A stretch of DNA of 64,000 nucleotides from Mytilus edulis. Lineage: Eukaryota. Under the pieces are notes generated by a model. That model saw only the letters and a list, made by a program, of their open reading frames with translations. It did not search any database and had not been told where the DNA came from. Numbering within the stretch: position 1 is the stretch's first letter; each line of letters starts with the position of its first letter. The position numbers were made by a program, and so were the translations under genes. The DNA lies in the NCBI RefSeq assembly GCF_963676685.1, contig NC_092355.1, forward strand, positions 42,656,001 to 42,720,000, in the 5' to 3' direction. Shown piece after piece: positions 1-64,000 of this stretch.

Positions 1-1768
1 TTGTCTCTTTAAAGGCCAATAAAGCAGCGTTTTCAGACAGGTATCAACAACCTCGAAACATTAATGAACAACGTCTACGCCTACTCATATGCGTTTATCC
101 ATTGCATCAACTGAATCCTTCAGTATTTTAGGCACCAAGTCTCGCTGAGAACATGAAGGAATGCTACTTAAAATGGTCATGTCACACGTAATAATTTGGC
201 AAGCCGGATTATACATGAATGCAGAATAACCACAGGTAAAATCTGTTAAAATTCAGAATGATAGCTGTAACGTTGTTTTGGTATACCTTTAAATATAGGG
301 TTGTATAAAGTTTTATTTCAGTTGTAATGAATACCAAACGGCTTTCCTATATAAGGCAGAAGGTCATTGATAGAGACATCATGGAAAGAAGCTGATATAT
401 TATGACAATCACTGTAACTGTCTACATCGAGGAGTAGAGTTGAAAAAATCCCCACATTCACCAATCTACAAGGAGGATTAAATAGAACACCTCTACTATT
501 AACTTTGCTATTGGAACCGTATGGTGTTGCAGTTTCCAATCTCGATTCTATTAATCTTTTGTGTCTATGGAAACGTTCTTCAAGATATAGATAATTAGTT
601 ATATTGTATATAGACTCTTTAGGGATACTAGGATAAAAAAAAATGAATACGTCAGACGCGCGTTTGGTATCTATGATGTGTGTTTTAGTCAATAATATCT
701 TCAGTTACGCTCTAATCATCCAAACAAGTTAAAGAGCATCGATAAATTAAAATTTCGAAAGATTTTGTCAAATACAGCTGAAATAATCTGTTATGTTTTA
801 ACTAGCATATGATTGAATTATTACAATGTTGGTATACAATGCAATTTGACATTGGATTCCTCAATGTTACAACTTCGTACTTTATTTTACTGGCCTTTAA
901 AACTCTTTTGATTCGAGCGATACAAATGAGCCTTTCGTTAACCAAACGCGTGTCTGGCGAATATCTACAACTTTATTTTCATTGCTGTTAATAATATCTG
1001 ATATGTAGCTGCACTGCTGTAGTTATTTTTACGCCTTTCTTTCTTTTCATAAAACATAACCTTATTCGCAAAGTTTACACTCTTCTTGAGAAATTTGTTG
1101 CTTTATAGTTGAGATAAAATTTCCAAATTAACATTGAATCTCATAAGTTGCAAACAACTGATATTGCCATTATAGAACACAAAACACTATCAAAGGTCAA
1201 ACAGCAGTATACAAATCACAACATAAGAAATAAAAATACTGAGCAACATAACACAACCACATCAAAAAATGAGGAACGTTCAAAGTTAAGAGAATACACA
1301 ACTAGTCAATGAGCTACCAATATAGTTTATGCTCCACCATTGACAATCTATAAAAACAACTATAAACATTAAATCTAACATGCAGCAAGCCCTGTTCGCT
1401 TCTCTTTTGAATAAAAACCAAACATCTCATTTGTGGTGCTATTTTATTTCTACTTTAATTTGATATTTATTTACAACAAGTTTAATGATAAGCGACGGTT
1501 GGGACCAAATGTTTTCCTCTGTACAGAAACATAAACATCAAGTTAATAAAAGAAACAGAATATAAAATAAACTATATAACTATATAAAACTAAAATGATA
1601 CATTTTTCTCATGATTTAAAAGCTAAACAAAGTAACATAATGTAATGCATTTTTCTAAATACAATATGTTCAAAAACTTCCTTGTGAGTTTTATTAGTTT
1701 AAAAGGGTGGTGGTTAGGGAAGAGGTGGAAATCAATAAAACGAAAATTAATTAAAAAAACCTTTTGAA

Positions 1769-2538
1769 TATTCATTTTATAAAATTTACTGTTTGCAAAA
1801 GTATAAATTATTTTAAATTATAGGGATTTTCTGGTAACGAACAGAAAACCCTTGCCGTTTTTGGCACAACCTTTTTGATCTTTTTGGTCCTCGATGCTGT
1901 TCAACTTTGTACTCGTTTCGGCTTTCAAACTTTTGTATCTGGGCGTCACACGTAGGTCTTGTGTGGACAAAATACACTTCTGGCGTATTAAAATTTTGAA
2001 CTTGTTGCCTTTTGTTGGCTGTTGTTCGTGTGATTTTTTTGTCAATTGTGTTCTCCAATTTATCTATATTGTAGTCCTGTGTTGTCATTTTGATGTTATA
2101 TTTCACATGGCCATAAAAGTGCGAGGTTTGGCATGCCACAAAACCAGGTTCAACCGACCATTTTTTCCTTGAAAAATGCCCTGTACCAAGTCAGGAATAT
2201 GGCCATTGTTATATTATAGTTCGTTTCTGTGTGTATTACATTATAACGTTGTGTCGTTTGTTTTCTCTTATTTTTGAGTGTAAATTCACATTGCGATAAG
2301 ACGTGTCACGGTACTTGTCTATCCCAAATTCATGTATTTGGTTTTGATGTTATATATATATGTTATATTTGTTATTCTCGTGGGATTTTGTCTATGTGTG
2401 TTGCATTTTAGTGTTATGTCGTTGTTCTCCTCTTATATTTAATGCGTTTCCCTCGGTTTTAGTTTGTTACCCCGATTTTGTTTTTTGTCCATGGATTTAT
2501 GAGTTTTGAACAGCGGTATACTACTGTTGCCTTTATTT
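1769..2538 (+). repeat. ~770-bp dispersed repeat containing a hammerhead relic, copy A
   Basis: Near-identical to 14603-15371; inverted diverged copies at 24376-25050 and 60746-61245. Confidence 0.9.
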
Positions 2539-3499
2539 GATGAAAATCGTCACGTATTTCAACATCAGCAAGAAATTTGTGCGCTTCAAAAGTAGCATGG
2601 TAGTATTTCCTGACCCATAAGCCATAATGATAGCCTTTTTAGAATTTTCACCACTTTCTAACACCGCAAAAAAATCTATTTTCACAGTTAACTATTCAGA
2701 ATAGATTTGAATGTGTATCATGACAGTTTACTGTTTTTTCTATTTTTAAAAACCTAAGGCCACTTGTCTAGTACTTTTAGGTCTTTAATCATGCAGTGAA
2801 TACACAATTAAAAACAATTCTCAAAAACTCATTTTTATCTGTTTGTAAAATTATTTCATATTTTTCTACACCTGATTCATCTCTCAATTTGGGAAAGTGT
2901 GTTCAGTTGATATTGTATTTGTTGTCCAATCACACTGTTCAGATACATTGACTTAGGTAGGGTACAAAAAAGAACAAACTAAATTCTGGAATGCTAATAC
3001 TACGGTTCCACCTTAAAGGTATCAATATTCATGGCCAATCAATTTAGACAATAGCAGAAACAACATCGGGTTGGACATTACGCAAATGGTATGTTATTCG
3101 CATAAATGTGTTATTTATTTCATGCATAACCCTATTCATGTTCCAGTTCGGAGAGTTATCAGTCTGTCAGCATTTGTCTCCGTTAGTTTATTGTTGCCGT
3201 CAAATATTGATATTAAATCAACTAAGAGTCAATAGCGTATAAAACTTTTATTTCAGCTTCTTTATTTTGTTTTTGTATAAACAAAATAATAAACAACCGT
3301 AATCGAAAGTCTATTGTTTGATTTGATTTTATTTTTTTTGTCTTGATAGTGAACCTGTCTTTTACTCTTTTTTATCAGAATAAAAGAAAATATTTGGTTT
3401 ATATTTTATATAAAAACATAAAACATGTAAAACGCACAAATGAAAAGTACGAGGAAGTTGATTAAAACGTTTATTTATAGCAGGCACATATAGTGTAAT

Positions 3500-3600
3500 T
3501 GGAAAACCATTTAAATTCGACTCTGTTGTTAAGGAAGCTACACGGGTAAACACAGTATATACTAGACAATAAAAAAAACTTACTACGATAAAGGTAAGCA
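3500..3600 (+). promoter_or_regulatory. Candidate non-coding leader exon and splice donor for cGLR copy 1
   Basis: gactctgttgttaagga (3519-3535) is identical to 27821-27837. Ends in AAG|GTAAGcacgta (GT at 3594). Confidence 0.5.
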
Positions 3601-3815
3601 CGTATTAAACGAATAATTCACAAACAAATACAAAACTTTTATAATATGTTTATGATTACCATGATTACCAAAAAGTCATCCGGCCTTTAAAGGTTGAGGG
3701 CATATAAATGTTGAAAATATGCTGCACAGCCCATGTTTTGACCTTTGAATTAAAAAGGTAGTGCATATCAATTTTCTATTCTTAATGAACGGCTATTATT
3801 TATTTTGAATTTATT

Positions 3816-3908
3816 GAACCATAAAATTAATTTTTGACTCTTCACTTTATATAATCCGTGCAGTGGATTATGTAAAATGTGAAGAGTCAAAAACTAATTG
3901 TATGGTTC
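3816..3908. repeat. ~93-bp imperfect palindrome
   Basis: gaaccataaaattaatttttgactcttcac..ataatcc / ggattat..gtgaagagtcaaaaactaattgtatggttc. Confidence 0.85.
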
Positions 3909-4132
3909 TGTAATGATATCAATCATTTATATTTACTGCACTTGATAAGCTTTACACGTGCATCTAATCTTAGTACCACATACCTGATTGAGTGACAGTT
4001 TAAATGATTAAATATATAATTGTATCTTGGGGATTTCAAGCAGTTGTTATTATCACGTCTTTGTGTATTATTAAAGTATTAGAACTTACATGGATTAACT
4101 TATCAGTCATTAAGAAACTGAAGAATATAACA

Positions 4133-4146
4133 TGGTGTCAGATGTG
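4133..4146 (+). promoter_or_regulatory. Primer-binding site of the Gypsy element (tRNA-Leu-like)
   Basis: TGGTGTCAGAtGTG follows ...ataaCA (putative LTR end). It matches the complement of a tRNA-Leu 3' end (TGGTGTCAGAAGTG) at 13/14. Confidence 0.7.
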
Positions 4147-7100
4147 AACAACTCGTGAATGTTAAGACTATTCTTTGGCGAAAGCATCAACACAAAAAAC
4201 ATGGAAGCGCAATTAAAGCAGCCTCCTGAAATGAACTTTTCCAGCGATGGAAATATTGCAGAAAGATGGGTTAAGGCGTCAGACAATGGAGCTATACTTG
4301 GATGTGGCTATGAGCGAAGCGGGAGAAAAGGATACATGCAAAGCATTGCTATATGTGATTCGACAGGAAGGCCGGGACATATTCAATACCTTTAATATCA
4401 AGGAAGGAGACAAAGGCAAAATTGTACCACTTTTCACGCATTTTGAAAAATATTGCATTCCGCGCAAAACCTAACTATGGAACGTTACAAGGTCAACACT
4501 AGAGTACAAGGGAAATCAGAATCGATAGATCAATTCGTAACGGATTTAAGAATCATGACTCAAAATTGTGCATTTGGAGCAATCACGGAAGAACTTGTAC
4601 GAGATCGTATTGTGTGTGAAACTAACTCAGAAAGAGTAAAGGAAGCCTACTCAGAGATGACGAGTTGACATTTGCAAAGGCAATACTTGCATGCCGAGCA
4701 GATGAAGAATCCAAACGTCAGATTAACATATTAACAGAAGAGGAAACAGTGCACGCATTAAAAAGAAGACCACGTTATCAAAATCAACAACAAAGAAGAA
4801 AGGAAGATCAAAAATTCAGTTGCGGAAAATGCAGAATTCAAAATGAAAAACGAAATAATATGCTTATGGAAAAACGTGCAGAAAATGTAACAAGTTAAAC
4901 CATTTTCAAAAATATTGCAGATCCAAACGTAAAGTACACGGATTGGAGGAATGCGAATCAAATAGCGATTCCGATCAGGACGAATTCTTCGTTGGGAGCG
5001 TCACCATGGTCACCGAAAAGAGGAAAACGGAAATAGTAGGAGATTAATGCTTTACAACATACAAAGTTCAAGGTAGGAACAATAAGTTTAAAGTTGATAC
5101 TGGCGCAGAAGTAAATATCTTGCCGTCCGCAATTTTTGACAAGTTGTCTCATGTAAAGTTAATGTCAACCAAAACCACGTTAACAAGTTATTCTGGGGAT
5201 AAATTGAAATTTAGAGGCAAATGTCAGTTGAATTTGCAAGATAAACATTTCTATCTTTCCTTAACCGAAACTGAACAATCACCACTACTGGGATTAAAAG
5301 TAAACAAAGATTTATGATTAATTCAAGTAATTATGGTAGTTAAACCGGAATAAAATCCTATCAAAGCATTTTCGAAGGTTTTCAATGGACTAGGGTGTTT
5401 GGAAAAGCCTTATCACATTGAAATTGACAAAAGTGTTCAACCTCTCGTAAATGCAACGAGAAACATACCAGCTGCGCTACGCAAAACACTTGAAGGATAC
5501 ATTGAAAGATATGGAAAAGAATGTCATTAGAAAGGTTGATGAACCATCTGACTTGGTAAATTCGTTAGTTGTTGTGAAAAAAACGTTGATTGTAACCAGG
5601 AGTATTGGCAGGTGAAACTCGACGAACACAGTCAGTTGCTAACAATCTTTAATTCTCCGTTTGGCAGGTACCGTTTTATGAGAATGCCGTTCGGAATAAG
5701 AAGCCCACAAGAGGTATACCAAAAACGCATCTCGCAAATATTTGAAAACCTAGAAGGTGTGGAAACGGACATAGATGATATTAGCATTTGGGGCAAACAG
5801 AAGAAGAACACGACCGTAGGCTTCAGACTGTTCCACGGAAATGTGAAGAAGTAGGTTTAAAGCTTAACCCAGAAAAATGTCAATTTAAGATGAGAGAGGT
5901 CACGTACATAGGACACGTACTTAGCAAAGATGGGATCCGTCCAGATCTATAACAAATCAAAGCAATAAAAGACATGCCAGCACCAGTCGACAAAAAGGGA
6001 GTACAGAGGCTACTTGGTACTGTTAACTACATAGCAAAGTTCGTACCAAACATGTCAACAATCACAGAACCTATAAGACTATTACTCAAAGATGAAACAC
6101 AGTTTATTTGGACGCACGAGCACAAATCTGCTTTTGAACGTATCAAAGACATTCTGACTAAAGATCATGTGTTGACACATTTTGATGTTACTAAACCAGT
6201 CAAAGTATCCTGTGATGCATCAAAATCAGGGCTTGGAGCTGTGTTGTTACAAGATGATAAACCTGTGGCGTTTGCTTCCCGTTCAATGACCGAGACCGAA
6301 ACACGATATTCAAACATCGAGAAAGAATTGTTAGCTATACTGTTTGGACTTGAGAGGTTTCATCAGTACACATATGGAAAACATGTTCTTGTCGAATCCG
6401 ATCATAAACCACTGGAAGCTATCGTAAAAAACCATTCGCGAAAACACCACCCAGGTTACAGAGAATGTTACTCAGATTACAGACTTATGATTATTCTGTT
6501 AACTATCATCCTGGAAAATGAGTGTTTGTACCAGACATGCTATCAAGGGCATACATGAAAGATGACAGAGATAACATTAGTGATGACATTTAATGTTTCA
6601 TTAACATGGTAATTAAATCTATGCCGGTATCGGAAAAGAAAATGGAAGAAATAAAAGATGAGACAGAAAAAGATGACAAGTTGTCAATAGTTTAAAAATA
6701 TATCCGAGAAAGATGGCCTGGAAATAAGTACGACGTACCCAATAACATTAATGAATATTGGAACTGTAAAGATGAACTTACGGAATACAAAGGAATCGTT
6801 TTGAAAGGCGAAAAGATAGTAATTCCAACAAGTCTCCGAGATGAAATGATGAAAAGACTACACGAACACCTTGGTATAGAAAAAAACAAGAAGTTAGCTA
6901 GAGATTTCCAGCATTAAATGGACAGATTAATGACTTTATTACGAACTGTTGAATATGTTTAGAACACAGAAATTCAACACAAAAGGAGCCAATGATACCG
7001 TCCGAGATACCCGAAACGCCTTGGCACACAGTCGGAACTGATTTGTTTCATTGGAATGGATCTGACTATTTGATCATTATGGACTATTACTCAAGATATT

Positions 7101-7180
7101 TCGAAATTGCCAAGCTAGAAAACATCAGTGCAAAAACTGTATTTACACATTTCAAATCGATATTCGCACGTCATGGCATT
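4133..7180 (+). mobile_element. Decayed Ty3/Gypsy LTR retrotransposon internal region (gag-PR-RT-RH-IN), 3' truncated
   Basis: gag MEAQLKQPPEMNF..ELVRDRIVC; protease KVDTGAEVNILP; RT SPFGRYRFMRMPFG..DIDD; RNase H CDASKSGLGAVL..ESDHKPLE; integrase PWHTVGTDLFHW..DYYSRY after RH (Gypsy order). Many stops and frameshifts. Confidence 0.92.
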
Positions 7181-7703
7181 CTGTTTTGTTCGATTTAGAA
7201 GTTTACAAAATTATCAACATAATAATACGAAACATCTAACAAGTTGAACCATGGAATTATTAAAAAATTGAGAATGGAAATTGGGAATGTGTCAAAGATA
7301 CAACAACCCGATCATAGAGCAGACAACAACCGAAAGCCACCAATGGGTATTCAATGCAGCGAGAAACTCCCGCACCCCGATGAGTCCTTCAGCTGGCCCC
7401 TAAACAAATATGTTACTATTTCAGTGATAATGGACGTCATACTAAACTCCGAATTATACACAAGAAACTAAAATTAAAAATCAAACAAGACTAACAAAGG
7501 CCAGAGCCTCCTGACTTTGAACAGGCGCAAAGATTCTGCGGAGTTAAACATGCTTTTTGAGATCTCAACCTCCCCGTATACCTGTAGCCAATGTAGAAAA
7601 ACAAACGCACAACAATACACATAGAAAAAATCAGTTTAAGAGAATTCCGAGACTAATATTAGAAAAGTTAACAAAATAAACTAAACAAAATGACAATAAT
7701 ACC

Positions 7704-7881
7704 TAAGCTGTATTTGGCAAAACTTTTAGGAATTTTGGTCTTCACTGCCCTTTAACTTCGTACTTTGTTTGACCTTTTTAACTATTTTGGGTTCGAGCGT
7801 CACTTTTGAGTCTTTTGTAGACGAAACGCACGTCTGGAGTAAATACAAAATTTAATCCTGGTATCTATGATGAGTTTATTT
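7704..7881 (+). repeat. Retrozyme-like fragment with degenerate hammerhead (7795-7840)
   Basis: cgtca-CTTTTGA-gtct tttgt agac-GAAA-cgcacg-TC-tggag. The core CTGATGA is mutated. Confidence 0.7.
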
Positions 7882-8693
7882 GACGTGGATCAAAATGGAT
7901 TTAATATTTTACGTGAATTGTTATTGATAACGGTGTGATATTTTTTGGATCATATTTATAGATAAAACAAGAATCTAAAAAACAAATAGTACTTTGTTTC
8001 CGTATCACATTACAAGAAATGTAACACATCCAGTGAGTCAAAAAGTTAACACATAAAAAATTCAGAGCATTTCATTCGGCTTTTTCTTAATTTTTGCGTG
8101 TCGCTATTACAGCTGAACTAATAGAAATAATCTTGATAGAAGTAGGAGGAATCTTTCGTATCTTAAACCCTGATTGACGTTTGGTTTCGGTTTTTTTTAG
8201 CGAGATGAGGTACCATTTATTTAGTTTAGATATTTGTATCAAATGATGAAATAATCATGTCTATGCATATCATGTATAATCAAACTACACCATAGTTAAG
8301 ACACAATTACCCAACAGCAATATATACACAATACAAGTAGTTATACAGAAAACAAAGTGTGAGATAAATACAAATATAACTATCAATTTTCATTTCAATA
8401 ATGCAAGTTATTGCAAACAGTAACCTTTCAAATCATTTATATACCACATACACGATCTGACATGTTTCCGTTTACTGTATATTTACAAAGGTTTCGCATG
8501 TATGCACATTTCAATGGTGTCGTTATCAGCTTAAAAATTGGTCACAAATGATACGGATGCTTATTACTTTATTTTGGTCTGATATATGTTAATATTTGAA
8601 TATTTAGTTTATTCGGGCACTTGATTCAAACTTAAGATGACTCAATATATTTCTATATGTATGCAAATAAAATACTGCATATACTATACAAAA

Positions 8694-9243
8694 GGAGTAG
8701 GTCCGGTAAGGACCGATTTTGGCCTCAAATTTCAGGTTCATCTGACGAAAGATGTTGACCACTTTTTTAACACTTAAGTGTCTATTTTAATTGATTCAAT
8801 TAATTTATGTGAAAGAATTTAACAAATTTAGTCATTAAAAACGCTCCGATTCAAGCTCAAATATGAAAAAATCTACCAAATATGCTGAAAAATGAAAGCG
8901 GCCGCATCCGTGTTCATCCTCAACCTTTATATATGTTATGTATTATCATCAAATACAACTCACATTTAAATATTTTGGATGAACACGAATGCGGTCACTT
9001 TCGTTTTACACGGAAACCGTCTAGAATTTAACCAAAATGCTAGAATTGTGAAGATTGCAGTAATTTAGCATGACTTAATGGTGCTAGTACTCGATATATG
9101 TCCATCGTATTGTAAAAAGACAGCCCATATTTATGTAGCAGAAGCATTATACTGTTCAATAAATAACTAAAAGTATACATTTTAACAATTTAGTAAAACT
9201 GCTATATTTTGGGGTCAAAAAGGCGTCTTACTGGACCTTCTCC
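8694..9243. mobile_element. TIR MITE inserted between AAA and TTT (Spy-like), copy 1
   Basis: TIR ggagtaggtccggtaag / cttactggaccttctcc; flanks caaaa and tttga. Confidence 0.75.
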
Positions 9244-9824
9244 TTTGAATTTAACTTTGACCCAAAAACTGTAAGATTAAAACAATATATCAATATTAAT
9301 GAAAATTTAGAGAATGTAAGAAAAACGTAATTACAACTTTTAATTCATATGTCCTCAAGTTAAAAATTACTCGAAAGTCATTTTTGCATGCACTTTAAAA
9401 GATAATCACGTACAAGATTGAAAATTTAGCTATTTCTATACAATACCAAACAATAATAAAAGTTAGCGCGCGGTCACGCTTAATAGAAAGTTTTATTATT
9501 TATTTAATTTCTTGTATTTGTATTGAATTCAAAACGATTGCTCAGAAAAGAGAATCGTACCGAGTTCACACAGTTTACTCACATTTAATATGATGTCAAA
9601 GGCGCCCGGGCGTACCTGCAATACCATGGCTGTTTATCATTGTTTATGGGGAAATATCAAGATTTATTGCCAACGAAGATAGCACAAACATAATCACAGC
9701 CTAGTTAAGTTTATCAGAGTATGTGCCGTTAATTGTGCTAATCATATATTTACATTCGTATATAAACCGACCTTTTTATGCAGTAAAAATCATTTCAAAA
9801 TCAATAGTGCCATTTTATTATTTA

Positions 9825-10190
9825 GTAATTGTCTCTCTAAACTCTTACTACCACGCCGTTCTTTTGTATGTTTGAGTAACTGTCGTACTGCCTAACATGA
9901 AATTTACTTGTTTTGTTGATTGTCTTTCTAGCTGAAATCTTACTTAGATATACATCTATTACTTTGTTAAGTTGCTGTTTCACTTACACCTTACTCACAT
10001 TAAGTTTATTGTATTGTTGAGTAACTGTCTCACTAAACTCTAACTTACATGTAGTTCTATTGCATTGTTGGGTAACTTTCGTACAACTCTCATACTTATT
10101 ATGGTTCTATCATGCTGTATGGTTGCTGTCTTACTAAGCTTTTACTCACATACAGTTCTACTGTGTTTTTAAGTTAGTGACCCACTGCCC
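9825..10190. repeat. Degenerate ~50-bp minisatellite, about 7 units
   Basis: gt(t/a)(g/a)ctgt-like anchors at ~9825, 9876, 9971, 10021, 10072, 10122 and 10173. Confidence 0.6.
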
Positions 10191-10667
10191 TCTATCTCGT
10201 GGAGAAAATAGTCGACCAGACGGTTTTCAATCTGACTAGTTAATTATTAGTTTTTTCTTGTTTTTCTTTTCTGAATCTACAAGGCTAATTTTCATTTTTT
10301 TTTCATTTTATAACGGTAGTTGGGTTGTTTTTAAATTACAGACCAGATAGTATTTTGGTCTTCTAATGTTAAGATCTCATTTGGGGTGAGATTATTGAGG
10401 TCAATATTTGCATCGTATTTACATTCCTTTTAGCGATAGAAACGATATAGAAACGACAATTTTCATACTTGTCCAAAATATATCGTCAAAAGACAACGAA
10501 TGGTTTTTAAAACATCAAAAGACAAGCATTAATATTAAGGATAAAGCATCAATTTTTCCTCTGCCTTTAGAACAGAGGGTTTGTTTGTGAAATAAATATT
10601 AAGTAATATGGTGTTATACTGTAGTAGTAAGAAATGTTCTTTTCTTAATCTATTTCAGATTAATAAT

Positions 10668-12491
10668 ATGAGTAAAATGGACAGACAATTGTCTCTTAAG
10701 ATCTTCCAGAATTTGTGTAATATTTTTGGAACAGAGGAAGTTGTGAAAACAAGACGAACGATATTTTGTGTAATAGATAGTGTTCTACAAATTACAAACT
10801 CTACAGTTGTAAGTAGTGGTAGTAGAGCAGAAGGTTTGGACCTCAAGGACAGTGATTATGATCAAATGTTTGTTGAGACACTTTTCCAAGTTTATGAAAA
10901 CAAGAGTAAAGTGTCATTCTTCGAAAATAAAATACCTATAATAATGGACATCAGTGACACAAAACCAGGATTTACAAAGCTCAAACTGAATAACCCACGA
11001 TATAAAGATTTATTGAATATAAACCAGTGGGTGAAGATGATACAAGGAGAAGCATACATTTCAAGTAAATTATTTCGGGAGCACGATTTGCAACACTTTA
11101 TGATTAGTCATGGACCAAGTCAATCTACACCAGATGGTACTTATGATTCTGTACGTTCTTTCCGATGTAAGGAATGGATAACACCTGTTCATCAATGGGT
11201 TTACAGATCCAGATCGTCATGGCCAGATCATAGATTAGTTACGTCAGTTCTAAGGTACGGCGTTTTATTTGTGCCTATTGGATGTAAAGAGTCATTGAAG
11301 GAAGATTTAGAATGGCGGATATCATTTTCTATGGCAGAGAAGCAACTTATTTTTTCCTTTTCTCATACCCAGTTGTTATGTTACGCATTAATGAAAACAA
11401 TTTTGAACGATATTATTAAGGAAATACACGGAGATCTTCTTTGTTCTTATTTTCTTAAAACTATATTGTTCTGGTTATTTGAAGAATCAAGTCCTTTAGA
11501 ATGGCATCCTGGAAATATGATTTCCTGTTTTACGAGCTGTGTAAGACGACTGATTTACTGCGTGGAATATAAAACCTGTCTCCATTATTTTATTCCTAAA
11601 AGCAACCTTTTCGAAGGCAGATTTACTGATCACCAACATAAATCTTTACTTGATACTTTAAATGCAATATACCAATCATTATGGACTTACGTTTTCCATA
11701 CGAATACATTCCAAAGGTTTAGAGAAGAACAAAGAGTTTCATACACACATTATTTGACAGCGTCTTCACTATCATGCTTTTATTACGCGAAATTAATGAC
11801 CCATTTAATGAGTTTTACATACAAACAAGTGATAATCAATTGTATAATTTATATCAAGGATAAAGAATGGTCTACATACCAGATGTCACAGTTTTCTAAC
11901 AACATGATGCAGTTACCAGATATAAACAACTATTCAGAAAGAAACAAATCGGTGTACAAACAGTACCAGATAAGTTTGAAATGCTTCAAGGCAGTTTTAT
12001 ATTCCGATGCTATTTCTGCTTGGTCATTGTTGGCATCGTTATTTTACAAACAAAAAAGATTCAACGCATGTTTAGATATTGTAAATTACACTATGTCAAA
12101 ATGCACTCCTGATAAAATCATGCTAAATGTTGGAAAGAGTTTGGCAGAACAGACTTATTTCCAGAGAGCCAAGGAGGCAGTCGGATTGTTATCAACTTCG
12201 AAACATTTAGTCATTTATTCAGTGCCATTTATAAAACCATTTTCGTTATTGCCATTAGAATTGACCCCTTTAATACTACTTACTGATTATTGTCTATGCG
12301 TTATTCCTTCTGTGGTGTATTTGAATATGTTATCGTTTTTATGTTTACATCACCTTAGAGATCATAGAGGCAAACGTACTGCACTTAGGGATCTAGAACT
12401 AACAATTCGTGAAAGATATTTTATCGTACCGCACATGCTTGATGTCCAAATTGCAAACGCTTGTTTCCGAATTGCTAACAATATGATGTAA
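10668..12491 (+). CDS. Mab-21/cGAS-like receptor (cGLR) nucleotidyltransferase with C-terminal helical (TPR-like) tail, copy 1, intact, 607 aa
   Basis: NTase motif SSGSRAEGLDLKDSDYDQM (hGS..DxD) and likely third Asp in DGTYDSV. Mab-21 motifs EWRISFSMAEKQL, SYFLKTILFW and CLHYFIP..NLF. Start placed at ATG 10668 (MSK), 9 nt after acceptor tttcAG at 10657-10658; all four paralogs share this arrangement. Confidence 0.9.
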   Translation: MSKMDRQLSLKIFQNLCNIFGTEEVVKTRRTIFCVIDSVLQITNSTVVSSGSRAEGLDLKDSDYDQMFVETLFQVYENKSKVSFFENKIPIIMDISDTKPGFTKLKLNNPRYKDLLNINQWVKMIQGEAYISSKLFREHDLQHFMISHGPSQSTPDGTYDSVRSFRCKEWITPVHQWVYRSRSSWPDHRLVTSVLRYGVLFVPIGCKESLKEDLEWRISFSMAEKQLIFSFSHTQLLCYALMKTILNDIIKEIHGDLLCSYFLKTILFWLFEESSPLEWHPGNMISCFTSCVRRLIYCVEYKTCLHYFIPKSNLFEGRFTDHQHKSLLDTLNAIYQSLWTYVFHTNTFQRFREEQRVSYTHYLTASSLSCFYYAKLMTHLMSFTYKQVIINCIIYIKDKEWSTYQMSQFSNNMMQLPDINNYSERNKSVYKQYQISLKCFKAVLYSDAISAWSLLASLFYKQKRFNACLDIVNYTMSKCTPDKIMLNVGKSLAEQTYFQRAKEAVGLLSTSKHLVIYSVPFIKPFSLLPLELTPLILLTDYCLCVIPSVVYLNMLSFLCLHHLRDHRGKRTALRDLELTIRERYFIVPHMLDVQIANACFRIANNMM

Positions 12492-14602
12492 TTTGAAATC
12501 ATTAAATTTCTGTATGTAAATTTTACATCATCATTCGTTGTATAACAATTACAAGATCCAGTATTGTGTTCTTAATGTCAAAAAATGTACGGCTGCCTTT
12601 ATAACTGTCATTGGAAGTATACATTACCAAAATGTATTGAACCTTCTGAACAGCACACTAGAATATTAATAATGTCAAATAAAGCAGATAACCGTCTGTA
12701 GCCTACAGTTCTAAAATCATTTTATATATATATGGATTTCAATAAATCTGTACTCCATATGTCTTTTTTATAAGATTTATAATACTTAACAAAGGAACAA
12801 TCACCGTGTAAGGATATGCAGTAATCATTGTCCAATGATTGTAAACATTCGAATGAGTAAGTTTCAAAATCTTACATTCATCAAGGGTTATGCATTCTCT
12901 ACGTGATTTCAATACCTGGTATTTATTACTTTTTCTACGCCTACGGGTCTTATATTTTGTAATCTAACCCTTACAATTCGTGGGTTACATTCAGTTATGC
13001 TATGGTTCAGATTCGAGAATAGGACTGCTTTGAACGCTTGGTCCTTTTCAATATATAAAGATTTTTTTATATAATATTTAAAGAACAAAGTCAATTATTA
13101 GTAGTCACTCAGTTTAAAGTAATTATATGTAATTTGATTTATTTTAATTCAATTATTTCTTTGGAACAAACTTTTTTTTAGAAGGCAAAACTATTGTTAT
13201 AAATACGAACTTGCCGTAGATGCCCGAATTTACCCCTTCGCTGAAAGTTGATGCATTGAAAATATGAAAAAATCAAGTCTCAAAAATATACATGTATCCA
13301 GTAGGTAAAATTAAGTGATAGATCAGAAATTTAAAAAGGAAGACGTCGAATATCACCAATCATCATATGTATTTTGTATATTTGGAGCTTACCTAATGAA
13401 TATTATACAAGAAACTTGTGCAATGTGCAGTGCAAACGGTATCATTCTACTGTCAGTACTATTGGGTCGATACTGTCATTCACCCAAGGCAACCGTCCGC
13501 CAAATTGTTGGCACTTATCAACTAAACAGATATATTTGTATGAAATACATGTTTATTTTGAATATACTCATTTTGTGAAAAATGTAAGTGTTCCAGAGCT
13601 CAGTTTTAAATCAATGTAGCAAAGTGGGGTAAAGACGGGTTTCTGCTATATTGAATATGTCAAATGTATGTTGATGGACACACACGTTTTATCATTCTTA
13701 CTGGCAAATGTAATTCATAACTATACGGTTTTCAAATTAGTCACAATAGACAATAATATGGCTCCAATTTAATATTCGTTGGTCTTTCTATGCTGGTTTT
13801 TGTTTGGTAGACTGTTGTTTGTCTTTTCGTCGTCATGCACTCTGTCGCTGGACTTATGTGTGGAATTATATTGCTACTTCATAGTTAGTATAGATGCGAT
13901 CTTGTACAATGTCCAAGTGATTTTTTTTATAAAATTTCAATGATTTAGAAATCAAAGATTCTATTTTGACAGGCATGCATGCATAAAGCCTCATTACAGC
14001 ACAATAAGACATAAATTCTGGAAGCACATGGGTTTTATTCGTTTCAATATTGAACTCAAATTACCGCTCTACAACAAAAATCGCGTTAATATCATTTGCA
14101 ATGATTTATTGACCGAAATACTATTCAAAGGTTGACGACTTAAAATAATTGCAGAAGGGGTAGTTTCGTTGTGCAGCATTTTTTGTCTTATCTCTAAAAT
14201 TTATTGATGCTGCAGAGAGCTAGTTTTACTTAAACTATAAATAAAGCTAGTTTTACGTTTTAAAAAGAAATGCTATCCTTCCATTCATACATACGTTGAA
14301 TAGCATTGAGGACTAGAAGATATGTACGGTAGAGCTGACGTCTTTTTTTTGTGTAAACTAAGATTTCGTTCGTACGATTTTTAATATCATTCAGTTTGGT
14401 AAAAATATTGTTTAAATGAAGACGGAAATGCTTCTATTATTGGTGTGCATTGAATATCTGTATTCTTTTATTCAGTTCTTCTGAGCTTGTCACAAGACAG
14501 TATTTTGATATATATCTACGAAATCTCTTCTGGTGTAGTTTCGCCGATATAAGAGTGTAGAATTACACGATTTAAATATCAAATTTCATGTACATCTTTT
14601 GT

Positions 14603-15371
14603 ATATTCATTTTATTAAATTTACTGTTTGCAAAAGTATAAATTACTCTAAATTATAGGGATTTTCTGGTAACTTAACAGAAACCCTTGCCGTTTTTGGC
14701 ACAACCTTTTTGATCTTTTGGTCCTCGATGCTGTTCAACTTTGTACTCGTTTCGGCTTTCAAACTTTTGTATCTGTGCGTCACACATAGGTCTTGTGTGG
14801 ACAAAATACACTTCTGGCGTATTAAAATTTTGAACTTGTTGCCTTTTGTTGGCTGTTGTTCATGTGATTCTTTGTCAATTGTGTTCTCCAATTTATTTAT
14901 ATTGTAGTCCTGTGTTGTCATTTTGATGTTATATTTCACATGGCCATAAAAGTGCGAGGTTTGGCATGCCACAAAACCAGGTTCAACCAACCATTTTTTC
15001 CTTTAAAAATGCCCTGTACCAAGTCAGGAATATGGTCATTGTTATATTATAGTTCGTTTCTGTGTGTATTACATTATAACGTTGTGTCGTTTGTTTTCTC
15101 TTATTTTTTAGTGTAAATTCACATTGCGATAAGACGTGTCACGGTACTTGTCTATCACAAATTCATGTATTTGGTTTTGATGTTATATATATATGTTATA
15201 TTTGTTATTCTCGTGGGATTTTGTCTATGTGTGTTACATTTTAGTGTTATGTCGTTGTTCTCCTCTTATATTTAATGCGTTTCCCTCGGTTTTAGTTTGT
15301 TATCCCGATTTTGTTTTTTGTCCATGGATTTATGAGTTTTGAACAGCGGTATACTACTGTTGCCTTTATTT
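14603..15371 (+). repeat. ~770-bp dispersed repeat, copy B
   Basis: Near-identical to 1769-2538, which explains the paralogous short ORFs. Confidence 0.9.
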
Positions 15372-18300
15372 ATTCGTAACAGCAGGTTTATTAAATTTGG
15401 CTATTCATTTGAACTGTAATTTACGAAATTCATGATAAGCTAATAATAATTGTTTCATGCTTGAACTGGTGGTCATGTTATCTATTATAGCTGTTTAATA
15501 CATAAAAAAGTAAAATAATACAAACACAGAACTCGTAGGAAAATTCAAAACAGACAGTCCCTTATATTGCAAAATATCAAATTTCATAAACATCAAACGA
15601 TATGGAAAATTCTTGACATATTACTGACTTGGTACAGGCATTTCCTTTTATAGATAATGATGGATTAAACCAGGTTTCATAGTTACTTAAACCTCTCATT
15701 TATATGGCTGTTGCAAACAACTGCATTATATTGGCATTTATGTGTGAAAAAAATCAAACAGACATAATCGAGAAAAAAATATCAAAAAGTGGGGTACAGC
15801 ACTTGTTCAGTGTAAACTTCCCTTTACTTACATACCTATTTTATTCATATAGTCGAAATAATATGAAGATTATTTAGATCTTAAAAAGGGAATTAAATAC
15901 AAGTTAGTAATACGGAAATATAGATATGTGTGAAATATTTTCAGGGGATCATGCTTTACTGAATGTAAAAGTTTATGATGTTTAGTTTCTTCGTCAATAT
16001 TCTCGGTAGAGTATATTGTAAGTCAAAACGATACATTTTTACACCAATTCATACAATTGAGGATTAACTATCATCAGTGATCTGAACTTAATTCCAGCAA
16101 TGAATTATTAAATTTAAAACGTGAAATTTGGGTCATGTTACCTTCATCTTCAGGCATTTTGTGAGTCTTACAAATATATGTTAATATGGTTTTGTTATTT
16201 TTATGAGTAGCTATGGACACAAATGATAGACTTGAAAATTACAATGAACGCTTTGAAGCTACTTCCAACGAAAAGAGCATTTTAATTGCATATTTGCCAT
16301 TAATGAATAGTCATTGCTAAGAGTAACAAAATGATCAAATGAACATAAAACTGCATCTTCTTTAATACAATTTTGGAATTAGATATAATGACACATTAAT
16401 GGGGCAATAATTCGTGCTATGATTTATAATACAAATAGTTTGAATTAGACCTTTAATTAGAAAATTTTAAAATAATGTTTTTATCACCTTTTCCGGTTCA
16501 TTTTCATGTTCATTATAGGACACAAGGTTGGTGCATTCACTATTTAGAAAAGTATATGGACAAAAATATTAAGAAAATTAATCAAGTATGAGGAATATAA
16601 AACGAATACTTGTACTATAACATTATATAAACCACGAACTCGGAACCTGGAAAACCTGATCGAACATGTCGAAAGTGTTGCACAGTACGCTGGAAAATAA
16701 CCTATATAATATAATATGACGATACGATACTTGTTGCATTCAAAGGCCGACATATGAGACATCGAATATAGAAGAGTGACTTGAATTAACCAAGCACTTT
16801 AATCACTGTGTATCATTGCCACCGGAAATTGGGTACTAACGAAGCGGAGAGAAATAGAAAAAAAAGTAAACAAGTTGAGAATTCATTCAAGTTAAAGCAT
16901 TTCCACTCATTTGATGAGGATGCCGCTTAAGAAATGATTTTCTGATATATAATTTATGAAATTATTAGGTCGAAAATTACAAAATTAAGACAAGATTTTG
17001 TGTTATACCCCAAAACGTGCCACTTAGTCACGGAAAAATTTCGTTACCTGATATTTGCATTGGTATTATTTGGGTCTCAAAACAAAAGAAAGAAAATCAA
17101 GAATCTTCTAAAATTTTGGTAAATGACCTTTCATAAGCTATTTTAAAAGTCTTATATGAAAAAATAAATGGGTGTTATGGGGCAAAATATTTTACATTGT
17201 ATTGTATGGAAAACACCAAGGAGTCCGAACATTTGACACAAATTCCAAAAACTCACCTAAGTACATCCTTAAGAAAAATCTTAAGAGAAATATAACAATT
17301 TAAAATGACTGCTATATATTTCTTTTTAATATTATAAACAGATCGAAGAGCTTTAAGAAGAGATCACGTTTTTCGGGACCGGAACGACGACCTTGATTTG
17401 TTAAATAATGGCCATTCAATTGCACGGTATCGTTTCCCAAATCAGTCTATTTGGATGATTTAAACAAATCAAATGCAATCCCTTCCCATATTCAAGATGT
17501 ATAACAAGACTAACAACACAAATCAAACTTATCTTCCGTCTAGTAGTTAAATGTGCAAATTTGGTGTTCTCTATCACGTCCGCTATGGAGTGAAACATTG
17601 CAAATTATGTTACGCCAATCCCGAACACTTACACACAAGCAAGACTAAAGGTTGTACATATATTAAGAACGTTTAAGATCAATAAACCTATTTTCCAAAG
17701 CCTTAAATTTGTCAGTCTGATTATTGTACACACAGTTTCAGAAATGGTCACATTTGGGATGAGATATGAGGGTACTCGGAAAAAGGGGGAATTGTCCGAT
17801 GACCTGTTTTTCAAACTACCTTTATTCAATCCATTTCAACTGCACATCTGCGTACAAGTGATTTCATATTCGGGTTTTATTAAGTAGAACAACAACAGTG
17901 CATGCTTATCCGATTTAGAAATGTAGTAGTTGCTTTCAAAGCCGGACATATAATTTATTATTACAAATTTAATTCAATGTTACTGTTTCAGTCAAGTTTA
18001 AAAAGGTAATACATTGCTTCTTAAATGTTTGTTTACAATTAAAAGACATGATGGGTTTCATGAAAACACTTGGTATTCTGCATATCTGACATTAATTTCC
18101 ATATACAACTATTATCATTGTACGTATTTTAAAAAAAAAATTTTTTTTAAATAAAACCGAAAAAAATAATTGTTGAAACTATGTTTTATGCTGCATGCGA
18201 CAAGCTTCATTTAAAAAAACGGCTATTTTTGGCTGTCCCGCGTAACATATTTCATTTATTGTAACCACTAAACTATGATTTTTGACTAAACTATTTAATA

Positions 18301-19299
18301 TTTTGAAAAACGTTTTTTTCAATTATTTAACAGAAAGGTTCTTTCTGTCTTTTGTGCATTTTTCTATGACATTATGATGATATTATAGAAAAAAGCGGTC
18401 CATACTACAAGTGCAAATCTGTCCCGCGGGGAAAAAAATTGGGATTCCAGATTTGAGAATCAAAAAACTTTTATCTAAAATGGAAAAAGTTTAGTATTTG
18501 TATTTTCTACATCAATGTTAATTTGCTTAATTTTATGAATTTAAATACAAATATCCTGATAAATCATATATGGTAATTTATGAGCAATTTATCAAAGGCT
18601 TACAAGGTTGTCGCACCGTCATTTTTTTTGACGTAAAAACGAACTAAACTGAAATTTACGTAAATTGTTTGTTTATCAGTGCTCTGTTAATGGTAGAATT
18701 TTATGATTTTTTAAAATGTTATTTTTCTTAATTTTTCAAAAATCTAAAATACATCAATTTTCAAAAAGTAGTTAAAAAGCACCGTTGATTTTGTGGAGTT
18801 TTACAAGAATGTCGCCCATGCTCAAAAACAACGTTTCAGTCGAAGTTTTGGTTTGAACGTTACGAATTATTCGCGACATTGTGTTACGCTTACATGTACG
18901 AACATCGCGCGTAACGTCAAAGCATAAACATTAAAATTGATACTACATGTAGTACTTTTTTCTTTGATAGGAAGACTATCATAGTAACACCCAACAACTT
19001 CAAACTGCTTGACGAGCGTTACAAAACCAGTGCCTTGTTTTTTTGTGATTTTCTTTTGAGTCTAGCACCAGAAAGGTGCTGCCGCTGCAGACATGAACTA
19101 AACACAACACTTGTTTCTTCAGTTTGCGTCTGCATCACTTTTGCAGACTGCAACTCATAATTCACTTGCCCTAAAAGTATATAAAGCAACCGAAAAAAAT
19201 AACTCTAAATCCTATTGATATTAAAATGTATTTAAAACCATTCAAGAGAGAATCAACGATATAGCCGTCCAGAAGCAAGAAACTGACACTAATCAAACT

Positions 19300-19570
19300 A
19301 AACAAATTAAACTTTTTAAATATACTAGATAAACCTGGTAGAAGACCCTCGTATGTTGATCAATGCAAATCCAAATGTGATAGATCGACATTATGTAGAT
19401 TAAGGTTAAGTGCTCATACTTTATTTATTGAAAGAGGGCGATATATAAAAATACCAAAGCAGAGTAGGGTATGTCTTTGCTGCAACAATGGAGACATTGA
19501 AGATGAACTACACTTTCTTTTAAAATGTTCATCCTATAACTATATGAGAGATAACCTCATCAAAAAATAA
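19300..19570 (+). mobile_element. Non-LTR retrotransposon ORF2 C-terminal fragment
   Basis: Translates LCRLRLSAHTLFIERGRY..CLCC..IEDELHFLLKC, the same motif family as 59021-59230. Confidence 0.75.
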
Positions 19571-20529
19571 TCTATTGAACAACAATTTACCTTTTTTATA
19601 ATATACTTGATTTCTGTAATAATGTATATGCTTCTCTTTTATTTTTAGATATTTCTCTCATAATTATCCACTGTCACTTCTTCATGTATATGTTCCGGAC
19701 CATATGAGTATTTGGACCATACGCGTATGGTCAGGCCATATGAGTATTATACTCGTTTGGTTATTAACGGGCCGGACCATATGAGTATTTCGACCATATA
19801 GGTATTTTTTTTCAAATATGCAATAAAAACGTTCAATAATACAATAAACTGTATCTTAAAAGAAATGATGGGTACGTATAAAAAAAATGTATTAATTTTA
19901 CAATTCACAGGCTACAGAAACATTAAATATAGATGTTGATCTTAGTATTCATCGCTGATTGTATTCTTGCATGTATGCTTAAAATGACATTTACTTCCAC
20001 ACGGTACCATAGCTTTCTTGCATTTGCACGTCTTGTTTGTTCACGAACATTTTCCGATACACCTTTTACTGTTTTAATTGCAAGTGACAAGCTAACACAT
20101 TTATAATATTGTTTTCCGATTTACTCATCATTACATATATAATCGTGCACCAGAATTTGCCGGTGGTGTACTACATATTGATGCAGCGTGTAATACATAT
20201 TATACGTATTGTTTTCTTTTTCGTAGGTTTTGACAACACTGTAATTTGAGAAAATTGGCAAAGGGGCGACTATAAGTGATAATCGGAAGTCGTCATTGCG
20301 CATGTGAAACGAAAGTAAAACAAGGTTGCTATGCAATTGTTTATCTTACGATTAGTAGTAAGTTTTTACTTAAGTTAGAAACTTAAGAATACTCGTAAGA
20401 TAAAAAATAATCTTACGACCGCCTTCGTGAAAGTGACTTAAGATTTCTCTTACGATACTCGTAAGATTAAATCTTAAGATGTATCTTAAGATTTTTTGTG
20501 AAAAGGGCTACTGGAATATGTTGAAAGTT

Positions 20530-21982
20530 CATCTATCTTATAAATTTACATATCTTATGTCTGTATATAAAAAAAGCAGATGTAGTATGATTGTAAATGA
20601 GACAACTCTCCACAAGAGACCAAAATGACACAGAAATAACAACTACAGGTGATCGTTAGGCCTTCAACAATGAGAAAAGCCCATACCGCATAGTCAGCTA
20701 TAAAAGGTACAGACATGAGAATGTAAAAAAAATAAACGAGAAAACCAAGAGCCTTATTTATGTACAAAAATTGAACGAAAAACGAATATGTAACACATCA
20801 ACAAACGGCACCACTGAATTAAATGCTCCTGACTTGGGACAGGCACATACATACATAAAGTTGCGGGGTTTAACATGTTTGTGGAATCCCAACCCTCCCC
20901 CTAACCTGGAAAAGTGGTATAACATAAGAACGAACTATAAACATCAGTTGCCTGCATACAGGTCCAGTGTTCTGAACTTTTACATGATAATAAATGGTAT
21001 TTCTTCGTCTGTATGCCTGCAAATCGACCTGGCGTATGCTAAACTTTCACTCTATGTGTATACTAGAATTTGTCATGTCTGTATGCCTGCATACAATCTG
21101 GTATATGTAGAACCTTCAAAATTATTTATTTTTGCATCGTTCAGGTCTGTTTGACTCCGTAAATGTGTTGGGAGGCTTACATACATATACAGTGAAAAAA
21201 ATTACCTTGGAATCATTGTATATCAATTTTAAGATTTTGATTACACTTTGATATTTCATTGACATAGTGAAGTCAGTTCATGTCCGTGGTAGACTTGTGA
21301 AGCTTTTGGGAAGGTTAGTTGACTCTGACTGATTGGCTTTTCCAATACTCCCTAACAAGTTGTGAATAGGTTTTGTATTCTGAGAGAGAATATTTTGTCT
21401 CTGGATCTCATTGGTGTGTTAAGTTTGCAGAAATTTGCAGGTAGGTGCGTCTCTTTTTTACCTGCTATTCCTAATGATCAACTTCACATATGGGAGGTAA
21501 ATAGCGATATAAGTTTAGCATCACAGAACGAAAGTGTTGTAAATCTGTCACCAAGTTTGCAAGAAGAAATAAGTCACTGGTCTTTTCCTGATTCTTAGGA
21601 AGATTGTTTTCCATGGCGAAATGAAAAGCATTTGCAGGTCTCTCTTGTGTTAGAGCCTCTGATTATAAATTGGGTGCTTCAGTAGTTTCTGTGGTAACTC
21701 AGTTTGAGTAACAGACTTTTGGAGCAATGACGACAGAATGTCTTTACATTTGCATATACTGACTTTGTGTCATTGATTGATACCTCATATGCTTTGTTTT
21801 TCGATTTATATGGTTTTATTTCTATAATTCAATTATTTAGCTCTGCACATTTAACATCCATTAAATAAAACTGTTGGTTGTTCTGAATAAACGATTATTC
21901 AAAATAAATGTCTTTTAAAAAAAGTTTCATTTCATGCATCGAAATGTGAAACAAATGATTACTAACATCCCTGCTAGAATGC
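20530..21982 (+). repeat. Segment duplicated (with nested insertions) at 59527-64000
   Basis: Colinear matches from tatcttataaatttacatatctta through to tgcatcgaaatgtgaaacaa..catccctgctagaatgc at the window end. Confidence 0.85.
20568..20948 (+). repeat. Abundant interspersed repeat family (gatgtggtatgattgccaatgagacaactctccac..)
   Basis: Related copies or fragments at 52500-52815 (-), 55790-55975 (-), 40780-40930 (-), 30445-30510 and 7262-7700. Confidence 0.75.
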
Positions 21983-22476
21983 CATTGACAGACTGTGCAT
22001 GGGTACATCTATTGTTATCGATAGCCGATGACACAATAGTTAAAGATAAATAGTTAGCTTTTAGTTAGGGTCTTAACTCTTTTTTCTTGTATCTGTAAGC
22101 ATCCCTCCGGACCCTACCGCACCATCAACGTCAACTCACCAACAACCCGGATACTTTACAAACACAGCCACATCAAAAGTGATACGACCATAAGGTACAT
22201 TATCGTACCCAGACAAATTAAAGGACAACTATCGAAGTAAAAAGAAATGACACACAGCGTCATCACCAAGAATCCACAATCAAAGATCAGCTTCTAATAT
22301 TTGTGAATTTAACATTGTTTGTTCATAATTTAGGTCTTGTTTCCTTTTGAAAAACGTAAAGGTAAAAATAATGATCATGTTCAAAGTGTGCTGTGATAAA
22401 ACCATGGCTCAATATTTGGTTTTGATCTCGAGCAAAAAATATGTTTTACAAGGTCTAAATAGCAGCAGAAAGCTCT

Positions 22477-23150
22477 TCAATGGCGAATGAGTTGAGAAAT
22501 GTGTGCTGCATGTGCGCTTGAAGTTTGTATGTTGATTCTTAAAAAAGAGGGATGAAAGATACCAGAGAGACAGTCAAACTCATGGATAGAAAATATACTT
22601 AGAACGCCATGGCTTAAAAGGAAAAAAAAACAAACAGAAAAATAATAGAACATAGGACACAACATAGAAAACTAAAGATTAAGCAACACGAACCCTACCA
22701 AAAACTTAAAGGGTAATTAGGTGCTCCGGGAGGGTAAGCAGATCCTGCTCCACAAGTGGCACCCGTTGTGTTGCTCATGTTATTACAAATCCGGTAAATA
22801 GTTTAATTCGGTATGTCATATTTGTGAATAAAGAACAACGGGATTGTAGTAACGACATTAGGAACATATTCGATAGCATCTGTGAAACGTTTATTCCATA
22901 ACTGTCAAACAACTCCTGATGATGTCCGTGACAATTTACGAAGAGATGATTTCAACTCCACTATTTGAAACTCTTGGTTTTATAAATTCCTTATGAGCAG
23001 CAACCCTTTATCAAGTAAAATGATAGGAAATACAAGCCCGGGAAAATTGATTAGAAGGGAGATATATACTCCGTCTACATGCTGCTGCTACATAGAAATG
23101 GAATGTTCACAATTTGGAAGCTGAATTTATTGTCATACAGTTTTGTTTTA
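22477..23150 (-). mobile_element. 3' fragment of a PLE-type RT thumb without C-terminal endonuclease (Naiad-like) plus 3' UTR
   Basis: Decayed minus translation KTKLYD..IVNIPFLCS..GVYIS..RACISY..DKGLLL..LKSSLRK..VSQM. The downstream motif gggtgccact..gcttaccctcccggagcacct recurs at 39259-39340 (+). Confidence 0.6.
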
Positions 23151-24375
23151 AGGTGAGGAAACATGTTAAAAATATCTGGGTCTTTTTCTCAAACTCAGTA
23201 ACTGTAATAAATAATGAAATTGTATTTAAGGTATAAGCAAATGAAGAGGCAGAAGTTTTGTATTCTTTTTTTAATTTCAAGTTCAGAAGGATATATTATT
23301 GAACCCAATCAAAAAGGTTTAGATTGATGATGGAAAGTAATGTCGACAAGGATAATCGCACAGTATGTTCCTATCGGAATCCGGCTACTCGATGGAAATG
23401 TTGACCTCAAATTCAAAAGGTATAATTTTCAGTTTTAATCCTCTGTTTAAATTCTTAGCAAAATATACTGTTGTATCCAAATAAAATAAAGGTGTAACGT
23501 ATGGTAATCATTTTCATAAAGATAATATTCAGAGAACAGTAATATAAAAAAAAGTTCAGAAGCTTTAAACAGTTCTCAATACTCCACACAGAGTGATTAC
23601 ACAGTATCACATTACAAGACATTTATTATTACAAGGCGTTTTCAAAGCGCATTAAATTCTCCCTCGCCCTGCTCGTCCGAATTTAAAGTATTTAATCTCT
23701 AAATTCAATAGGCTATAAACAAAACAAACACAGATATAGGATTAGTTGCTCGCAGTAACATATCATTTTCTCTTGCGATACAATATTTTATTTTACTTTC
23801 TTCTACATATTTCTTCGATTCAAACCACTGACATATAAATCCATGACATATAACATTGTTTCTCATTCGCATCTTTTCTTTTTCCTCGGTTAATACCTCC
23901 AACGTCTGTACGTATGTAATAAACATAGCAGCAACTGTCAATTTACCAATGTGACCAACTTCAATTCGACGCAACTGCGAGCACCTTCCATAATATTACA
24001 TTTAATTGCCAAATTTTATATAGTACCATTAAATCCCACCCGTAAAAACCGCCAAAACTTTCCTCGTGCATTATACACCCGACATCAAACTCTATAAATA
24101 GTACATACTGTTGCAGAACTAGTTATACTAGTTCCCATCTATAAAAAAAACACCAATTTCAAACGAAATAAAATATTTTTATATAACATTACAATCCAAG
24201 CGCTTTACATGTTAAAACAAATAAACATAAGTTCTTATATTAATGAAACTACAAACTTAAAGTAAACCAAAATATGTTTAAAGGCATACAACATAAAATC
24301 AATTATAAAAAGTTAAAACTCTAATACTTCATTAACTTGGTTATAAATGAATTAAAAGAATTATTAATGAATAAG

Positions 24376-25050
24376 TAAATAAAGGCAACAGTAGTATACC
24401 GCTGTTCAAAACACGTAAATCGAGGGACAAAAAACAAAATCGGGGTAACAAACTAAAACTGAGGGAAACACATTAAATATAAGAGGAGAACAACGACACA
24501 ACATTAAAATGTAACACACACAGAAACGGACAAAGCATTAGACAAAATCCGATGAGAATAACAAATATAACATCAAAACCAAATACATGAATTTGGGTTA
24601 GAAAAGTACCATGACACGTCTTATAGTAAAGTGAATTCACACTCAAATATAAGAGAAAACAAACGACACAACGGAAACACAACGTTAAAACGTAACACAC
24701 ACAGAAACGAACTATAATATAACAATGGTTATATTCCTGACTTGGTACAGGACATTTTTAAAGAAAAAAATGGTGGGTTAAACCTGGTTTTGTGGCATTT
24801 CAAACCTCGCGCTTTAATGGCAATGATAAATATATCATTAAAATGACAACATAACATTATAGGACTACAATACAAATAAATAGGAGAACATATTAGACAA
24901 AGAAACACATGAATAATAGCTAACGAAAGGCTTCAGGTTTAAAATTTAATACGCCAGAAGCTCACCTCGTCCACATAAGACTTACCAGTGACGCCCAGAT
25001 ATAAAATTTCGAAAGTCAAAACAAGTACAAAGTTCTACAGCACTGAGTTA
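24376..25050 (-). repeat. Dispersed repeat, copy C (inverted)
   Basis: aaataaaggcaacagtagtataccgctgttc terminus; colinear with the reverse complement of copy A. Confidence 0.85.
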
Positions 25051-26547
25051 AAATTCCAATACTTGTTATCTTAACTAAATATTTCTAAAATTGATTAATG
25101 CTACTACTATTTTGTATTTAAAAATAAGTAACAAAACGACGTTGGCTTTTAACAAAATATTATATCAAAGTATACAGAAACACATCAAATCAGACAAAAA
25201 TGTACAAAATATTACTTATAATAAATGCGTTTTTAGTCCTTTCTTAAATTCTAGCGATTGTTTATTTCGATGATTTGTTTGAAGGCTAATCTACAAAAAC
25301 TCGGCCGCCTAGTCGAACCTCCGTTCGGCACACATTTTGGGCCGTGCATTTTTGGCATCTTAATTTAAGCAGCATTTTCACATCGCAACGATCGTGCTGT
25401 ACAAATGTATGAGTTAACTTAGATACGCAGGTACAGGTCCATGCAATGCTTTGAATGCGTACACCAATAGTTTATACTGACATTGGAATACAAATGGTAG
25501 CGAACGTAGAGTCATAAGTGTTGGAGTTAGTTGTTCAATTTTCTTTTGCGGGTTACTAGCCTGGCAGCCTTGTTCTGTTCAAGCTAAAGTTTGGATTGAC
25601 TCGAGGCAATCACACCATACATTAAAGCATTACCATAATCAAGTCGCGACGTTACAAGAGAGTGTTCTAGGGTTTTGCAAGCGTCCTCCATTATATATGA
25701 TCAAATACGTCTAGGTTTTAATCTGTCATTCTTTACTCACTTGTGTCTCATAGTCTATTGAGGATGAATAATACTGATTTGTTTAAATTCGGGTCGGTGA
25801 CAGAAATCAGTTTTTTCACTAGTTCACGTCTACATGTGATGGTCAAATTCTATAAATATATCTGTAAGATTTAAACACGCCTAGATTTTTTATGTGTTAG
25901 AAAATGATGGAAATTGATAGTGAAGTATTTCTGGTCAATGTTTTTTATTATTTTTTTCTTAATCCCGCATTATCTACTTTTCCTAGATAACGGATAAAAT
26001 TATGCCAAATTTTCAATTTTGCATCCTATTCTAGATCTCAATGCATCAAATCTGCTAATAACTGACAAGAAAATCATTCAAATAATATAATTTAATAACT
26101 TACACCTCGAACCAATACAAGCTGAACATATCCTTACCATCAGACTAATGTGTCTTTAAAGAACCACCTGCTTTGGCCAATGAAAAACATGATAACAATG
26201 TACAGCTAGCCTTCAAATAGTATGTATATGGGACTCTAGGTTTTTCATGTCAATTGAAAATAAAACCATGAATGTTGCATATCAATGTAAACAGGAAGGA
26301 CATCATTGTGTAATGCAAACTTATAATTTTAAATCTTTTTATCTATCACTGTCCATTGAAGGGACAAATATATTCAATTTTAATACCAATAGTCTTCGTG
26401 AAACACTGACACAGAAGATAAGATGATTGCAGTCTTGTAATTGACTCCTCCATAGGCTAACATGCAAAACAGCTGATTTCTAAAAAAAAATAAGAACATT
26501 TCTTTTCATGGTTATATTATGTACTTTAATGTGAAATTGTGATTTAA

Positions 26548-27270
26548 GGTAGCACAATACAAAGATTGTATAACTCCAACACCCAAGTTTTAAAATGCTG
26601 TAACTTTCTTAAAAATGCTTGAAAATTTATAAAATTGGTAGTTTTGGATAGCTAACAGATTACTCTTTCAAATTAATGTAATGTTAGTATTATGCAACAA
26701 TTATGTAACCAATTATAATGTTAACTGTGTCTAAAATATTTTTCACCAAATTTCAACTTTCAAATGAAATTAGCTTCTGCATAGGTATCCCTAGAGGGTT
26801 GATTTTGTTATATGTTGCTCCTATGGCCATTATCTACAAAAGGCTGTCTCAGATTTCAGATAGAATGTATAGAACAAATTTTACACTTAATTAAACATTA
26901 TCTTCTTTTATGTGGTAAGGATGTTTTCACTAATTAGAGATTTATGAGAGAATGGAATACCATAGAGACAATCTGAGACACCCTTTTGAAGCCCATGATG
27001 TGTTAATTAAGATTTCGTTAAAATTTTCTGTATAGTTAAAGAGATGATAGAGCTAAATTCATTCAAGTGAACTTACCCAGATTTTGCCACTAATTACATA
27101 ATAATTGATTACATAATGATTGCATAATAAGAATATTGCATTCAATTGAAAGATTAATTTTTTATCTATCTATGTATACCTCTTTTATTATTTTCTATGC
27201 ATTCATAAGAAAGTTACAGCATTTCAAAGGTTAGTGATTGGAAGTAAAAAGATCTTTGTATTGTGCTACC
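26548..27270. mobile_element. MITE with ggtagcacaatacaaagat TIRs flanked by TTAA (Kolobok-like)
   Basis: 19-bp TIRs; TTAA at 26544-26547 and 27271-27274. Confidence 0.85.
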
Positions 27271-27799
27271 TTAATCGGGAAAAAAGTGGGTCATGCCACG
27301 AAGAATAAAACGCAAGTTAACCCTGAAGTCAAAAGTATTTTGTCTACTTTCTGTTTGCTGGTTTTACTAGGCCGCACTACTTCCAATAAACATAATATCT
27401 TCCACTTTCCCGGATTTGTATTCTCTAAAAGATGCAAGATTTTTTTTAAAACATTATAAATGTTTCAATTCAGGATAAACTTTTAATCAAAAAGAAAAAC
27501 TTGAGTCCAGAAAAAAAATCAGAAAAATGGACTATTTTATTTCCCTCCTTGTACCTACTACCTTTATCTTCTTAAAATCAATGACGTATATTACTTTTCA
27601 ATGTCATTTTTGTGTTTGTTTCGAATGAGAGAAAAAAAGTTTAGTGCCAAAAGTAGTTAATTTATATATCTATTTTGATAACGAATAGTCTTTTTATTTA
27701 CTTGTTATAAAAATAAGAGTATATTTATTTCTTTCATTAAACGGACAGGTAAAAAGTATTGAGATATCTATGTATGTCAAGTACGAAATAGTAATATTA

Positions 27800-27970
27800 G
27801 AAATCCATTAAAAGCGGAAAGACTCTGTTGTTAAGGACTTGCGTTTGCAAATAACTTATCTACAAGACAATCAAAAGGTTACAACAAACATTTAACAGAT
27901 ATTTCGATGTCAGAGTCAAGCAGGTATGATAAAAAATCAAGGCAATCGTTATACGCCAAAGGTAAGGACG
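27800..27970 (+). promoter_or_regulatory. Candidate non-coding leader exon and splice donor for cGLR copy 2
   Basis: Shares a 17-mer with 3519-3535. Donor AAG|GTAAGgacgta (GT at 27962) lies 440 bp before the acceptor at 28400-28401. Confidence 0.5.
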
Positions 27971-29202
27971 TACATGTATAACATAAATATTATTATAATT
28001 CAAACATACTTGTAATCAACCACTTTGTGATCAATGCTTCAGTTACATCGATGATTTTTAGTGTTAGTCCTGTACCGGTGGTAGTAAACTATGTTTTTGA
28101 TGGTATGGTGTGGCTATTATATCATATATATATATATATGTTCCTCCTCGATATGTAGCTCCTTAAGTAATTACGCATCTTTACTTTCATATTCTTAAAA
28201 CCATCTTGTTAATAGAAATACAAATGTGCTGGACAACGAACTGTCTTTTAAACAATAGAAAGACAAAATATAATATTATTTGATAAAATAGCATGACCCT
28301 CTTTTCACATAGAACCGCGAGAAATGTTATCAAAGACGGGAAGAAAATAATATTGTGTAAAAGATAAGTAATGCTATCTTCTTTATATTTTTTTTTTTCA
28401 GATTTATGATATGAGTAAAACCGAGGAAAAAAGAACTTAGGATCTCTTAAGATTTACCAGTATCTTTGTAATGTCATTGGAACGGAGGAAGTCGTGAAAA
28501 CAAGACGAAATATTTTTTGTGCAGTTGATAGTTTTTTTCAAATAAAAAAACCTACAGTTATTAGTACTGGAAGTAAAGCCGAAGGTCTGGACATCAAAGG
28601 GAGTGATTATGATCAAATGTTTGTTGATAACGACTTCCAGGTTCACGAAAACAAGAGTGAAGTAGCATCCTTCGCTTAGAAAAACATAATAATGGACATT
28701 AGTGACACGAAACCAGGATTTACGAAGCTCAAGTTGAATAACCCACGACTCATATACGTATGGGGTATAAACCATTTGGTGGAGATTGTAGAAGGAGAAG
28801 CATATATTTCAAGTAAATTATTTCGTGAGGTTGATTTGTCACATGATATGGTAATTCATGGGCCATGTAAAAGTGATTCAAAAGATAACAAATTAGTTAT
28901 GTCTGTTATAAAGCTCGGAGTTTTGTTTGTGCCTATTGGATGTAAAGGATCTTTGAATGCAGATTTCGAATGGCGGATATCATTTTCTATGGAAGAAAAG
29001 CAACTTATTTTTTTCTTTTCTCATACCCAGTTATTTTGTTACGGACTGCTGAAAATAATTTTGAAAGACATTATTCAAAAGAAACACTATGATCTTATTT
29101 GTTCATATTTTCTTAAAACTATAATGTTCTGGTTATGTGAAGAATCAAGTCCTTTAGAATGGCATCCTCGTTATATGAATTGCTGTTTTATGAACTATTT
29201 AA

Positions 29203-31561
29203 GGGCATCCGATACAGTTTCAAGGGAGTTAACTCTTGGCGCGACGTTAAGCGTTTGAATTCCTGCAAAACGTCACTTTTTTCGGGACGTAATGCGTGAA
29301 ATTTTCCGTAATTAGAAACGTAATGTGGATTTTTCGATGCTCCAATTTTTGTTTCTCCCGCATCTAACTTCTACACCATTAATATTAGTGCATTTGATTC
29401 TAACAGGATAACAGTATAATAAAGCCATAAGAAATAAAACACATTTCTGTTTCTGTGAGATCTTCAACAAAATATCGTATAGTTTGCAATCTCAAGATGA
29501 CTGACCCTTTTGGTGTTACTAATATAAACAATGCATGTCCATTATCATTTTTGATATGGGGAAGGCGCTACCTTAAATGCCAGCTTAATACCAAGACTAT
29601 GTCCTATAAATTGATTGATTGATTGTTGATTGCAGTGGCAAATATTTCATGCAAAAATTTTGACGGGACGTATTATGGTATACGTCTGTCCGTCGTAAAC
29701 ATGGTACAGCATATTATCATAATGTCATGGTTGGTTTTTTTCATGATAGTCAAACTATCTTTATTCTTTTTTGTGAACTTTTTGAGTAACTAAAACAGGG
29801 GTGTTTTTTCACAGTCCGCGCTGTATCTCAAAAACGATTTATGGTTATTGCTGAAAGCTTTACACACTTCTTAGTGATATGAATTTAAAGATCTGTATAC
29901 TTTTTGAGGATGGTTTAAATTTTATTTTTAGAGTTATTGAGTTTATAAAAAAAGAGTGGGTTTTCACATGTCGCGCCGTATCTCAGAAACTATTGAAAAT
30001 TATTGCATAAAAAAATTCACATATACTTGTTAGTTAAATTATTCTTAAGATCTGTATATTTTTTCGTGATGATTCTTAAATTCATTTTTGAGTTCTCAGT
30101 GAATTTTTATTGAGCTACAATTTGGTATCATAGAAAACATGTTGTGATATAAAACTTCCTTTTGAGCAGGAATAAGGAATGAGTCAGGATATACTTCCCA
30201 TGACGTCCTGTACCACCCCTGTGTTGTTTTAAAAACATGTATTATGGTTTTTTTATAAGACGACGAGCGTATGATGCGCTCGTAGTGCAGCTGTTTATTT
30301 TGAAATGACGGAATGACACCAAATACAATGCAATTTCCAATATAATTAATATTTACGAATTGCACAGGGCCTAACTCTTTTAAAGGATAGTTGATATGCA
30401 CTGACTTTCGAACGTGTCCATACGATATCAGTTTAATAGATTAACAACTATAGGTCACTGTACGATCTTCAACAATGAGAAAACCCATACCACATAGTCA
30501 GCTATAAAAACTGTGAATTTTAAAACTGTTAAAAAGCCTCCCAATTTTATTCAATTGTTATCATTGACCCGAATAAAAGTTTAATTTTATGAATTAAATT
30601 GTTAAATTCAAAAAAGTGATTAAAACGTGAATAGAGGAATTTAAAGGAGTATTATAATGAAACAGCATTCCACTATAAAACAACATAAAACAAAACAAAA
30701 ACATCTAGAGTTCAGCAACTGGTATAAATTAATACATACGTTAATACACGAGTGCGTACAGTACATGTACATGTATGTCAAGTTCTAAATTGCCGAGTCT
30801 TTAATTTTAAAATCTGTAAAAAGTATCAACATTCCGTAATCACTTTTCCTAAGATATTCTCACTTAGACCACAAACATAGAGATGTATTTATGATTTACA
30901 TGATTTTTTTTCCGAAAATAATATTACTTATTTATAGGTAGCTCTTTACAAGCAATATTTATACATCTGAAAAATGTCGCAGGTAATTTGCAACGATAAC
31001 GTCGAAAAAGTCTGCCATCGACGTCGTGCACTTTAGTGCTAACGTTGAGGTTACAAAAGGGGGGGCGCAATTTTTAGGATAAATCGCATTTATCATAGAA
31101 TCCAGCACGGTGACATATATCTTTTATTTGAAATTAGGAGAAAGCATGACAAAATGAAGTTTATGCAGAAAAATGATAAAAATGACATTTTTAGAAACAC
31201 TTTATTTCCATGTTTTTTGGATTAAAAAAATACCATTTTGAGCATCTGGTCCGCAAGGTCAAGCAAGGCTTAAATAGTTGTATAGACATTCGTGTAGGGA
31301 TTTATTTTTTCCGTATTGTCACTTATCACAGCTTCAAATTGAACCCGATCTTAATAATTTACTACGAAGAATATTTGCTCCAAAAATTTTATAACATTGC
31401 CTTCCTTTTTTTTACAAAATTGCAAAAATCTCCAATTTTAGCCTTAATTTTCTCGAAAACGAGCACGGTGACCTATGTTTTATTTTATAACTCACCAAGG
31501 CCTACAACATATTTCAAAACTATAAAAATGACATTATATCGAAAAACTGTATCGGATGTCC
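29203..31561. mobile_element. Non-autonomous TIR transposon with TTAA TSD (Kolobok-like) inserted in cGLR copy 2, with nested repeats
   Basis: TIRs gggcatccgatacagttt / aaactgtatcggatgtcc; TTAA at 29199-29202 and 31562-31565. Removing it restores ..NYLRRLIYCV. Confidence 0.85.
29660..30095 (+). repeat. Helentron/HINE-like fragment with ~155-bp internal tandem repeat, nested in the TIR element
   Basis: 5' gacgggacgtattatggtat..gtctgtccgtc. tttcaca(t)gtc(c)gcgc(t/c)gtatctca recurs at ~29807 and ~29962. Confidence 0.45.
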
Positions 31562-34109
31562 TTAAGACGACTGATTTACTGTGTGGCGTATAAAACCTGT
31601 CGCCATTATTTTATCCCAGAAAACAACCTTTTCGAATGCAGATTTACTGATTACCAACATAAATGTTTACTTGACTTATTAAATGATATTTACAATACGT
31701 TATGGATTTATGTTTTCCACACGGATACATTTTAAAGGTTTAGGGAAGAACATGGAATTTCATCATTACCTTATTTGACATCGTCTTCGCTATCATGTTT
31801 AACTTACCCGAAAATGCTAGGTAACTCTTTGTATTTTCTAAACAGGAAGAACATCATCACACGTTTAAGTGATACGAACAATACTGTATTATTAACATAC
31901 ATGATGTCCCTGATTTCAAAGTATTGGATGCAATCACCAGATAGAAACAACTATTCAGAAAGAAACAAATTGGTGTACAAACAATACAAGATCAGTTTAA
32001 ATTGCTTCAAGGCAGGACTTTATCCTGATTCTAATTCTGCTTGGTCATTATTGGCATCGTTATTTTATAAACATAAGAGGTTCAATGAATGTATAGATAT
32101 TGTAAACTACACTTTGTCAAAATGTACTCCGGACAAAATTATGTTCAGTTATTTACAAACCTGCTCGTGCATTTTTCATTGTTATTCAACGCAAATTTAT
32201 TTTCTAAGATACCTGGGACGATCTTATTTCACAAAGGATTTCCATTGTCTACTTATTGTACCTCGAACTTATTTACCCGATGTAGGTCTTTAAGTTGAGG
32301 TTCAATTCAATTAAAGTTAATCGGGCATGACTAATTAGATACGCCCTCTTAAAATCAGGGGGGGTCCGAAATAGGATTAGGAAAAAACACTTAGCAAAAT
32401 ACCTTAATTTACAATTTCAAGAATTTGTTTGATTCAAAGTGCTTTTGTTTGCTTAAATATCTTCGATCAATAATCAGGCGGTATTTTGTGGAAATGAATA
32501 ACCTTTTCCGAACCGGGAGATGTTGGCTGCAATAGGAATTAATTTATAAACAGTCCATATCTCATTTACTTATAGTGGCGGTTATTGATTGTAAATTCAT
32601 GACGTTTTGTATATGGCATTCGTCTACCGTGGAGAAAAAAGAGGGAAGGAGGGCTTAACTTACGAGTTCGATCATTATGGTTCAAATCTATTCTATTACG
32701 GCATACGTTTTACCTCTAGCGAACGCTCTGCCATATTGTAAAAAGTGCCACTCTAAATTTGAAAATATTTGCTTCAAATTGATCCACTTTAAATCTAGTC
32801 GTGAATATGCATGACATATTTGCCACTGGACACAAAGGAGCAATAAATTATTCAGCTTCATTTAGTGATTTATAATCATTTGTCCTCAGTTGATTACAGT
32901 TTCAAACAGTTTTCCAATTTTTATATATTTCATTTTTATTTACATTTGAATTCTTATGCGTAAATCTTAACATTTCTTCCATCATTTTTCTCTTTGCATT
33001 TAATCTTTTTTTTTTTAATATTAAAAAAAACGTTGTCGTAGTACACATCAGGGGTTACATTGTATAATTTCCAGCAAAACTAATAGGGGAGGGACTAGAA
33101 CAGAAAAACAATCTTCATTGAGTGGCAATAACTCATATATTGAAGCGTACTATGACGGCTCTCTCGTCTAGGTGACAACATTTGCTGTTTCAAGTTTATT
33201 TATATCTCAGACTGGTATAATAGTTGTCATAAAAGCAACAACAACAAAAAAAATGATAATGATGAAAACAAGGTTGACAACAATTTATAAAAAAGATTCA
33301 ACTTATTTTGAGCGTTTCATTTTTTTTTTATTATGTTGTCTTGCTGATCGGTTTTGTTATATATTTTTTTTCATCTACTATTGTTCTAGCAAAAGTCACA
33401 AAAAATGTTGTGAAAATCAGCCATGCGACTTATTTAAAAAGATTAAGCTGACCTTTCTTGTTGTTTATACATTTCAATCATTCAACTCGTGCGTAGATCG
33501 TCTTTCCCTCTTATGTTTTTTTAAGGTAAAGATAGCGTGGAATTCTCACTGCACAAGGCATCTGATATATATTCCTATTATATTTTGATCGGACAAAGCT
33601 GCGTACTTGCATAACCAATAAGCCAAACGAACGCACCCATTTAGCAAGGGTATACTGTGGGACGGAGAGGCCTAGAGATGTCAATATTTCTATACCCAAG
33701 CGAATCTTGTTTTTGAATAAAAGGAGATAAAGGTATACATGAATGCGACAGCAACCCAAAGACACAGATAAATAAAAATATTTAGAGTCAACATTCGGTC
33801 TTTTTTTATAGAACATTCCGTATACAGAATAATAAGCTCAAAACCGCGCCATGACTAAATAATAGTTATACGGAGTTAATTCAATAATATTTTCCGTCAA
33901 ATATTATATATCCGAAAAGGCACATTTGATTTAATATTATTTACCGTCAAAGATAATAATCCCAACAATCACAAGTAATTGCCATTTTTTAAATTTGATT
34001 GGTAAAAATTTAAGAAGTTTTAATATATGCGAGTAAAATAAAAACACTTCACTGTATAATAAAACGGTAAAATAAATAATGATAATGGATGACGACCAGC
34101 GGCGAATAA

Positions 34110-34430
34110 AATTAATATTCAGGACGATTACGTGTAAATATAATAAGAGTATTAACCCCGTTTTTTACTAGACTGACACGCTGAGTCGGTTTTTTATTAT
34201 CGTGTAAGTTCACAAGATATTAGTTCGCAGGAAGAAAAATCACCCAACCCGGACACATTTCCGACTCTGAGCCGGCCAGTCTGTGCTCTTACTCTATGAT
34301 TCCACGTGTTAAGCGTTGAAATAGAATACCAATTTAAATAACGTCTTTTTTTGACCCGTTCGGGATTCGAACAAATTTAATGATCTCCCACTCTCGAGGC
34401 GAACGCCCCCACACGAGACCAACCAGGAGA
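34110..34430 (-). mobile_element. Degenerate tRNA-derived SINE
   Basis: Minus strand gttcgaatcccgaacgggtcaaa (B box) followed by a body typical of bivalve SINEs. Confidence 0.6.
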
Positions 34431-36700
34431 GCGGTAGTGATCGGTTGTACAGAATATCATACCAAAAACTAAAGTACAATACACAATACAGTTTCACAGA
34501 ATTCTCACAGTTACTAAAGTGAGCTAAAAGTATCTAACCTTCATTGGATGCGTGAAATGATATTGTAAACTACACGTTAACATGGATGATCGACTTCATG
34601 GTAGATTTTATGGATCAAATTAAAAACTCTTGCACCTATTATTTAAGTGGTCCAAATATTGCCTGCTGTTTCAAGTCTTAATTTCTGTCCTTATTCAATA
34701 TACCCTCATTTTCTAGTGGTATTTTAAAGTTTCACGTCCAACCTCACTGTCGACCTCCTTTTGTACGACCTACATGTACCTATTGTATTTAAAATTTATG
34801 TGTTATAGTCATTAACAGGCGTGAAATATTTGCTACTGGACGTAAAGCAAACAACAATCAATCAATTTAATTAATTTCTCTGTTACAGTACTTAGCACAC
34901 AAAGACACGATCTTGTAAAATGCTATAATTACAATTTCCATTTAAATTTTTATGTTGTTTTCTTTTATCTTTTTTTTCGGGGGGGGGGGTCTCTCCAGTT
35001 TATTACATAACTGACTGCTTATTCAAAAGTTTTAAATATTTTTTTTACTATTGTTCTTATCTAATGTTTAAATACGATTTATAACATATGATTTTTTTTG
35101 TCAGGCAAGGATAAAACTAAGAAAGATAAAAGTTTTTTTCAGGTGTTTTTGCTTCATTTAGACATAAAAAGGGAATAACGGACGACTAAATGAAAGTGTT
35201 TGTTTTCATATAATATATTGAACTTGCGAATATATCTCACCCAACACGTTTTGATCGGGACAGTGAAACCAAGTTTAATACGGTTTTATTCATTGAAGTT
35301 TGCATGCATAGTTCTTATTTAAAAAATAACACAAATAAAGCAAGATCTATTAATTAATTGGACTGAATAAACAAAACTATTTATTTTGCATTCGCATGTA
35401 TCTTAATGTAGGAAAATTACCAAATCAGAAACAAAAGGAACATTTACCGGATGAATATTGTGAAGGACTTTATGCATCTAGGACTGTCCGATTAGAAGTT
35501 CTTAAACAAGCTGTTTAAAAAGTTAATTGTTGGAAGAGTTTACTTACTATTTTCTAAGGTCTGATCATTACGATTCTATTTCATGATTACTGACAGATAA
35601 AAACATCAAGTATATATAGCATGAAGTTGTTGGGCATAATATTCATTGGTCAGTTATAAATGAGGTCTGTATGAGGGTTTTGATTGCCTGATTTATTAAA
35701 TAAGAAATCGTTATTTTGAAAAGTTGGCTAAAAAAATATAAATTTAACTCCTAATTTTGTAAAACTATAATTTTGGTGTTATTTCGATGCTATTTTTTTT
35801 TTACATAAATAAATTATTATATGATGTAATTCCATTAAATCGGTCCGTTTTCATGTCAAGTTGGTAACTGTTAATTGTACATATCAGTCTGAGTACTGTT
35901 TAACTATCATTTCAGTTTAACATATTTAGACTCGTCCAGTTCAGGGGAATTAGGTTTCTGCAAGTGCTTTTTATGTACTTTTCTTAAATTTTTGACGGTT
36001 TGTAAGTCAGTAAAAGTTCAATGATTAAGTTAATATTGACATTAAAAGACCTCCTTACAAAAAGGCCTCTTCAAATCCCCTCGCCCTTCGGGCTCGGGGA
36101 TCTGAACACCCCTTTTTGGCAGCATACAATCGCAAACGCTTGTCTCCAAATTGCTAAAAGTATGATGTAAAAAGTAAAATCACAAAAATACTGAACTCCG
36201 AGGAAAATTCAAAACTGAAAGTCCCTAATCAATTGGCAAAATCAACAAATCAAACACATCAAACGAAAAGACAATAATTAGTTATTGTTACATTGGTTAT
36301 AACCGGTATATGTCATTTATGATTCAGTGTATAACACATAAATATTGCAAGTGTTCGTTGCCAAAAATGCAAATGACTGCAAATGTTAATATTCGACACT
36401 AAGTAGGACCTCCATAATGATCAACGGTCGTATTTGGTGATCGGATCTACATCACTGCTAGTTTTCAATTGACATGATTCCAAACACAGTCGTAAACCTA
36501 TACATATAAATGTATGTATAAAACTGTAATATGTATTAGGGAATATATGCTAATAATTTAATTTTGGATGTAACGTGTCTTCTGATTGGCTGCGTTATTT
36601 TGTTATGAGCCCATAGACATAATTTAGTCATGTGACCGTGACGTCATCAACGTTTTTTCATGGTTTTCTACGGTTTAAAATGGAATTTAGAATTAAATTA

Positions 36701-36855
36701 TAAGAAATGACTGTAATATTTTTTCTGTCTAGTCGAAATAACATAAAAAATGTGGTGCACACTGTTAAATAACCCGCTACGCGCGTTATTCAGTGTGCAC
36801 CAAATTTTTTATGTCATTTCTTGATAGACAGAAAAAATATTACAGTCATTCCTTA
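36701..36855. repeat. ~155-bp near-perfect palindrome (terminal hairpin of a non-autonomous DNA element)
   Basis: aatgactgtaatattttttctgtcta..ggtgcacactg mirrors cagtgtgcacc..tagacagaaaaaatattacagtcatt. Confidence 0.85.
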
Positions 36856-37154
36856 AATGAATTATAGAAATTTCATTTATTTCATTTATTTGAAATCATT
36901 CAATAATATACATATGACGATTTTCATCAGCATGTATAGTTACGAAATATTGCTGCTCAGTTATCGAAGTTTCTATAATTTTATATATAACAATGGATCT
37001 GTAAATTTAAAATTAAAATATGATAATAACTCTAAGGTAAATTCAGAACGAAATGGCAAAATCAAAAGCTCAAAAACATAAAACAAATGAAAAACAATTG
37101 TCATACTCTTGAATGGGAACAGGCGTTTGCTTATATAAAAAAAAGATGAATTAA

Positions 37155-37825
37155 GGTAGCACAATACAAAGATTTTATAACTCCAACTCCCAAGTTTTAA
37201 AATGCTGTAACTTTCTTAATAATGCTTGAAAATTTATAAAAGTGGTAGTTTTGGATAGCTAACAAATTACTCTTTCAAATAAATGCAATGTTAGTATTAT
37301 GCAACAATTATGTAACCAATTATTATGTTAACTGTGTCTAAAATATTTTTCACCAAATTTCCACTTTTAAATGAAATTAGCTTCTGCATAGGTATCCCTA
37401 GAGGGTTGATTTATTATATGTTGTTCCTATGGCCATTATCTACAAAAGAGTGTTTCATATTTCAGATAGAATGTATAGAACAAATTTTACACCTTATTAA
37501 ACATTATCTTCTTTTATGTGGTTAGGATGTTTACACTTATTAGAGATTTATGAGAGACAATCTGAAACAACCTTTTGAAGCCCATGATGTGTTGATTAAG
37601 ATTTCGTTAAAATTTTCTGTATAGTTATAGAGATGATAGAGCTAAATTCTTTCAAGTGAACTTGCCCAGATTTTGCAACTAATGACATAATAATTGATTA
37701 CATAATGATTACATAATAAAAATATTGCATTCATTTAAAAGATTAATCTTTTGTCTATCTATATATACATCTTTTATTATTTTCTATGCATTCATAAGAA
37801 AGTTACAGCATTTCAAAGGTTAGTA
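37155..37825. mobile_element. Second copy of the 26548 MITE, lacking the right TIR
   Basis: Colinear near-identity with 26548-27235. Confidence 0.85.
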
Positions 37826-40800
37826 ATTATTTTTATATTACTTGCAACATTCATACAATTTTTTGCTTTCGGTGATATGCTAATTCATCTATGCTCACAA
37901 TTCTCTCGATTAAAGGAAATTGCAAAGTAAAGATTGTAATTAGGTTTTCTCTTATAGCTACTACTTTTCAATATGCAATTATCAGTATATAATAATTTGA
38001 TCCAATATTTTACCATTCTATATTCTCTCTCTATACACAAAGATAGTCTACCAAGTTCACAATATACTGTGTTATTAACTGTACTCTTTTTTTAATTTCA
38101 GTATACGTTTTAGAAAATACATTGTTCATAAAAAGAAACCAATGGCAGAAATTATATCGTACTTTTGTTTCATCTTTATCTTAGTGTGATGTTAAACTGT
38201 CACTGCATGGTTTATTTATCTAAGTTATTTATTTTGCTGATTAATTTACATTTTGAGATAAAGGTTTAAGGGTCGATAAAGACATATAAGGTACTTAAAT
38301 GTCAATAACAGTTACTGATAAATTGAACCACTAATATTTTATTGGGTAAAACCTACACAAATCGAAAGTACAGTAACAGACACATTAATAAATAACTAAC
38401 ATATTCGGTGTTTACAAATGACAATCCGACATCAGAACCAGAAAGACGAAACACAAAAGAGTCTTTAAATAGGACCGCTACAGGGTAAGCACATACATAT
38501 ACAAATTACTATGGAGCAATGAGGCAGATTTATTTTTCTAAGTTTAAAAATAAGAATTATCTCATACATGTAGTTTGTATGTTTAAGATATCAAAAAGTT
38601 TTTAATGCAAAAATATTATTGTGAGTGAATACAAGGTATTCTAGTTTGTTTTTTTGCATCACTGTAAGAAGCTATCAGTTTCAAACGATATTCATGGCAT
38701 CTTGAAATGTATTCATAAACCCATATCAGTCCGTATGATGTGGGAAAGATTCTATTGATAACAAAGAGAAATAGAATTTGAAACATGTCCCAGAGATTTT
38801 AGTTACAGAAAAAAGTTAGTATGAGTATTCTTGTTTGCCAGATTGCCGATACTGGTTTATATCGAGTCAAATTCATATTGATAACTAATACGAGGGATAA
38901 AGAGTAGACATCTCACTTTATTAATGCGACATACAAAATCGAAAACTCTTTGAGGTCTCCAATTTCCTGAGTGTTCAAAATAGTTCTTAGCATGTTACAA
39001 TTTCCCAATTTTTTGGCACCTAAATTATTGAGGACATCAGTCTGCTCTTGTCATAAGTACATTTAATAGAGAAATATTGTACTTTCCTGAATACAAAAAA
39101 TTGAAACTATCTCTGTGCAGCACAGGTTAGAAAAATAAAGATAAAGATACTCATAAAGTAGGTATCTTTCGTACTTTTTCAGTGTGTCAGAAATCATATC
39201 TGATATTCTTCCTCAATCATAATAACCTTCCACCATTACCAAACTGAACAAACAAATAACACGACGGGTGCCGTAAACTGTGCAAGAAATGCTTACCCTT
39301 CCGGGGCACCTGATTTCACTTCCGGTTTTTTAGTGGAGTTCGTTTCGTGTTGTTTCTTTTTTATCATTTATAACTGTTGATTCCTTGACTCCTTTTTTTT
39401 AAGACTTGAAATACATTTATTGAAAATCACCTGAATACAATTTACCTTTTATAACCCAGGGAAGCATACACAAGGGGCCCTGTGTTTATAATGATCCATC
39501 GTCCATTGTGGAAAAAACAGTGGACTCTATTATAAAAAAAATCTATTTTATATTTTTTGCATATATAAGTTAAACATTCATATTACTTACACAGACAGAG
39601 TTTGGGTATAAAATATTTATAGCAGTCTACAGTATATAAAATACATCAAAAGTCCCCAAAAGACACACTACAATTTACCCAATAATTTACCTTAACTTAT
39701 AATTAACATTTAATTTTTTGTACTTTTAACAACTGGATTACATTGTAATGTGTCGGTCAGTGATTTTATAGGTCAAATGCTCGATATTGTAAATGCGTGT
39801 TTTGTTACTCCATGGCTTTGATTGTTATTGTCTTTTTCGTATACATTTTTTCTAAAAGTCGTTTTGAGTTTTACGAGCAATAACTGTCTTACTGGTCTAT
39901 CTATATTCAATGTTTACATCGAAATAAGGCGTGTTTTAATTTGCTTAGTAACTTAATTTCAGAATTTTCAATGTTGGCTGCATATCGATCAATTCCTTCT
40001 GATTTTTTTCACGGATTTTCTCTGATCGAGCTGAATATATATTTATCGCTATATTACGAAATGTTCCTATCATCTTGCTGACTGGTAATTCACTTTCTCT
40101 GCAAAGTCGAGCGGTAAGAAATATTATCGCTTGAAACTAAGGGGCACGTGGCCTGGTCAATGAAATTGACATGAAATTGACAACGTCGTCATAGGTGAAA
40201 TAGTGATCAACAGATTTAGGTCATCTCAACTCGATTACTTTTCTCACTTTTGCCGTATCGGCTGAAGCGAGAAAATCAATCTCTTTGAGATGATCAACGA
40301 AAATCTATAAATATAGACAAATAATAAGCATCTTTCAGAGAAGTATAGAGACAGTAATAACATAAATTGAAGTTGGCAATCAAGGAAGTAAATCGCATAG
40401 CAACATTTTAATCCAATTTTAAACCAAGCTTCTATAGTCTGCTGATCTCGTCGTTTGTTATTTTAGGAGGAAAATTATAACATTGAGTTGAAGTGGATTT
40501 TTTTTATTTCAACTTATTTCTATATTTCTATTTATAAGAACGTTTTTCCGTGAATCCATAATTGATAGCGTCCTATGTAAAATGGGACAAACATAGAAAA
40601 GATATAGTTTGTTCATATACTGTACTGTACTGTACCACCGCTGTCCCAAATAGAGGGTTGGCGCCTCCAAACATGTTCAACCCCGTCTCATTTTCAATGT
40701 GCCTGTCTCAAATTAGAAGCCTGTTATTCGTGTATTTTTATGTTTTAAATTAGTCCGTAGGTTTTCTCAATGTAATTGTTTCATATTTACCATGTCAGAA

Positions 40801-41957
40801 CCTTTAATAGACTATAAGTTCTTTATGTATAAGGCCGTACATTTACTTATTATTGCTCAAATACACTTCATTTGAACTTTGGTGGATAGTTATCTCATTG
40901 GAAATCATACAACATTCCCTTATATTTTATCAATCCGAATGTTTCGTCTCAGTTTTGTGGGAATTGTCAAATTTTAGTTTTTATAGGAAATATGCAGGGA
41001 TGAACTACTTACTGTATTATTAGTTACATAGTGTGCTAGTGACCTTATACGGTATATATGATAACAAATACAATTTGTTAGATTTAAATGTGTTTTATGA
41101 ATTTATTTCCATCTTAATAATCAATTTCTTCGTCTGTTGAAACCTTTAAGATTTTTTTCAGTACCTTTGTGTTTTTATAAAGGGACGTAATACCACTACT
41201 AACCGTGTATGAAATAAGCCCCGCCTCCTTACTAACCTTATATGAAATATACACGGTATCCACGCGGACGTTTTTAACCAATCATATTCCTAGAAATGTT
41301 TAGGAGGTAAACTTTAATGAATCCCATTTAATACGGGTTTATAATACTACACGGTTGAATATATTAACACAAAGAAGATACCTGACACCTTTGCAACATT
41401 TAAACAACCACATAAATCACATCTAACTTACAAATATGATACAGCGAGCAATAGAATGTTTTTAAGAGAGCTAAAACTTGTGTTAGTATAAGTTTCCACA
41501 CTAACAGGCACACATATTTATATAAAAAGATACATACAATCTCTCTATATGTTCCTCCGCTACATCGTCTATTGTTTATCAACCAATTATTGATAAACCT
41601 TTTTCACATTGTTCATAGATCGAATAAGGATCATACAAGTGTAGATTATGAACTATAAACTGATATTCGTAGTACATATTAAAGCTATTGTGTCACTTTT
41701 TAATTCATAAATTGATACCTTGTGATACAATATAACAAGCACCCTTCAATATTATCATATTGACCTATTTTTTGCGAACTAGATACATTCATAGTAACTA
41801 CAGTACTACCTTGACATACTCTGATTAAATGATGGCCTAAAAAATCTATGCATGATGTAGGCGCTATATGTTCATTATTCTAACCCCATTGCCTTATTAG
41901 TACACAAGGTATAAATCAAATCACCCGTCTACGGTAAAGGGAAATCATGATTGCGTT

Positions 41958-42294
41958 AAGTTTAAACATATTTATTTATAGTGGATTGGGAAACAAGTTT
42001 TGCAACTTATATTAATCCCTTTCCACTTTGCGGTAGCGAGTGCTGCCTTGTAGCGACATTAACCTACTCTACAAGGGTGCCTTTAACGTGCAAGAGATAT
42101 GGCTCTCTCTTAACATGGGTCAGCCATTTATCGTCCCCTTCCGACGGACTATCATCGTTTCCTTAAGACCATACTCGCAGATGGTGTCAAGGGAGAGCCA
42201 AAAATTGAGTTCCTGAAATTTTCCTCCCAAACGGAAATCGAACCAGGAACCCTTTTGTTGGTAGACCGATGCACTAACCACTACACCACGGCTC
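41958..42294 (-). mobile_element. Full-length tRNA-derived SINE (MetaSINE-like) with 13-bp TSD
   Basis: Minus head gagccgtggtgtagtggttag..ggttcgatttcc; body motif gcacgttaaagg. TSD tcatgattgcgtt at 41945-41957 and 42295-42307. Confidence 0.85.
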
Positions 42295-42987
42295 TCATGA
42301 TTGCGTTTCAATGATAAAATTATATAGCTTACAAGTAAAGTGTCTCATGTACAAATTAAATGTACATATATAAGATTTAAAATATGAATTGCCATGGTAT
42401 GGGTATAGTGTCCGGTGTAGAAAAATATTCCAGTAAAATTCATATGCGGTCTGTTCGAATACCTGCTATATTGTCGAGTATAATAGTTTTATTCGGTACT
42501 GTTCATATTCTTCCAAATGATATACAATTTTTGAACACAAAAAACGCAGAATTTCGTTGAAGTTTACTGAAACTATATTGTATTATATTGTTCTTGATTT
42601 ATCGAGAGCAACATATGTTACGTCCGGATTTTTAGAAATTAGAAATTAGAAAGAAGACATTCTTTTGCTATTAATTACGAAAATTGCCAAACATCGGACA
42701 AATATGTCATGCTTGTTTAGGGCGAGAATAAATTAACAATCAATCAAATAAGAAGGTCCTGTAACAGAGGACTTTCGAGATAAAAGTCGAGAAATTTAGA
42801 TTACCTCTGAAAACAAGTCTATATTGGACATGGACAACACGTTATTATTGCAACAGGTCACCTACAGGTATTAAAAATTTGTCGCAAGGGTTCTGATCGA
42901 TCAATTAGCGTAGCACTATATCTACCAACCCCAATCTGTCTTGACGTGGCAGTGTGCTTGAACATGCCACACAGTCAACAAACCTTT

Positions 42988-43651
42988 GGTAGCACTCCAC
43001 AGTTAGAAAATAAAATTAAAAATGAGCCCCAAAATGTTTTATCATCTCCTTTTCCTGGATTTCTAATACATTAACCTAACTGTTTGTGTTGTACATGTGC
43101 ATATGTATGTAATCAGTATCTTCCATAGATTTGATTTTCAAAAGTTAAAAGGGTGAAAATTAATTCCTTTCATGTGTATCCATGGCAACATTCTGCATTT
43201 ATTTACCATAAAATATTGCAAAAAAGGGGGGTGAACATGTCACATATCCCCCCAAAATTTGGATCAAACTAGAATTTCAATGCCTTTGAGTGATACCTTT
43301 TTAGAAACTGTTTTCATAAATCTTCCTTTTGATCAAATAAAAAATGGGTGTCTTTCGCCTCATTTTTTCGTAAAATCCAATCACAAAGTTCGTGCGATAA
43401 AAAGTTGGAAAATAACATTACAATAATTGCCGGACCAATGTATGGTATGGACATGCAAATACGGACTGTCATACAGAAAAAAGCCTTTATTACATACATT
43501 ACATAACCTTGTTGTTCATATAAACCCAATACAAAGGCTATTTTAATACTCAGCTATCTAAAAATGAATTTTATTGCACACTAGCTCTCATATTTAAAAA
43601 ATCTACAGGGGCCAAAATGCGAAACTACACACCTAACTGTGGAGTGCTACC
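42988..43651. mobile_element. MITE with 19-bp TIR ggtagcactccacagttag
   Basis: Perfect inverted match between 42988-43006 and 43633-43651. Confidence 0.8.
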
Positions 43652-43662
43652 TTTGCAATGGT

Positions 43663-46050
43663 CAGTCGTCCCGCTATACCACACGACCACCTGGGCTGCT
43701 GCAGTGCAGGCGATTTGGTGTCATGATATCACAGTAGCATGGGTTCGAATCCCGGCGAGGGAAGAACCAAAAATTTGCGAAAGCACATTTACAGATCTAA
43801 AATTGTTGGGTTGATGTTTAGACTAGTTGTATATACATTATGTACACAGCCATGTATCACCATCATTGATGGCGATCCGATGGATACATCTGTTGTAGAG
43901 TTGTCACTGACTCGGACATACTTATAAATATAATTATTTTCTGTGACTGTATATTACATTAATTTGTAGGATCCTTTACTATAGATAATTTAGCTGATCT
44001 GTAACAATAACATCTTCATGCTTTATATATCATGTACTGTAGTACGTCGCTAGATTAAAACTGACGAGGAAAGGTAACACACGGCCAGCGAAAGCTCTAT
44101 TATTGTAGAGCCCAGGTGGTCGTGTGGTCTAGCGGGACGGCTGCAGTGCAGGCGATTTGGTGTCACGATATCACAGTAGCATGGGTTCGAATCCCGGCGA
44201 GGGAAGAACCAAAAACTTGCGAAAGCAAATTTACAGATCTAACATTGTTGGTTTGATGTTTAGACGAGTTGTATATACATTATGTACACAGCCATGTATC
44301 ACCATCATTGGTGGCGATCCGATGGATACATCTGTTGTAGAGTTGTCACTGACTCAGACGTACTTATAAATATAATTATTTTCTGTGACTGTATATTACA
44401 TTAATTTGTAGGATCATTTACTATAGATAATTTAGCTGATCTGTAACAATAACATCTTCATGCCTTATATATCATCTACTGTAGTACGCCGCTAGATTAA
44501 AACTGACGAGGAAAGGTAACACACGGCCAGCGAAAGCTCTATTATTGTAGAGCCCAGGTGGTCCTGTGGTCTAGCGGGACGGCTGCAGTGCAGGCGATTT
44601 GGTGTCACGATATCACAGTAGCATGGGTTCGAATCCCGGCGAGGGAAGAACCAAAAATTTGCGAAAGCAAATTTACAGATCTAACATTGTTGAATTGATG
44701 TTTAGACGAGTTGTATATACATTATGTACACAGCCATGTATCACCATCATTGATGGCGATCCGATGGATACATCTGTTGTAGAGTTGTCACTGACTCAGA
44801 CGTACTTATAAATATAATTATTTTCTGTGACTGTATATTACATTAATTTGTAGGATACTTTACTTTAGATAATTTAGCCGATCTGTAACAATAACATCTT
44901 CATGCCTTATATATCATGTACTGTAGTACGCTGCTAGATTAAAACTGACGAGGAAAGGTAACACATGGCCAGCGAAAGCTCTATTAGTTTAGAGCCCAGG
45001 TGGTCGTGTGGTCTAGCGGGACGGCTGCAGTGCAGGCGATTTGGTGTCACGATATCACAGTAGCATGGGTTCGAATCCCGGCGAGGGAAGAACCAAAAAT
45101 TTGCGAAAGCAAATTTACAGATCTAACATTGTTGAATTGATGTTTAGACGAGTTGTATATACATTATGTACACAGCCATGTATCACCATCATTGATGGCG
45201 ATCCGATGGATACATCTGTTGTAGAGTTGTCACTGCCTCAGACGTACGTATATACTTAAAAATATAATTATTTTCTGTGACTGTATCTTACATTAATTTG
45301 TAGGATCCTTTACTATAGATAATTTAGCTGATCTGTAACAATAACATCTTCATGCCTTATATATCATGTACTGCAGTACGCCGCTAGATTAAAACTGACG
45401 TGGAAAGGTAACACACGGCCAGCGAAAGCTCTTTTTTTGAGAGCCCAGGTGGTCGTGTGGTCTAGCGGGACGGCTGCAGTGCAGGCGATTTGGTGTCACG
45501 ATATCACAGTAGCATGGGTTCGAATCCCGGCGAGGGAAGAACCAAAAATTTGCGAAAGCAAATTTACAGATCTAACATTGTTGGGTTGATGTTTAGACGA
45601 GTTGTATATACATTATGTACACAGCCATGTATCACCATCATTGATGGCGATCCGATGGATACATCTGTTGTAGGGTTGTCACTGACTCAGACGTACTTAA
45701 AAATATAATTATTTTCTGTGACTGTATCTTACATTAATTTGTAGGATCCTTTACTATAGATAATTTAGCTGATCTGTAACAATAACATCTTCATGCCTTA
45801 TATATCATGTACTGCAGTACGCCGCTAGATTAAAACTGACGTGGAAAGGTAACACACGGCCAGCGAAAGCTCTTTTTTTTGAGAGCCCAGGTGGTCGTGT
45901 GGTCTAGCGGGACGGCTGCAGTGCAGGCGATTTGGTGTCACGATATCACAGTAGCATGGGTTCGAATCCCGGCGAGGGAAGAACCAAAAATTTGCGAAAG
46001 CAAATTTACAGATCTAACATTGTTGGGTTGATGTTTAGACGAGTTGTATA
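43663..46050 (+). repeat. Tandem array of ~5.4 tRNA-headed 442-bp units
   Basis: Unit heads (agagcccaggtgg) at 44107, 44549, 44991, 45440 and 45882 (periods 442, 442, 449, 442). The first unit starts with an inverted head at 43663-43697. The last unit is cut ~165 nt in, at (TA)n. Confidence 0.97.
44107..44205 (+). ncRNA. tRNA-derived head (Pol III A and B boxes) of the array unit, repeated in each unit; not a functional tRNA
   Basis: A-box-like TGGTCGTGTGGTCTAG and perfect B box GGTTCGAATCC, separated by a long variable-arm-like hairpin (Leu/Ser type). Acceptor stem is poor. Confidence 0.75.
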
Positions 46051-46084
46051 TATATATATATATACATATAACTCGTCTAAACAT

Positions 46085-47852
46085 ATATATATAGTTATAG
46101 TGTCTAAAAATAGCAACAATCAACATTCAATCTATCTAGGTGTGGATCAGTTTGTAAATAAACTAATGCAGTTACTAAATTAAATTATATAAGTGTCTAA
46201 GAATGTAACTTTAACACACTAATGAGTGTTATAAAATTAGTTGTTATTTTTATATATTATTCACGCAATATTTCGCTAAACAAATTAGCTTCATCGGGCG
46301 TGTGCATCTATCTAGGTTAAATCGGATGCATGACAAAAAATATCTTTGTAGCTTGAGCTACACAAAGTTTGTGTAAAAGTTTAACAGATTGATTGATGGT
46401 CTATATAAAACATATTTTTGCCGTTTATTGTACATAATAATTTTTGAATCTGAACAAATAGTTGTTGTAGTTAAATAGAATGAAATTTATGATTTATTCC
46501 TTTGGTTTTGGGTAGAACTGTTTTTCATCCCTCTCATTAAGTCCGTCAGGTTCAAGAGTACGTAGCTGATGCATCCAGAACCTTTCTCTCTGTTTTCTTT
46601 TTTCGGTGTCCCAATTTTGGTTTACCTCAATTATTTGAAAGGTGATATTATCAAAAGTATGTCCTGTTCTTAAGAGGTGTCTCGTAATTGGACAGTTTCT
46701 TTCTTTTGTATAGAACGACCGGTGATTGTTAAGTCTGATGTTGAAATTAGTTTCTGTTTCACCAACATACTGCAGCTTGCAAGTTCCGCAAGTAATAATA
46801 TAAATACTATTTTCCGTTTTGCAATTAGATGTAACATAGATGTTGTATCGCTGCTTTGTTACTGTGCTGCTGAAAGAGTGGTCAGTGTCAGCGGCTTTAC
46901 AGCACTTACAATTGCTCCTACCGCATTGTTTGTAACACCCAAATTTAGAAGTTTCTTGTTTCTTTACTTTTGATGTCACAAGTATGTCTTTGAGATTTTT
47001 GGGTCTGCGATAGGCAATAATAGGAGGTGATGGAAAAATTTCTTTTAAGGAAGAGTCATTTTCGATAAGACGCCAGTGCTTTCGGATAGTAGGTGAAATG
47101 TTTGTCAAATCGGGATGGAAGGTTACAACAAACGGAATTCTATCTTCACGGGTCGTCTTATCTTTGTATTCCATGAGGCTAGCTCGATCTTTTTCTTGGG
47201 CTTTATCAAAAGCGTCTGTGATGTTTTTGGTTTTGTATCCTCTTGATTTCAGCTGTGTTTTAGTTGTCCCAAACGATAGTTAAGTTTGGATTCCGAGGAG
47301 CAAATTCGCTTTAGTCTGATGGCTTGACTGTAATGTATACTCCTGGAGCAGTGTTTCGGGTGACAACTTTTTGGAGAAAGGAACTGGTGTTTATCAGTTT
47401 TCTTTGTGTGAAGGTCAGTTGTCATGACCCCGTTTTTTACAAATGTGGTGGTGTCGAGAAAAGCAATTTTCTCGCTTGAAAATTCAGATGTAAATTTAAT
47501 TGAGTGATGGAACTGATTACATTGATCTAAGAAATCTTGCAAATGTTCTGCAGTATCGTTCAATTTCATGTCAATGTCATCAATAAAACGGAGCTATGAC
47601 AAGGGTTTGTATGGCACACTCAAAAGGATGCGTTCTTCGAGATCCCCCATAAAAATGTTGGCAAAAGAAGGTGCCATTTTTGTTCCCATACTAGTTCCGT
47701 CAATCTGTAAAAAGTGCTTGTCGTTGAAAACAAAGTTGTTATTTTCAAGCACTAGCTTCAGCAATTGAACTAGGCAGTCAGTTTGGGAAAGTTTATCCTT
47801 TCGAGTATTCCACACTTTTTCACACGCGGCTATTCCTTCATCTTTTGGAATA
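46085..47852 (-). mobile_element. 5'-truncated Penelope-like element (RT + Cys-rich linker + C-terminal GIY-YIG), Neptune-type, disrupted
   Basis: RT motifs QIDGTSMGTKMAPSFANIFM, LRFIDD, IAFLD, TDKHQFL..SCHPKH. Linker CYKQCGRSNCKCC. Endonuclease SIYIITCGTCKLQYVGET..RLNNHR..RERFWMHQLRTLEPDGLN. One stop near 47594 and a frameshift near 47250. Confidence 0.92.
46262..46302 (-). ncRNA. Minimal type I hammerhead ribozyme motif downstream of the PLE ORF (U4C core variant)
   Basis: Minus strand reads CACGC-CCGATGA-A-GCTAA-TTTGT-TTAGC-GAAA-TA-TT-GCGTG. Stem I CACGC/GCGTG, stem II GCTAA/TTAGC, palindromic short stem III. Confidence 0.75.
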
Positions 47853-48361
47853 ATTTTAAAACGTGTTCGCTGATCATTTTTGCATTCTATACAGATATTC
47901 ACCTATTTTGAAAAAAGAGTTTTTAAGTAATATATGAGAAAATTAAAAGCACAGTTGTACTATTTTGTTACCATTTTCATTTAAAGTAGTTCAACATGTT
48001 CAACGAGATTCTATGCAAAACTTATCAAATTCTTCTACATAGTCTATTTACTGTACTTTGAACTTCCGAAATGTTCAATCTACATGTATTTGATTTGAGA
48101 ATGATCATTGGTAGCATGCAGATTTCCGATATAAGCACTTTAAAACCTACAGTATTTATATTTTGTTGCAAAAACATCTCCTTTAGATACAAACTGGACA
48201 CATGATGATATTCAAAACAATATAGACACCCTTTGATATCGAAAGGTAATGAAACTGGACCTATCAATAGAATGCAGGTGAATGGTAGTAGGACACGAAC
48301 AAAATTAAGTATGAAAGAGCTGAAGATAAACTTGATTCTTTATCTATTACAGATTTTTAAA

Positions 48362-50203
48362 ATGAGTGATACGGAAAGAGAACTGTCTCGAAAGATTTAC
48401 CAGTATTTATGTAATATCGTTGGAACAGAAGAAGTTGTAAAAGCCAGAAGAAATATATTTCGTGTAATGGACAGGGTTTTACACATTCCAAACCTAACAC
48501 AAATAAGTAGTGGGAGTAAAGCTGAAGGTTTACACCTCAAAGGCAGTGATTATGATGTAATGATTGTTTCTAAAAGAATTCTCGTTTACGAGAATAAGAA
48601 TGTGTCATCTTTTACACCACTGTCCATGGATTTAATCATGGACAACAGTGATACAAAACCAGGATTTACAAAGCTTAAATTTGAATGCATTTCAAACGCA
48701 TACCTTTTGCCTACTAACGCATGGGTTGAGATTGTGGAAGGAGAAGCCTATTTTTCAAGTAAATTATTTCGGGAGCATAAATGTCCAGAGAATATGATTA
48801 TTCATGGACCATGTCGATCTTCCCTAGATGATACTTTTGATTCTGCACGTTGTTTCTTGTGTGAGACATGGATTAAACCTGCTCATAAATGGATAATAAG
48901 ATCGAGACCGTATTGGCCTGATTGCAAACTAGTAAAGGCTATTGTAAAGCGTGGTGTTTTGTTTGTTCCTATTGGTTGTAAAGGGTCAAAAAATGAAGAT
49001 TTGGAATGGCGTATATCGTTTTCTATGGCAGAGAAGCAACTTATTTTTTCCTTTTCGCATACCCAGTTATTATGTTACGCTTTGCTGAAAATAATTCTGA
49101 AAGACATAATCAAGATAAAACATAGTGATCTAGTTTGTTCATACTTTCTTAAAACTATTATGTTCTGGTTATGCGAAGAATCAAATCCTTTCGAATGGCA
49201 TTCTGGGAATATGATTCCGTGTTTCGTAAAATGTCTGAGGCGACTGATATACTGCGTAGAATATAAAACCTGTCTTCACTATTTTATTCCAGATAACAAC
49301 TTTTTCGAATGTCGATTTACTGAGAATCAACATAGGACTTTACTTGATACGTTGCATGATATAGATAATTCATTATGGACTTACGTTTTCCATACAGCTA
49401 CATTTTACAATTTTAGATTAGAACAAAGAGCTTCACAATCACTTTATTTGAAAGCATCTGCATTGTCCTGCTTGGCATTTCCTAAAGGTTTTCATATCAA
49501 TGTGAAGTATAGCAAAATCAAACAAATACTCGCTCGTTTAATTAAATTAAAAAATACAGAACTAAGAACGTACATGATGTCACTGATTTCAAACTACTGG
49601 ATGCAATCACAAGACTACACCAACTTTATAGATAGAAACAAATCTGTGTACAAGCAATACCAAATAAGTTTATGTTGTTTTAAGGCAGGGCTACATTGCG
49701 ATGTTAGTTCAACATGGTTGTTGTTAGCATCTTTATTTTATAAATTCAAGAGATTTAACGAATGTAAATATATTTTAAACTATTGTCTGTCAAAATAAAC
49801 GCCGGATAAAATTATATTAAGTTTCAAAAACACTATGTCAGAACAGACTTTGTTCCAGAAATACAATGACGCGTTTGGATTGCTGTTAACTTGTAAACAT
49901 TTAATCATTAATAAATTGTCGTTTAACAAGCCACATAATTTATTACCTGTAGAATTGATACCTTCAACTCAACAAGATGAACGTGACATAATACGAGTAT
50001 TTCCGTCTGTTTTGTATTTGCATATGTTATCATTTTTGTGTTGTCATCATCTTGGAGATAACAGAGGCAAACTAAATGCACTCCGAGATCTACAACTAAC
50101 CATTCGAGATAGGTACTTTATCTCCACAAACGAGACGCATTTCCAAATTGCATACAGTTGTCTGAAAATTGCTAAAAGTAAGATGTTGTTGGTAAATGCC
50201 TAA
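48362..50203 (+). pseudogene. cGLR paralog copy 3; one in-frame TAA at 49796-49798 gives a 478-aa product with intact catalytic core
   Basis: SSGSKAEGLHLKGSDYDVM, DDTFDSA, EWRISFSMAEKQL. SK*TPDK stands where paralogs have SKCTPDK, and the frame continues open to 50203. Acceptor ttacAG at 48351-48352. Confidence 0.88.
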
Positions 50204-50479
50204 GTGTACATTTTAGACCATCGTTTATTTTGAATCAATTGCAGTTTCAATAGATTGTGTTACGATATCATAAAAATAAAAAACTTTGTTTTTCATTGTA
50301 TGTTTTTTTTCTTCATCTGTTAGGCGAATCTTGTTGGTTGTAAAACTTTTTTAACGATTTGCACGCACTGGTGTCTTTATTCGTTTTGATTAGAACATCT
50401 CTAATATCGAAAAGATTAATTATAACTGTTTAGTTTATTTCAAGGATCCAAGGAAACGTAATCTTACGAAACGTGGTTT

Positions 50480-51695
50480 TGGACTTTACAGAGCTAATGT
50501 CTAAGAAGATTGAACTCGTACATACTGAAGTATAACTTTGTCTTGAGAGATTTTCTACGACAAAACAAGAAGACACCAACACATTGTTAGAATTAAAGAA
50601 AACTTTAAATTTGTGTTACTTGAAAAACAGTCTTTATTCAGATGAATATATAAAATTTCTAAAGAACACTAAAACAGAAGAAAGTCTCCAAGTGTATGAG
50701 GAGCATGACATTGAAGATGCCAAGTACAAAAACATTTTTGAACGAGCACTTCTACAAATGAAAGTGTCGGACAAGGAAGAATCTAAATTAACACATATAT
50801 CTGAAGCACATTCTAGAACTTCTTCAAACTCCAGCTCAGTTACAACCAGAAAGCATGCAAAGGCAGAAGCAGCCCAGGCTAAGTTTGAATTTGCCATGAA
50901 GGAGGCAGATTAACAGAAACAGAAGGCTTACATGGAAGAGCAAGAAAAAGTTCCAAGTGCAAAGACATTTACCTAAAAGGTTGAGCTGGAAGCTGAATTA
51001 GAACTGCTTTACTATAAGAAGGAAGCGACGGCCACTACTGCAGAGGCTGATGCGCTTGAACACGACCAAAATGTTTGTGATAGTAAAAAGTCTGATCTCC
51101 TTCAATCAAAAATCGTTTTTGAACGAACTATTCAATATGTAGAACAGCAACTTCTTCAAGAAAAAGCTGTAAAATTACCCCAGTCGATTATATTGTACTA
51201 TGTGACCCGTTCACAAATCAGACACCAGGTGATGCATTCCATGAACATTCACATATGCCACCACCAAAACCGTCTCGCCAAAAATATGATGTGACAAGTA
51301 TAAGTGCCGGTGGTAATGATCACGATATAAATATACAAGTTCAAGAACATGCATTGAATCCTAATGCACCTCAATTTCAACCTGACATACGCACACATCA
51401 GAAAGCACCTCTATTCAACCTGACATAAGCACATTTCAGAACGCACCTAAATTTCGTCCTGAAATAAGCAGACATCAGAATATTGCTACAGATCTCACAC
51501 GATTTCTTCTAAAGAAAGATTTGCTGTTATCAAGATTAACAACGTACAGTGATAGACCAGAAATGTACGCTGTATGGAAGGTTAGATTCAAAAACAGATC
51601 AAGCGAACTTTCTGTTACGGCAATGGAAGAATTAGATCTTATGGTGAAATGGTTAGGTCCTTAATTTACACGGCATGCAAACAGTATTAGATCAT
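50480..51695 (+). mobile_element. BEL/Pao LTR retrotransposon gag fragment, decayed
   Basis: Ser-rich plus coiled-coil SSNSSS..AKAEAAQAKFEF. Downstream DLTRFLLKKDLLLSRLTTYSDRPEMYAVWK..EELDLMVKWLGP resembles Pao gag. Confidence 0.7.
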
Positions 51696-54600
51696 TTGAA
51701 TTTGTTTTTTTGATAATCTGAGTGAAAAGAGTCGAATCCAAGAATCCTCAGTTTAGATATATAATAAAGATAAACCACGCATTTGTTTAATATAACTCTC
51801 AAAGTTAATTCTTACCATAGATCAAGGTACGCTAAGACCCCGTATCCCCCCCCCCCCCCGCTATTTTCTCATTTATCAAATTCTGGTTTGGAAAGCTACT
51901 TGTCATATTAAAATCTAATCAGTTTTTTTTCAATTTAGTTGTTATATTTAGTCATTTATCTTACGCAAAGCACATGCATGGCACTAAATTGATACACAAC
52001 AATTATATTCAAATTATTTTTTTGGAATATCTGAGTTAAATGAGTCGAATCAAAGAATACTTAGTTTGGATATTAGTTTTACTTAAAAACAGATTCAAAA
52101 TAATTCAACAAATTTCAGTAGATTACATAAAAAATGGAGTACACAGGATTTATGTGGGTTGTCTTTAGAGCAGTTTTATTTTAGAGGCACTTGATCTTAG
52201 CATCCATTGGAAGGCCTATCTATCTTATGAAATGGTTTAAGTTCAGCTGCATGTAATGTTAAACCAAAAAATAGAAATAAAATAGAATTAGCTTTGATAT
52301 AGATTGTGGCGTTTTTGTCTCGAACAAAAATGCACACCTTAATAAGTCTTATTCTAGTTGGTTGCAAAGAATATTGTTCGAGTTGAAAAATATACATTTT
52401 TGTCCATCTGATGAGTTAATATAAGAACGAAGATATGGTATGATTGTAAATAAGGCAACTGTTCTCAAGAGACCAAAATGGCACAAACATTTAGGATACC
52501 GCTGACATGTTTGACTCTGCCACATTATGTATGTATGTTCCTGTCCCAAGTCAGAAGCCCATTATTTAGTGGTTGTCGTTTGTTTATGTTTTACATAATT
52601 GTTTTTCGTTAATTTTTTTATAGAAATAAGGCCGTTAGTTTTCTCGTTTGAATTGTTTGACATACACATTTTGGGCCTTTTATAACTGACTATGCGGTAT
52701 GTGCTTTGCTCATTGTTAAAGGCCGTACGGTGACCTATAGTTTTTAATTTCTGTGTCATTTTGGTGTCTTGTGGAGAGTTGCATTATTGGCAATCATACC
52801 ACATTTTCTTTTTTCATATTTAATTCAATCTAATCTATATACTAAAAAAAGTTCAAGATCGATCCATAGATTATATTGTTCGAAGCAATCAGCACAACAA
52901 CACATTTGGACTAAAATTGTATGTTTTTAAATATATGTTAAGTTTGATATTTTTATGGCTGCTATCTAGGGAAAGTCAGCGACATTGCACACGGAAATAT
53001 TTCGTATGTGTACTAAGCTCGACAAGATTATCCATTTAGCAAAACTGATTAATAGCCAACTAAGGTGGCATTGTTTTAATTTAGAACATACTTTTGCCTT
53101 GAAAACATTTGAGTTTTATACGAATCCATGATAGAAATAACCTGCTAACTACTTTGTTTGATCTATTAAGATGATGACATTATATCAAAACATACTATCA
53201 TCATTATTTCCCTTCATTTGTGATTTATTATCAACAATGTCTTTGTGCAGAATGTTCCTAACATAGAAGAATTAATAAACTTTCAACTTGTTCACATGTT
53301 TTCCTGTTATGAATAAGAGTGTATGAATAACCATCACTTTTTAATTCTATTGCCGGAAGTTGAACATGTATCCTTGCGACATATGGTGACTGCCATATAT
53401 GGACTCTGATGATCTGACATTTTAATGTGAAAAATCATCGTGTTGTATTTTTGTTTTGTTATGTTTCTTTGGTATGTTGTTTCATTGGTATGCTGTTTCA
53501 TTGGTGTATGTACCATATCTCTGGTTATTCACAAACAGAGGGGAGTACATGTAGTAGAACCTTTTTTTATTATATATGTTTCAATTTCATCTATTTATAG
53601 TCTGATGTTGAAATGTTGATTGTTCATTGATTAACTTAGGTTATTTTATAAATTACGTTTACAATGTTGAATAAGTCTAGATCTTAGGACGGAAAAGTGT
53701 ACTATGAGTATAAGGAGGTTAAATATAAACCTTATTGTTGTATTCAACGAACTTGAAATTTCTGTCATGACATTATGTCCTAAGTGATTGGGATGGTCAA
53801 TGATATATATGCATTGAAAGAGATACAGAATTTATTATGTGTACATAAAAATGTAAAGTCAGAATCAGGCAACAGAGGCGCTTTAATAGGGTAACGACAT
53901 ATATTTTCTGTTAATGCTGTTCCAATTATTTTAATTCATATAAATTCAATTAAATTAATAATAAACGTTTGCTCTAGTTTAGCAGACTGATTTTATTTAA
54001 GGTTTAATAGGAAATATTGAAGACGCTTATGGGGGACTACGGTGAGATAATAAGTTGCAAAGCATTGAATAAATGGTAAAGTTTTAACATAATTGTGAGT
54101 TCATATTTATTTAAAATTTTACGAATAACGCTACTTTTTGAATACTTAATTAACCATAGTATCTTTAATTTTTATTAAGCAAATGAAATGAATTTAATAA
54201 TTAATTTTATATAAAAAAAAAAACCGATTGCCTCCAGTTGTACAACAAAGCCTTTTCAAATGTTAATTCACCATTATATAAGACATAAGACCTACCTAAT
54301 TGTGTAACAATAATTCACCATTTTGATAACCTAAATTGTCTAAGTCTGTTCTCGAATAACAAGAAAGGTTTGAATTGTGATGAATCGAACTTTGACGAGT
54401 TTGATATATCGGGTAATGATTTATCATGTATTCAAGAATATGACACTTTACCAAAAGTAAAAACACGTTGAAAAGAATTCTGATTTGTTAACATCTTCTT
54501 GGGTGTGGATAAATTCGCAAAAAAAACATTGATGCCAATTTTTTTATTTATTGAAATATGTCATTATTTGTTGTTTGAAGTTCAGAAGTGTGTACAAAAT

Positions 54601-56221
54601 GTTTTGGCATTTTTAGGTAAAAAAAAATCATTTGTAAATTGAGTGAAACAGTCTGATCAATACAAGTTTTTCAAACAAAAGATTAATATAAACATGAAAA
54701 AAACTTGTAGATTCAAATACAAATATTTTTTGTTATTGTTCCTCAGAACCAAACCCATTATCTTCCTATAATTCATCTAAAATATGAATCTATGTTATAT
54801 ACAAATTATCAAAAATTTGTACCGGTACCGGGCTTGTGGTTTTGAACGCGAGACGCCCGTTTCGTGTTAAAAGCCACATCAGTGATGCTTCAGTCTAAAA
54901 GTTCACAGACCAAATATTTAACGAGGTTGACACTAGGATAAAAAAAAAAAAGAATAAAGACCGAGTAAAGTACAAAATTGACGAGTATTGACGACCCAAA
55001 TGCCAAAACAAATATCGCTTATACTTATATTTGTTCTTTATAATATCGCATTCTATATTTTTTTACAATATACAACTATTCACCAGGGACCAATGGGCAT
55101 TTGATGTTACCTTCTATAAGTCAACACATGACTTTCAACAATGATCAAAGCCAATACGTAAAAAGTAAAATCACAAAAAAACTGAACTCAGAGGAAAATC
55201 TAATCATAAAGTCCATATTCACATGGCAAAATCAAATGAAAAAAACACATCAAAAACGAACGGCCAAGAACTGTTATTTGATAGTCATCTATAAAACGCA
55301 CCGACATTACACATGTTAACAGCTCATAAAAAAAACCAACGAACTGGATGTATGATTATACGAAAAATCAATAAGAATGAGTGCAATTTGTTACAAACAC
55401 TGACGTAGATGTACCTGACTAAAAATGACACAATAAGTACACGCAAAGTAGATACAATTTATGACCAAACATCAACATCAAAAGTAAAACCTAAACTTTC
55501 TGCATTGTCAAAATATACAGGAAGTAGGAAAATAGATGCATAATGATACATTGTATTGAATATTACGTGTCAATAGGTCTTAGTTTGGACTTTGTCTCAA
55601 TCATCCTTTGTAATCAGATGAAAATCATGCATTAACACACAGCATAGACTGTTTTTCACTCTTTTCATGTTCTTGTCTTCAGAATTTACAAGGCAACTTG
55701 TTTTACTTCATAGAAACCAAACATATTTGGTAAGACAATTTGATTCCGTTCGGATTTGAATAAGTCGTTGTTAACATCCAGCTTTCATTAGATCGTTGAT
55801 TTTCCCGTTTGAATGGTTTTACATCAGTAATTTTGGGGCCCTTTATAGCTTGTTGTTCGATGTGAGCCAAGGCTCCGTGTTGAGGGCCGTACATTGACCT
55901 ATAATGGTTTACTTTTATAAATTGTTATTTGGATGGAGAGTTGTCTCATAGGCATTCACACCACATCTTCCTATATCTATTCATCTAAGCAAGCTTTATT
56001 AGTTCCTTAAAACTACTATGTTTATATGTTTTTCCAAAAACATTGTGTATACAGACAAAAAGCCGTTTTTGAAAAGCTAGAAAGACAAGCATGTATGTTG
56101 CCAAATAAAACAAAATTTTACCTTGTTCCCATACAAACCTGATGACTGTAAGACATGAACAAAAATGTGTAAAATATGAGTAAGATACATGTTATTTCTT
56201 TGTTTATTGCAGATTTGTAAA

Positions 56222-57889
56222 ATGAGTGAAATGAACAGAGAACTGTCACTCAATTTTTACCAGTATTTATGTAATATTATTGGAACAGAGGAAGTTGTGA
56301 AGACTGGAAGAAAGATATTCTGTACATTAGATAGTGTAGTACGAATTTCAAACTTTACAGTTATAGGTAGTGGGAGTAAAGCAGAAGGTTTAGATCTCAG
56401 GGGCAGTGATTATGATCAAATGTTTGTTTTGAAAGATTTCCAAGTTTACGAGAACACGAGGCAAATTTCATCCTTAACAAATAAAGCACCTATAATTATG
56501 GACATCGGTGACACAAAGTCAGGGTTTACAAAGCTCAAGGTGTATAACATACCATATATATACCGGCGTCATATAAACCAGATCACGACGTTTGTAAATG
56601 GAGAAACTTACTTTTCGAGCAAATTAATTCGGGAGCTTTATATGCCAAAAGGTATGATTGTTCATGGACCTTGTCAATCTCTCCCAGATGATTCTTATGA
56701 TATGGCACGTTGTTTCCAGTGTAAGGAATGGATAACACCTGCTTGTCAATGGGTTTACAGATCACGATCGTCATGGCCAGACCATAGATTAGTAATGTCT
56801 GCTATAAAACAAGGTGTTTTATTTGTACCTATTGGTTGCAGAGGATCGGTGAATGATGATTTGGAATGGCGAATATCGTTTTTTATGGCAGAGAAGCAAC
56901 TTATTTATTCCTTTTCTCATACCCAGTTATTATGTTACGCATTAATGAAAATTATTTTGAAAGATATTTTAAAGAAAAAACATGATAATCTTATTTGCTC
57001 TTATTTTATTAAGACTATAATGTTATGGCTATTTGAAGAGTCAAGTCTTTTCGAATGGCATCATCGGAATATGATTTCCTGTTTTAAAAGCTGTTTCAAA
57101 CGACTGATTTACTGCGTGGAATATCAAGTCTGTCTCCATTATTTTATTCCAGAGAACAACCTTTTCGAAGGCTGATTTACTGATTACCAACATAAATGTC
57201 TGCTTGACTCTTTAAATGAGATATACAATTCTTTATGGACCTATGTTTTCCATACGGCTACATTTTAAAGGTTTGGAGAAGAACAAAGAATTTCATCATT
57301 ACCTTATTTAAAAGCGTCTTCACTACCATGCTTACCATACATGTGTGATGTGCTTCGTCTTTCGTGCTTAAGAAACAAATCATAACTCGTATTGTTAGAA
57401 CACACGATAAAGAACTCTCTACACAAATGATGTCACTGTTTTCCATCAATTGGATGCAATTACCAGATGGTAACAATGTTAGAGCAAGTAATTAATCTGT
57501 GTACAAACAATACAAGATACGTTTACATTGCTTCAAGGCAGGACTGTATTACAATGCTATTTCCGCTTGGTCATTGTTAGCATCGTTACTTTATAAGCAT
57601 AAAAGGTCCAACAAATGTATAGATATTGTAAACTATACTTTGTCAAAATGTACTCCTGATAAAATTATGTTAAGTTTCACAATAGTTTGTCGGAACAGAC
57701 TTATTTTCAGAAAGTTTCAGTAGTAGTCGGATTTCCATTAGCATGCAAACATTTTGTCATTAACATTTTGTTGTTTACGAAACCATATTATTTATTACCA
57801 GTAGAATTGAGCCTTTTAATTAAGCATACTATCAAAGCTCTTTTCGAAGTTCAAACATATGTCTCCAAATTGCCAAAAGTATGATATAA
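56222..57889 (+). pseudogene. cGLR paralog copy 4; open for 317 codons, then stops, frameshifts and a distal deletion
   Basis: GSGSKAEGLDLRGSDYDQM and DDSYDMA. TGA at 57173 (NLFEG*FT), TAA at 57266, frameshifted tail ending ctccaaattgccaaaagtatgatataa. Acceptor ttgcAG at 56211-56212. Confidence 0.88.
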
Positions 57890-58419
57890 CTGATAAATTT
57901 TTAAAAACGGTTATTTGCATTGAGATAAATATACAGTGTATAATAATTAAAATTTCTAATATTTTCTTCTCTAATTGTAAACTAATTCCTTACTGCTAGT
58001 AAATATTCGTATGAATTTCAATAAATACGTTCTCATCTAAAATTGAAAGTTCTTATATGCTACTTATCTCGTTTGTGTCATAGATTGCATCAAAATATTT
58101 TTCTGAATAACAATATTTACATTTAGATTTTTGTGAAAACAAATTTAAAACCACATCATTTTAGCATTGCCGTTTTTCATTTGATGCTTAAATGAACTTT
58201 TTCAACAATCATTGAAAATTGAGGTAATAAAATCGTCATCAATTACCAATTCTGAATTTTTGTTATACTCTTATGTTATTTTTGCTATATATATTTATAA
58301 CATAGCATTTACCCATCAGTATTTCAGATGTCTCAAAGAATAATTTGCTAAATGATGTATTTTTTCTCATACTTGTATTTGCCAGTTTTTTATTCTTTTA
58401 TTACGGACCTGGTGTATGT

Positions 58420-59525
58420 TGATTAATTGATTGTTGTTTGCTTAACGTCCAGTGACAAATAATTATGCATAATCAGGACGAGAACAAGTTCACAATAAAT
58501 ATAATAGATAGGTCTTGTCATAATATTGGCTATTTGGGATGATGGTCGGGGAAATTTGGACCGCCACCGGAAAATCGGAGTACATTGGATAGGGACAGAT
58601 ATTTTGGCTTGCAACAGGCCGATGCAGGCCCTCAAAGAGTTGTTGCAAGGGTTCTTAACGTGCAAATAGCGTGGAACTCTCTTTACACGAGACATCTGAT
58701 TTAATAATACTGTATTCCGAAAGCAATACAGATTATAGGATACATATACATAATTTTACACCAATATAAGAATTTCACAAAAGATATATAATATATATAA
58801 ATATAAGGTGTGCATGAAAGAACATATAATACATAATACAAAATACAAAATACGAGCGGAGAATGATATAATACTTAAATAAAGTGAGAACAAAGATATT
58901 ATTTACTGCAATTAAATTCTAAGTTTTTCTACAGATTTTTCGAAATATACCTAAGTTATTCAATTCTTTAATATTTCTGACAGATAACAACTGGATAAGT
59001 TTGAATGTAGAAGGATTTCTCTAATAATACTTTTTTATATACTTTTCTCGAATCTGACTATATTTTTTACATTCAAGTATAAAATGGTATTCATCTTCAA
59101 TAGAGCTAGTATTACAATTTGTACATAGTCTATTATTTTTATCAACATTATAATATCTACCTGTTTCTATACTTAATATATGAGCTGATATACGATATTT
59201 ACAAATGTATGGTTTGTATACATAATTTACAGGTCTATCTAAATAAAATTGCAATGTGTGTGTACTATACATGTATCTATACAGATGACATTTATTTGAA
59301 TTCTCAAAAAACATAGTTACTTCACTAATGAATGCACCAAGCATTCTTTCTTTTAATTGCGATAGAAAAATATCTTTAACGTCCCCATTCTGACCGGACG
59401 TGACTGCGAACTTAATACATCCTGCACAGGCAAACGGACACCCCACTTCGGCAAGCGTTTTGCTGCCCGTCAGGTGAAGAGCAAGTGACCATATTTCTAT
59501 TCCCCAGTCACCCTTGGGTTGAAAG
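58420..59525 (-). mobile_element. SINE-like repeat interrupted (~58705-59375) by a LINE 3' fragment
   Basis: GC-richer flanks with gcacgttaagaaccc. The insert encodes CKYRISAHILSIETGRY..CTNC..EDEYHFILEC. Confidence 0.7.
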
Positions 59526-60064
59526 CTCATTTATCTTATAAATTTACATATCTTAATTCTGTATGCATGCATACAGGTCTAGTGTATGCTGAACTAATAC
59601 TTGGAATATAAATGGGTTTTCTTTGTCTGTATGCCTACAAACCGACCTGGCATATGCTAAACTTTCGCTTTATGTGTTTGTGTGTATACTAGAATGTGTC
59701 AGGTCTGTATGCCTGCATACAAATCTGGTATATGTAAAACCTTCAAAATTATTCATTTTTGCATAGTTCAGGTATGTTCGCCTCCGGAAACGGTTTTGAA
59801 AGCTTGCATACATATGCAGTGAAAAATATAACCTTGGAATCAATGTAGACCAATTTTAAGATTTTGATAATGATTAAACTTTTTTTGACATAGTGAAGTC
59901 AGTTCTTGTCCCTAGTCTTCTGACTTGTCAGGTTTTTCGGAAATGTTAGTTGACTCTGACTGCTTGGCTTTTCTCATACTCCCTGACAAGTTGTGAACAG
60001 GTTTTGTATTCTGAGAGAGAACATTTTGTCTAAGGATCTCATTGGTTTGTTAAGTTTGCAGAAA

Positions 60065-60634
60065 GGAGTAGGTCCGGTAAGGGCAGATTTTCGGCCTCAA
60101 ATTTCAAGTTCATCTGACAAAAAGATTTTATACATTTTTTAAGCACTAAAGTTTCTATTTCAGTTGATTCAGTAAGTTTATGTGAAATATTTGGACTCAT
60201 TAAATACACTCCGATTCTAGCTCAAATATGCAAAAATCTATCAATTATGCCCAAAAATTTCACTTTTCAAATGTTTTTTGTCAAAAACGAAAGAGGCCGC
60301 ATCCGTGTTCATCCTCAACATTTATATATGTTATGTATTATCATCAAATACAACTAACATTTCAATATTAAGAATGAACACGAATGCGGTCACTTTCATT
60401 TAAGACGGAAACCGTCTAGAATTTAACTAAAATACTAAAATTGTGAAGATTTCAGTAATTTAGCATGACTTTTTAATGCTAGTACCCGATATGTGCATTG
60501 TAATGTCAAAAACAGCCCATATTTATGTAGCAGAAGCATTTTACTTTCCAATGAATAACTAAAAGTATACATTTTAACAATTTTGTAAAACAGCTATATT
60601 TTGGGGCCAAAAGGGGTCTTACTGGACTTACTCC
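60065..60634. mobile_element. Spy-like MITE, copy 2
   Basis: Same TIRs and interior as 8694-9243. The paralogous empty site gcagaaa|tttgc at 21427-21438 shows no TSD. Confidence 0.8.
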
Positions 60635-60745
60635 TTTGCCGACAAGTAAATCTCTTTTCTGCTTGCTGTCCTCAGTGCTCAACTTTATATATCGGAGGTA
60701 AATAGGCATATAAGTTTAGCATCACAGAACGAAGGTGTTGTATGA

Positions 60746-61245
60746 ATAAAGGCAACAGTAGTATACCGCTGTTCGAAATCCATCAATCGATAGAGAAAAA
60801 ACAAATCCTGATTACATACTAAAACTGAGGGAAACGAATCAAATATAAGAGAAGTACGACACAACACCAAAATGTAATTCACACAAAAGCGAACTATAAT
60901 GAAACAATGGCCATTTTCCTGACTTGGTACCGGGTATTTATTGAAACAATGGTGGGTTGAACCTGTTTTTTTGGCATGCCAAACCTCTCGCTTTAATGGT
61001 AATGTTAATTATAACATTAAAATGAAAACATTACACAACAGGGCTACAATACATCAATGGGAGAAAATATACGGCAGAGAAACAAACGAATAATTGCCAT
61101 CAAAAGGTACCAGGTTAAAAAAAAACAATTATACGCCAGACGTGCGTTACGTCCACACAAAACTATGCTCAGATGAAAAATGGTTGAAAGCCGAAACAAG
61201 TACAAAGTTGAAGATCGTCGAGGACCAAAATTTCCAAAAAGTTGT
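60746..61245 (-). repeat. Dispersed repeat, copy D (inverted, internally deleted)
   Basis: Same terminus; interrupts the duplicated segment homologous to ~21540. Confidence 0.8.
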
Positions 61246-62429
61246 GACCAAGTTTGCAAGAATGAATAAGTCACTAGTCTTATCCTGATTCTTAGGGGAA
61301 AAAAATCCATGGCGAAAGGAACAGCATTTGCAGGTCTCTCTTGTTAAAGCCTCTGATTATAAATTGAGTGCTTCCGTAGTTTCTGTGGTAACTCAGTTTG
61401 GGTAACAGATGTTTGGGCCAATGACGATAGAAGGTCTTTACATTTGCATATACTGACTTTGTGTCATTGATTGATACCTCAGATGCTTTGTTTTTCGATT
61501 TATATGGTTTTTTTCTTTTTTCTTTTTTTTTTAACACTCTAATTGATTCTTTATTGCACATATTGCTGTTTAACAATTAAACTTGGTGTACAGCATTTCA
61601 TCAAGTTTCCCTGTTAGATTACAACTGAATACCCAGGGATAATATTCAGTAAAATTAACTAATAAATTACATTGGTTTAATTCACACATTAAACTATTAT
61701 TATAGTTGTTACAAATAGTCTTTGCTACATCACTAAAAGTATTTTCAGATATATTCATATAAAAAAATATCTACACGATAATTGTTTTACGGAATTTGAT
61801 CATTCATCCGGAATGACTTTTTGGGTTCTTTTATTATTTAATCAAATTGCGGTCAAGTGACCTCACACGACTTTTCTGTCCCTCGTGTTTGGACAATATT
61901 TTTTGAAGTGTTTCGAGAATTTGGATTATTAATTTCTACGTGGTTTTAAAAGCTTGGAATAATATTGCGTAAAGGTAAGTTGGGGTGTAAATATATTTTT
62001 CACAGTTGCACTTTCAATCTTTATTAAATGTGTTATTGATTTGACCCAGATAAGTACCGTGTCGTGACCTTTACCTGCCTAAGTTTGTAAACAATACACA
62101 CAGATGTAGTGTACACGTGTCGAAGTACCTATATATTGACAAAGACACAAACACACACCTACGTATACTAATATATCTGATTTACCCACATTATCATTCA
62201 TACATTATAGTAATAATTACTGTGCAAACAAACTTCTGCACTTACAGTCATGCTTGGTCAGTGCCACATGATACATTTTACAAACAAATTTCTTTCCATA
62301 CCTTTCACACATACTTATACCTTAGGCATAGCACTTACAGATAATTACGTGCATAGTACATTTATACACACATACAATCACACATAATCTAGATCTATAC
62401 CATCTGGGTTTTTTTTCTATACATGTAGC

Positions 62430-63885
62430 TTAAGTTAACTATAAAATAACTTCATTATAATACTTCAAAATATTCAACACCTTTGTAAATAAACTACTGA
62501 TCTCTGTATTGGTCATACTATATAATTCTACAGTATTTTCTACCTCATATTCAAAAATTTTTAAGGTGTCTACTGCTTTGGTTTTTTTATTGGAAACATA
62601 ATGTGTTTTATAGACTGAAAAGAACATTAAGCTAAGCAAATGATTTAGCGCATAATATGCCTCGTCATGAATTTTGTATCCTATAACCAACGAATGAAGA
62701 CTTATTAAATGTTCGCCTATGAAGACTTTTTAAGTAAAACTTTCATTGATTTCCAGAATGTTTTATGATATGAACATGTAATGAAAAAATGATTATAATT
62801 ATCTATTTCATTGCAATATGAACACAAATTGTTTTGTGAAATTTTCCACTGAAAAAGCAACACCTCATTTGGCAAAATAAAGTGCATTAATTTCCACCTA
62901 AACATTTTTATTTTATTATCTTTAAGATATTCAAAATTAAATTTAATAGAGTCTTTAAATTCATTTATTAGTCTCCCTTTGCTTAAGACTCTTTCCCATT
63001 TCAAAAATCCTACTGGTATTTCTGTTTTTGACACGCTTAATACTAAGTTGTATATGTTTTTAGCATTAATAGTTAGAACATCATTACAATCTCTAAGTTT
63101 AGTTTTTGTTCGGTTTATATGGACTTTTGTTTTGAATGATTCTTCTGATTTTAATTTGTCTGTCCATTGCTTTGGTATAGATTTTTTTAGTTTTGAGAAT
63201 TCAGAAATCCAATTCCTTTTATTTCTTAATTTTGAAGTAATCATTTCTCCTGATATATTTCCTCTTTTATCTATTATGTCATTTATATATAGTATGTTAC
63301 TATCAATCCAGTTATCAAAGAACAGACATTTTCCTTGAAATTTTATGAATTTATTTCCCCATATAACTTGTTTTCTGATTTCTAAATAATTATTGATTTG
63401 ATCATGATGATTGTTTTCACAATTATTTGCATTTATCCATGTTTTTATCAGCTCTTGATAGAAGGATGGTGTACTGTTCCATGTGTATTTATCTAGCAAT
63501 TTTGTGTTATTCACATTCATATTGAAAATAAGAAGGTTTTTTTCCGAATTTATTAAGGTATAGTTTTGATAATACAGACCAATTTGCATTTTCTGATTCT
63601 AATATTTTTATTATCCATTTTAAATGTATAGATTTTATATAGGATTCTATATCAATCATTTTTAACCCCCCTTCTGCAAAGTCTTTTGTTATTATTGACC
63701 TTTTTATTTTATCTTTTCCTCCATTCCAAATGAATTTGTAGAAGATTTTATTTATATTTTGTAGATTTTCTTTAGTAATGATACTGTTAGTCGCAATGTA
63801 GGTTATATTTGGTAGAAGAAGAGCTTTTACTACTAATATTTTTCCAAGTAGTGTTAACTTTCTTTTTATATTGTTTTTTTCTGTA
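62430..63885 (-). mobile_element. L1/Tx1-clade LINE ORF2 3' portion, frameshifted
   Basis: RKLTLLGKILVVKALLLP..KFIWNGGKDKIKR..EGGLKMIDI..; C-terminal CSYC..HFFITC. Confidence 0.85.
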
Positions 63886-64000
63886 ATTCTATAATAAAAC
63901 TTTTGATTGCTCTGATCAAAACAAATTTCTTTTAAAGAAAGTTTCATTTTTATGCATCGAAATGTGAAACAAGTGATTATTAACATCCCTGCTAGAATGC

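What the first reader, a model, noticed from the sequence alone, without database searches (positions are those of the whole stretch)
10668..57889. Tandem cGLR innate-immune cluster in birth-and-death turnover
Four same-strand paralogs are present, one intact and three damaged to different degrees, amid heavy TE load. Known: cGLRs make cyclic dinucleotides for STING-type signalling and are expanded in bivalves. The ~250-aa helical tail after the Mab-21 core (AWSLLASLFYKQKRFNACLDIV, TPR-like) is absent from vertebrate cGAS and may be a sensor or autoinhibitory module. Ligand and product cannot be told from the sequence.
Basis: partly seen in the sequence, partly recalled or inferred. Interest (0 to 1): 0.7.

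Follow-up and report, generated by a model that had tools for sequence, protein, structure and literature searches.

The report
Mussel cGAS-like immune receptor gene array
This is part of a tandem array of mussel cGAS-like genes, one intact and three broken here, that likely make immune alarm molecules; the family is already published, though what triggers these long-tailed members is unknown.

Summary
Observation confirmed. The window holds four same-strand Mab-21/cGLR paralogs: copy 1 intact (607 aa), copy 2 shattered, copy 3 with one stop, copy 4 with stops and frameshifts. They are 4 of 12 loci in a ~390-kb cluster (6 intact). Copies 2 and 3 are dead twins of intact neighbours from a block duplication. 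Copy 1 keeps the GS loop and the D63/D65/D160 triad and is predicted to fold like cGAS/cGLR (Z 25); the ~250-aa tail is a TPR-like solenoid (Z about 10-11). Bivalve cGLR expansion, TPR-fused cGLRs and Mab-21 presence/absence variation in Mytilus are already published, so this is a new member of a known kind. New detail: 28 paralogs show diversifying selection that survives a rate-variation control. It falls on the NTase N-lobe and the tail alike, and the cores are mostly neutral to acidic (median pI 6.3). This favours a variable, probably non-nucleic-acid ligand, but does not single out the tail as the sensor. Activity, ligand, product and autoinhibition are untested.

The parts
10668..12491 (+). 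Copy 1: intact cGLR, 607 aa in one coding exon; NTase + helical core about aa 1-350 (G51 S52, D63, D65, D160), TPR-like tail about aa 361-607
10640..10658 (+). Polypyrimidine tract and CAG splice acceptor 9 nt before the ATG; seen in all four copies (12-15 nt before the ATG in some neighbours)
   Evidence: sequence; contig of run X16 has 66 unlaid letters 5' of 10657
11748..12488 (+). TPR-like helical tail of copy 1, with a predicted ~65-aa alpha/beta insert (aa ~479-547) between helix pairs
   Evidence: AF2 pLDDT 92; best Z 10-11 mostly to TPR proteins; homologs P0069/P0081 hit Pfam TPR_1/TPR_2
28411..29202 (+). Copy 2, 5' part (pseudogene): frameshifting insertions, TAG at 28677, 90-nt deletion; 96% identical to intact neighbour g8
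29203..31561 (.). 2.36-kb DNA-transposon-like insertion in copy 2: terminal inverted arms (22 nt including TTAA, 95% complementary), TTAA duplicated; Kolobok-like by recalled terminus rule
31562..32152 (+). Copy 2, 3' part: TAA at 31733, breaks off at about aa 490; remnant of gene end at 36117-36467
48362..50203 (+). Copy 3: full-length reading frame with one TAA at 49796-49798 (twin g9 has TTG); triad intact
56222..57889 (+). Copy 4 (pseudogene): stops at 57173, 57266, 57493; frameshifts near 57340-57378 and 57675; 3' deletion
   Evidence: run X10 contig 57143-57668 identical

Best explanation
These are tandem-duplicated mussel cGLR genes, and the intact copy likely encodes a ligand-gated cyclic-dinucleotide synthase that would signal through STING. 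Shown: intact catalytic triad, predicted cGAS-type fold, TPR-like tail, DNA-level block duplication with loss of twins, and diversifying selection on the N-lobe and tail. Inferred: the enzyme rests inactive with the tail packed on the core; a microbial ligand, more likely a protein or other non-nucleic-acid molecule than dsDNA/dsRNA, binds a variable surface formed by N-lobe and tail residues, orders the GS loop and starts synthesis (2'3'-cGAMP is the commonest cGLR product, so the default guess). Each paralog would carry a different specificity, and copies are born and lost as pathogens change.
For: Triad D63 and D65 in 93 of 93 aligned homologs, D/E160 in 93 of 93, G51 92 of 93, S52 93 of 93. 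AF2 pLDDT 94, pTM 0.92 over the whole chain. Top structural matches Cv-cGLR1 Z 25.3 (rmsd 3.5, 298 aligned), MB21D2 25.1, cGAS 24.6, over residues 1-359. Exon-level STING_LBD hits at 5 places in the genome. 12 loci, 6 intact; collinear duplicated block, copy 3 vs g9 92.6% over 2579 nt; copy 3 vs g9 dN/dS 0.32, so the stop is recent. M8 vs M8a 2dL 155, omega 2.06 on 7.6% of sites; holds with segment-specific trees and away from gaps, F61 and site-rate variation (2dL 18.4, omega 1.95). Core pI median 6.3 in 29 paralogs, spine-helix net charge median 0, against pI above 8.5 for nucleic-acid sensors in Li et al.. Contigs of 3 of 3 guessed-RNA runs (2 studies) cover the copy 1 ORF with empty flanks. 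All 59 tail homologs with 100 or more upstream residues carry the core.
Against: No activity, ligand or product data. Copy 1 itself is mildly basic (pI 8.87 full length, 7.98 core), and residues 346-445 are basic in 28 of 28 paralogs (+1 to +12), so nucleic-acid binding is not excluded; Li et al. computed pI on full sequences, where the median here is 8.0. Selected sites are not enriched in the tail, and I could not place them in 3D. Null simulations with rate variation gave 2dL about 51 (2 of 2), so most of the plain M8 signal can be artefactual; gene conversion was only partly controlled. The raw-read RNA run X24 (about 6% read) had no reads on the ORF. Motif deviates slightly from Li et al.'s pattern (S instead of [QT] before GS; about 92 rather than 50-90 residues to the third acid). 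Three similar-looking long bivalve cGLRs screened by Li et al. are not among their 15 selected actives (likeness judged by eye).
Confidence: 0.6

Rival explanations
1. Conventional nucleic-acid-sensing cGLRs: dsRNA or dsDNA binds the back-face groove, helped by the basic start of the tail, and the TPR part only scaffolds or localises.
For: 9 of 15 characterised cGLRs respond to dsDNA or dsRNA (Li et al.); copy 1 pI 8.87; residues 346-445 basic in all 28 paralogs.
Against: Neutral spine helix and acidic N-lobe (median -4.5); no Zn-thumb insertion in the alignment to mouse cGAS; many hypervariable sites are hard to explain with an invariant ligand, although escape from viral antagonists could explain them.
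Confidence: 0.22
2. The tail is purely an autoinhibitory clamp or guard module, released by proteolysis or by a pathogen effector; copy 3's stop after aa 478 would then give a shortened, possibly deregulated enzyme rather than a dead one.
For: pTM 0.92 suggests fixed packing of tail on core; basic tail start versus acidic N-lobe; copy 3 keeps the whole core.
Against: Tail carries 7 of the 12 sites that stay selected under rate variation, more than a passive clamp would need; no data on copy 3 expression.
Confidence: 0.1
3. Non-immune or non-CDN nucleotidyltransferases (Mab21L/MB21D2/MiD-like), using the fold for another signal or none.
For: MB21D2 (orphan) ties for best structural match, Z 25.1; MAB21L1 20.4, MiD49 19.2; look-alike bivalve proteins not among Li et al.'s actives.
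Against: Invariant triad, large expansion, pseudogene turnover, positive selection and enrichment among dispensable genes fit immune receptors better than developmental genes.
Confidence: 0.08

Closest known systems
Metazoan cGLRs of Li et al. 2023 (PMC9980059), including TPR-fused bivalve members
   Same: Mab-21 NTase + helical bundle, GS loop and acidic triad; C-terminal TPR signal in bivalve entries (Table S2); extreme bivalve expansion (M. galloprovincialis 218 cGLR, 9 STING; Table S5)
   Different: No Mytilus protein was in their 140-enzyme screen; the passages and tables I read give no structure, selection analysis or function for the tail
Sp-cGLR2 (712-aa construct, 2'3'-cGAMP, unknown ligand) and Cv-cGLR2 (631 aa, product unknown)
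   Same: Long cGLRs active in vitro; Sp-cGLR2 shares core motifs by eye and has a predicted negative ligand surface
   Different: Their C-termini were cut off in the table, so homology to this tail was not tested
Vertebrate cGAS; oyster Cv-cGLR1/Cg-cGLR1 (dsDNA, 2'3'-cUA)
   Same: Fold of residues 1-350 (Z 24-25, 18-20% identity)
   Different: No TPR-like tail; cGAS has a Zn-thumb insertion that copy 1 lacks; DNA-sensing members are basic
Mytilus dispensable gene families (Gerdol et al. 2020, PMC7653742)
   Same: Mab-21 domain counted 436 times and enriched among dispensable genes, FDR 3e-13 (Table S52)
   Different: That work does not treat Mab-21 in its main text (0 occurrences)

Membership tests
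cGLR (Li et al. 2023 criteria) | G[S/G] activation loop and [E/D]h[E/D]...[E/D] catalytic triad | tested here: met
   G51 S52, D63, D65, D160; conserved in 92-93 of 93 homologs and 28 of 28 paralogs; spacing about 92, just over the stated 50-90; S in place of [QT]
cGLR (Li et al. 2023 criteria) | [quoted passage not shown] | tested here: met
   Pfam Mab-21 27.3 bits and Mab-21_C 63.3 bits, cut-off 24.1
cGLR (Li et al. 2023 criteria) | Predicted structural homology to cGLR/CD-NTase | tested here: met
   Foldseek E 1.9e-12 to Sp-cGLR1; Z 25.3 to Cv-cGLR1
cGLR (functional) | Ligand-activated cyclic dinucleotide synthesis read by STING | not testable with these tools
   Only exon-level STING_LBD hits in the genome
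Nucleic-acid-sensing cGLR / cGAS | High pI (above 8.5) and basic back-face groove | tested here: inconclusive
   Copy 1 pI 8.87 full, 7.98 core; paralog medians 8.0 full, 6.3 core; no surface map available
Vertebrate cGAS | Zn-thumb insertion | tested here: not met
   Gap against the Cys-rich insertion of mouse cGAS in the alignment
TPR repeat domain | 34-aa TPR sequence repeats above Pfam cut-off | tested here: inconclusive
   No TPR hit in copy 1 at E 0.1; homologs P0069 and P0081 pass TPR_1 and TPR_2 for one repeat
TPR repeat domain | Alpha-solenoid of antiparallel helix pairs | tested here: inconclusive
   Top rows mostly TPR proteins, best Z 10.9 (rmsd 3.6, 160 aligned), below the ~13 advised for helical repeats; no Foldseek hit at E 0.001. 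TPR-like, not canonical
Birth-and-death multigene family | Tandem duplicates, pseudogenes beside intact copies, recent duplicate pairs | tested here: met
   6 of 12 local loci broken; block duplication; 17 of 72 scored genome matches contain stops

The most novel reading that the evidence does not exclude
TPR-tailed cGLRs are a diversified, NLR-like repertoire of intracellular sensors in mussels that recognise pathogen proteins, not nucleic acids, on a hypervariable surface shared by the NTase N-lobe (aa 117, 139-142, 163) and the tail (aa 377, 489, 520, 538-545, 590-591), and convert this into cyclic-dinucleotide signals.
Probability: 0.3. Interest if true: 0.75.

Novelty: new member of a known kind. 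Interest (0 to 1): 0.33.

Why it matters
What activates the many orphan cGLRs is an open question that Li et al. name as their main limitation. This cluster gives single-coding-exon paralogs with intact active sites, natural dead twins and a short list of rapidly evolving sites, so domain-swap and ligand screens can be designed directly. The locus itself is ordinary for a mussel genome.

Tried and rejected
Core-tail complex prediction: no answer (score 0.00, alignments not used), no evidence either way. Run search: no holder on record as RNA. Presence/absence: run X9 holds copy 1 but has almost no cover over copies 3-4 at 96% likeness, and X11's contig at 48150-49054 is g9-like (25 of 28 listed letters equal g9); lack of cover in contigs does not show absence, so PAV at this locus is not claimed. 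Assembly error as the source of the lesions: rejected for copy 4's three stops (X10 contig 57143-57668 has 0 differences); for copy 3's stop no difference was listed in X10, but the spanning contig was not shown. Retrogene origin: rejected, since a splice acceptor precedes every ATG and intergenic blocks are co-duplicated. Tail as the main selected region: not supported. Tail as a free-standing or mobile domain: not seen (84 of 143 hits were too short upstream to judge). Foldseek on the tail gave nothing at E 0.001. Rfam on 43000-48200 gave only low-complexity miRNA hits below cut-off. Earlier scan notes: none found. Literature searches returned no paper on this clade's tail or selection, but cover only open-access texts; Li et al.'s supplementary figure PDF (Fig. 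S3 screen) could not be read.
Full report
Observation. The window (G000:C12:42656001-42720000) holds four same-strand paralogs. Copy 1 (10668-12491) is an intact 607-aa frame. Copy 2 (28411-32152) has frameshifting insertions, a TAG, a 90-nt deletion that removes the third catalytic Asp, a 2.36-kb insertion with inverted arms and a duplicated TTAA, a TAA, and a replaced 3' end. Copy 3 (48362-50203) has one TAA at 49796. Copy 4 (56222-57889) has three stops and frameshifts. A contig of run X10, not flagged as a possible source, is identical across copy 4's stops, so these are not assembly errors. Homologs are named Mytilus proteins, best full-length identity 64%; no record identical to copy 1 was among the 120 listed.

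Context. In 464 kb around the window there are 12 loci over 42.52-42.92 Mb, 6 intact and 6 broken. One neighbour equals P0007, which NCBI names a cGAS-like receptor. Collinear intergenic matches show a duplicated block: an upstream fragment pairs with copy 4, copy 2 with intact g8 (96-98%), copy 3 with intact g9 (92.6% over 2579 nt). Copy 3 vs g9 has dN/dS 0.32, with 22 non-synonymous and 19 synonymous changes on copy 3's branch against 25 and 26 on g9's (6 unassigned), so copy 3 was under constraint until recently. Genome-wide, 72 of 1054 candidates were scored; further clusters lie on C12 at 52.4-53.6 and 69.1-69.5 Mb, and 17 of the 72 contain stops. Every copy has a splice acceptor just before the ATG, so these are DNA-level duplicates with one coding exon.

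Protein. Pfam Mab-21 and Mab-21_C pass their cut-offs. G51-S52, D63, D65 and D/E160 are kept in 92-93 of 93 full-length homologs (93 of 121 proteins aligned, chosen by length). The AF2 model (pLDDT 94, pTM 0.92) matches Cv-cGLR1, MB21D2 and cGAS at Z 24-25 over residues 1-359. The Zn-thumb of cGAS is absent. The tail folded alone (pLDDT 92) is a helical solenoid with an alpha/beta insert; its best matches are mostly TPR proteins at Z 10-11, below the level that is secure for helical repeats, and Foldseek finds nothing significant. Some homologs pass Pfam TPR cut-offs. Of 143 new tail homologs, 59 have 100 or more upstream residues and all 59 carry the core; Atlas neighbours by features are eukaryotic, commonest Mollusca where recorded (on P0007).

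Selection and charge. On 28 intact paralogs (30 fetched; two broken ones left out) my own codon-model code gave M8 over M8a 2dL 155, omega 2.06 for 7.6% of sites. It held with segment-specific trees, away from gaps and with F61. Plain null simulations gave 2dL 0-1 (2 of 2), but nulls with site-rate variation gave about 51 (2 of 2). With rate variation modelled the signal shrank to 2dL 18.4, omega 1.95, with 12 sites above 0.9: five in the N-lobe (117, 139, 140, 142, 163) and seven in the tail. The helical core (231-345) has none. Selected sites are not enriched in the tail. Core pI has median 6.3 (29 sequences); the spine helix is neutral, the N-lobe acidic and residues 346-445 basic in all 28. 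Copy 1 is at the basic end.

Expression. Contigs of three guessed-RNA runs (two studies) cover the copy 1 ORF with empty flanks, and one has 66 unlaid letters at the acceptor, as a spliced transcript would; the one raw-read RNA run (about 6% read) has no reads there. Induction by infection was not tested.

Mechanism. Best reading (0.6): a ligand-gated cyclic-dinucleotide synthase feeding STING (exon-level STING hits), with a variable ligand surface shared by N-lobe and tail and probably a non-nucleic-acid ligand. Fold, triad, turnover and selection are computed results; resting inhibition, ligand, product and signalling are inferred. Rivals: nucleic-acid sensing (0.22), pure autoinhibitory or guard tail (0.1), non-immune NTase (0.08).

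What is known. Li et al. 2023 (PMC9980059; I read the abstract, Results parts 1-2 of 3, Discussion, the bioinformatics methods and rows of Tables S1-S5) report the bivalve radiation, TPR-fused cGLRs, 218 cGLRs and 9 STINGs in M. galloprovincialis, and propose non-nucleic-acid ligands for acidic cGLRs. No Mytilus protein was screened; three long bivalve proteins that resemble this clade by eye are not among their 15 selected actives. Gerdol et al. 2020 (PMC7653742; passages and one row of Table S52) show Mab-21 enriched among dispensable mussel genes. In PMC10514466 and 10.1101/2025.09.04.674280 I ran term searches only, with nothing on this clade. Other papers were seen as search listings only.

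Verdict. Real, correctly described, and a new member of a known kind. The selection map and charge pattern are modest additions that make the orphan-ligand question easier to test. Interest 0.33.

Noticed in passing
window 43698-46052 and 46494-47902 (-): 442-bp unit in 5.3 tandem copies beside a Penelope-like RT/GIY-YIG remnant; each unit has a tRNA-type B-box, and three match a loose hammerhead-core pattern, but folding and Rfam did not support a ribozyme. Retrozyme or pseudo-LTR reading is recalled, untested.
   Followed up: partly
window 29203-31561: TTAA-flanked element with GG...CC termini; a related copy (83-90%) lies at about C12:42.911-42.914 Mb, next to the last cGLR of the cluster.
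   Followed up: partly
P0080: An 824-aa Mytilus homolog with an N-terminal TIR domain before the cGLR core and TPR-like tail; real fusion or gene-model artefact not checked.
   Followed up: no
L036:6721-9174: 818-aa open frame with a signal-peptide-like start about 8.5 kb after locus g11; no Pfam hit at E 0.01.
   Followed up: partly
L054:6267-7616: B-box/NHL (TRIM-like) open frame about 30 kb upstream of the cluster.
   Followed up: no
window 57674: A contig of run X14 carries one extra T at copy 4's frameshift: an allele without that lesion or another paralog.
   Followed up: no
window 48150-49054: Copy 3 differs from g9 at only 32 positions here (about 96.5%) versus 92.6% overall, hinting at partial gene conversion.
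   Followed up: no
window 5552-6558 (+), 62717-64000 (-), 50536-51425 (+): Retroelement remnants: RT/RNase H, zf-RVT non-LTR RT, and a fragmented gag-like stretch with no Pfam hit (BEL/Pao-like from recall).
   Followed up: no

What the first reader, a model, noticed from the sequence alone, without database searches (positions are those of the whole stretch)
44487..44582. The unit 3' end base-pairs with the unit 5' head, and the junction is a variable hairpin loop containing a Pol III terminator
Seen: cacacggcca pairs with tggtcgtgtg and ccgctagat pairs with gtctagcgg across the junction, capped by a gctct-loop-agagc hairpin. Loops read attattgt, attattgt, attagttt, then gctc-T7-gagagc and gctc-T8-gagagc. 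The neighbouring SINE at ~42296 also starts gagagcc. Inference: a monomer transcript running from gagagcc to oligo-U would have its two ends held together, favouring ligation or RT template jumping. The variable T-run would be the scar.
Basis: partly seen in the sequence, partly recalled or inferred. Interest (0 to 1): 0.7.

Follow-up and report, generated by a model that had tools for sequence, protein, structure and literature searches.

The report
Ribozyme-free circle-forming tRNA-headed retroelement
The two ends of this 442-base jumping element are complementary and are predicted to pair into a conserved rod; its RNA is abundant and reads straight across the likely stop and start point, so it is likely closed into a circle without the self-cutting ribozyme that related elements use, and likely copied into TA repeats by a borrowed Penelope-type enzyme.

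Summary
The family has at least 4,451 junctions. TA-flanked copies start at the purine just after the T-run in 47 of 49 loci, which marks the likely Pol III start next to the terminator. Insertions end inside the unit (positions ~170 and ~267) in (TA)n, never at the T-run: a Penelope-type footprint. RNA-seq shows 525-724 reads per million in three runs, 91-98% one strand, continuous across the junction, rarely running into flanks. Best reading: a Pol III transcript end-joined into a circle. Circularity and the ligase are inferred, not shown. Corrections: the copy at the given coordinates has no terminator and one mismatch; loops are mostly copied unchanged within arrays, which argues against per-junction template jumping; RNA T-length spread matches the genome's. 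A hammerhead-like core is present but not conserved. This scan noted the same family (e1-9541180) and an analogue in another genome (e1-8074481) before.

The parts
43667..46075 (+). Whole insertion: 5.3 head-to-tail units of 441-449 bp, circularly permuted, with a short 5' inversion and a (TA)n 3' end
   Evidence: (43698-46052, period 442); full units differ from unit 1 at 14-22 sites, so the array is a mosaic of subtypes
43667..43698 (-). Inverted copy of the head at the array's 5' end (Penelope-type 5' inversion)
44475..44484 (+).
   Evidence: (97% of cells paired, 3 of 10 pairs changed on both sides)
44489..44497 (+). Helix H2, 3'-tail strand; pairs with 44569-44577
44498..44519 (+). 22-nt bulge; holds the hammerhead-like heptamer (44503-44509) and a motif (44513-44522) invariant in all 34 aligned relatives (used as the search anchor, so its invariance is by construction)
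44520..44531 (+). Helix H1, 3'-tail strand; pairs with 44557-44568, covering the A box
   Evidence: C.C mismatch 44524/44564 in this copy
44536..44553 (+). Terminal hairpin H0 (44536-44542 with 44547-44553), loop 44543-44546; unit junction
   Evidence: 3 of 7 pairs changed on both sides across 34 sequences
44547..44551 (+). Inferred Pol III start zone (purines right after the T-rich loop, 8-12 nt before the A box)
   Evidence: inferred from 5' ends of genomic copies, no RACE
44559..44569 (+). A-box-like motif of the tRNA-like head
   Evidence: sequence; consensus recalled; ARAGORN and Rfam call no tRNA
44626..44636 (+). B-box motif, intact in all 6 copies in the array
   Evidence: consensus recalled
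44272..44277 (+). Main internal reverse-transcription start (TATATA, unit position ~165-170); the array itself ends at this site (46047-46052)
   Evidence: 91 of 149 non-junction 3' ends in bins 160-189
44365..44374 (+). Second internal reverse-transcription start (unit position ~258-267)
   Evidence: 27 of 149 3' ends in bin 260-269
44379..44382 (+). Internal T4, read through by the steady-state RNA
   Evidence: no drop in depth over the homologous site
45432..45438 (+). T7 run, likely Pol III terminator, junction 4 (loop type of the expressed RNA)
45873..45880 (+). T8 run, likely Pol III terminator, junction 5

Best explanation
The junction is where the likely Pol III terminator of one unit abuts the likely start of the next, inside a predicted four-helix rod; the transcript is likely ligated end to end into a 441-nt circle that a Penelope-like reverse transcriptase likely copies into (TA)n. 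Steps: (1) Pol III starts at the purine after the T-run, driven by internal A and B boxes, reads through the internal T4 and stops at the T5-T8 run (start inferred from 5' ends of copies; stop inferred from established Pol III behaviour). (2) The 3' tail, a near mirror of the head, pairs with it over about 38 bp and presents both ends in a U-rich loop (covariation shown; fold predicted). (3) A host ligase joins the ends after end processing (inferred; enzyme unknown). (4) The enzyme of a TA-targeting Penelope-like element nicks (TA)n and primes inside the RNA at TATATA (position ~170) or at ~267 (fixed ends shown; enzyme inferred). It then runs across the junction once or many times, giving permuted tandems with variable 5' ends and inversions. 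On unligated linear RNA it runs off at +1. (5) Variants without a T-run spread through read-through multimers (inferred).
For: Start: 47 of 49 distinct TA-flanked loci (hand-merged from the first 100 rows) begin within a few nt of the head start, and 2 of 49 include 4 or more loop T's; reverse-strand counts are 134 against 59 for a control position. Rod: covariation score above all 500 shuffles in three alignments, and slid controls drop to 21-52% paired against 93-97%. The sister family keeps the same helices with different sequence. Footprint: 118 of 149 non-junction 3' ends lie at two internal sites; no tail ends at the T-run against flank DNA (102 followed by a head, 4 by a head too altered or truncated to score); the sister family ends at ~165-172 and ~264 too. 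RNA: 4702 of 8.71 M, 5972 of 8.25 M and 3852 of 7.34 M records in X21-X23; 91-98% one direction; depth about 950 over the junction against 1100-2000 elsewhere in X21; no place where a fifth of molecules begin or end; only 8-9% of reads run on into unlike sequence against 62% in X24. Run-off into (TA)n at position 170: 46 of ~1233, 80 of ~1483 and 62 of ~1005 reads, against 58 of 100 genomic sites by hand count. About 97% or more of junction reads carry the T-run loop that should stop Pol III (loops with the extra T of the A type 0.6-0.9%, older C/D type 1-2%). Partner: a young Penelope-like family (RT, zinc finger, C-terminal GIY-YIG) ends in (TA)n, and 10 of its 19 loci hold a copy of this family or the sister within 1.5 kb, against 0 of 20 retrozyme loci and 2 of 11 other GIY-YIG loci. 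Precedents: internal priming and AT-rich nicking by a Penelope-like enzyme (PMC11167929, parts 1-2 of 4 read); ligation of a Pol III oligo-U end before retrotransposition (PMC6789731, abstract and start of text); a 5'-P/3'-OH RNA ligase in animals (PMC9931718, abstract).
Against: Short reads cannot tell a circle from a long tandem transcript; no RNase R, long-read or RACE data. T-run lengths in RNA match genomic lengths, so no independent scar is shown, and the only homopolymer control is an A5 (0.7-1.1% insertions). 20 of 100 genomic loops have T<4 and were inherited as subfamilies, so ligation at a terminator is not needed for spread. In helix H1 the head strand hardly varies and each subfamily carries a mismatch. 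No sequence shared between the unit and the candidate partner was found; co-location may only reflect a shared target. TA microhomology creates 5'-end hot spots also in the control. The RNA runs come from other individuals, of a species label not tied to this genome, and the library chemistry is not stated. Shuffle control (a) ignores relatedness, and the structure was drawn from these sequences. The window array is a mosaic, not one circle copied five times.
Confidence: 0.58

Rival explanations
1. No circle: the abundant RNA is a long linear read-through of tandem arrays (Pol II or leaky Pol III), and the rod only protects ends or recruits the enzyme. Arrays propagate because internal priming on a multimer copies more than one unit.
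For: Long arrays exist (at least 10 units on C9; 9 listed sister units on C6). Terminator-less loops are inherited. Loops are identical within arrays. RNA T-lengths mirror the genome.
Against: The expressed form carries T6-T8 at every junction; most genomic arrays are 1-3 units and would give many flank reads, but only 4-6% run off at position 170 and 8-9% overall. The long C9 array has a different loop from the RNA. Several sample-specific haplotypes are all continuous.
Confidence: 0.2
2. The RNA is cut in or near the loop and re-ligated by RtcB, by a degenerate or protein-assisted hammerhead or by an endonuclease, as in retrozymes.
For: A heptamer and GAAA-NN-TH core lies at the junction; 102 of 20,000 shuffled units give such a match. 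The candidate partner has a similar motif in its 3' region (by eye). A protein-assisted hammerhead is reported in a Penelope-like element (PMC11167929, part 2). Cut-and-rejoin would explain exact inheritance of loops.
Against: Core position 9 is T in 52 and A in 24 of 76 scorable junctions and T in 1616-180 of 1616 reads of X21. The sister family and metagenome relatives lack the core. Helix II is weak and helix I is 4 A-U pairs at best. No Rfam ribozyme hit up to E 5. 5' ends of copies fall after the T-run, not at the predicted cut.
Confidence: 0.1
3. The RNA stays a linear monomer with held ends, and reverse transcriptase jumps across the nick, both in transposition and in library making.
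For: Linear 5' ends at +1 exist. Extra non-T letters sit in the run or just before the start in 16 of 48 B-type loops, against about 1% substitutions per site in the head.
Against: Adjacent junctions are identical in 6 of 10 unselected and 28 of 39 further pairs (several from one long array), and rare loops repeat. Junction depth near 60% of the mean would need implausibly efficient jumping in vitro (own judgement).
Confidence: 0.09
4. Ordinary satellite or LINE-dependent SINE; the complementarity is a relic of an old inversion with no function.
For: The tail resembles the reverse complement of the head, and such inversions occur at array ends.
Against: Compensatory changes in H0, H2 and H3; dispersed copies on all 14 large contigs with fixed internal 3' ends; strong one-strand expression.
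Confidence: 0.03

Closest known systems
Metazoan non-LTR retrozymes, including the Mytilus 350-390-nt family (Cervera and de la Pena 2020, PMC7229834: abstract, passages, sections 14 and 17 read; supplement too large to read; Li et al. 2026, 10.64898/2026.07.22.740005: abstract and passages)
   Same: Small non-coding tandem unit, high expression, strong self-pairing, permuted arrays with a fixed internal 3' end (the canonical family in this genome shows it at positions 70-82), proposed Penelope-type mobilisation.
   Different: No conserved hammerhead; tRNA-like Pol III head; unit boundary at terminator and start; 441-475 nt; targets (TA)n. No sequence similarity to the canonical retrozyme of this genome (22,952 motif hits; best match 9 nt). 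Neither paper's main text contains 'Pol III'.
Penelope-like elements and their non-autonomous forms (Craig et al. 2021, PMC8557442: passages and section 6; Frangieh et al. 2024, PMC11167929: parts 1-2 of 4)
   Same: Partial tandems, 5' truncation, 5' inversions, two internal priming sites, TA-rich targets.
   Different: No ORF, no detected sequence shared with the candidate partner, Pol III head; the two priming sites are about 97 nt apart rather than 30-40.
tRNA-derived SINEs (general knowledge; bivalve survey PMC10294476, passages)
   Same: A and B boxes, start about 8-12 nt before the A box, oligo-T end.
   Different: Never primed at its 3' end, no LINE-type tail, permuted arrays; the ends pair into a rod. 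The neighbouring SINE at 41958-42294 is the conventional kind, with a 13-bp duplication.
U6/LINE-1 chimeras made by RtcB ligation (PMC6789731, abstract and start of text)
   Same: A Pol III oligo-U end is ligated before reverse transcription.
   Different: There the join is between two RNAs and needs a 5'-OH; here it would be intramolecular, to a Pol III 5' end, and central to the life cycle.
Schistosoma Sm-alpha repeats (recalled, not read here)
   Same: Recalled as tRNA-like-headed tandem repeats.
   Different: Recalled as carrying an active hammerhead.

Membership tests
Non-LTR retrozyme | Conserved type I hammerhead in each unit | tested here: not met
   Core position 9 T in 52 of 76 scorable junctions and in the expressed form; core absent in sister family and relatives; no Rfam hit
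Non-LTR retrozyme | Short non-coding tandem units dispersed in the genome | tested here: met
Non-LTR retrozyme | Abundant, highly self-paired RNA | tested here: met
   525-724 reads per million in 3 of 4 runs (32 in X24); fold z -4.0 to -5.1
Non-LTR retrozyme | Covalently closed monomer circle | tested here: inconclusive
   Reads continuous round the whole unit and rarely into flanks; short reads cannot exclude multimers
Non-LTR retrozyme | Self-cleavage in vitro | not testable with these tools
   needs transcription assay
LINE-dependent tRNA SINE | Internal A and B boxes with start just upstream | tested here: met
   consensus boxes recalled; Pol III dependence not tested
LINE-dependent tRNA SINE | Insertions end at the transcript's 3' tail | tested here: not met
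   0 of 106 tails end at the T-run against flank; 118 of 149 3' ends at two internal sites
LINE-dependent tRNA SINE | Unique target-site duplications | tested here: inconclusive
   flanks are mostly (TA)n, inspected by eye only; no systematic search
Non-autonomous Penelope-dependent element | Fixed internal 3' ends, partial tandems, 5' inversions | tested here: met
Non-autonomous Penelope-dependent element | Active partner with the same target | tested here: met
   young TA-ending family with 784-aa frames; 10 of 19 loci co-located
Non-autonomous Penelope-dependent element | Sequence shared with the partner's terminal repeat | tested here: inconclusive
   no blastn match to the partner's sequence within 1.5 kb of the endonuclease in 30 loci; Naiad elements and other Penelope families not examined at their 3' ends
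Non-autonomous Penelope-dependent element | Mobilisation by the partner protein | not testable with these tools
   needs in vitro priming assay

The most novel reading that the evidence does not exclude
A family of Pol III transcripts that close directly into abundant circles by joining the oligo-U terminator to their own first nucleotide inside a conserved terminal rod: a third route to animal circular RNA besides back-splicing and ribozyme cleavage, and the life cycle of a class of circular SINEs that parasitise Penelope-like elements.
Probability: 0.5. Interest if true: 0.85.

Novelty: new variant of a known kind. Interest (0 to 1): 0.7.

Why it matters
Animal retrozymes are thought to need a ribozyme to make the circle that explains their tandem arrays. 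This family shows the same footprint without a conserved ribozyme, with the unit boundary at a Pol III stop and start. If the circle is confirmed, cells can ligate a primary Pol III transcript end to end at high yield, which points to an unassigned ligase substrate and a simple expression cassette for circular RNA. It also gives a natural, abundant substrate and a candidate partner enzyme for testing how Penelope-like elements prime internally. Ten literature searches listed no paper describing such an element; Repbase, subscription journals and two supplements were not seen.

Tried and rejected
Hammerhead reading: pursued first, rejected as not conserved. Identity with the published mussel retrozyme: rejected, no similarity to the canonical family of this genome; the paper's own sequences are in a supplement that could not be read. 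ARAGORN and Rfam at gathering score: nothing; at E<=5 only AT-rich microRNA chance hits and weak AgvB. Run search listed no RNA holder on record; raw reads were laid instead. DNA search with the expressed junction returned nothing, likely because common words are skipped. One search queried the wrong stretch of L227 (strand slip); its 30 loci were not used. T-run length as proof of a ligation scar: does not discriminate. The depth step at L024:2700 matches a step 151 nt away, the read length; read as a priming hot spot beside the rod, not as an RNA end (not proven). Naiad as partner: supplement of PMC8557442 holds no match to two unit motifs in the one file held as text; not tested further. 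Earlier-findings look-up by sequence was empty.

Full report
Setting. The window is G000:C12:42656001-42720000 in a 1.37-Gb assembly with 14 large contigs. I infer a mussel-like genome from this and from 22,952 hits of a hammerhead repeat with about 355-367-bp spacing, which fits the published mussel retrozyme (PMC7229834, section 14). The finding is the second junction of a 5.3-unit array, period 442, with an inverted head at 43667-43698 and a (TA)n end.

Observation. The stated helices and loops are in the sequence. The junction folds at z -4.38 with 0 of 200 shuffles as good. At the given coordinates one pair is a C.C mismatch and the loop has no T-run. The neighbouring SINE shares only GAGCC once its 13-bp target duplication is removed.

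Family. An exact pattern finds 4,451 junctions and another finds 7,135 sites at unit position ~170. I fetched all first 100 junctions (65 regions). They fall into loop types B 48, C 26, D 17, A 6, other 3. T-runs of 4 or more occur in 80 of 100, of 5 or more in 64 of 100. A sister family of 475 bp, 68-77% identical in matched parts, appeared beside Penelope-like copies (227 pattern hits including some old members of this family). A metagenome scan gave 25 loci: 23 of the sister lineage, 2 of this family.

The rod is conserved. In 34 chosen junctions the terminal hairpin and outer H1 are 93% paired, with 4 of 11 pairs changed on both sides. In 21 junctions of this lineage, 38 pairs are 93% paired with 7 such pairs. 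In 12 of the sister lineage, 40 pairs are 97% paired with 6. Covariation scores beat 500 of 500 shuffles and slid controls collapse. The rows were picked by me as representatives from 55 listed, the shuffles ignore relatedness, and pair-type counts did not beat shuffles. H3 has different sequence in the two lineages at the same place and length. H1 shows little covariation, as its head strand is the A box.

No conserved hammerhead. A core-like match at the junction is uncommon by chance (102 of 20,000 shuffles; core motif recalled). But position 9 is T in 52 of 76 scorable junctions and in about 89% of X21 reads, the sister lineage lacks it, and Rfam finds nothing. Minimal hammerheads of Penelope-like elements have a 7-8-bp helix II (PMC4209133, parts 1-2 of 4); this has none.

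Where copies end. Of 149 non-junction 3' ends, 91 fall in positions 160-189 and 27 in 260-269; 5' ends are spread over the unit; no tail ends at the T-run against flank DNA. The same holds in 60 and 30 further loci and in the sister family. The canonical retrozyme shows the same permuted layout with its own fixed end. These are the marks of Penelope-like elements (PMC8557442, section 6), whose enzyme nicks AT-rich DNA and primes inside the RNA (PMC11167929, parts 1-2). A young Penelope-like family in this genome ends in (TA)n; 10 of 19 of its loci hold this family or the sister nearby, against 0 of 20 retrozyme loci. In L227 a sister array is fused directly to a truncated copy of it. This is a candidate partner, not a proven one.

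Where the RNA starts. Among 49 distinct TA-flanked loci with a head, 47 begin within a few bases of the head start and only 2 carry 4 or more loop T's (hand-merged from 100 rows of 642). Reverse-strand counts, one per locus, are 134 against 59 at a control site spread over 17 positions. In 29 further regions chosen at the priming site, 5 copies run from +1 or +2 to ~170 with no tail before them. Some templates therefore had a 5' end right after the T-run, 8-12 nt before the A box, where Pol III would start. Terminator and start abut with no spacer.

RNA. Four raw-read runs of a coded species label were laid twice. Majority alleles match a genomic unit at 441 of 441 positions (L024:2522-2962). 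Three runs give 525-724 reads per million, 91-98% in the direction that most stranded libraries give for a + strand RNA; the fourth gives 32 per million, both directions, 62% running into other sequence. In the three, coverage is continuous over the internal T4, over the junction and over the opposite side of the unit (839, 1101 and 606 wrap reads). Run-off into (TA)n at the priming site is 4-6%, against 58 of 100 genomic sites (36 continue, 6 unclear; hand count). Nearly all junction reads carry T6-T8. A Pol III transcript should stop there (established knowledge), and read-through of short arrays should carry flanks. A circle fits best. Depth rises by about a quarter over the 30 nt after the junction, which leaves room for a linear minority.

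Scar or template. T6 makes 12-15% and T8 7-8% of reads in all three runs, while SNP shares vary between runs; an A5 shows about 1%. But genomic copies have the same spread, and slippage on U7 is not controlled. Extra letters at the run or boundary occur in 16 of 48 B loops, a hint of end joining. Adjacent junctions are identical in 6 of 10 unselected pairs against 7% by chance, and in 28 of 39 others. So a junction is mostly made once per template and then copied, which fits a circle or a parent array and not a jump at every pass. The window array itself is a mosaic, with a switch of subtype near the second priming site of unit 3.

Verdict. A non-autonomous, tRNA-headed, Penelope-type retroelement whose RNA ends form a conserved rod. 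It works like a retrozyme but fails the ribozyme test, and fails the 3'-end test for a LINE-dependent SINE. My odds: Penelope-type mobilisation 0.9, start after the T-run 0.85, circle 0.7, direct joining of Pol III ends 0.5-0.6. Ligation of a Pol III oligo-U end has precedent (PMC6789731) and a 5'-P/3'-OH ligase exists in animals (PMC9931718, abstract only); neither was tested here. Earlier notes of this scan, read after my analyses, describe the same family (e1-9541180) and an analogue (e1-8074481); they are not independent support.

Noticed in passing
L227 (minus strand, 2899-2082), L218, L220, L226, L290-L319: Sister family, 475-bp unit, same rod and same two priming sites, different sequence; relatives in metagenome loci L265-L288.
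   Followed up: yes
L216-L234: Very young Penelope-like family (784-aa frames, zinc finger plus C-terminal GIY-YIG) with two 3' ends about 45 nt apart in (TA)n and an atypical hammerhead-like motif in its 3' region (by eye).
   Followed up: partly
   Followed up: partly
window 46262-47900 (minus): Broken Penelope-like element beside the array (GIY-YIG hit) with a minimal-hammerhead-like motif at about 46262-46299 (by eye).
   Followed up: partly
window 41958-42294 (minus): Conventional tRNA-headed SINE of another family with a 13-bp target-site duplication.
   Followed up: partly
window 10596-12491, 48209-50203, 28680-29258, 31736-32293, 56180-57175: Cluster of Mab-21 (cGAS-like) frames, two confirmed by Pfam, some broken; the array lies among them.
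   Followed up: no
window 46031-46084: Short inverted duplication of the element's 3' end across the (TA)n tract.
   Followed up: no
L024:2696-2752, 2575-2612, 2908-2601 (RNA joints): Minor RNA forms that skip the hairpin (55 nt), skip 36 nt, or go back 308 nt; could be deleted circles, genomic variants or library artefacts.
   Followed up: no
L061-L080: Canonical hammerhead retrozyme of this genome has a fixed 3' end about 45-55 nt after the ribozyme and does not favour (TA)n, so it likely uses another partner.
   Followed up: partly

What the first reader, a model, noticed from the sequence alone, without database searches (positions are those of the whole stretch)
43663..47852. Candidate PLE-mobilised Pol III RNA element: tRNA-headed 442-bp concatemer tail-to-tail with a hammerhead-bearing Neptune PLE
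Seen: 5.4 head-to-tail units, each with A/B boxes. The array stops inside a unit at atgtttagacgagttgta followed by (TA)n. On the other side of that tract, on the opposite strand, ends an RT+GIY-YIG element with a minimal hammerhead. Known: SINEs normally insert as monomers via LINE machinery, whereas partial-tandem structure, 5' inversions and microsatellite targeting are PLE traits. Inference: this is a non-autonomous tRNA-headed element copied by PLE RT/endonuclease from a circular or end-joined Pol III RNA, a SINE/retrozyme hybrid with no obvious ribozyme of its own.
Basis: partly seen in the sequence, partly recalled or inferred. Interest (0 to 1): 0.85.

Follow-up and report, generated by a model that had tools for sequence, protein, structure and literature searches.

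The report
tRNA-like tandem retroelement copied Penelope-style
A 442-base repeat in this mussel-type genome is a very abundant, highly transcribed mobile element without genes or ribozyme. It carries a tRNA-like promoter module and is pasted into (TA)n repeats as partial tandems the way Penelope-like retroelements are, so it looks like a "SINE" for that class.

Summary
There is a 5.36-unit array of a 442-bp unit (43698-46054), preceded by a 31-bp inverted piece. It ends inside a unit at ...GACGAGTTGTATATA fused to (TA)n. A 5'-truncated RT + GIY-YIG Penelope-like element (PLE, 46083-47855, minus strand) faces it tail to tail.

- The tail 23-mer occurs 6,170 times, and there are about 4,000 units on all chromosomes.
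- 31 of 46 sampled 3' ends fall at the same site and 5 at a second AGAC..TATA site. 5' ends are scattered.
- About 43% of 5' ends abut an inverted copy. (TA)n lies on both flanks.
- Insertions hold 0.7 to more than 7 units.

Stranded RNA-seq shows very abundant one-strand RNA, most likely sense. It is continuous around the whole unit, including across the T7-8 run. A roughly 8-fold hot spot of 5' ends sits at the start of the tRNA-like module.

The unit has no hammerhead. A roughly 476-bp sister family shares a long hairpin with compensatory changes.

Not shown:
- Pol III transcription;
- RNA circularity;
- which PLE is the partner. Only a short TTAGAC..TATA end motif is shared with the neighbouring PLE.

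The scan noted this same family before on other DNA (s1-834038, s1-834036). I found no paper that describes it.

The parts
43667..43697 (-). Inverted 31-bp fragment of the unit (reverse complement of q412-442, the start of the tRNA-like module). It abuts the first forward unit and is the '5' inversion'.
   Evidence: BLAST 93.5% identity; sequence read.
43698..46054 (+). Array of 5.36 head-to-tail units of 442 bp (unit 4 is 449 bp). Units 1-3 and units 4-6 belong to two subtypes. The 3' end lies inside a unit at q134-141.
   Evidence: TRF; BLAST runs; junction-loop types; within-array identity 94-97%.
45886..45969 (+). tRNA-like module of the last full unit: start GCCCAGG at 45886, A-box-like 45900-45912, B box 45959-45969. 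The same module occurs in every unit.
   Evidence: Motif coordinates. Conserved in the sister family. Genome-wide hot spot of 5' ends at this start. No Rfam or ARAGORN tRNA call.
45823..45912 (+). Long three-part hairpin (about q352-441). It pairs the 5' half of the tRNA-like module with upstream sequence. The apical stem GCTCT/AGAGC (45869-45886) carries the T7-8 run in its loop. The hammerhead look-alike CTGACGTGG (45836-45844) sits in its large bulge.
   Evidence: Circular and local folds. The sister family has the same architecture with at least 3 compensatory changes. RNA reads span the T run.
46034..46054 (+). Main 3'-terminal motif TTTAGACGAGTTGTATATA, where 67% of sampled copies end.
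45688..45699 (+). Second, minor 3'-end site (q235; CAGACGTACTTA followed by TA-rich sequence). Five of 46 sampled copies use it.
46047..46069 (.). (TA)n microsatellite shared by the array and the PLE; the presumed target.
   Evidence: (TA)n at 28 of 46 3' junctions and 22 of 47 5' flanks of other copies.
46070..46084 (-). 15-nt inverted copy of the 442-family tail (AACTCGTCTAAACAT on the plus strand). With the array end it forms a 27-nt palindrome. It is an abortive or second-strand priming remnant, of the kind seen at 6 of 46 other 3' ends.
46083..47855 (-). 5'-truncated, frame-broken copy of a canonical C-terminal-endonuclease Penelope-like element.
   Evidence: 96.4% identity to two copies in L051; tblastn.
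46096..46116 (-). PLE 3'-terminal motif (minus strand TTGCTATTTTTAGACACTATA followed by TA repeats). An alternative end site, ..TTCTTAGACACTTATA, lies at 46188-46205.
   Evidence: Three copies compared; 282 genomic hits; coordinates.
46262..46302 (-). Minimal type I hammerhead-like motif of the PLE. The core reads CCGAUGA (U4 changed to C) in this subfamily.
   Evidence: Read by hand against the published min-HHR features (PMC4209133). The canonical relative in L035 has a compensatory helix I change. No Rfam hit.
46494..47174 (-). ORF with a Cys-rich linker (CX3CX4CXCC) and the GIY-YIG endonuclease domain.
47249..47902 (-). Two broken ORF pieces of the reverse transcriptase.

Best explanation
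The 442-bp unit is a young, non-autonomous retroelement: about 2% from its consensus, about 4,000 units and roughly 2,000 or more insertions.

Anatomy. Each unit is a roughly 175-nt SINE-like 3' module plus a roughly 267-nt body. The module holds tRNA-like A/B boxes, then a tail ending in TTTAGACGAGTTGTATATA. A T7-8 run sits in the apical loop of a conserved long hairpin, just upstream of the next tRNA-like start.

Mechanism.
1. Inferred: a (TA)n-targeting PLE endonuclease nicks a TA microsatellite.
2. Inferred: the freed TA-rich 3' end pairs with the UAUAUA that follows the AGAC box of an abundant sense RNA. Reverse transcription starts there.
3. Shown: the 3' end is therefore constant, and sits inside the repeat unit.
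4. Shown for the RNA, inferred for its use as template: the RNA has no detectable break around the unit. It is a long multimer, a circle, or a unit-length RNA whose paired 5' and 3' ends let the RT jump. The cDNA therefore runs on for 0.7 to more than 7 units.
5. Shown: the cDNA stops at scattered positions, with a strong stop at the start of the tRNA-like module, and often switches strand to give an inverted 5' piece.

The tRNA-like module most likely supplies an internal Pol III promoter in the upstream partial copy, as a PLE pseudo-LTR supplies the PLE promoter. This is plausible but not shown.

The neighbouring PLE lineage is the best candidate for the machinery. Copies with open frames of about 950 aa exist elsewhere in the genome, and its own ends have the same TTAGAC..TATA(TA)n form. 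It sits tail to tail in this window because both elements used the same microsatellite.
For: Array and family
- Array.
- Family on all large contigs.
- Tail 23-mer: 6,170 exact hits against 0 for the control.
- Internal tandem junctions: 3,808. Body probe: 4,086.

Sampled ends
- 31 of 46 3' ends lie at q134-151 (binomial P about 2e-32) and 5 at q235-240.
- 47 5' ends are spread over q1-419.
- 22 of 47 5' flanks are (TA)n, and 20 of 47 abut an inverted copy.
- Median insertion size is 2.2 units.
- Six 3' ends are followed by a short inverted tail piece.

Units within an array are more alike than units from different loci (median 98.4% against 97.1%). Several arrays are 99-100% identical.

PLE
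- RT plus C-terminal GIY-YIG.
- Open frames up to 953-980 aa in copies whose endonuclease domain is 94-96% (953-959 aa) or 76% (980 aa) identical.
- Its copies end at ..TTTTTAGACACTATA(TA)n or ..TTCTTAGACACTTATA(TA)n, and lie head to head.
- Two of 7 PLE tails on C1 lie within 300 bp of a 442-family hit (P about 4e-5). The same arrangement occurs in L035.

RNA
- Three stranded runs give depth 900-2,500 on one strand against 15-130 on the other, with only about 6% of each run read.
- Reads cover the whole unit. They span the T run (905 reads at 45873) and cross q141/q142.
- PLE 3' UTR depth is only 2-18.

5'-end hot spot: (TA)4 within 0-6 nt of the tRNA-like start gives 273 matches (about 170 sites), against about 66, 23 and 18 sites for three other windows.

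Structure
- The circular fold is -136 kcal/mol against -105.6 +/- 5.5 for shuffles (z = -5.5).
- The sister family keeps the long hairpin with at least 3 compensatory changes.

Published PLE traits that match: partial tandems, inverted 5' copies, short 'tails', (TA)n bias linked to the Cys linker, and non-autonomous multicopy head-to-tail derivatives (PMC8557442).
Against: - Partner unproven. Over the last 90 nt the unit and the PLE are not significantly similar (P = 0.09). Only a short motif is shared. Three independent occurrences give roughly P = 0.004 by my own estimate, and I noticed the motif only after seeing the data.
- Naiad PLEs, which are abundant in mussels and also target (TA)n, were not examined.
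- Neither Rfam nor ARAGORN recognises a tRNA.
- The RNA reads straight through a T7-8 run that should stop Pol III.
- No pile of read starts was reported at the tRNA-like start.
- The 5'-end hot spot could be an RT stop at the apical hairpin rather than an RNA 5' end. A hairpin and microhomology control was itself 3-4 times enriched.
- RNA strand assignment assumes a dUTP-type library. That rests on the TruSeq read-2 adapter seen on plus-strand reads.
- Within the family there is no covariation: 3 double changes against 331 broken cells. Structural support comes from one sister copy only.
- My sample of loci was the best BLAST hits, not a random sample.
Confidence: 0.78

Rival explanations
1. 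Same element and same PLE-type integration, but the partner is another (TA)n-targeting PLE lineage, for example a Naiad. The adjacent PLE is then only a neighbour that hit the same microsatellite.
For: Only a short end motif is shared with the neighbouring PLE. Naiads prefer (TA)n and dominate mussel genomes (PMC8557442). Earlier scan notes report Naiad-parasitising small repeats in this genome (unchecked).
Against: The neighbouring lineage has the same two-site AGAC..TATA end behaviour. It has long open frames. It co-locates with the family more often than chance. No Naiad tail was compared here.
Confidence: 0.2
2. An ordinary tRNA-derived SINE moved by a LINE. Its copies were later expanded into arrays by unequal crossing-over, and (TA)n is the element's own microsatellite tail.
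For: Tandem and palindromic SINE structures, explained by recombination, are reported in bivalves (PMC11481361). Some arrays are heterogeneous; the array in this window is 94-97% identical between units.
Against: (TA)n is also on the 5' flank in 22 of 47 cases, so it is the target, not a tail. The first unit starts at scattered internal positions while the last unit always ends at the same site, and recombination does not produce that. Inverted 5' pieces abut 43% of copies. No TSD, poly(A) or LINE-like tail was seen.
Confidence: 0.06
3. A satellite DNA spread at the DNA level (extrachromosomal circles reinserted, or carriage by a Helitron or other DNA transposon), with transcription only incidental.
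For: Tandem arrays on all chromosomes. High within-array identity.
Against: Reinsertion of DNA circles would break the unit at random at both ends. Here one end is fixed (P about 1e-32). RNA is strongly one-stranded and far more abundant than for the adjoining PLE. No transposon termini were seen around the arrays.
Confidence: 0.04
4. A hammerhead retrozyme: the CUGACGAG...CGAAA stretch upstream of the tRNA-like start is an active self-cleaving ribozyme that makes unit-length RNA.
For: Core-like letters CUGACGA and GAAA, plus a 5-bp stem in the place of helix III, occur in units 1-3. Published mussel retrozymes are tandem units of 350-390 bp (PMC7229834).
Against: No Rfam hammerhead hit even at E = 10 on 700 nt. 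Position 16.1 is C, and there is no helix I or helix II. The family consensus and 86-90% of RNA reads have CUGACGU. The sister family lacks the motif. No pile of read ends lies at the would-be cleavage site.
Confidence: 0.03

Closest known systems
Metazoan non-LTR retrozymes (Cervera & de la Pena 2020, PMC7229834; Li et al. 2026 preprint, 10.64898/2026.07.22.740005)
   Same: Dispersed tandem units of 150-450 bp. Low GC (40.8% here). Very abundant, highly self-paired RNA. Presumed mobilisation by PLEs. Described in Mytilus.
   Different: No hammerhead or any other Rfam ribozyme in the unit. Instead it carries a tRNA-like A/B-box module and a T run in a conserved hairpin. RNA circularity was not tested here. 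The unit is 442 bp, against 350-390 bp for the published mussel retrozymes.
Non-autonomous PLE derivatives with pseudo-LTRs and multicopy head-to-tail insertions (Chlamys non-autonomous families, MRC1 of Chlamydomonas; Craig et al. 2021, PMC8557442)
   Same: 5'-truncated partial tandems, microsatellite targeting and dependence on a PLE in trans.
   Different: Those elements share clear 3'-end sequence with their autonomous family and have no small-RNA-gene module. Here only a short end motif of about 15 nt is shared, and a tRNA-like module is present. The host is an animal, and the candidate partner is a canonical C-terminal-endonuclease PLE.
tRNA-derived SINEs of bivalves (PMC11481361, PMC4758252)
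   Same: A tRNA-like head with A and B boxes, a body and a tail. Thousands of copies. Occasional tandem or palindromic arrangements.
   Different: Those have LINE-derived tails (CR1, L2, Nimb and others), TSDs and mostly monomeric copies. Here there is no LINE tail and no TSD. Integration is of PLE type, and most copies are longer than one unit. No PLE partnership for a SINE turned up in the papers I could search.
Canonical EN+ Penelope-like elements with the Cys-rich linker (Neptune and Nematis clades)
   Same: The neighbouring element has RVT_1, a DKG motif, a Cys-rich linker, GIY-YIG with internal CxxC, a minimal hammerhead in the 3' region, head-to-head copies and (TA)n insertion.
   Different: Clade not determined by phylogeny. 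The hammerhead core in this subfamily has C in place of U4.

Membership tests
PLE-type (GIY-YIG/RT) integrated retroelement, non-autonomous | Constant 3' end with variable 5' truncation | tested here: met
   31 of 46 3' ends at q134-151 and 5 at q235-240. 5' ends spread over q1-419.
PLE-type (GIY-YIG/RT) integrated retroelement, non-autonomous | Partial-tandem (pseudo-LTR) or multicopy head-to-tail insertion | tested here: met
   43 complete insertions of 0.68-7.34 units, median 2.23. 3,808 internal tandem junctions genome-wide.
PLE-type (GIY-YIG/RT) integrated retroelement, non-autonomous | Inverted 5'-truncated copy adjacent to the insertion | tested here: met
   20 of 47 5' ends abut an inverted copy. 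In the window it is the 31-bp piece at 43667-43697.
PLE-type (GIY-YIG/RT) integrated retroelement, non-autonomous | Microsatellite target, with TSD not discernible | tested here: met
   (TA)n at 28 of 46 3' junctions and 22 of 47 5' flanks.
PLE-type (GIY-YIG/RT) integrated retroelement, non-autonomous | 3'-end sequence shared with an autonomous PLE of the same genome | tested here: inconclusive
   Only the motif (T)TAGAC-N3-6-TATA is shared. The 90-nt tails are not significantly similar (P = 0.09).
PLE-type (GIY-YIG/RT) integrated retroelement, non-autonomous | Mobilisation in trans by a PLE RT/EN | not testable with these tools
   Needs a retrotransposition assay.
Metazoan non-LTR retrozyme | Type I hammerhead ribozyme in every unit | tested here: not met
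   No Rfam hit. The look-alike has a C at 16.1, no helix I or II, CUGACGU in the consensus and in most RNA reads, and is absent from the sister family.
Metazoan non-LTR retrozyme | Dispersed tandem units of 150-450 bp with low GC | tested here: met
   442 bp, GC 40.8%.
Metazoan non-LTR retrozyme | Abundant unit-length circular RNA | tested here: inconclusive
   The RNA is abundant, one-stranded and without a detectable break around the unit. A circle cannot be told from a long multimer with these reads.
tRNA-derived SINE | [quoted passage not shown] | tested here: inconclusive
   B box exact, and A box 9 of 11 against the consensus as I recall it. Both are conserved in the sister family. Neither Rfam tRNA nor ARAGORN calls it.
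tRNA-derived SINE | Copies begin at the tRNA-like 5' end (RNA start) | tested here: inconclusive
   Hot spot: about 170 TA-flanked 5' ends at the head, against about 18-66 in three control windows. Most copies still extend beyond it.
tRNA-derived SINE | LINE-derived or A-rich tail, TSDs and monomeric insertion | tested here: not met
Canonical EN+ PLE (the neighbouring element) | RT followed by a C-terminal GIY-YIG endonuclease in one ORF | tested here: met
   Pfam RVT_1 and GIY-YIG in L051:5202-7292. The window copy is 95% identical in protein over residues 439-697 and 83% over 246-486.
Canonical EN+ PLE (the neighbouring element) | Minimal hammerhead in the 3' / pseudo-LTR region | tested here: inconclusive
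   The motif at 46262-46302 fits the published min-HHR features except for U4 changed to C. It is canonical in the L035 relative, with a compensatory helix I change. No Rfam hit, and activity is untested.
Neptune clade of PLEs | Placement by RT phylogeny, with a CX2-5CxxC linker upstream of GIY-YIG | not tested
   A Cys-rich linker CX3CX4CXCC is visible. It is shared by Neptune and Nematis (PMC8557442). No reference set was at hand for a tree.

The most novel reading that the evidence does not exclude
A ribozyme-less counterpart of retrozymes. The conserved long hairpin pairs the 5' half of the tRNA-like module with upstream sequence and puts a U run in its apical loop. It would replace the hammerhead as the device that brings the unit ends together. 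The ends could be joined by host tRNA-processing and ligation enzymes into a circle, or held as a 5'/3' panhandle of a Pol III transcript that lets the PLE RT jump from the 5' end to the 3' end. A Pol III-made RNA would then become a rolling template for a Penelope-like RT. That would be the first true SINE-type partnership (small-RNA-gene promoter) described for PLEs.
Probability: 0.25. Interest if true: 0.85.

Novelty: new variant of a known kind. Interest (0 to 1): 0.66.

Why it matters
How PLEs make their odd partial-tandem and inverted insertions is still an open mechanistic question (PMC8557442).

This family offers a small, young, very abundant and highly expressed substrate that bears all the PLE insertion marks:
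- a precisely mapped start site for reverse transcription;
- a second, weaker start site with the same AGAC..TATA form;
- a mapped strong stop.

That makes the rules for template choice and for longer-than-unit copying directly testable with a 442-nt RNA.

It also extends the SINE concept to a third retrotransposon class. If the tRNA-like module is a working Pol III promoter, then small-RNA promoters have been recruited by PLE parasites as well as by LINE and LTR parasites.

Practically, about 1.8 Mb of this genome and about 0.05% of RNA-seq reads come from a family that standard SINE, LINE or satellite pipelines would misfile.

Tried and rejected
- Hammerhead in the unit: rejected. See the fourth rival.
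- tRNA gene call: Rfam and ARAGORN were negative on the unit, on the sister copy and on 21 loci.
- mir-297 and other miRNA 'hits' at 46026-46092, and a mir-8 hit at gathering score in L045: artefacts of the TA-rich tail-to-tail palindromes.
- Junction-loop variability as a sign of untemplated joining: rejected. Loop types are subfamily-specific and mostly uniform within an array.
- Covariation within the family: uninformative, because the family is too young.
- Longer similarity between the unit tail and the PLE tail: not significant.
- A B-box scan for other SINE families mostly re-found the unit, because the motif is nearly palindromic.
The end statistics therefore rest on about 35 loci picked as best BLAST hits, plus whole-genome pattern counts.
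- Supplement of PMC7229834: it holds no sequence text to compare with the published mussel retrozymes.
- Full-text search for three 18-22-nt words of the unit, one also in RNA letters: no paper.
- The read-laying run dropped joints at 46039-46103 as repeats, so back-joined reads could not be counted.

Full report
**1. What is in the window**

Tandem Repeats Finder reports one array at 43698-46052 with period 442, 5.3 copies and 96% matches. BLAST with one unit (window 44140-44581, numbered q1-442 from here on) gives 5.36 units on the plus strand. They are preceded by a 31-bp piece in inverted orientation, the reverse complement of q412-442, at 43667-43697.

Each unit holds an exact B box (GGTTCGAATCC). 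An A-box-like TGGTCTAGCGGGA lies about 58 nt upstream.

The array stops inside a unit at ...ATGTTTAGACGAGTTGTATATA, which runs into (TA)n at 46047-46069. A 15-nt inverted copy of the same tail follows at 46070-46084, and together they make a 27-nt palindrome.

From 46083 to 47855, on the minus strand, lies a 5'-truncated Penelope-like element (PLE).
- It is 96% identical to two head-to-head copies fetched as L051.
- The window copy keeps the GIY-YIG ORF (46494-47174), but its RT is broken into pieces.

**2. The PLE's 'minimal hammerhead'**

Rfam finds no hammerhead anywhere in 42-52 kb, nor in the 481-nt tail region at E up to 10. Read by hand, the minus strand of 46262-46302 fits the published description of PLE minimal hammerheads (PMC4209133):
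- a 5-bp helix I (CACGC/GCGUG);
- an unpaired A between positions 9 and 10.1;
- the G10.1-C11.1 pair at the base of a 5-bp helix II;
- GAAA, followed by a palindromic AUAU in the place of helix III.

The exception is the core, which reads CCGAUGA (U4 changed to C). All three copies of this subfamily share that change.

A relative 75% identical in this region (L035) has the canonical CUGAUGA. Its U-A pair in helix I stands where the window has C-G. The motif is therefore real for the lineage. Whether the U4C version still cleaves is unknown.

**3. The family genome-wide**

The genome (G000) has 1.37 Gb and 14 large contigs. Earlier notes of this scan call it a blue-mussel type, which I did not check.

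The unit matches at 95-98% on all large contigs. Whole-genome pattern counts, all with 0 hits for the reversed-pattern control:

| Probe | Hits |
|---|---|
| 23-nt tail | 6,170 |
| Junction where the tail runs on into the next unit | 3,808 |
| Body probe | 4,086 |

This amounts to about 4,000 units (about 1.8 Mb) and some 2,000 or more ends.

In 35 loci with flanks:
- 31 of 46 3' ends lie at q134-151, which gives a binomial P of about 2e-32 for an 18-nt window.
- 5 more lie at q235-240, a second site of the same form (..CAGACGTACTTATA plus TA).
- The 47 5' ends are scattered from q1 to q419.
- (TA)n lies at 28 of 46 3' junctions and also at 22 of 47 5' flanks, so it is the target and not a tail.
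- 20 of 47 5' ends abut an inverted copy of the element.
- Complete insertions hold 0.68 to 7.34 units (median 2.23).
- Six 3' ends are followed, across the (TA)n, by a short inverted tail piece, as in the window.

These are the marks listed for PLE insertions: 5' truncation, partial tandems, inverted 5' copies, short extensions and microsatellite bias (PMC8557442).

Some insertions lie in targets without a TA run and still end at q134-141 (L002, L007, L042, L043). The start site of copying is therefore specified by the RNA and not only by microhomology.

**4. Age and array make-up**

Units are 98.0% identical to their consensus. Units of one array are more alike (median 98.4%) than units of different loci (97.1%), and several arrays are 99-100% uniform. 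This fits arrays made in one event from one template.

The window's array is among the most heterogeneous (94-97%). It joins two subtypes in register: loop ATTATTGT in units 1-3 and T7-8 G in units 4-6.

**5. Link to the PLE**

Three copies of the neighbouring PLE lineage end at ..CTATTTTTAGACACTATA(TA)n or, further upstream, at ..TTCTTAGACACTTATA(TA)n. The L035 relative ends the same way. The PLE and the 442-bp element therefore share three things:
- the target;
- the use of two alternative ends;
- a short end motif, (T)TAGAC, then 3-6 nt, then TATA.

Beyond that motif the two tails are not significantly alike (local alignment against 2,000 shuffles, P = 0.09).

The PLE tail probe has 282 genomic hits.
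- Of the 7 hits on C1 within the range for which I hold 442-family positions, 2 lie within 300 bp of a family hit (P about 4e-5).
- The same tail-to-tail neighbourhood is seen in L035, and just outside L010.

The genome holds copies of the PLE with open frames up to 953-980 aa. Their endonuclease domain is 94-96% identical to the window's for the 953-959-aa frames and 76% for the 980-aa frame.

This makes the lineage the best candidate partner, but it is not proof. Naiad PLEs also target (TA)n and are very abundant in mussels (PMC8557442).

**6. RNA**

Four raw RNA-seq runs of the same species label were laid on window 45600-46500. That stretch is one unit in the register q129..q442, q1..q141, plus the (TA)n and the PLE 3' UTR.

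In the three stranded runs:
- depth is 900-2,500 for pairs whose first mate lies on the minus strand, against 15-130 for the other direction;
- only about 6% of each run was read, and about 0.05% of reads map here.

Plus-strand reads run into the TruSeq read-2 adapter. With the usual dUTP chemistry the RNA is therefore the plus strand, the same sense as the boxes and as the integrated copies.

Coverage has no gap.
- 905 reads span the T run at 45873. Most carry T7, the commonest genomic length.
- The first bin, which crosses q141/q142, is as deep as its neighbours.
- No pile of starts or ends is reported for these runs.

A dip at 45848-45878 coincides with several differences between this unit and the expressed majority, so it is at least partly a mapping effect.

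The PLE 3' UTR has depth 2-18.

The bulk RNA is therefore multimeric or circular. It is not a unit-length Pol III transcript that ends at the T run.

**7. Is there an RNA that starts at the tRNA-like module?**

I counted (TA)4 followed within 0-6 nt by a unit anchor, genome-wide.

| Anchor | Matches | Approx. distinct sites |
|---|---|---|
| Start of the tRNA-like module (GCCCAGGTGGTCGTG) | 273 | 170 |
| q87-93 (hairpin plus T/A microhomology) | 125 | 66 |
| q176-182 | 32 | 23 |
| Just before q1 | 19 | 18 |

The junctions read TA..|GCCCAGG, |GAGCCCAGG and |GAGAGCCCAGG.

So about one TA-flanked insertion in seven stops within 6 nt of the tRNA-like 5' end. This is what RT run-off on an RNA beginning there would give, whether from a Pol III start or a processed 5' end. 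It is also what a strong stop at the 3' arm of the apical hairpin would give. The two are not separated here.

**8. Structure and the sister family**

Folded as a circle, the consensus has -136 kcal/mol, against -105.6 +/- 5.5 for dinucleotide shuffles (z = -5.5), and 68% of bases are paired.

The most prominent element is a long hairpin (about q352-441):
- an outer stem, CGCTAGA with TCTAGCG;
- a large bulge that contains the hammerhead look-alike;
- a 10-bp middle stem, CACACGGCCA with TGGTCGTGTG, which includes the A-box region;
- an apical stem, GCTCT with AGAGC, with the T run in its loop.

A second family has its tail TTTGGTGTAATTTTCAGACTTATATA at 351 genomic sites, often spaced 474-478 bp. 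It is about 68% identical to the 442-bp unit where I hold it (L035:692-1019).
- Its tail is clearly homologous to the unit's (score 66 against 19.7 +/- 4.0 for shuffles).
- It has the same two AGAC..TATA end sites.
- It has the same A and B boxes.
- It has the same three-part hairpin with a T-rich apical loop.
- At least three pairs are changed on both sides: G-C to U-A in the outer stem, A-U to U-A in the middle stem and C-G to A-U in the apical stem.

This argues that the hairpin is selected. It follows that the functional RNA either runs across the T run, or has its 5' and 3' ends held together by these stems.

Within the young 442-bp family itself there is no usable covariation.

**9. No ribozyme in the unit**

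- Rfam gives nothing at E up to 10 on 700 nt, nor at gathering score on 97 kb.
- The CUGACGAG..CGAAA look-alike has C at 16.1 and no helix I or II.
- The family consensus reads CUGACGU.
- Only 10-14% of RNA reads carry the A at that position.
- The sister family has unrelated sequence there.

**10. What is known**

The closest described things are:
- metazoan non-LTR retrozymes: tandem 150-450-bp units with type I hammerheads and abundant circRNA, thought to ride on PLEs, and described in Mytilus galloprovincialis with 350-390-bp units (PMC7229834; 10.64898/2026.07.22.740005);
- non-autonomous Chlamys PLE derivatives with multicopy head-to-tail insertions (PMC8557442).

Bivalve tRNA-SINE surveys report only LINE partners, and they explain tandem SINEs by recombination (PMC11481361).

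In the library I could search, no paper links a tRNA-type module to PLE-style integration, and none holds 18-22-nt words of the unit. Repbase and Dfam could not be consulted.

Earlier notes of this scan (s1-834038, s1-834036) describe the same family on other DNA and reach much the same reading. I treated them as leads and re-derived the points above.

**11. Verdict**

The finding is a real and well-supported example of a non-autonomous retroelement integrated in the Penelope-like manner. I rate it a new variant of a known kind: retrozyme-like but without a ribozyme, and SINE-like in carrying a tRNA-type module.

Confidence:
- PLE-type retrotransposition: about 0.8.
- This particular PLE lineage as the partner: about 0.5.
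- A working Pol III promoter: about 0.5.
- A circular or panhandle template: about 0.25-0.4.

Noticed in passing
L035:692-1019, L051:2563-2800; genome-wide pattern hits: A sister family with units of about 476 bp. Its tail TTTGGTGTAATTTTCAGACTTATATA has 351 hits, often spaced 474-478 bp. It has the same tRNA-like module, the same two AGAC..TATA end sites and the same long hairpin, and is about 68% identical to the 442-bp unit. In both loci I hold, it lies beside a PLE tail at a (TA)n.
   Followed up: partly
window 48233-49798 (+): An intronless 521-aa ORF with Mab-21 nucleotidyltransferase and Mab-21_C domains (cGAS/Mab21-like), directly beyond the truncated PLE.
   Followed up: partly
L045:1728-1795: Rfam mir-8 hit on both strands, just at the gathering score (47.4 against 47). 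It is a perfect palindrome made of two inverted 54-nt tail fragments of the 442-bp family. It is most likely a false positive, but such tail-to-tail hairpins could feed small-RNA pathways.
   Followed up: no
window 45910-46033: Reads of the opposite direction rise to about 10% of the main direction over q1-120 (the tRNA-like module and tail). Over the body they are only 1-3%.
   Followed up: no
window 45846-45848: In two runs, about 10 to 18 short-insert reads per run hit the adapter exactly here (q about 375, inside the large bulge of the long hairpin). This may be a minor RNA end.
   Followed up: no
window 45839-45896: RNA reads in three runs skip 56 nt, removing the hairpin apex and the start of the tRNA-like module. 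This is probably an expressed deletion subfamily (table 5).
   Followed up: no
G000:C9:75182801-75192410 (L012-L016, L022-L030): The largest array seen: about 17 units on the minus strand joined head to head, at q320-334, with about 4.4 units on the plus strand.
   Followed up: no
L034:2890-3120: An unrelated tRNA-derived SINE-like sequence (head GCCGCCATGGTGTAGTGGTTAGTG.., B box GGTTCGATTCC) in the flank of an array.
   Followed up: no
window 51366-51480: A 38-bp tandem repeat, 3 copies, 80% matches.
   Followed up: no
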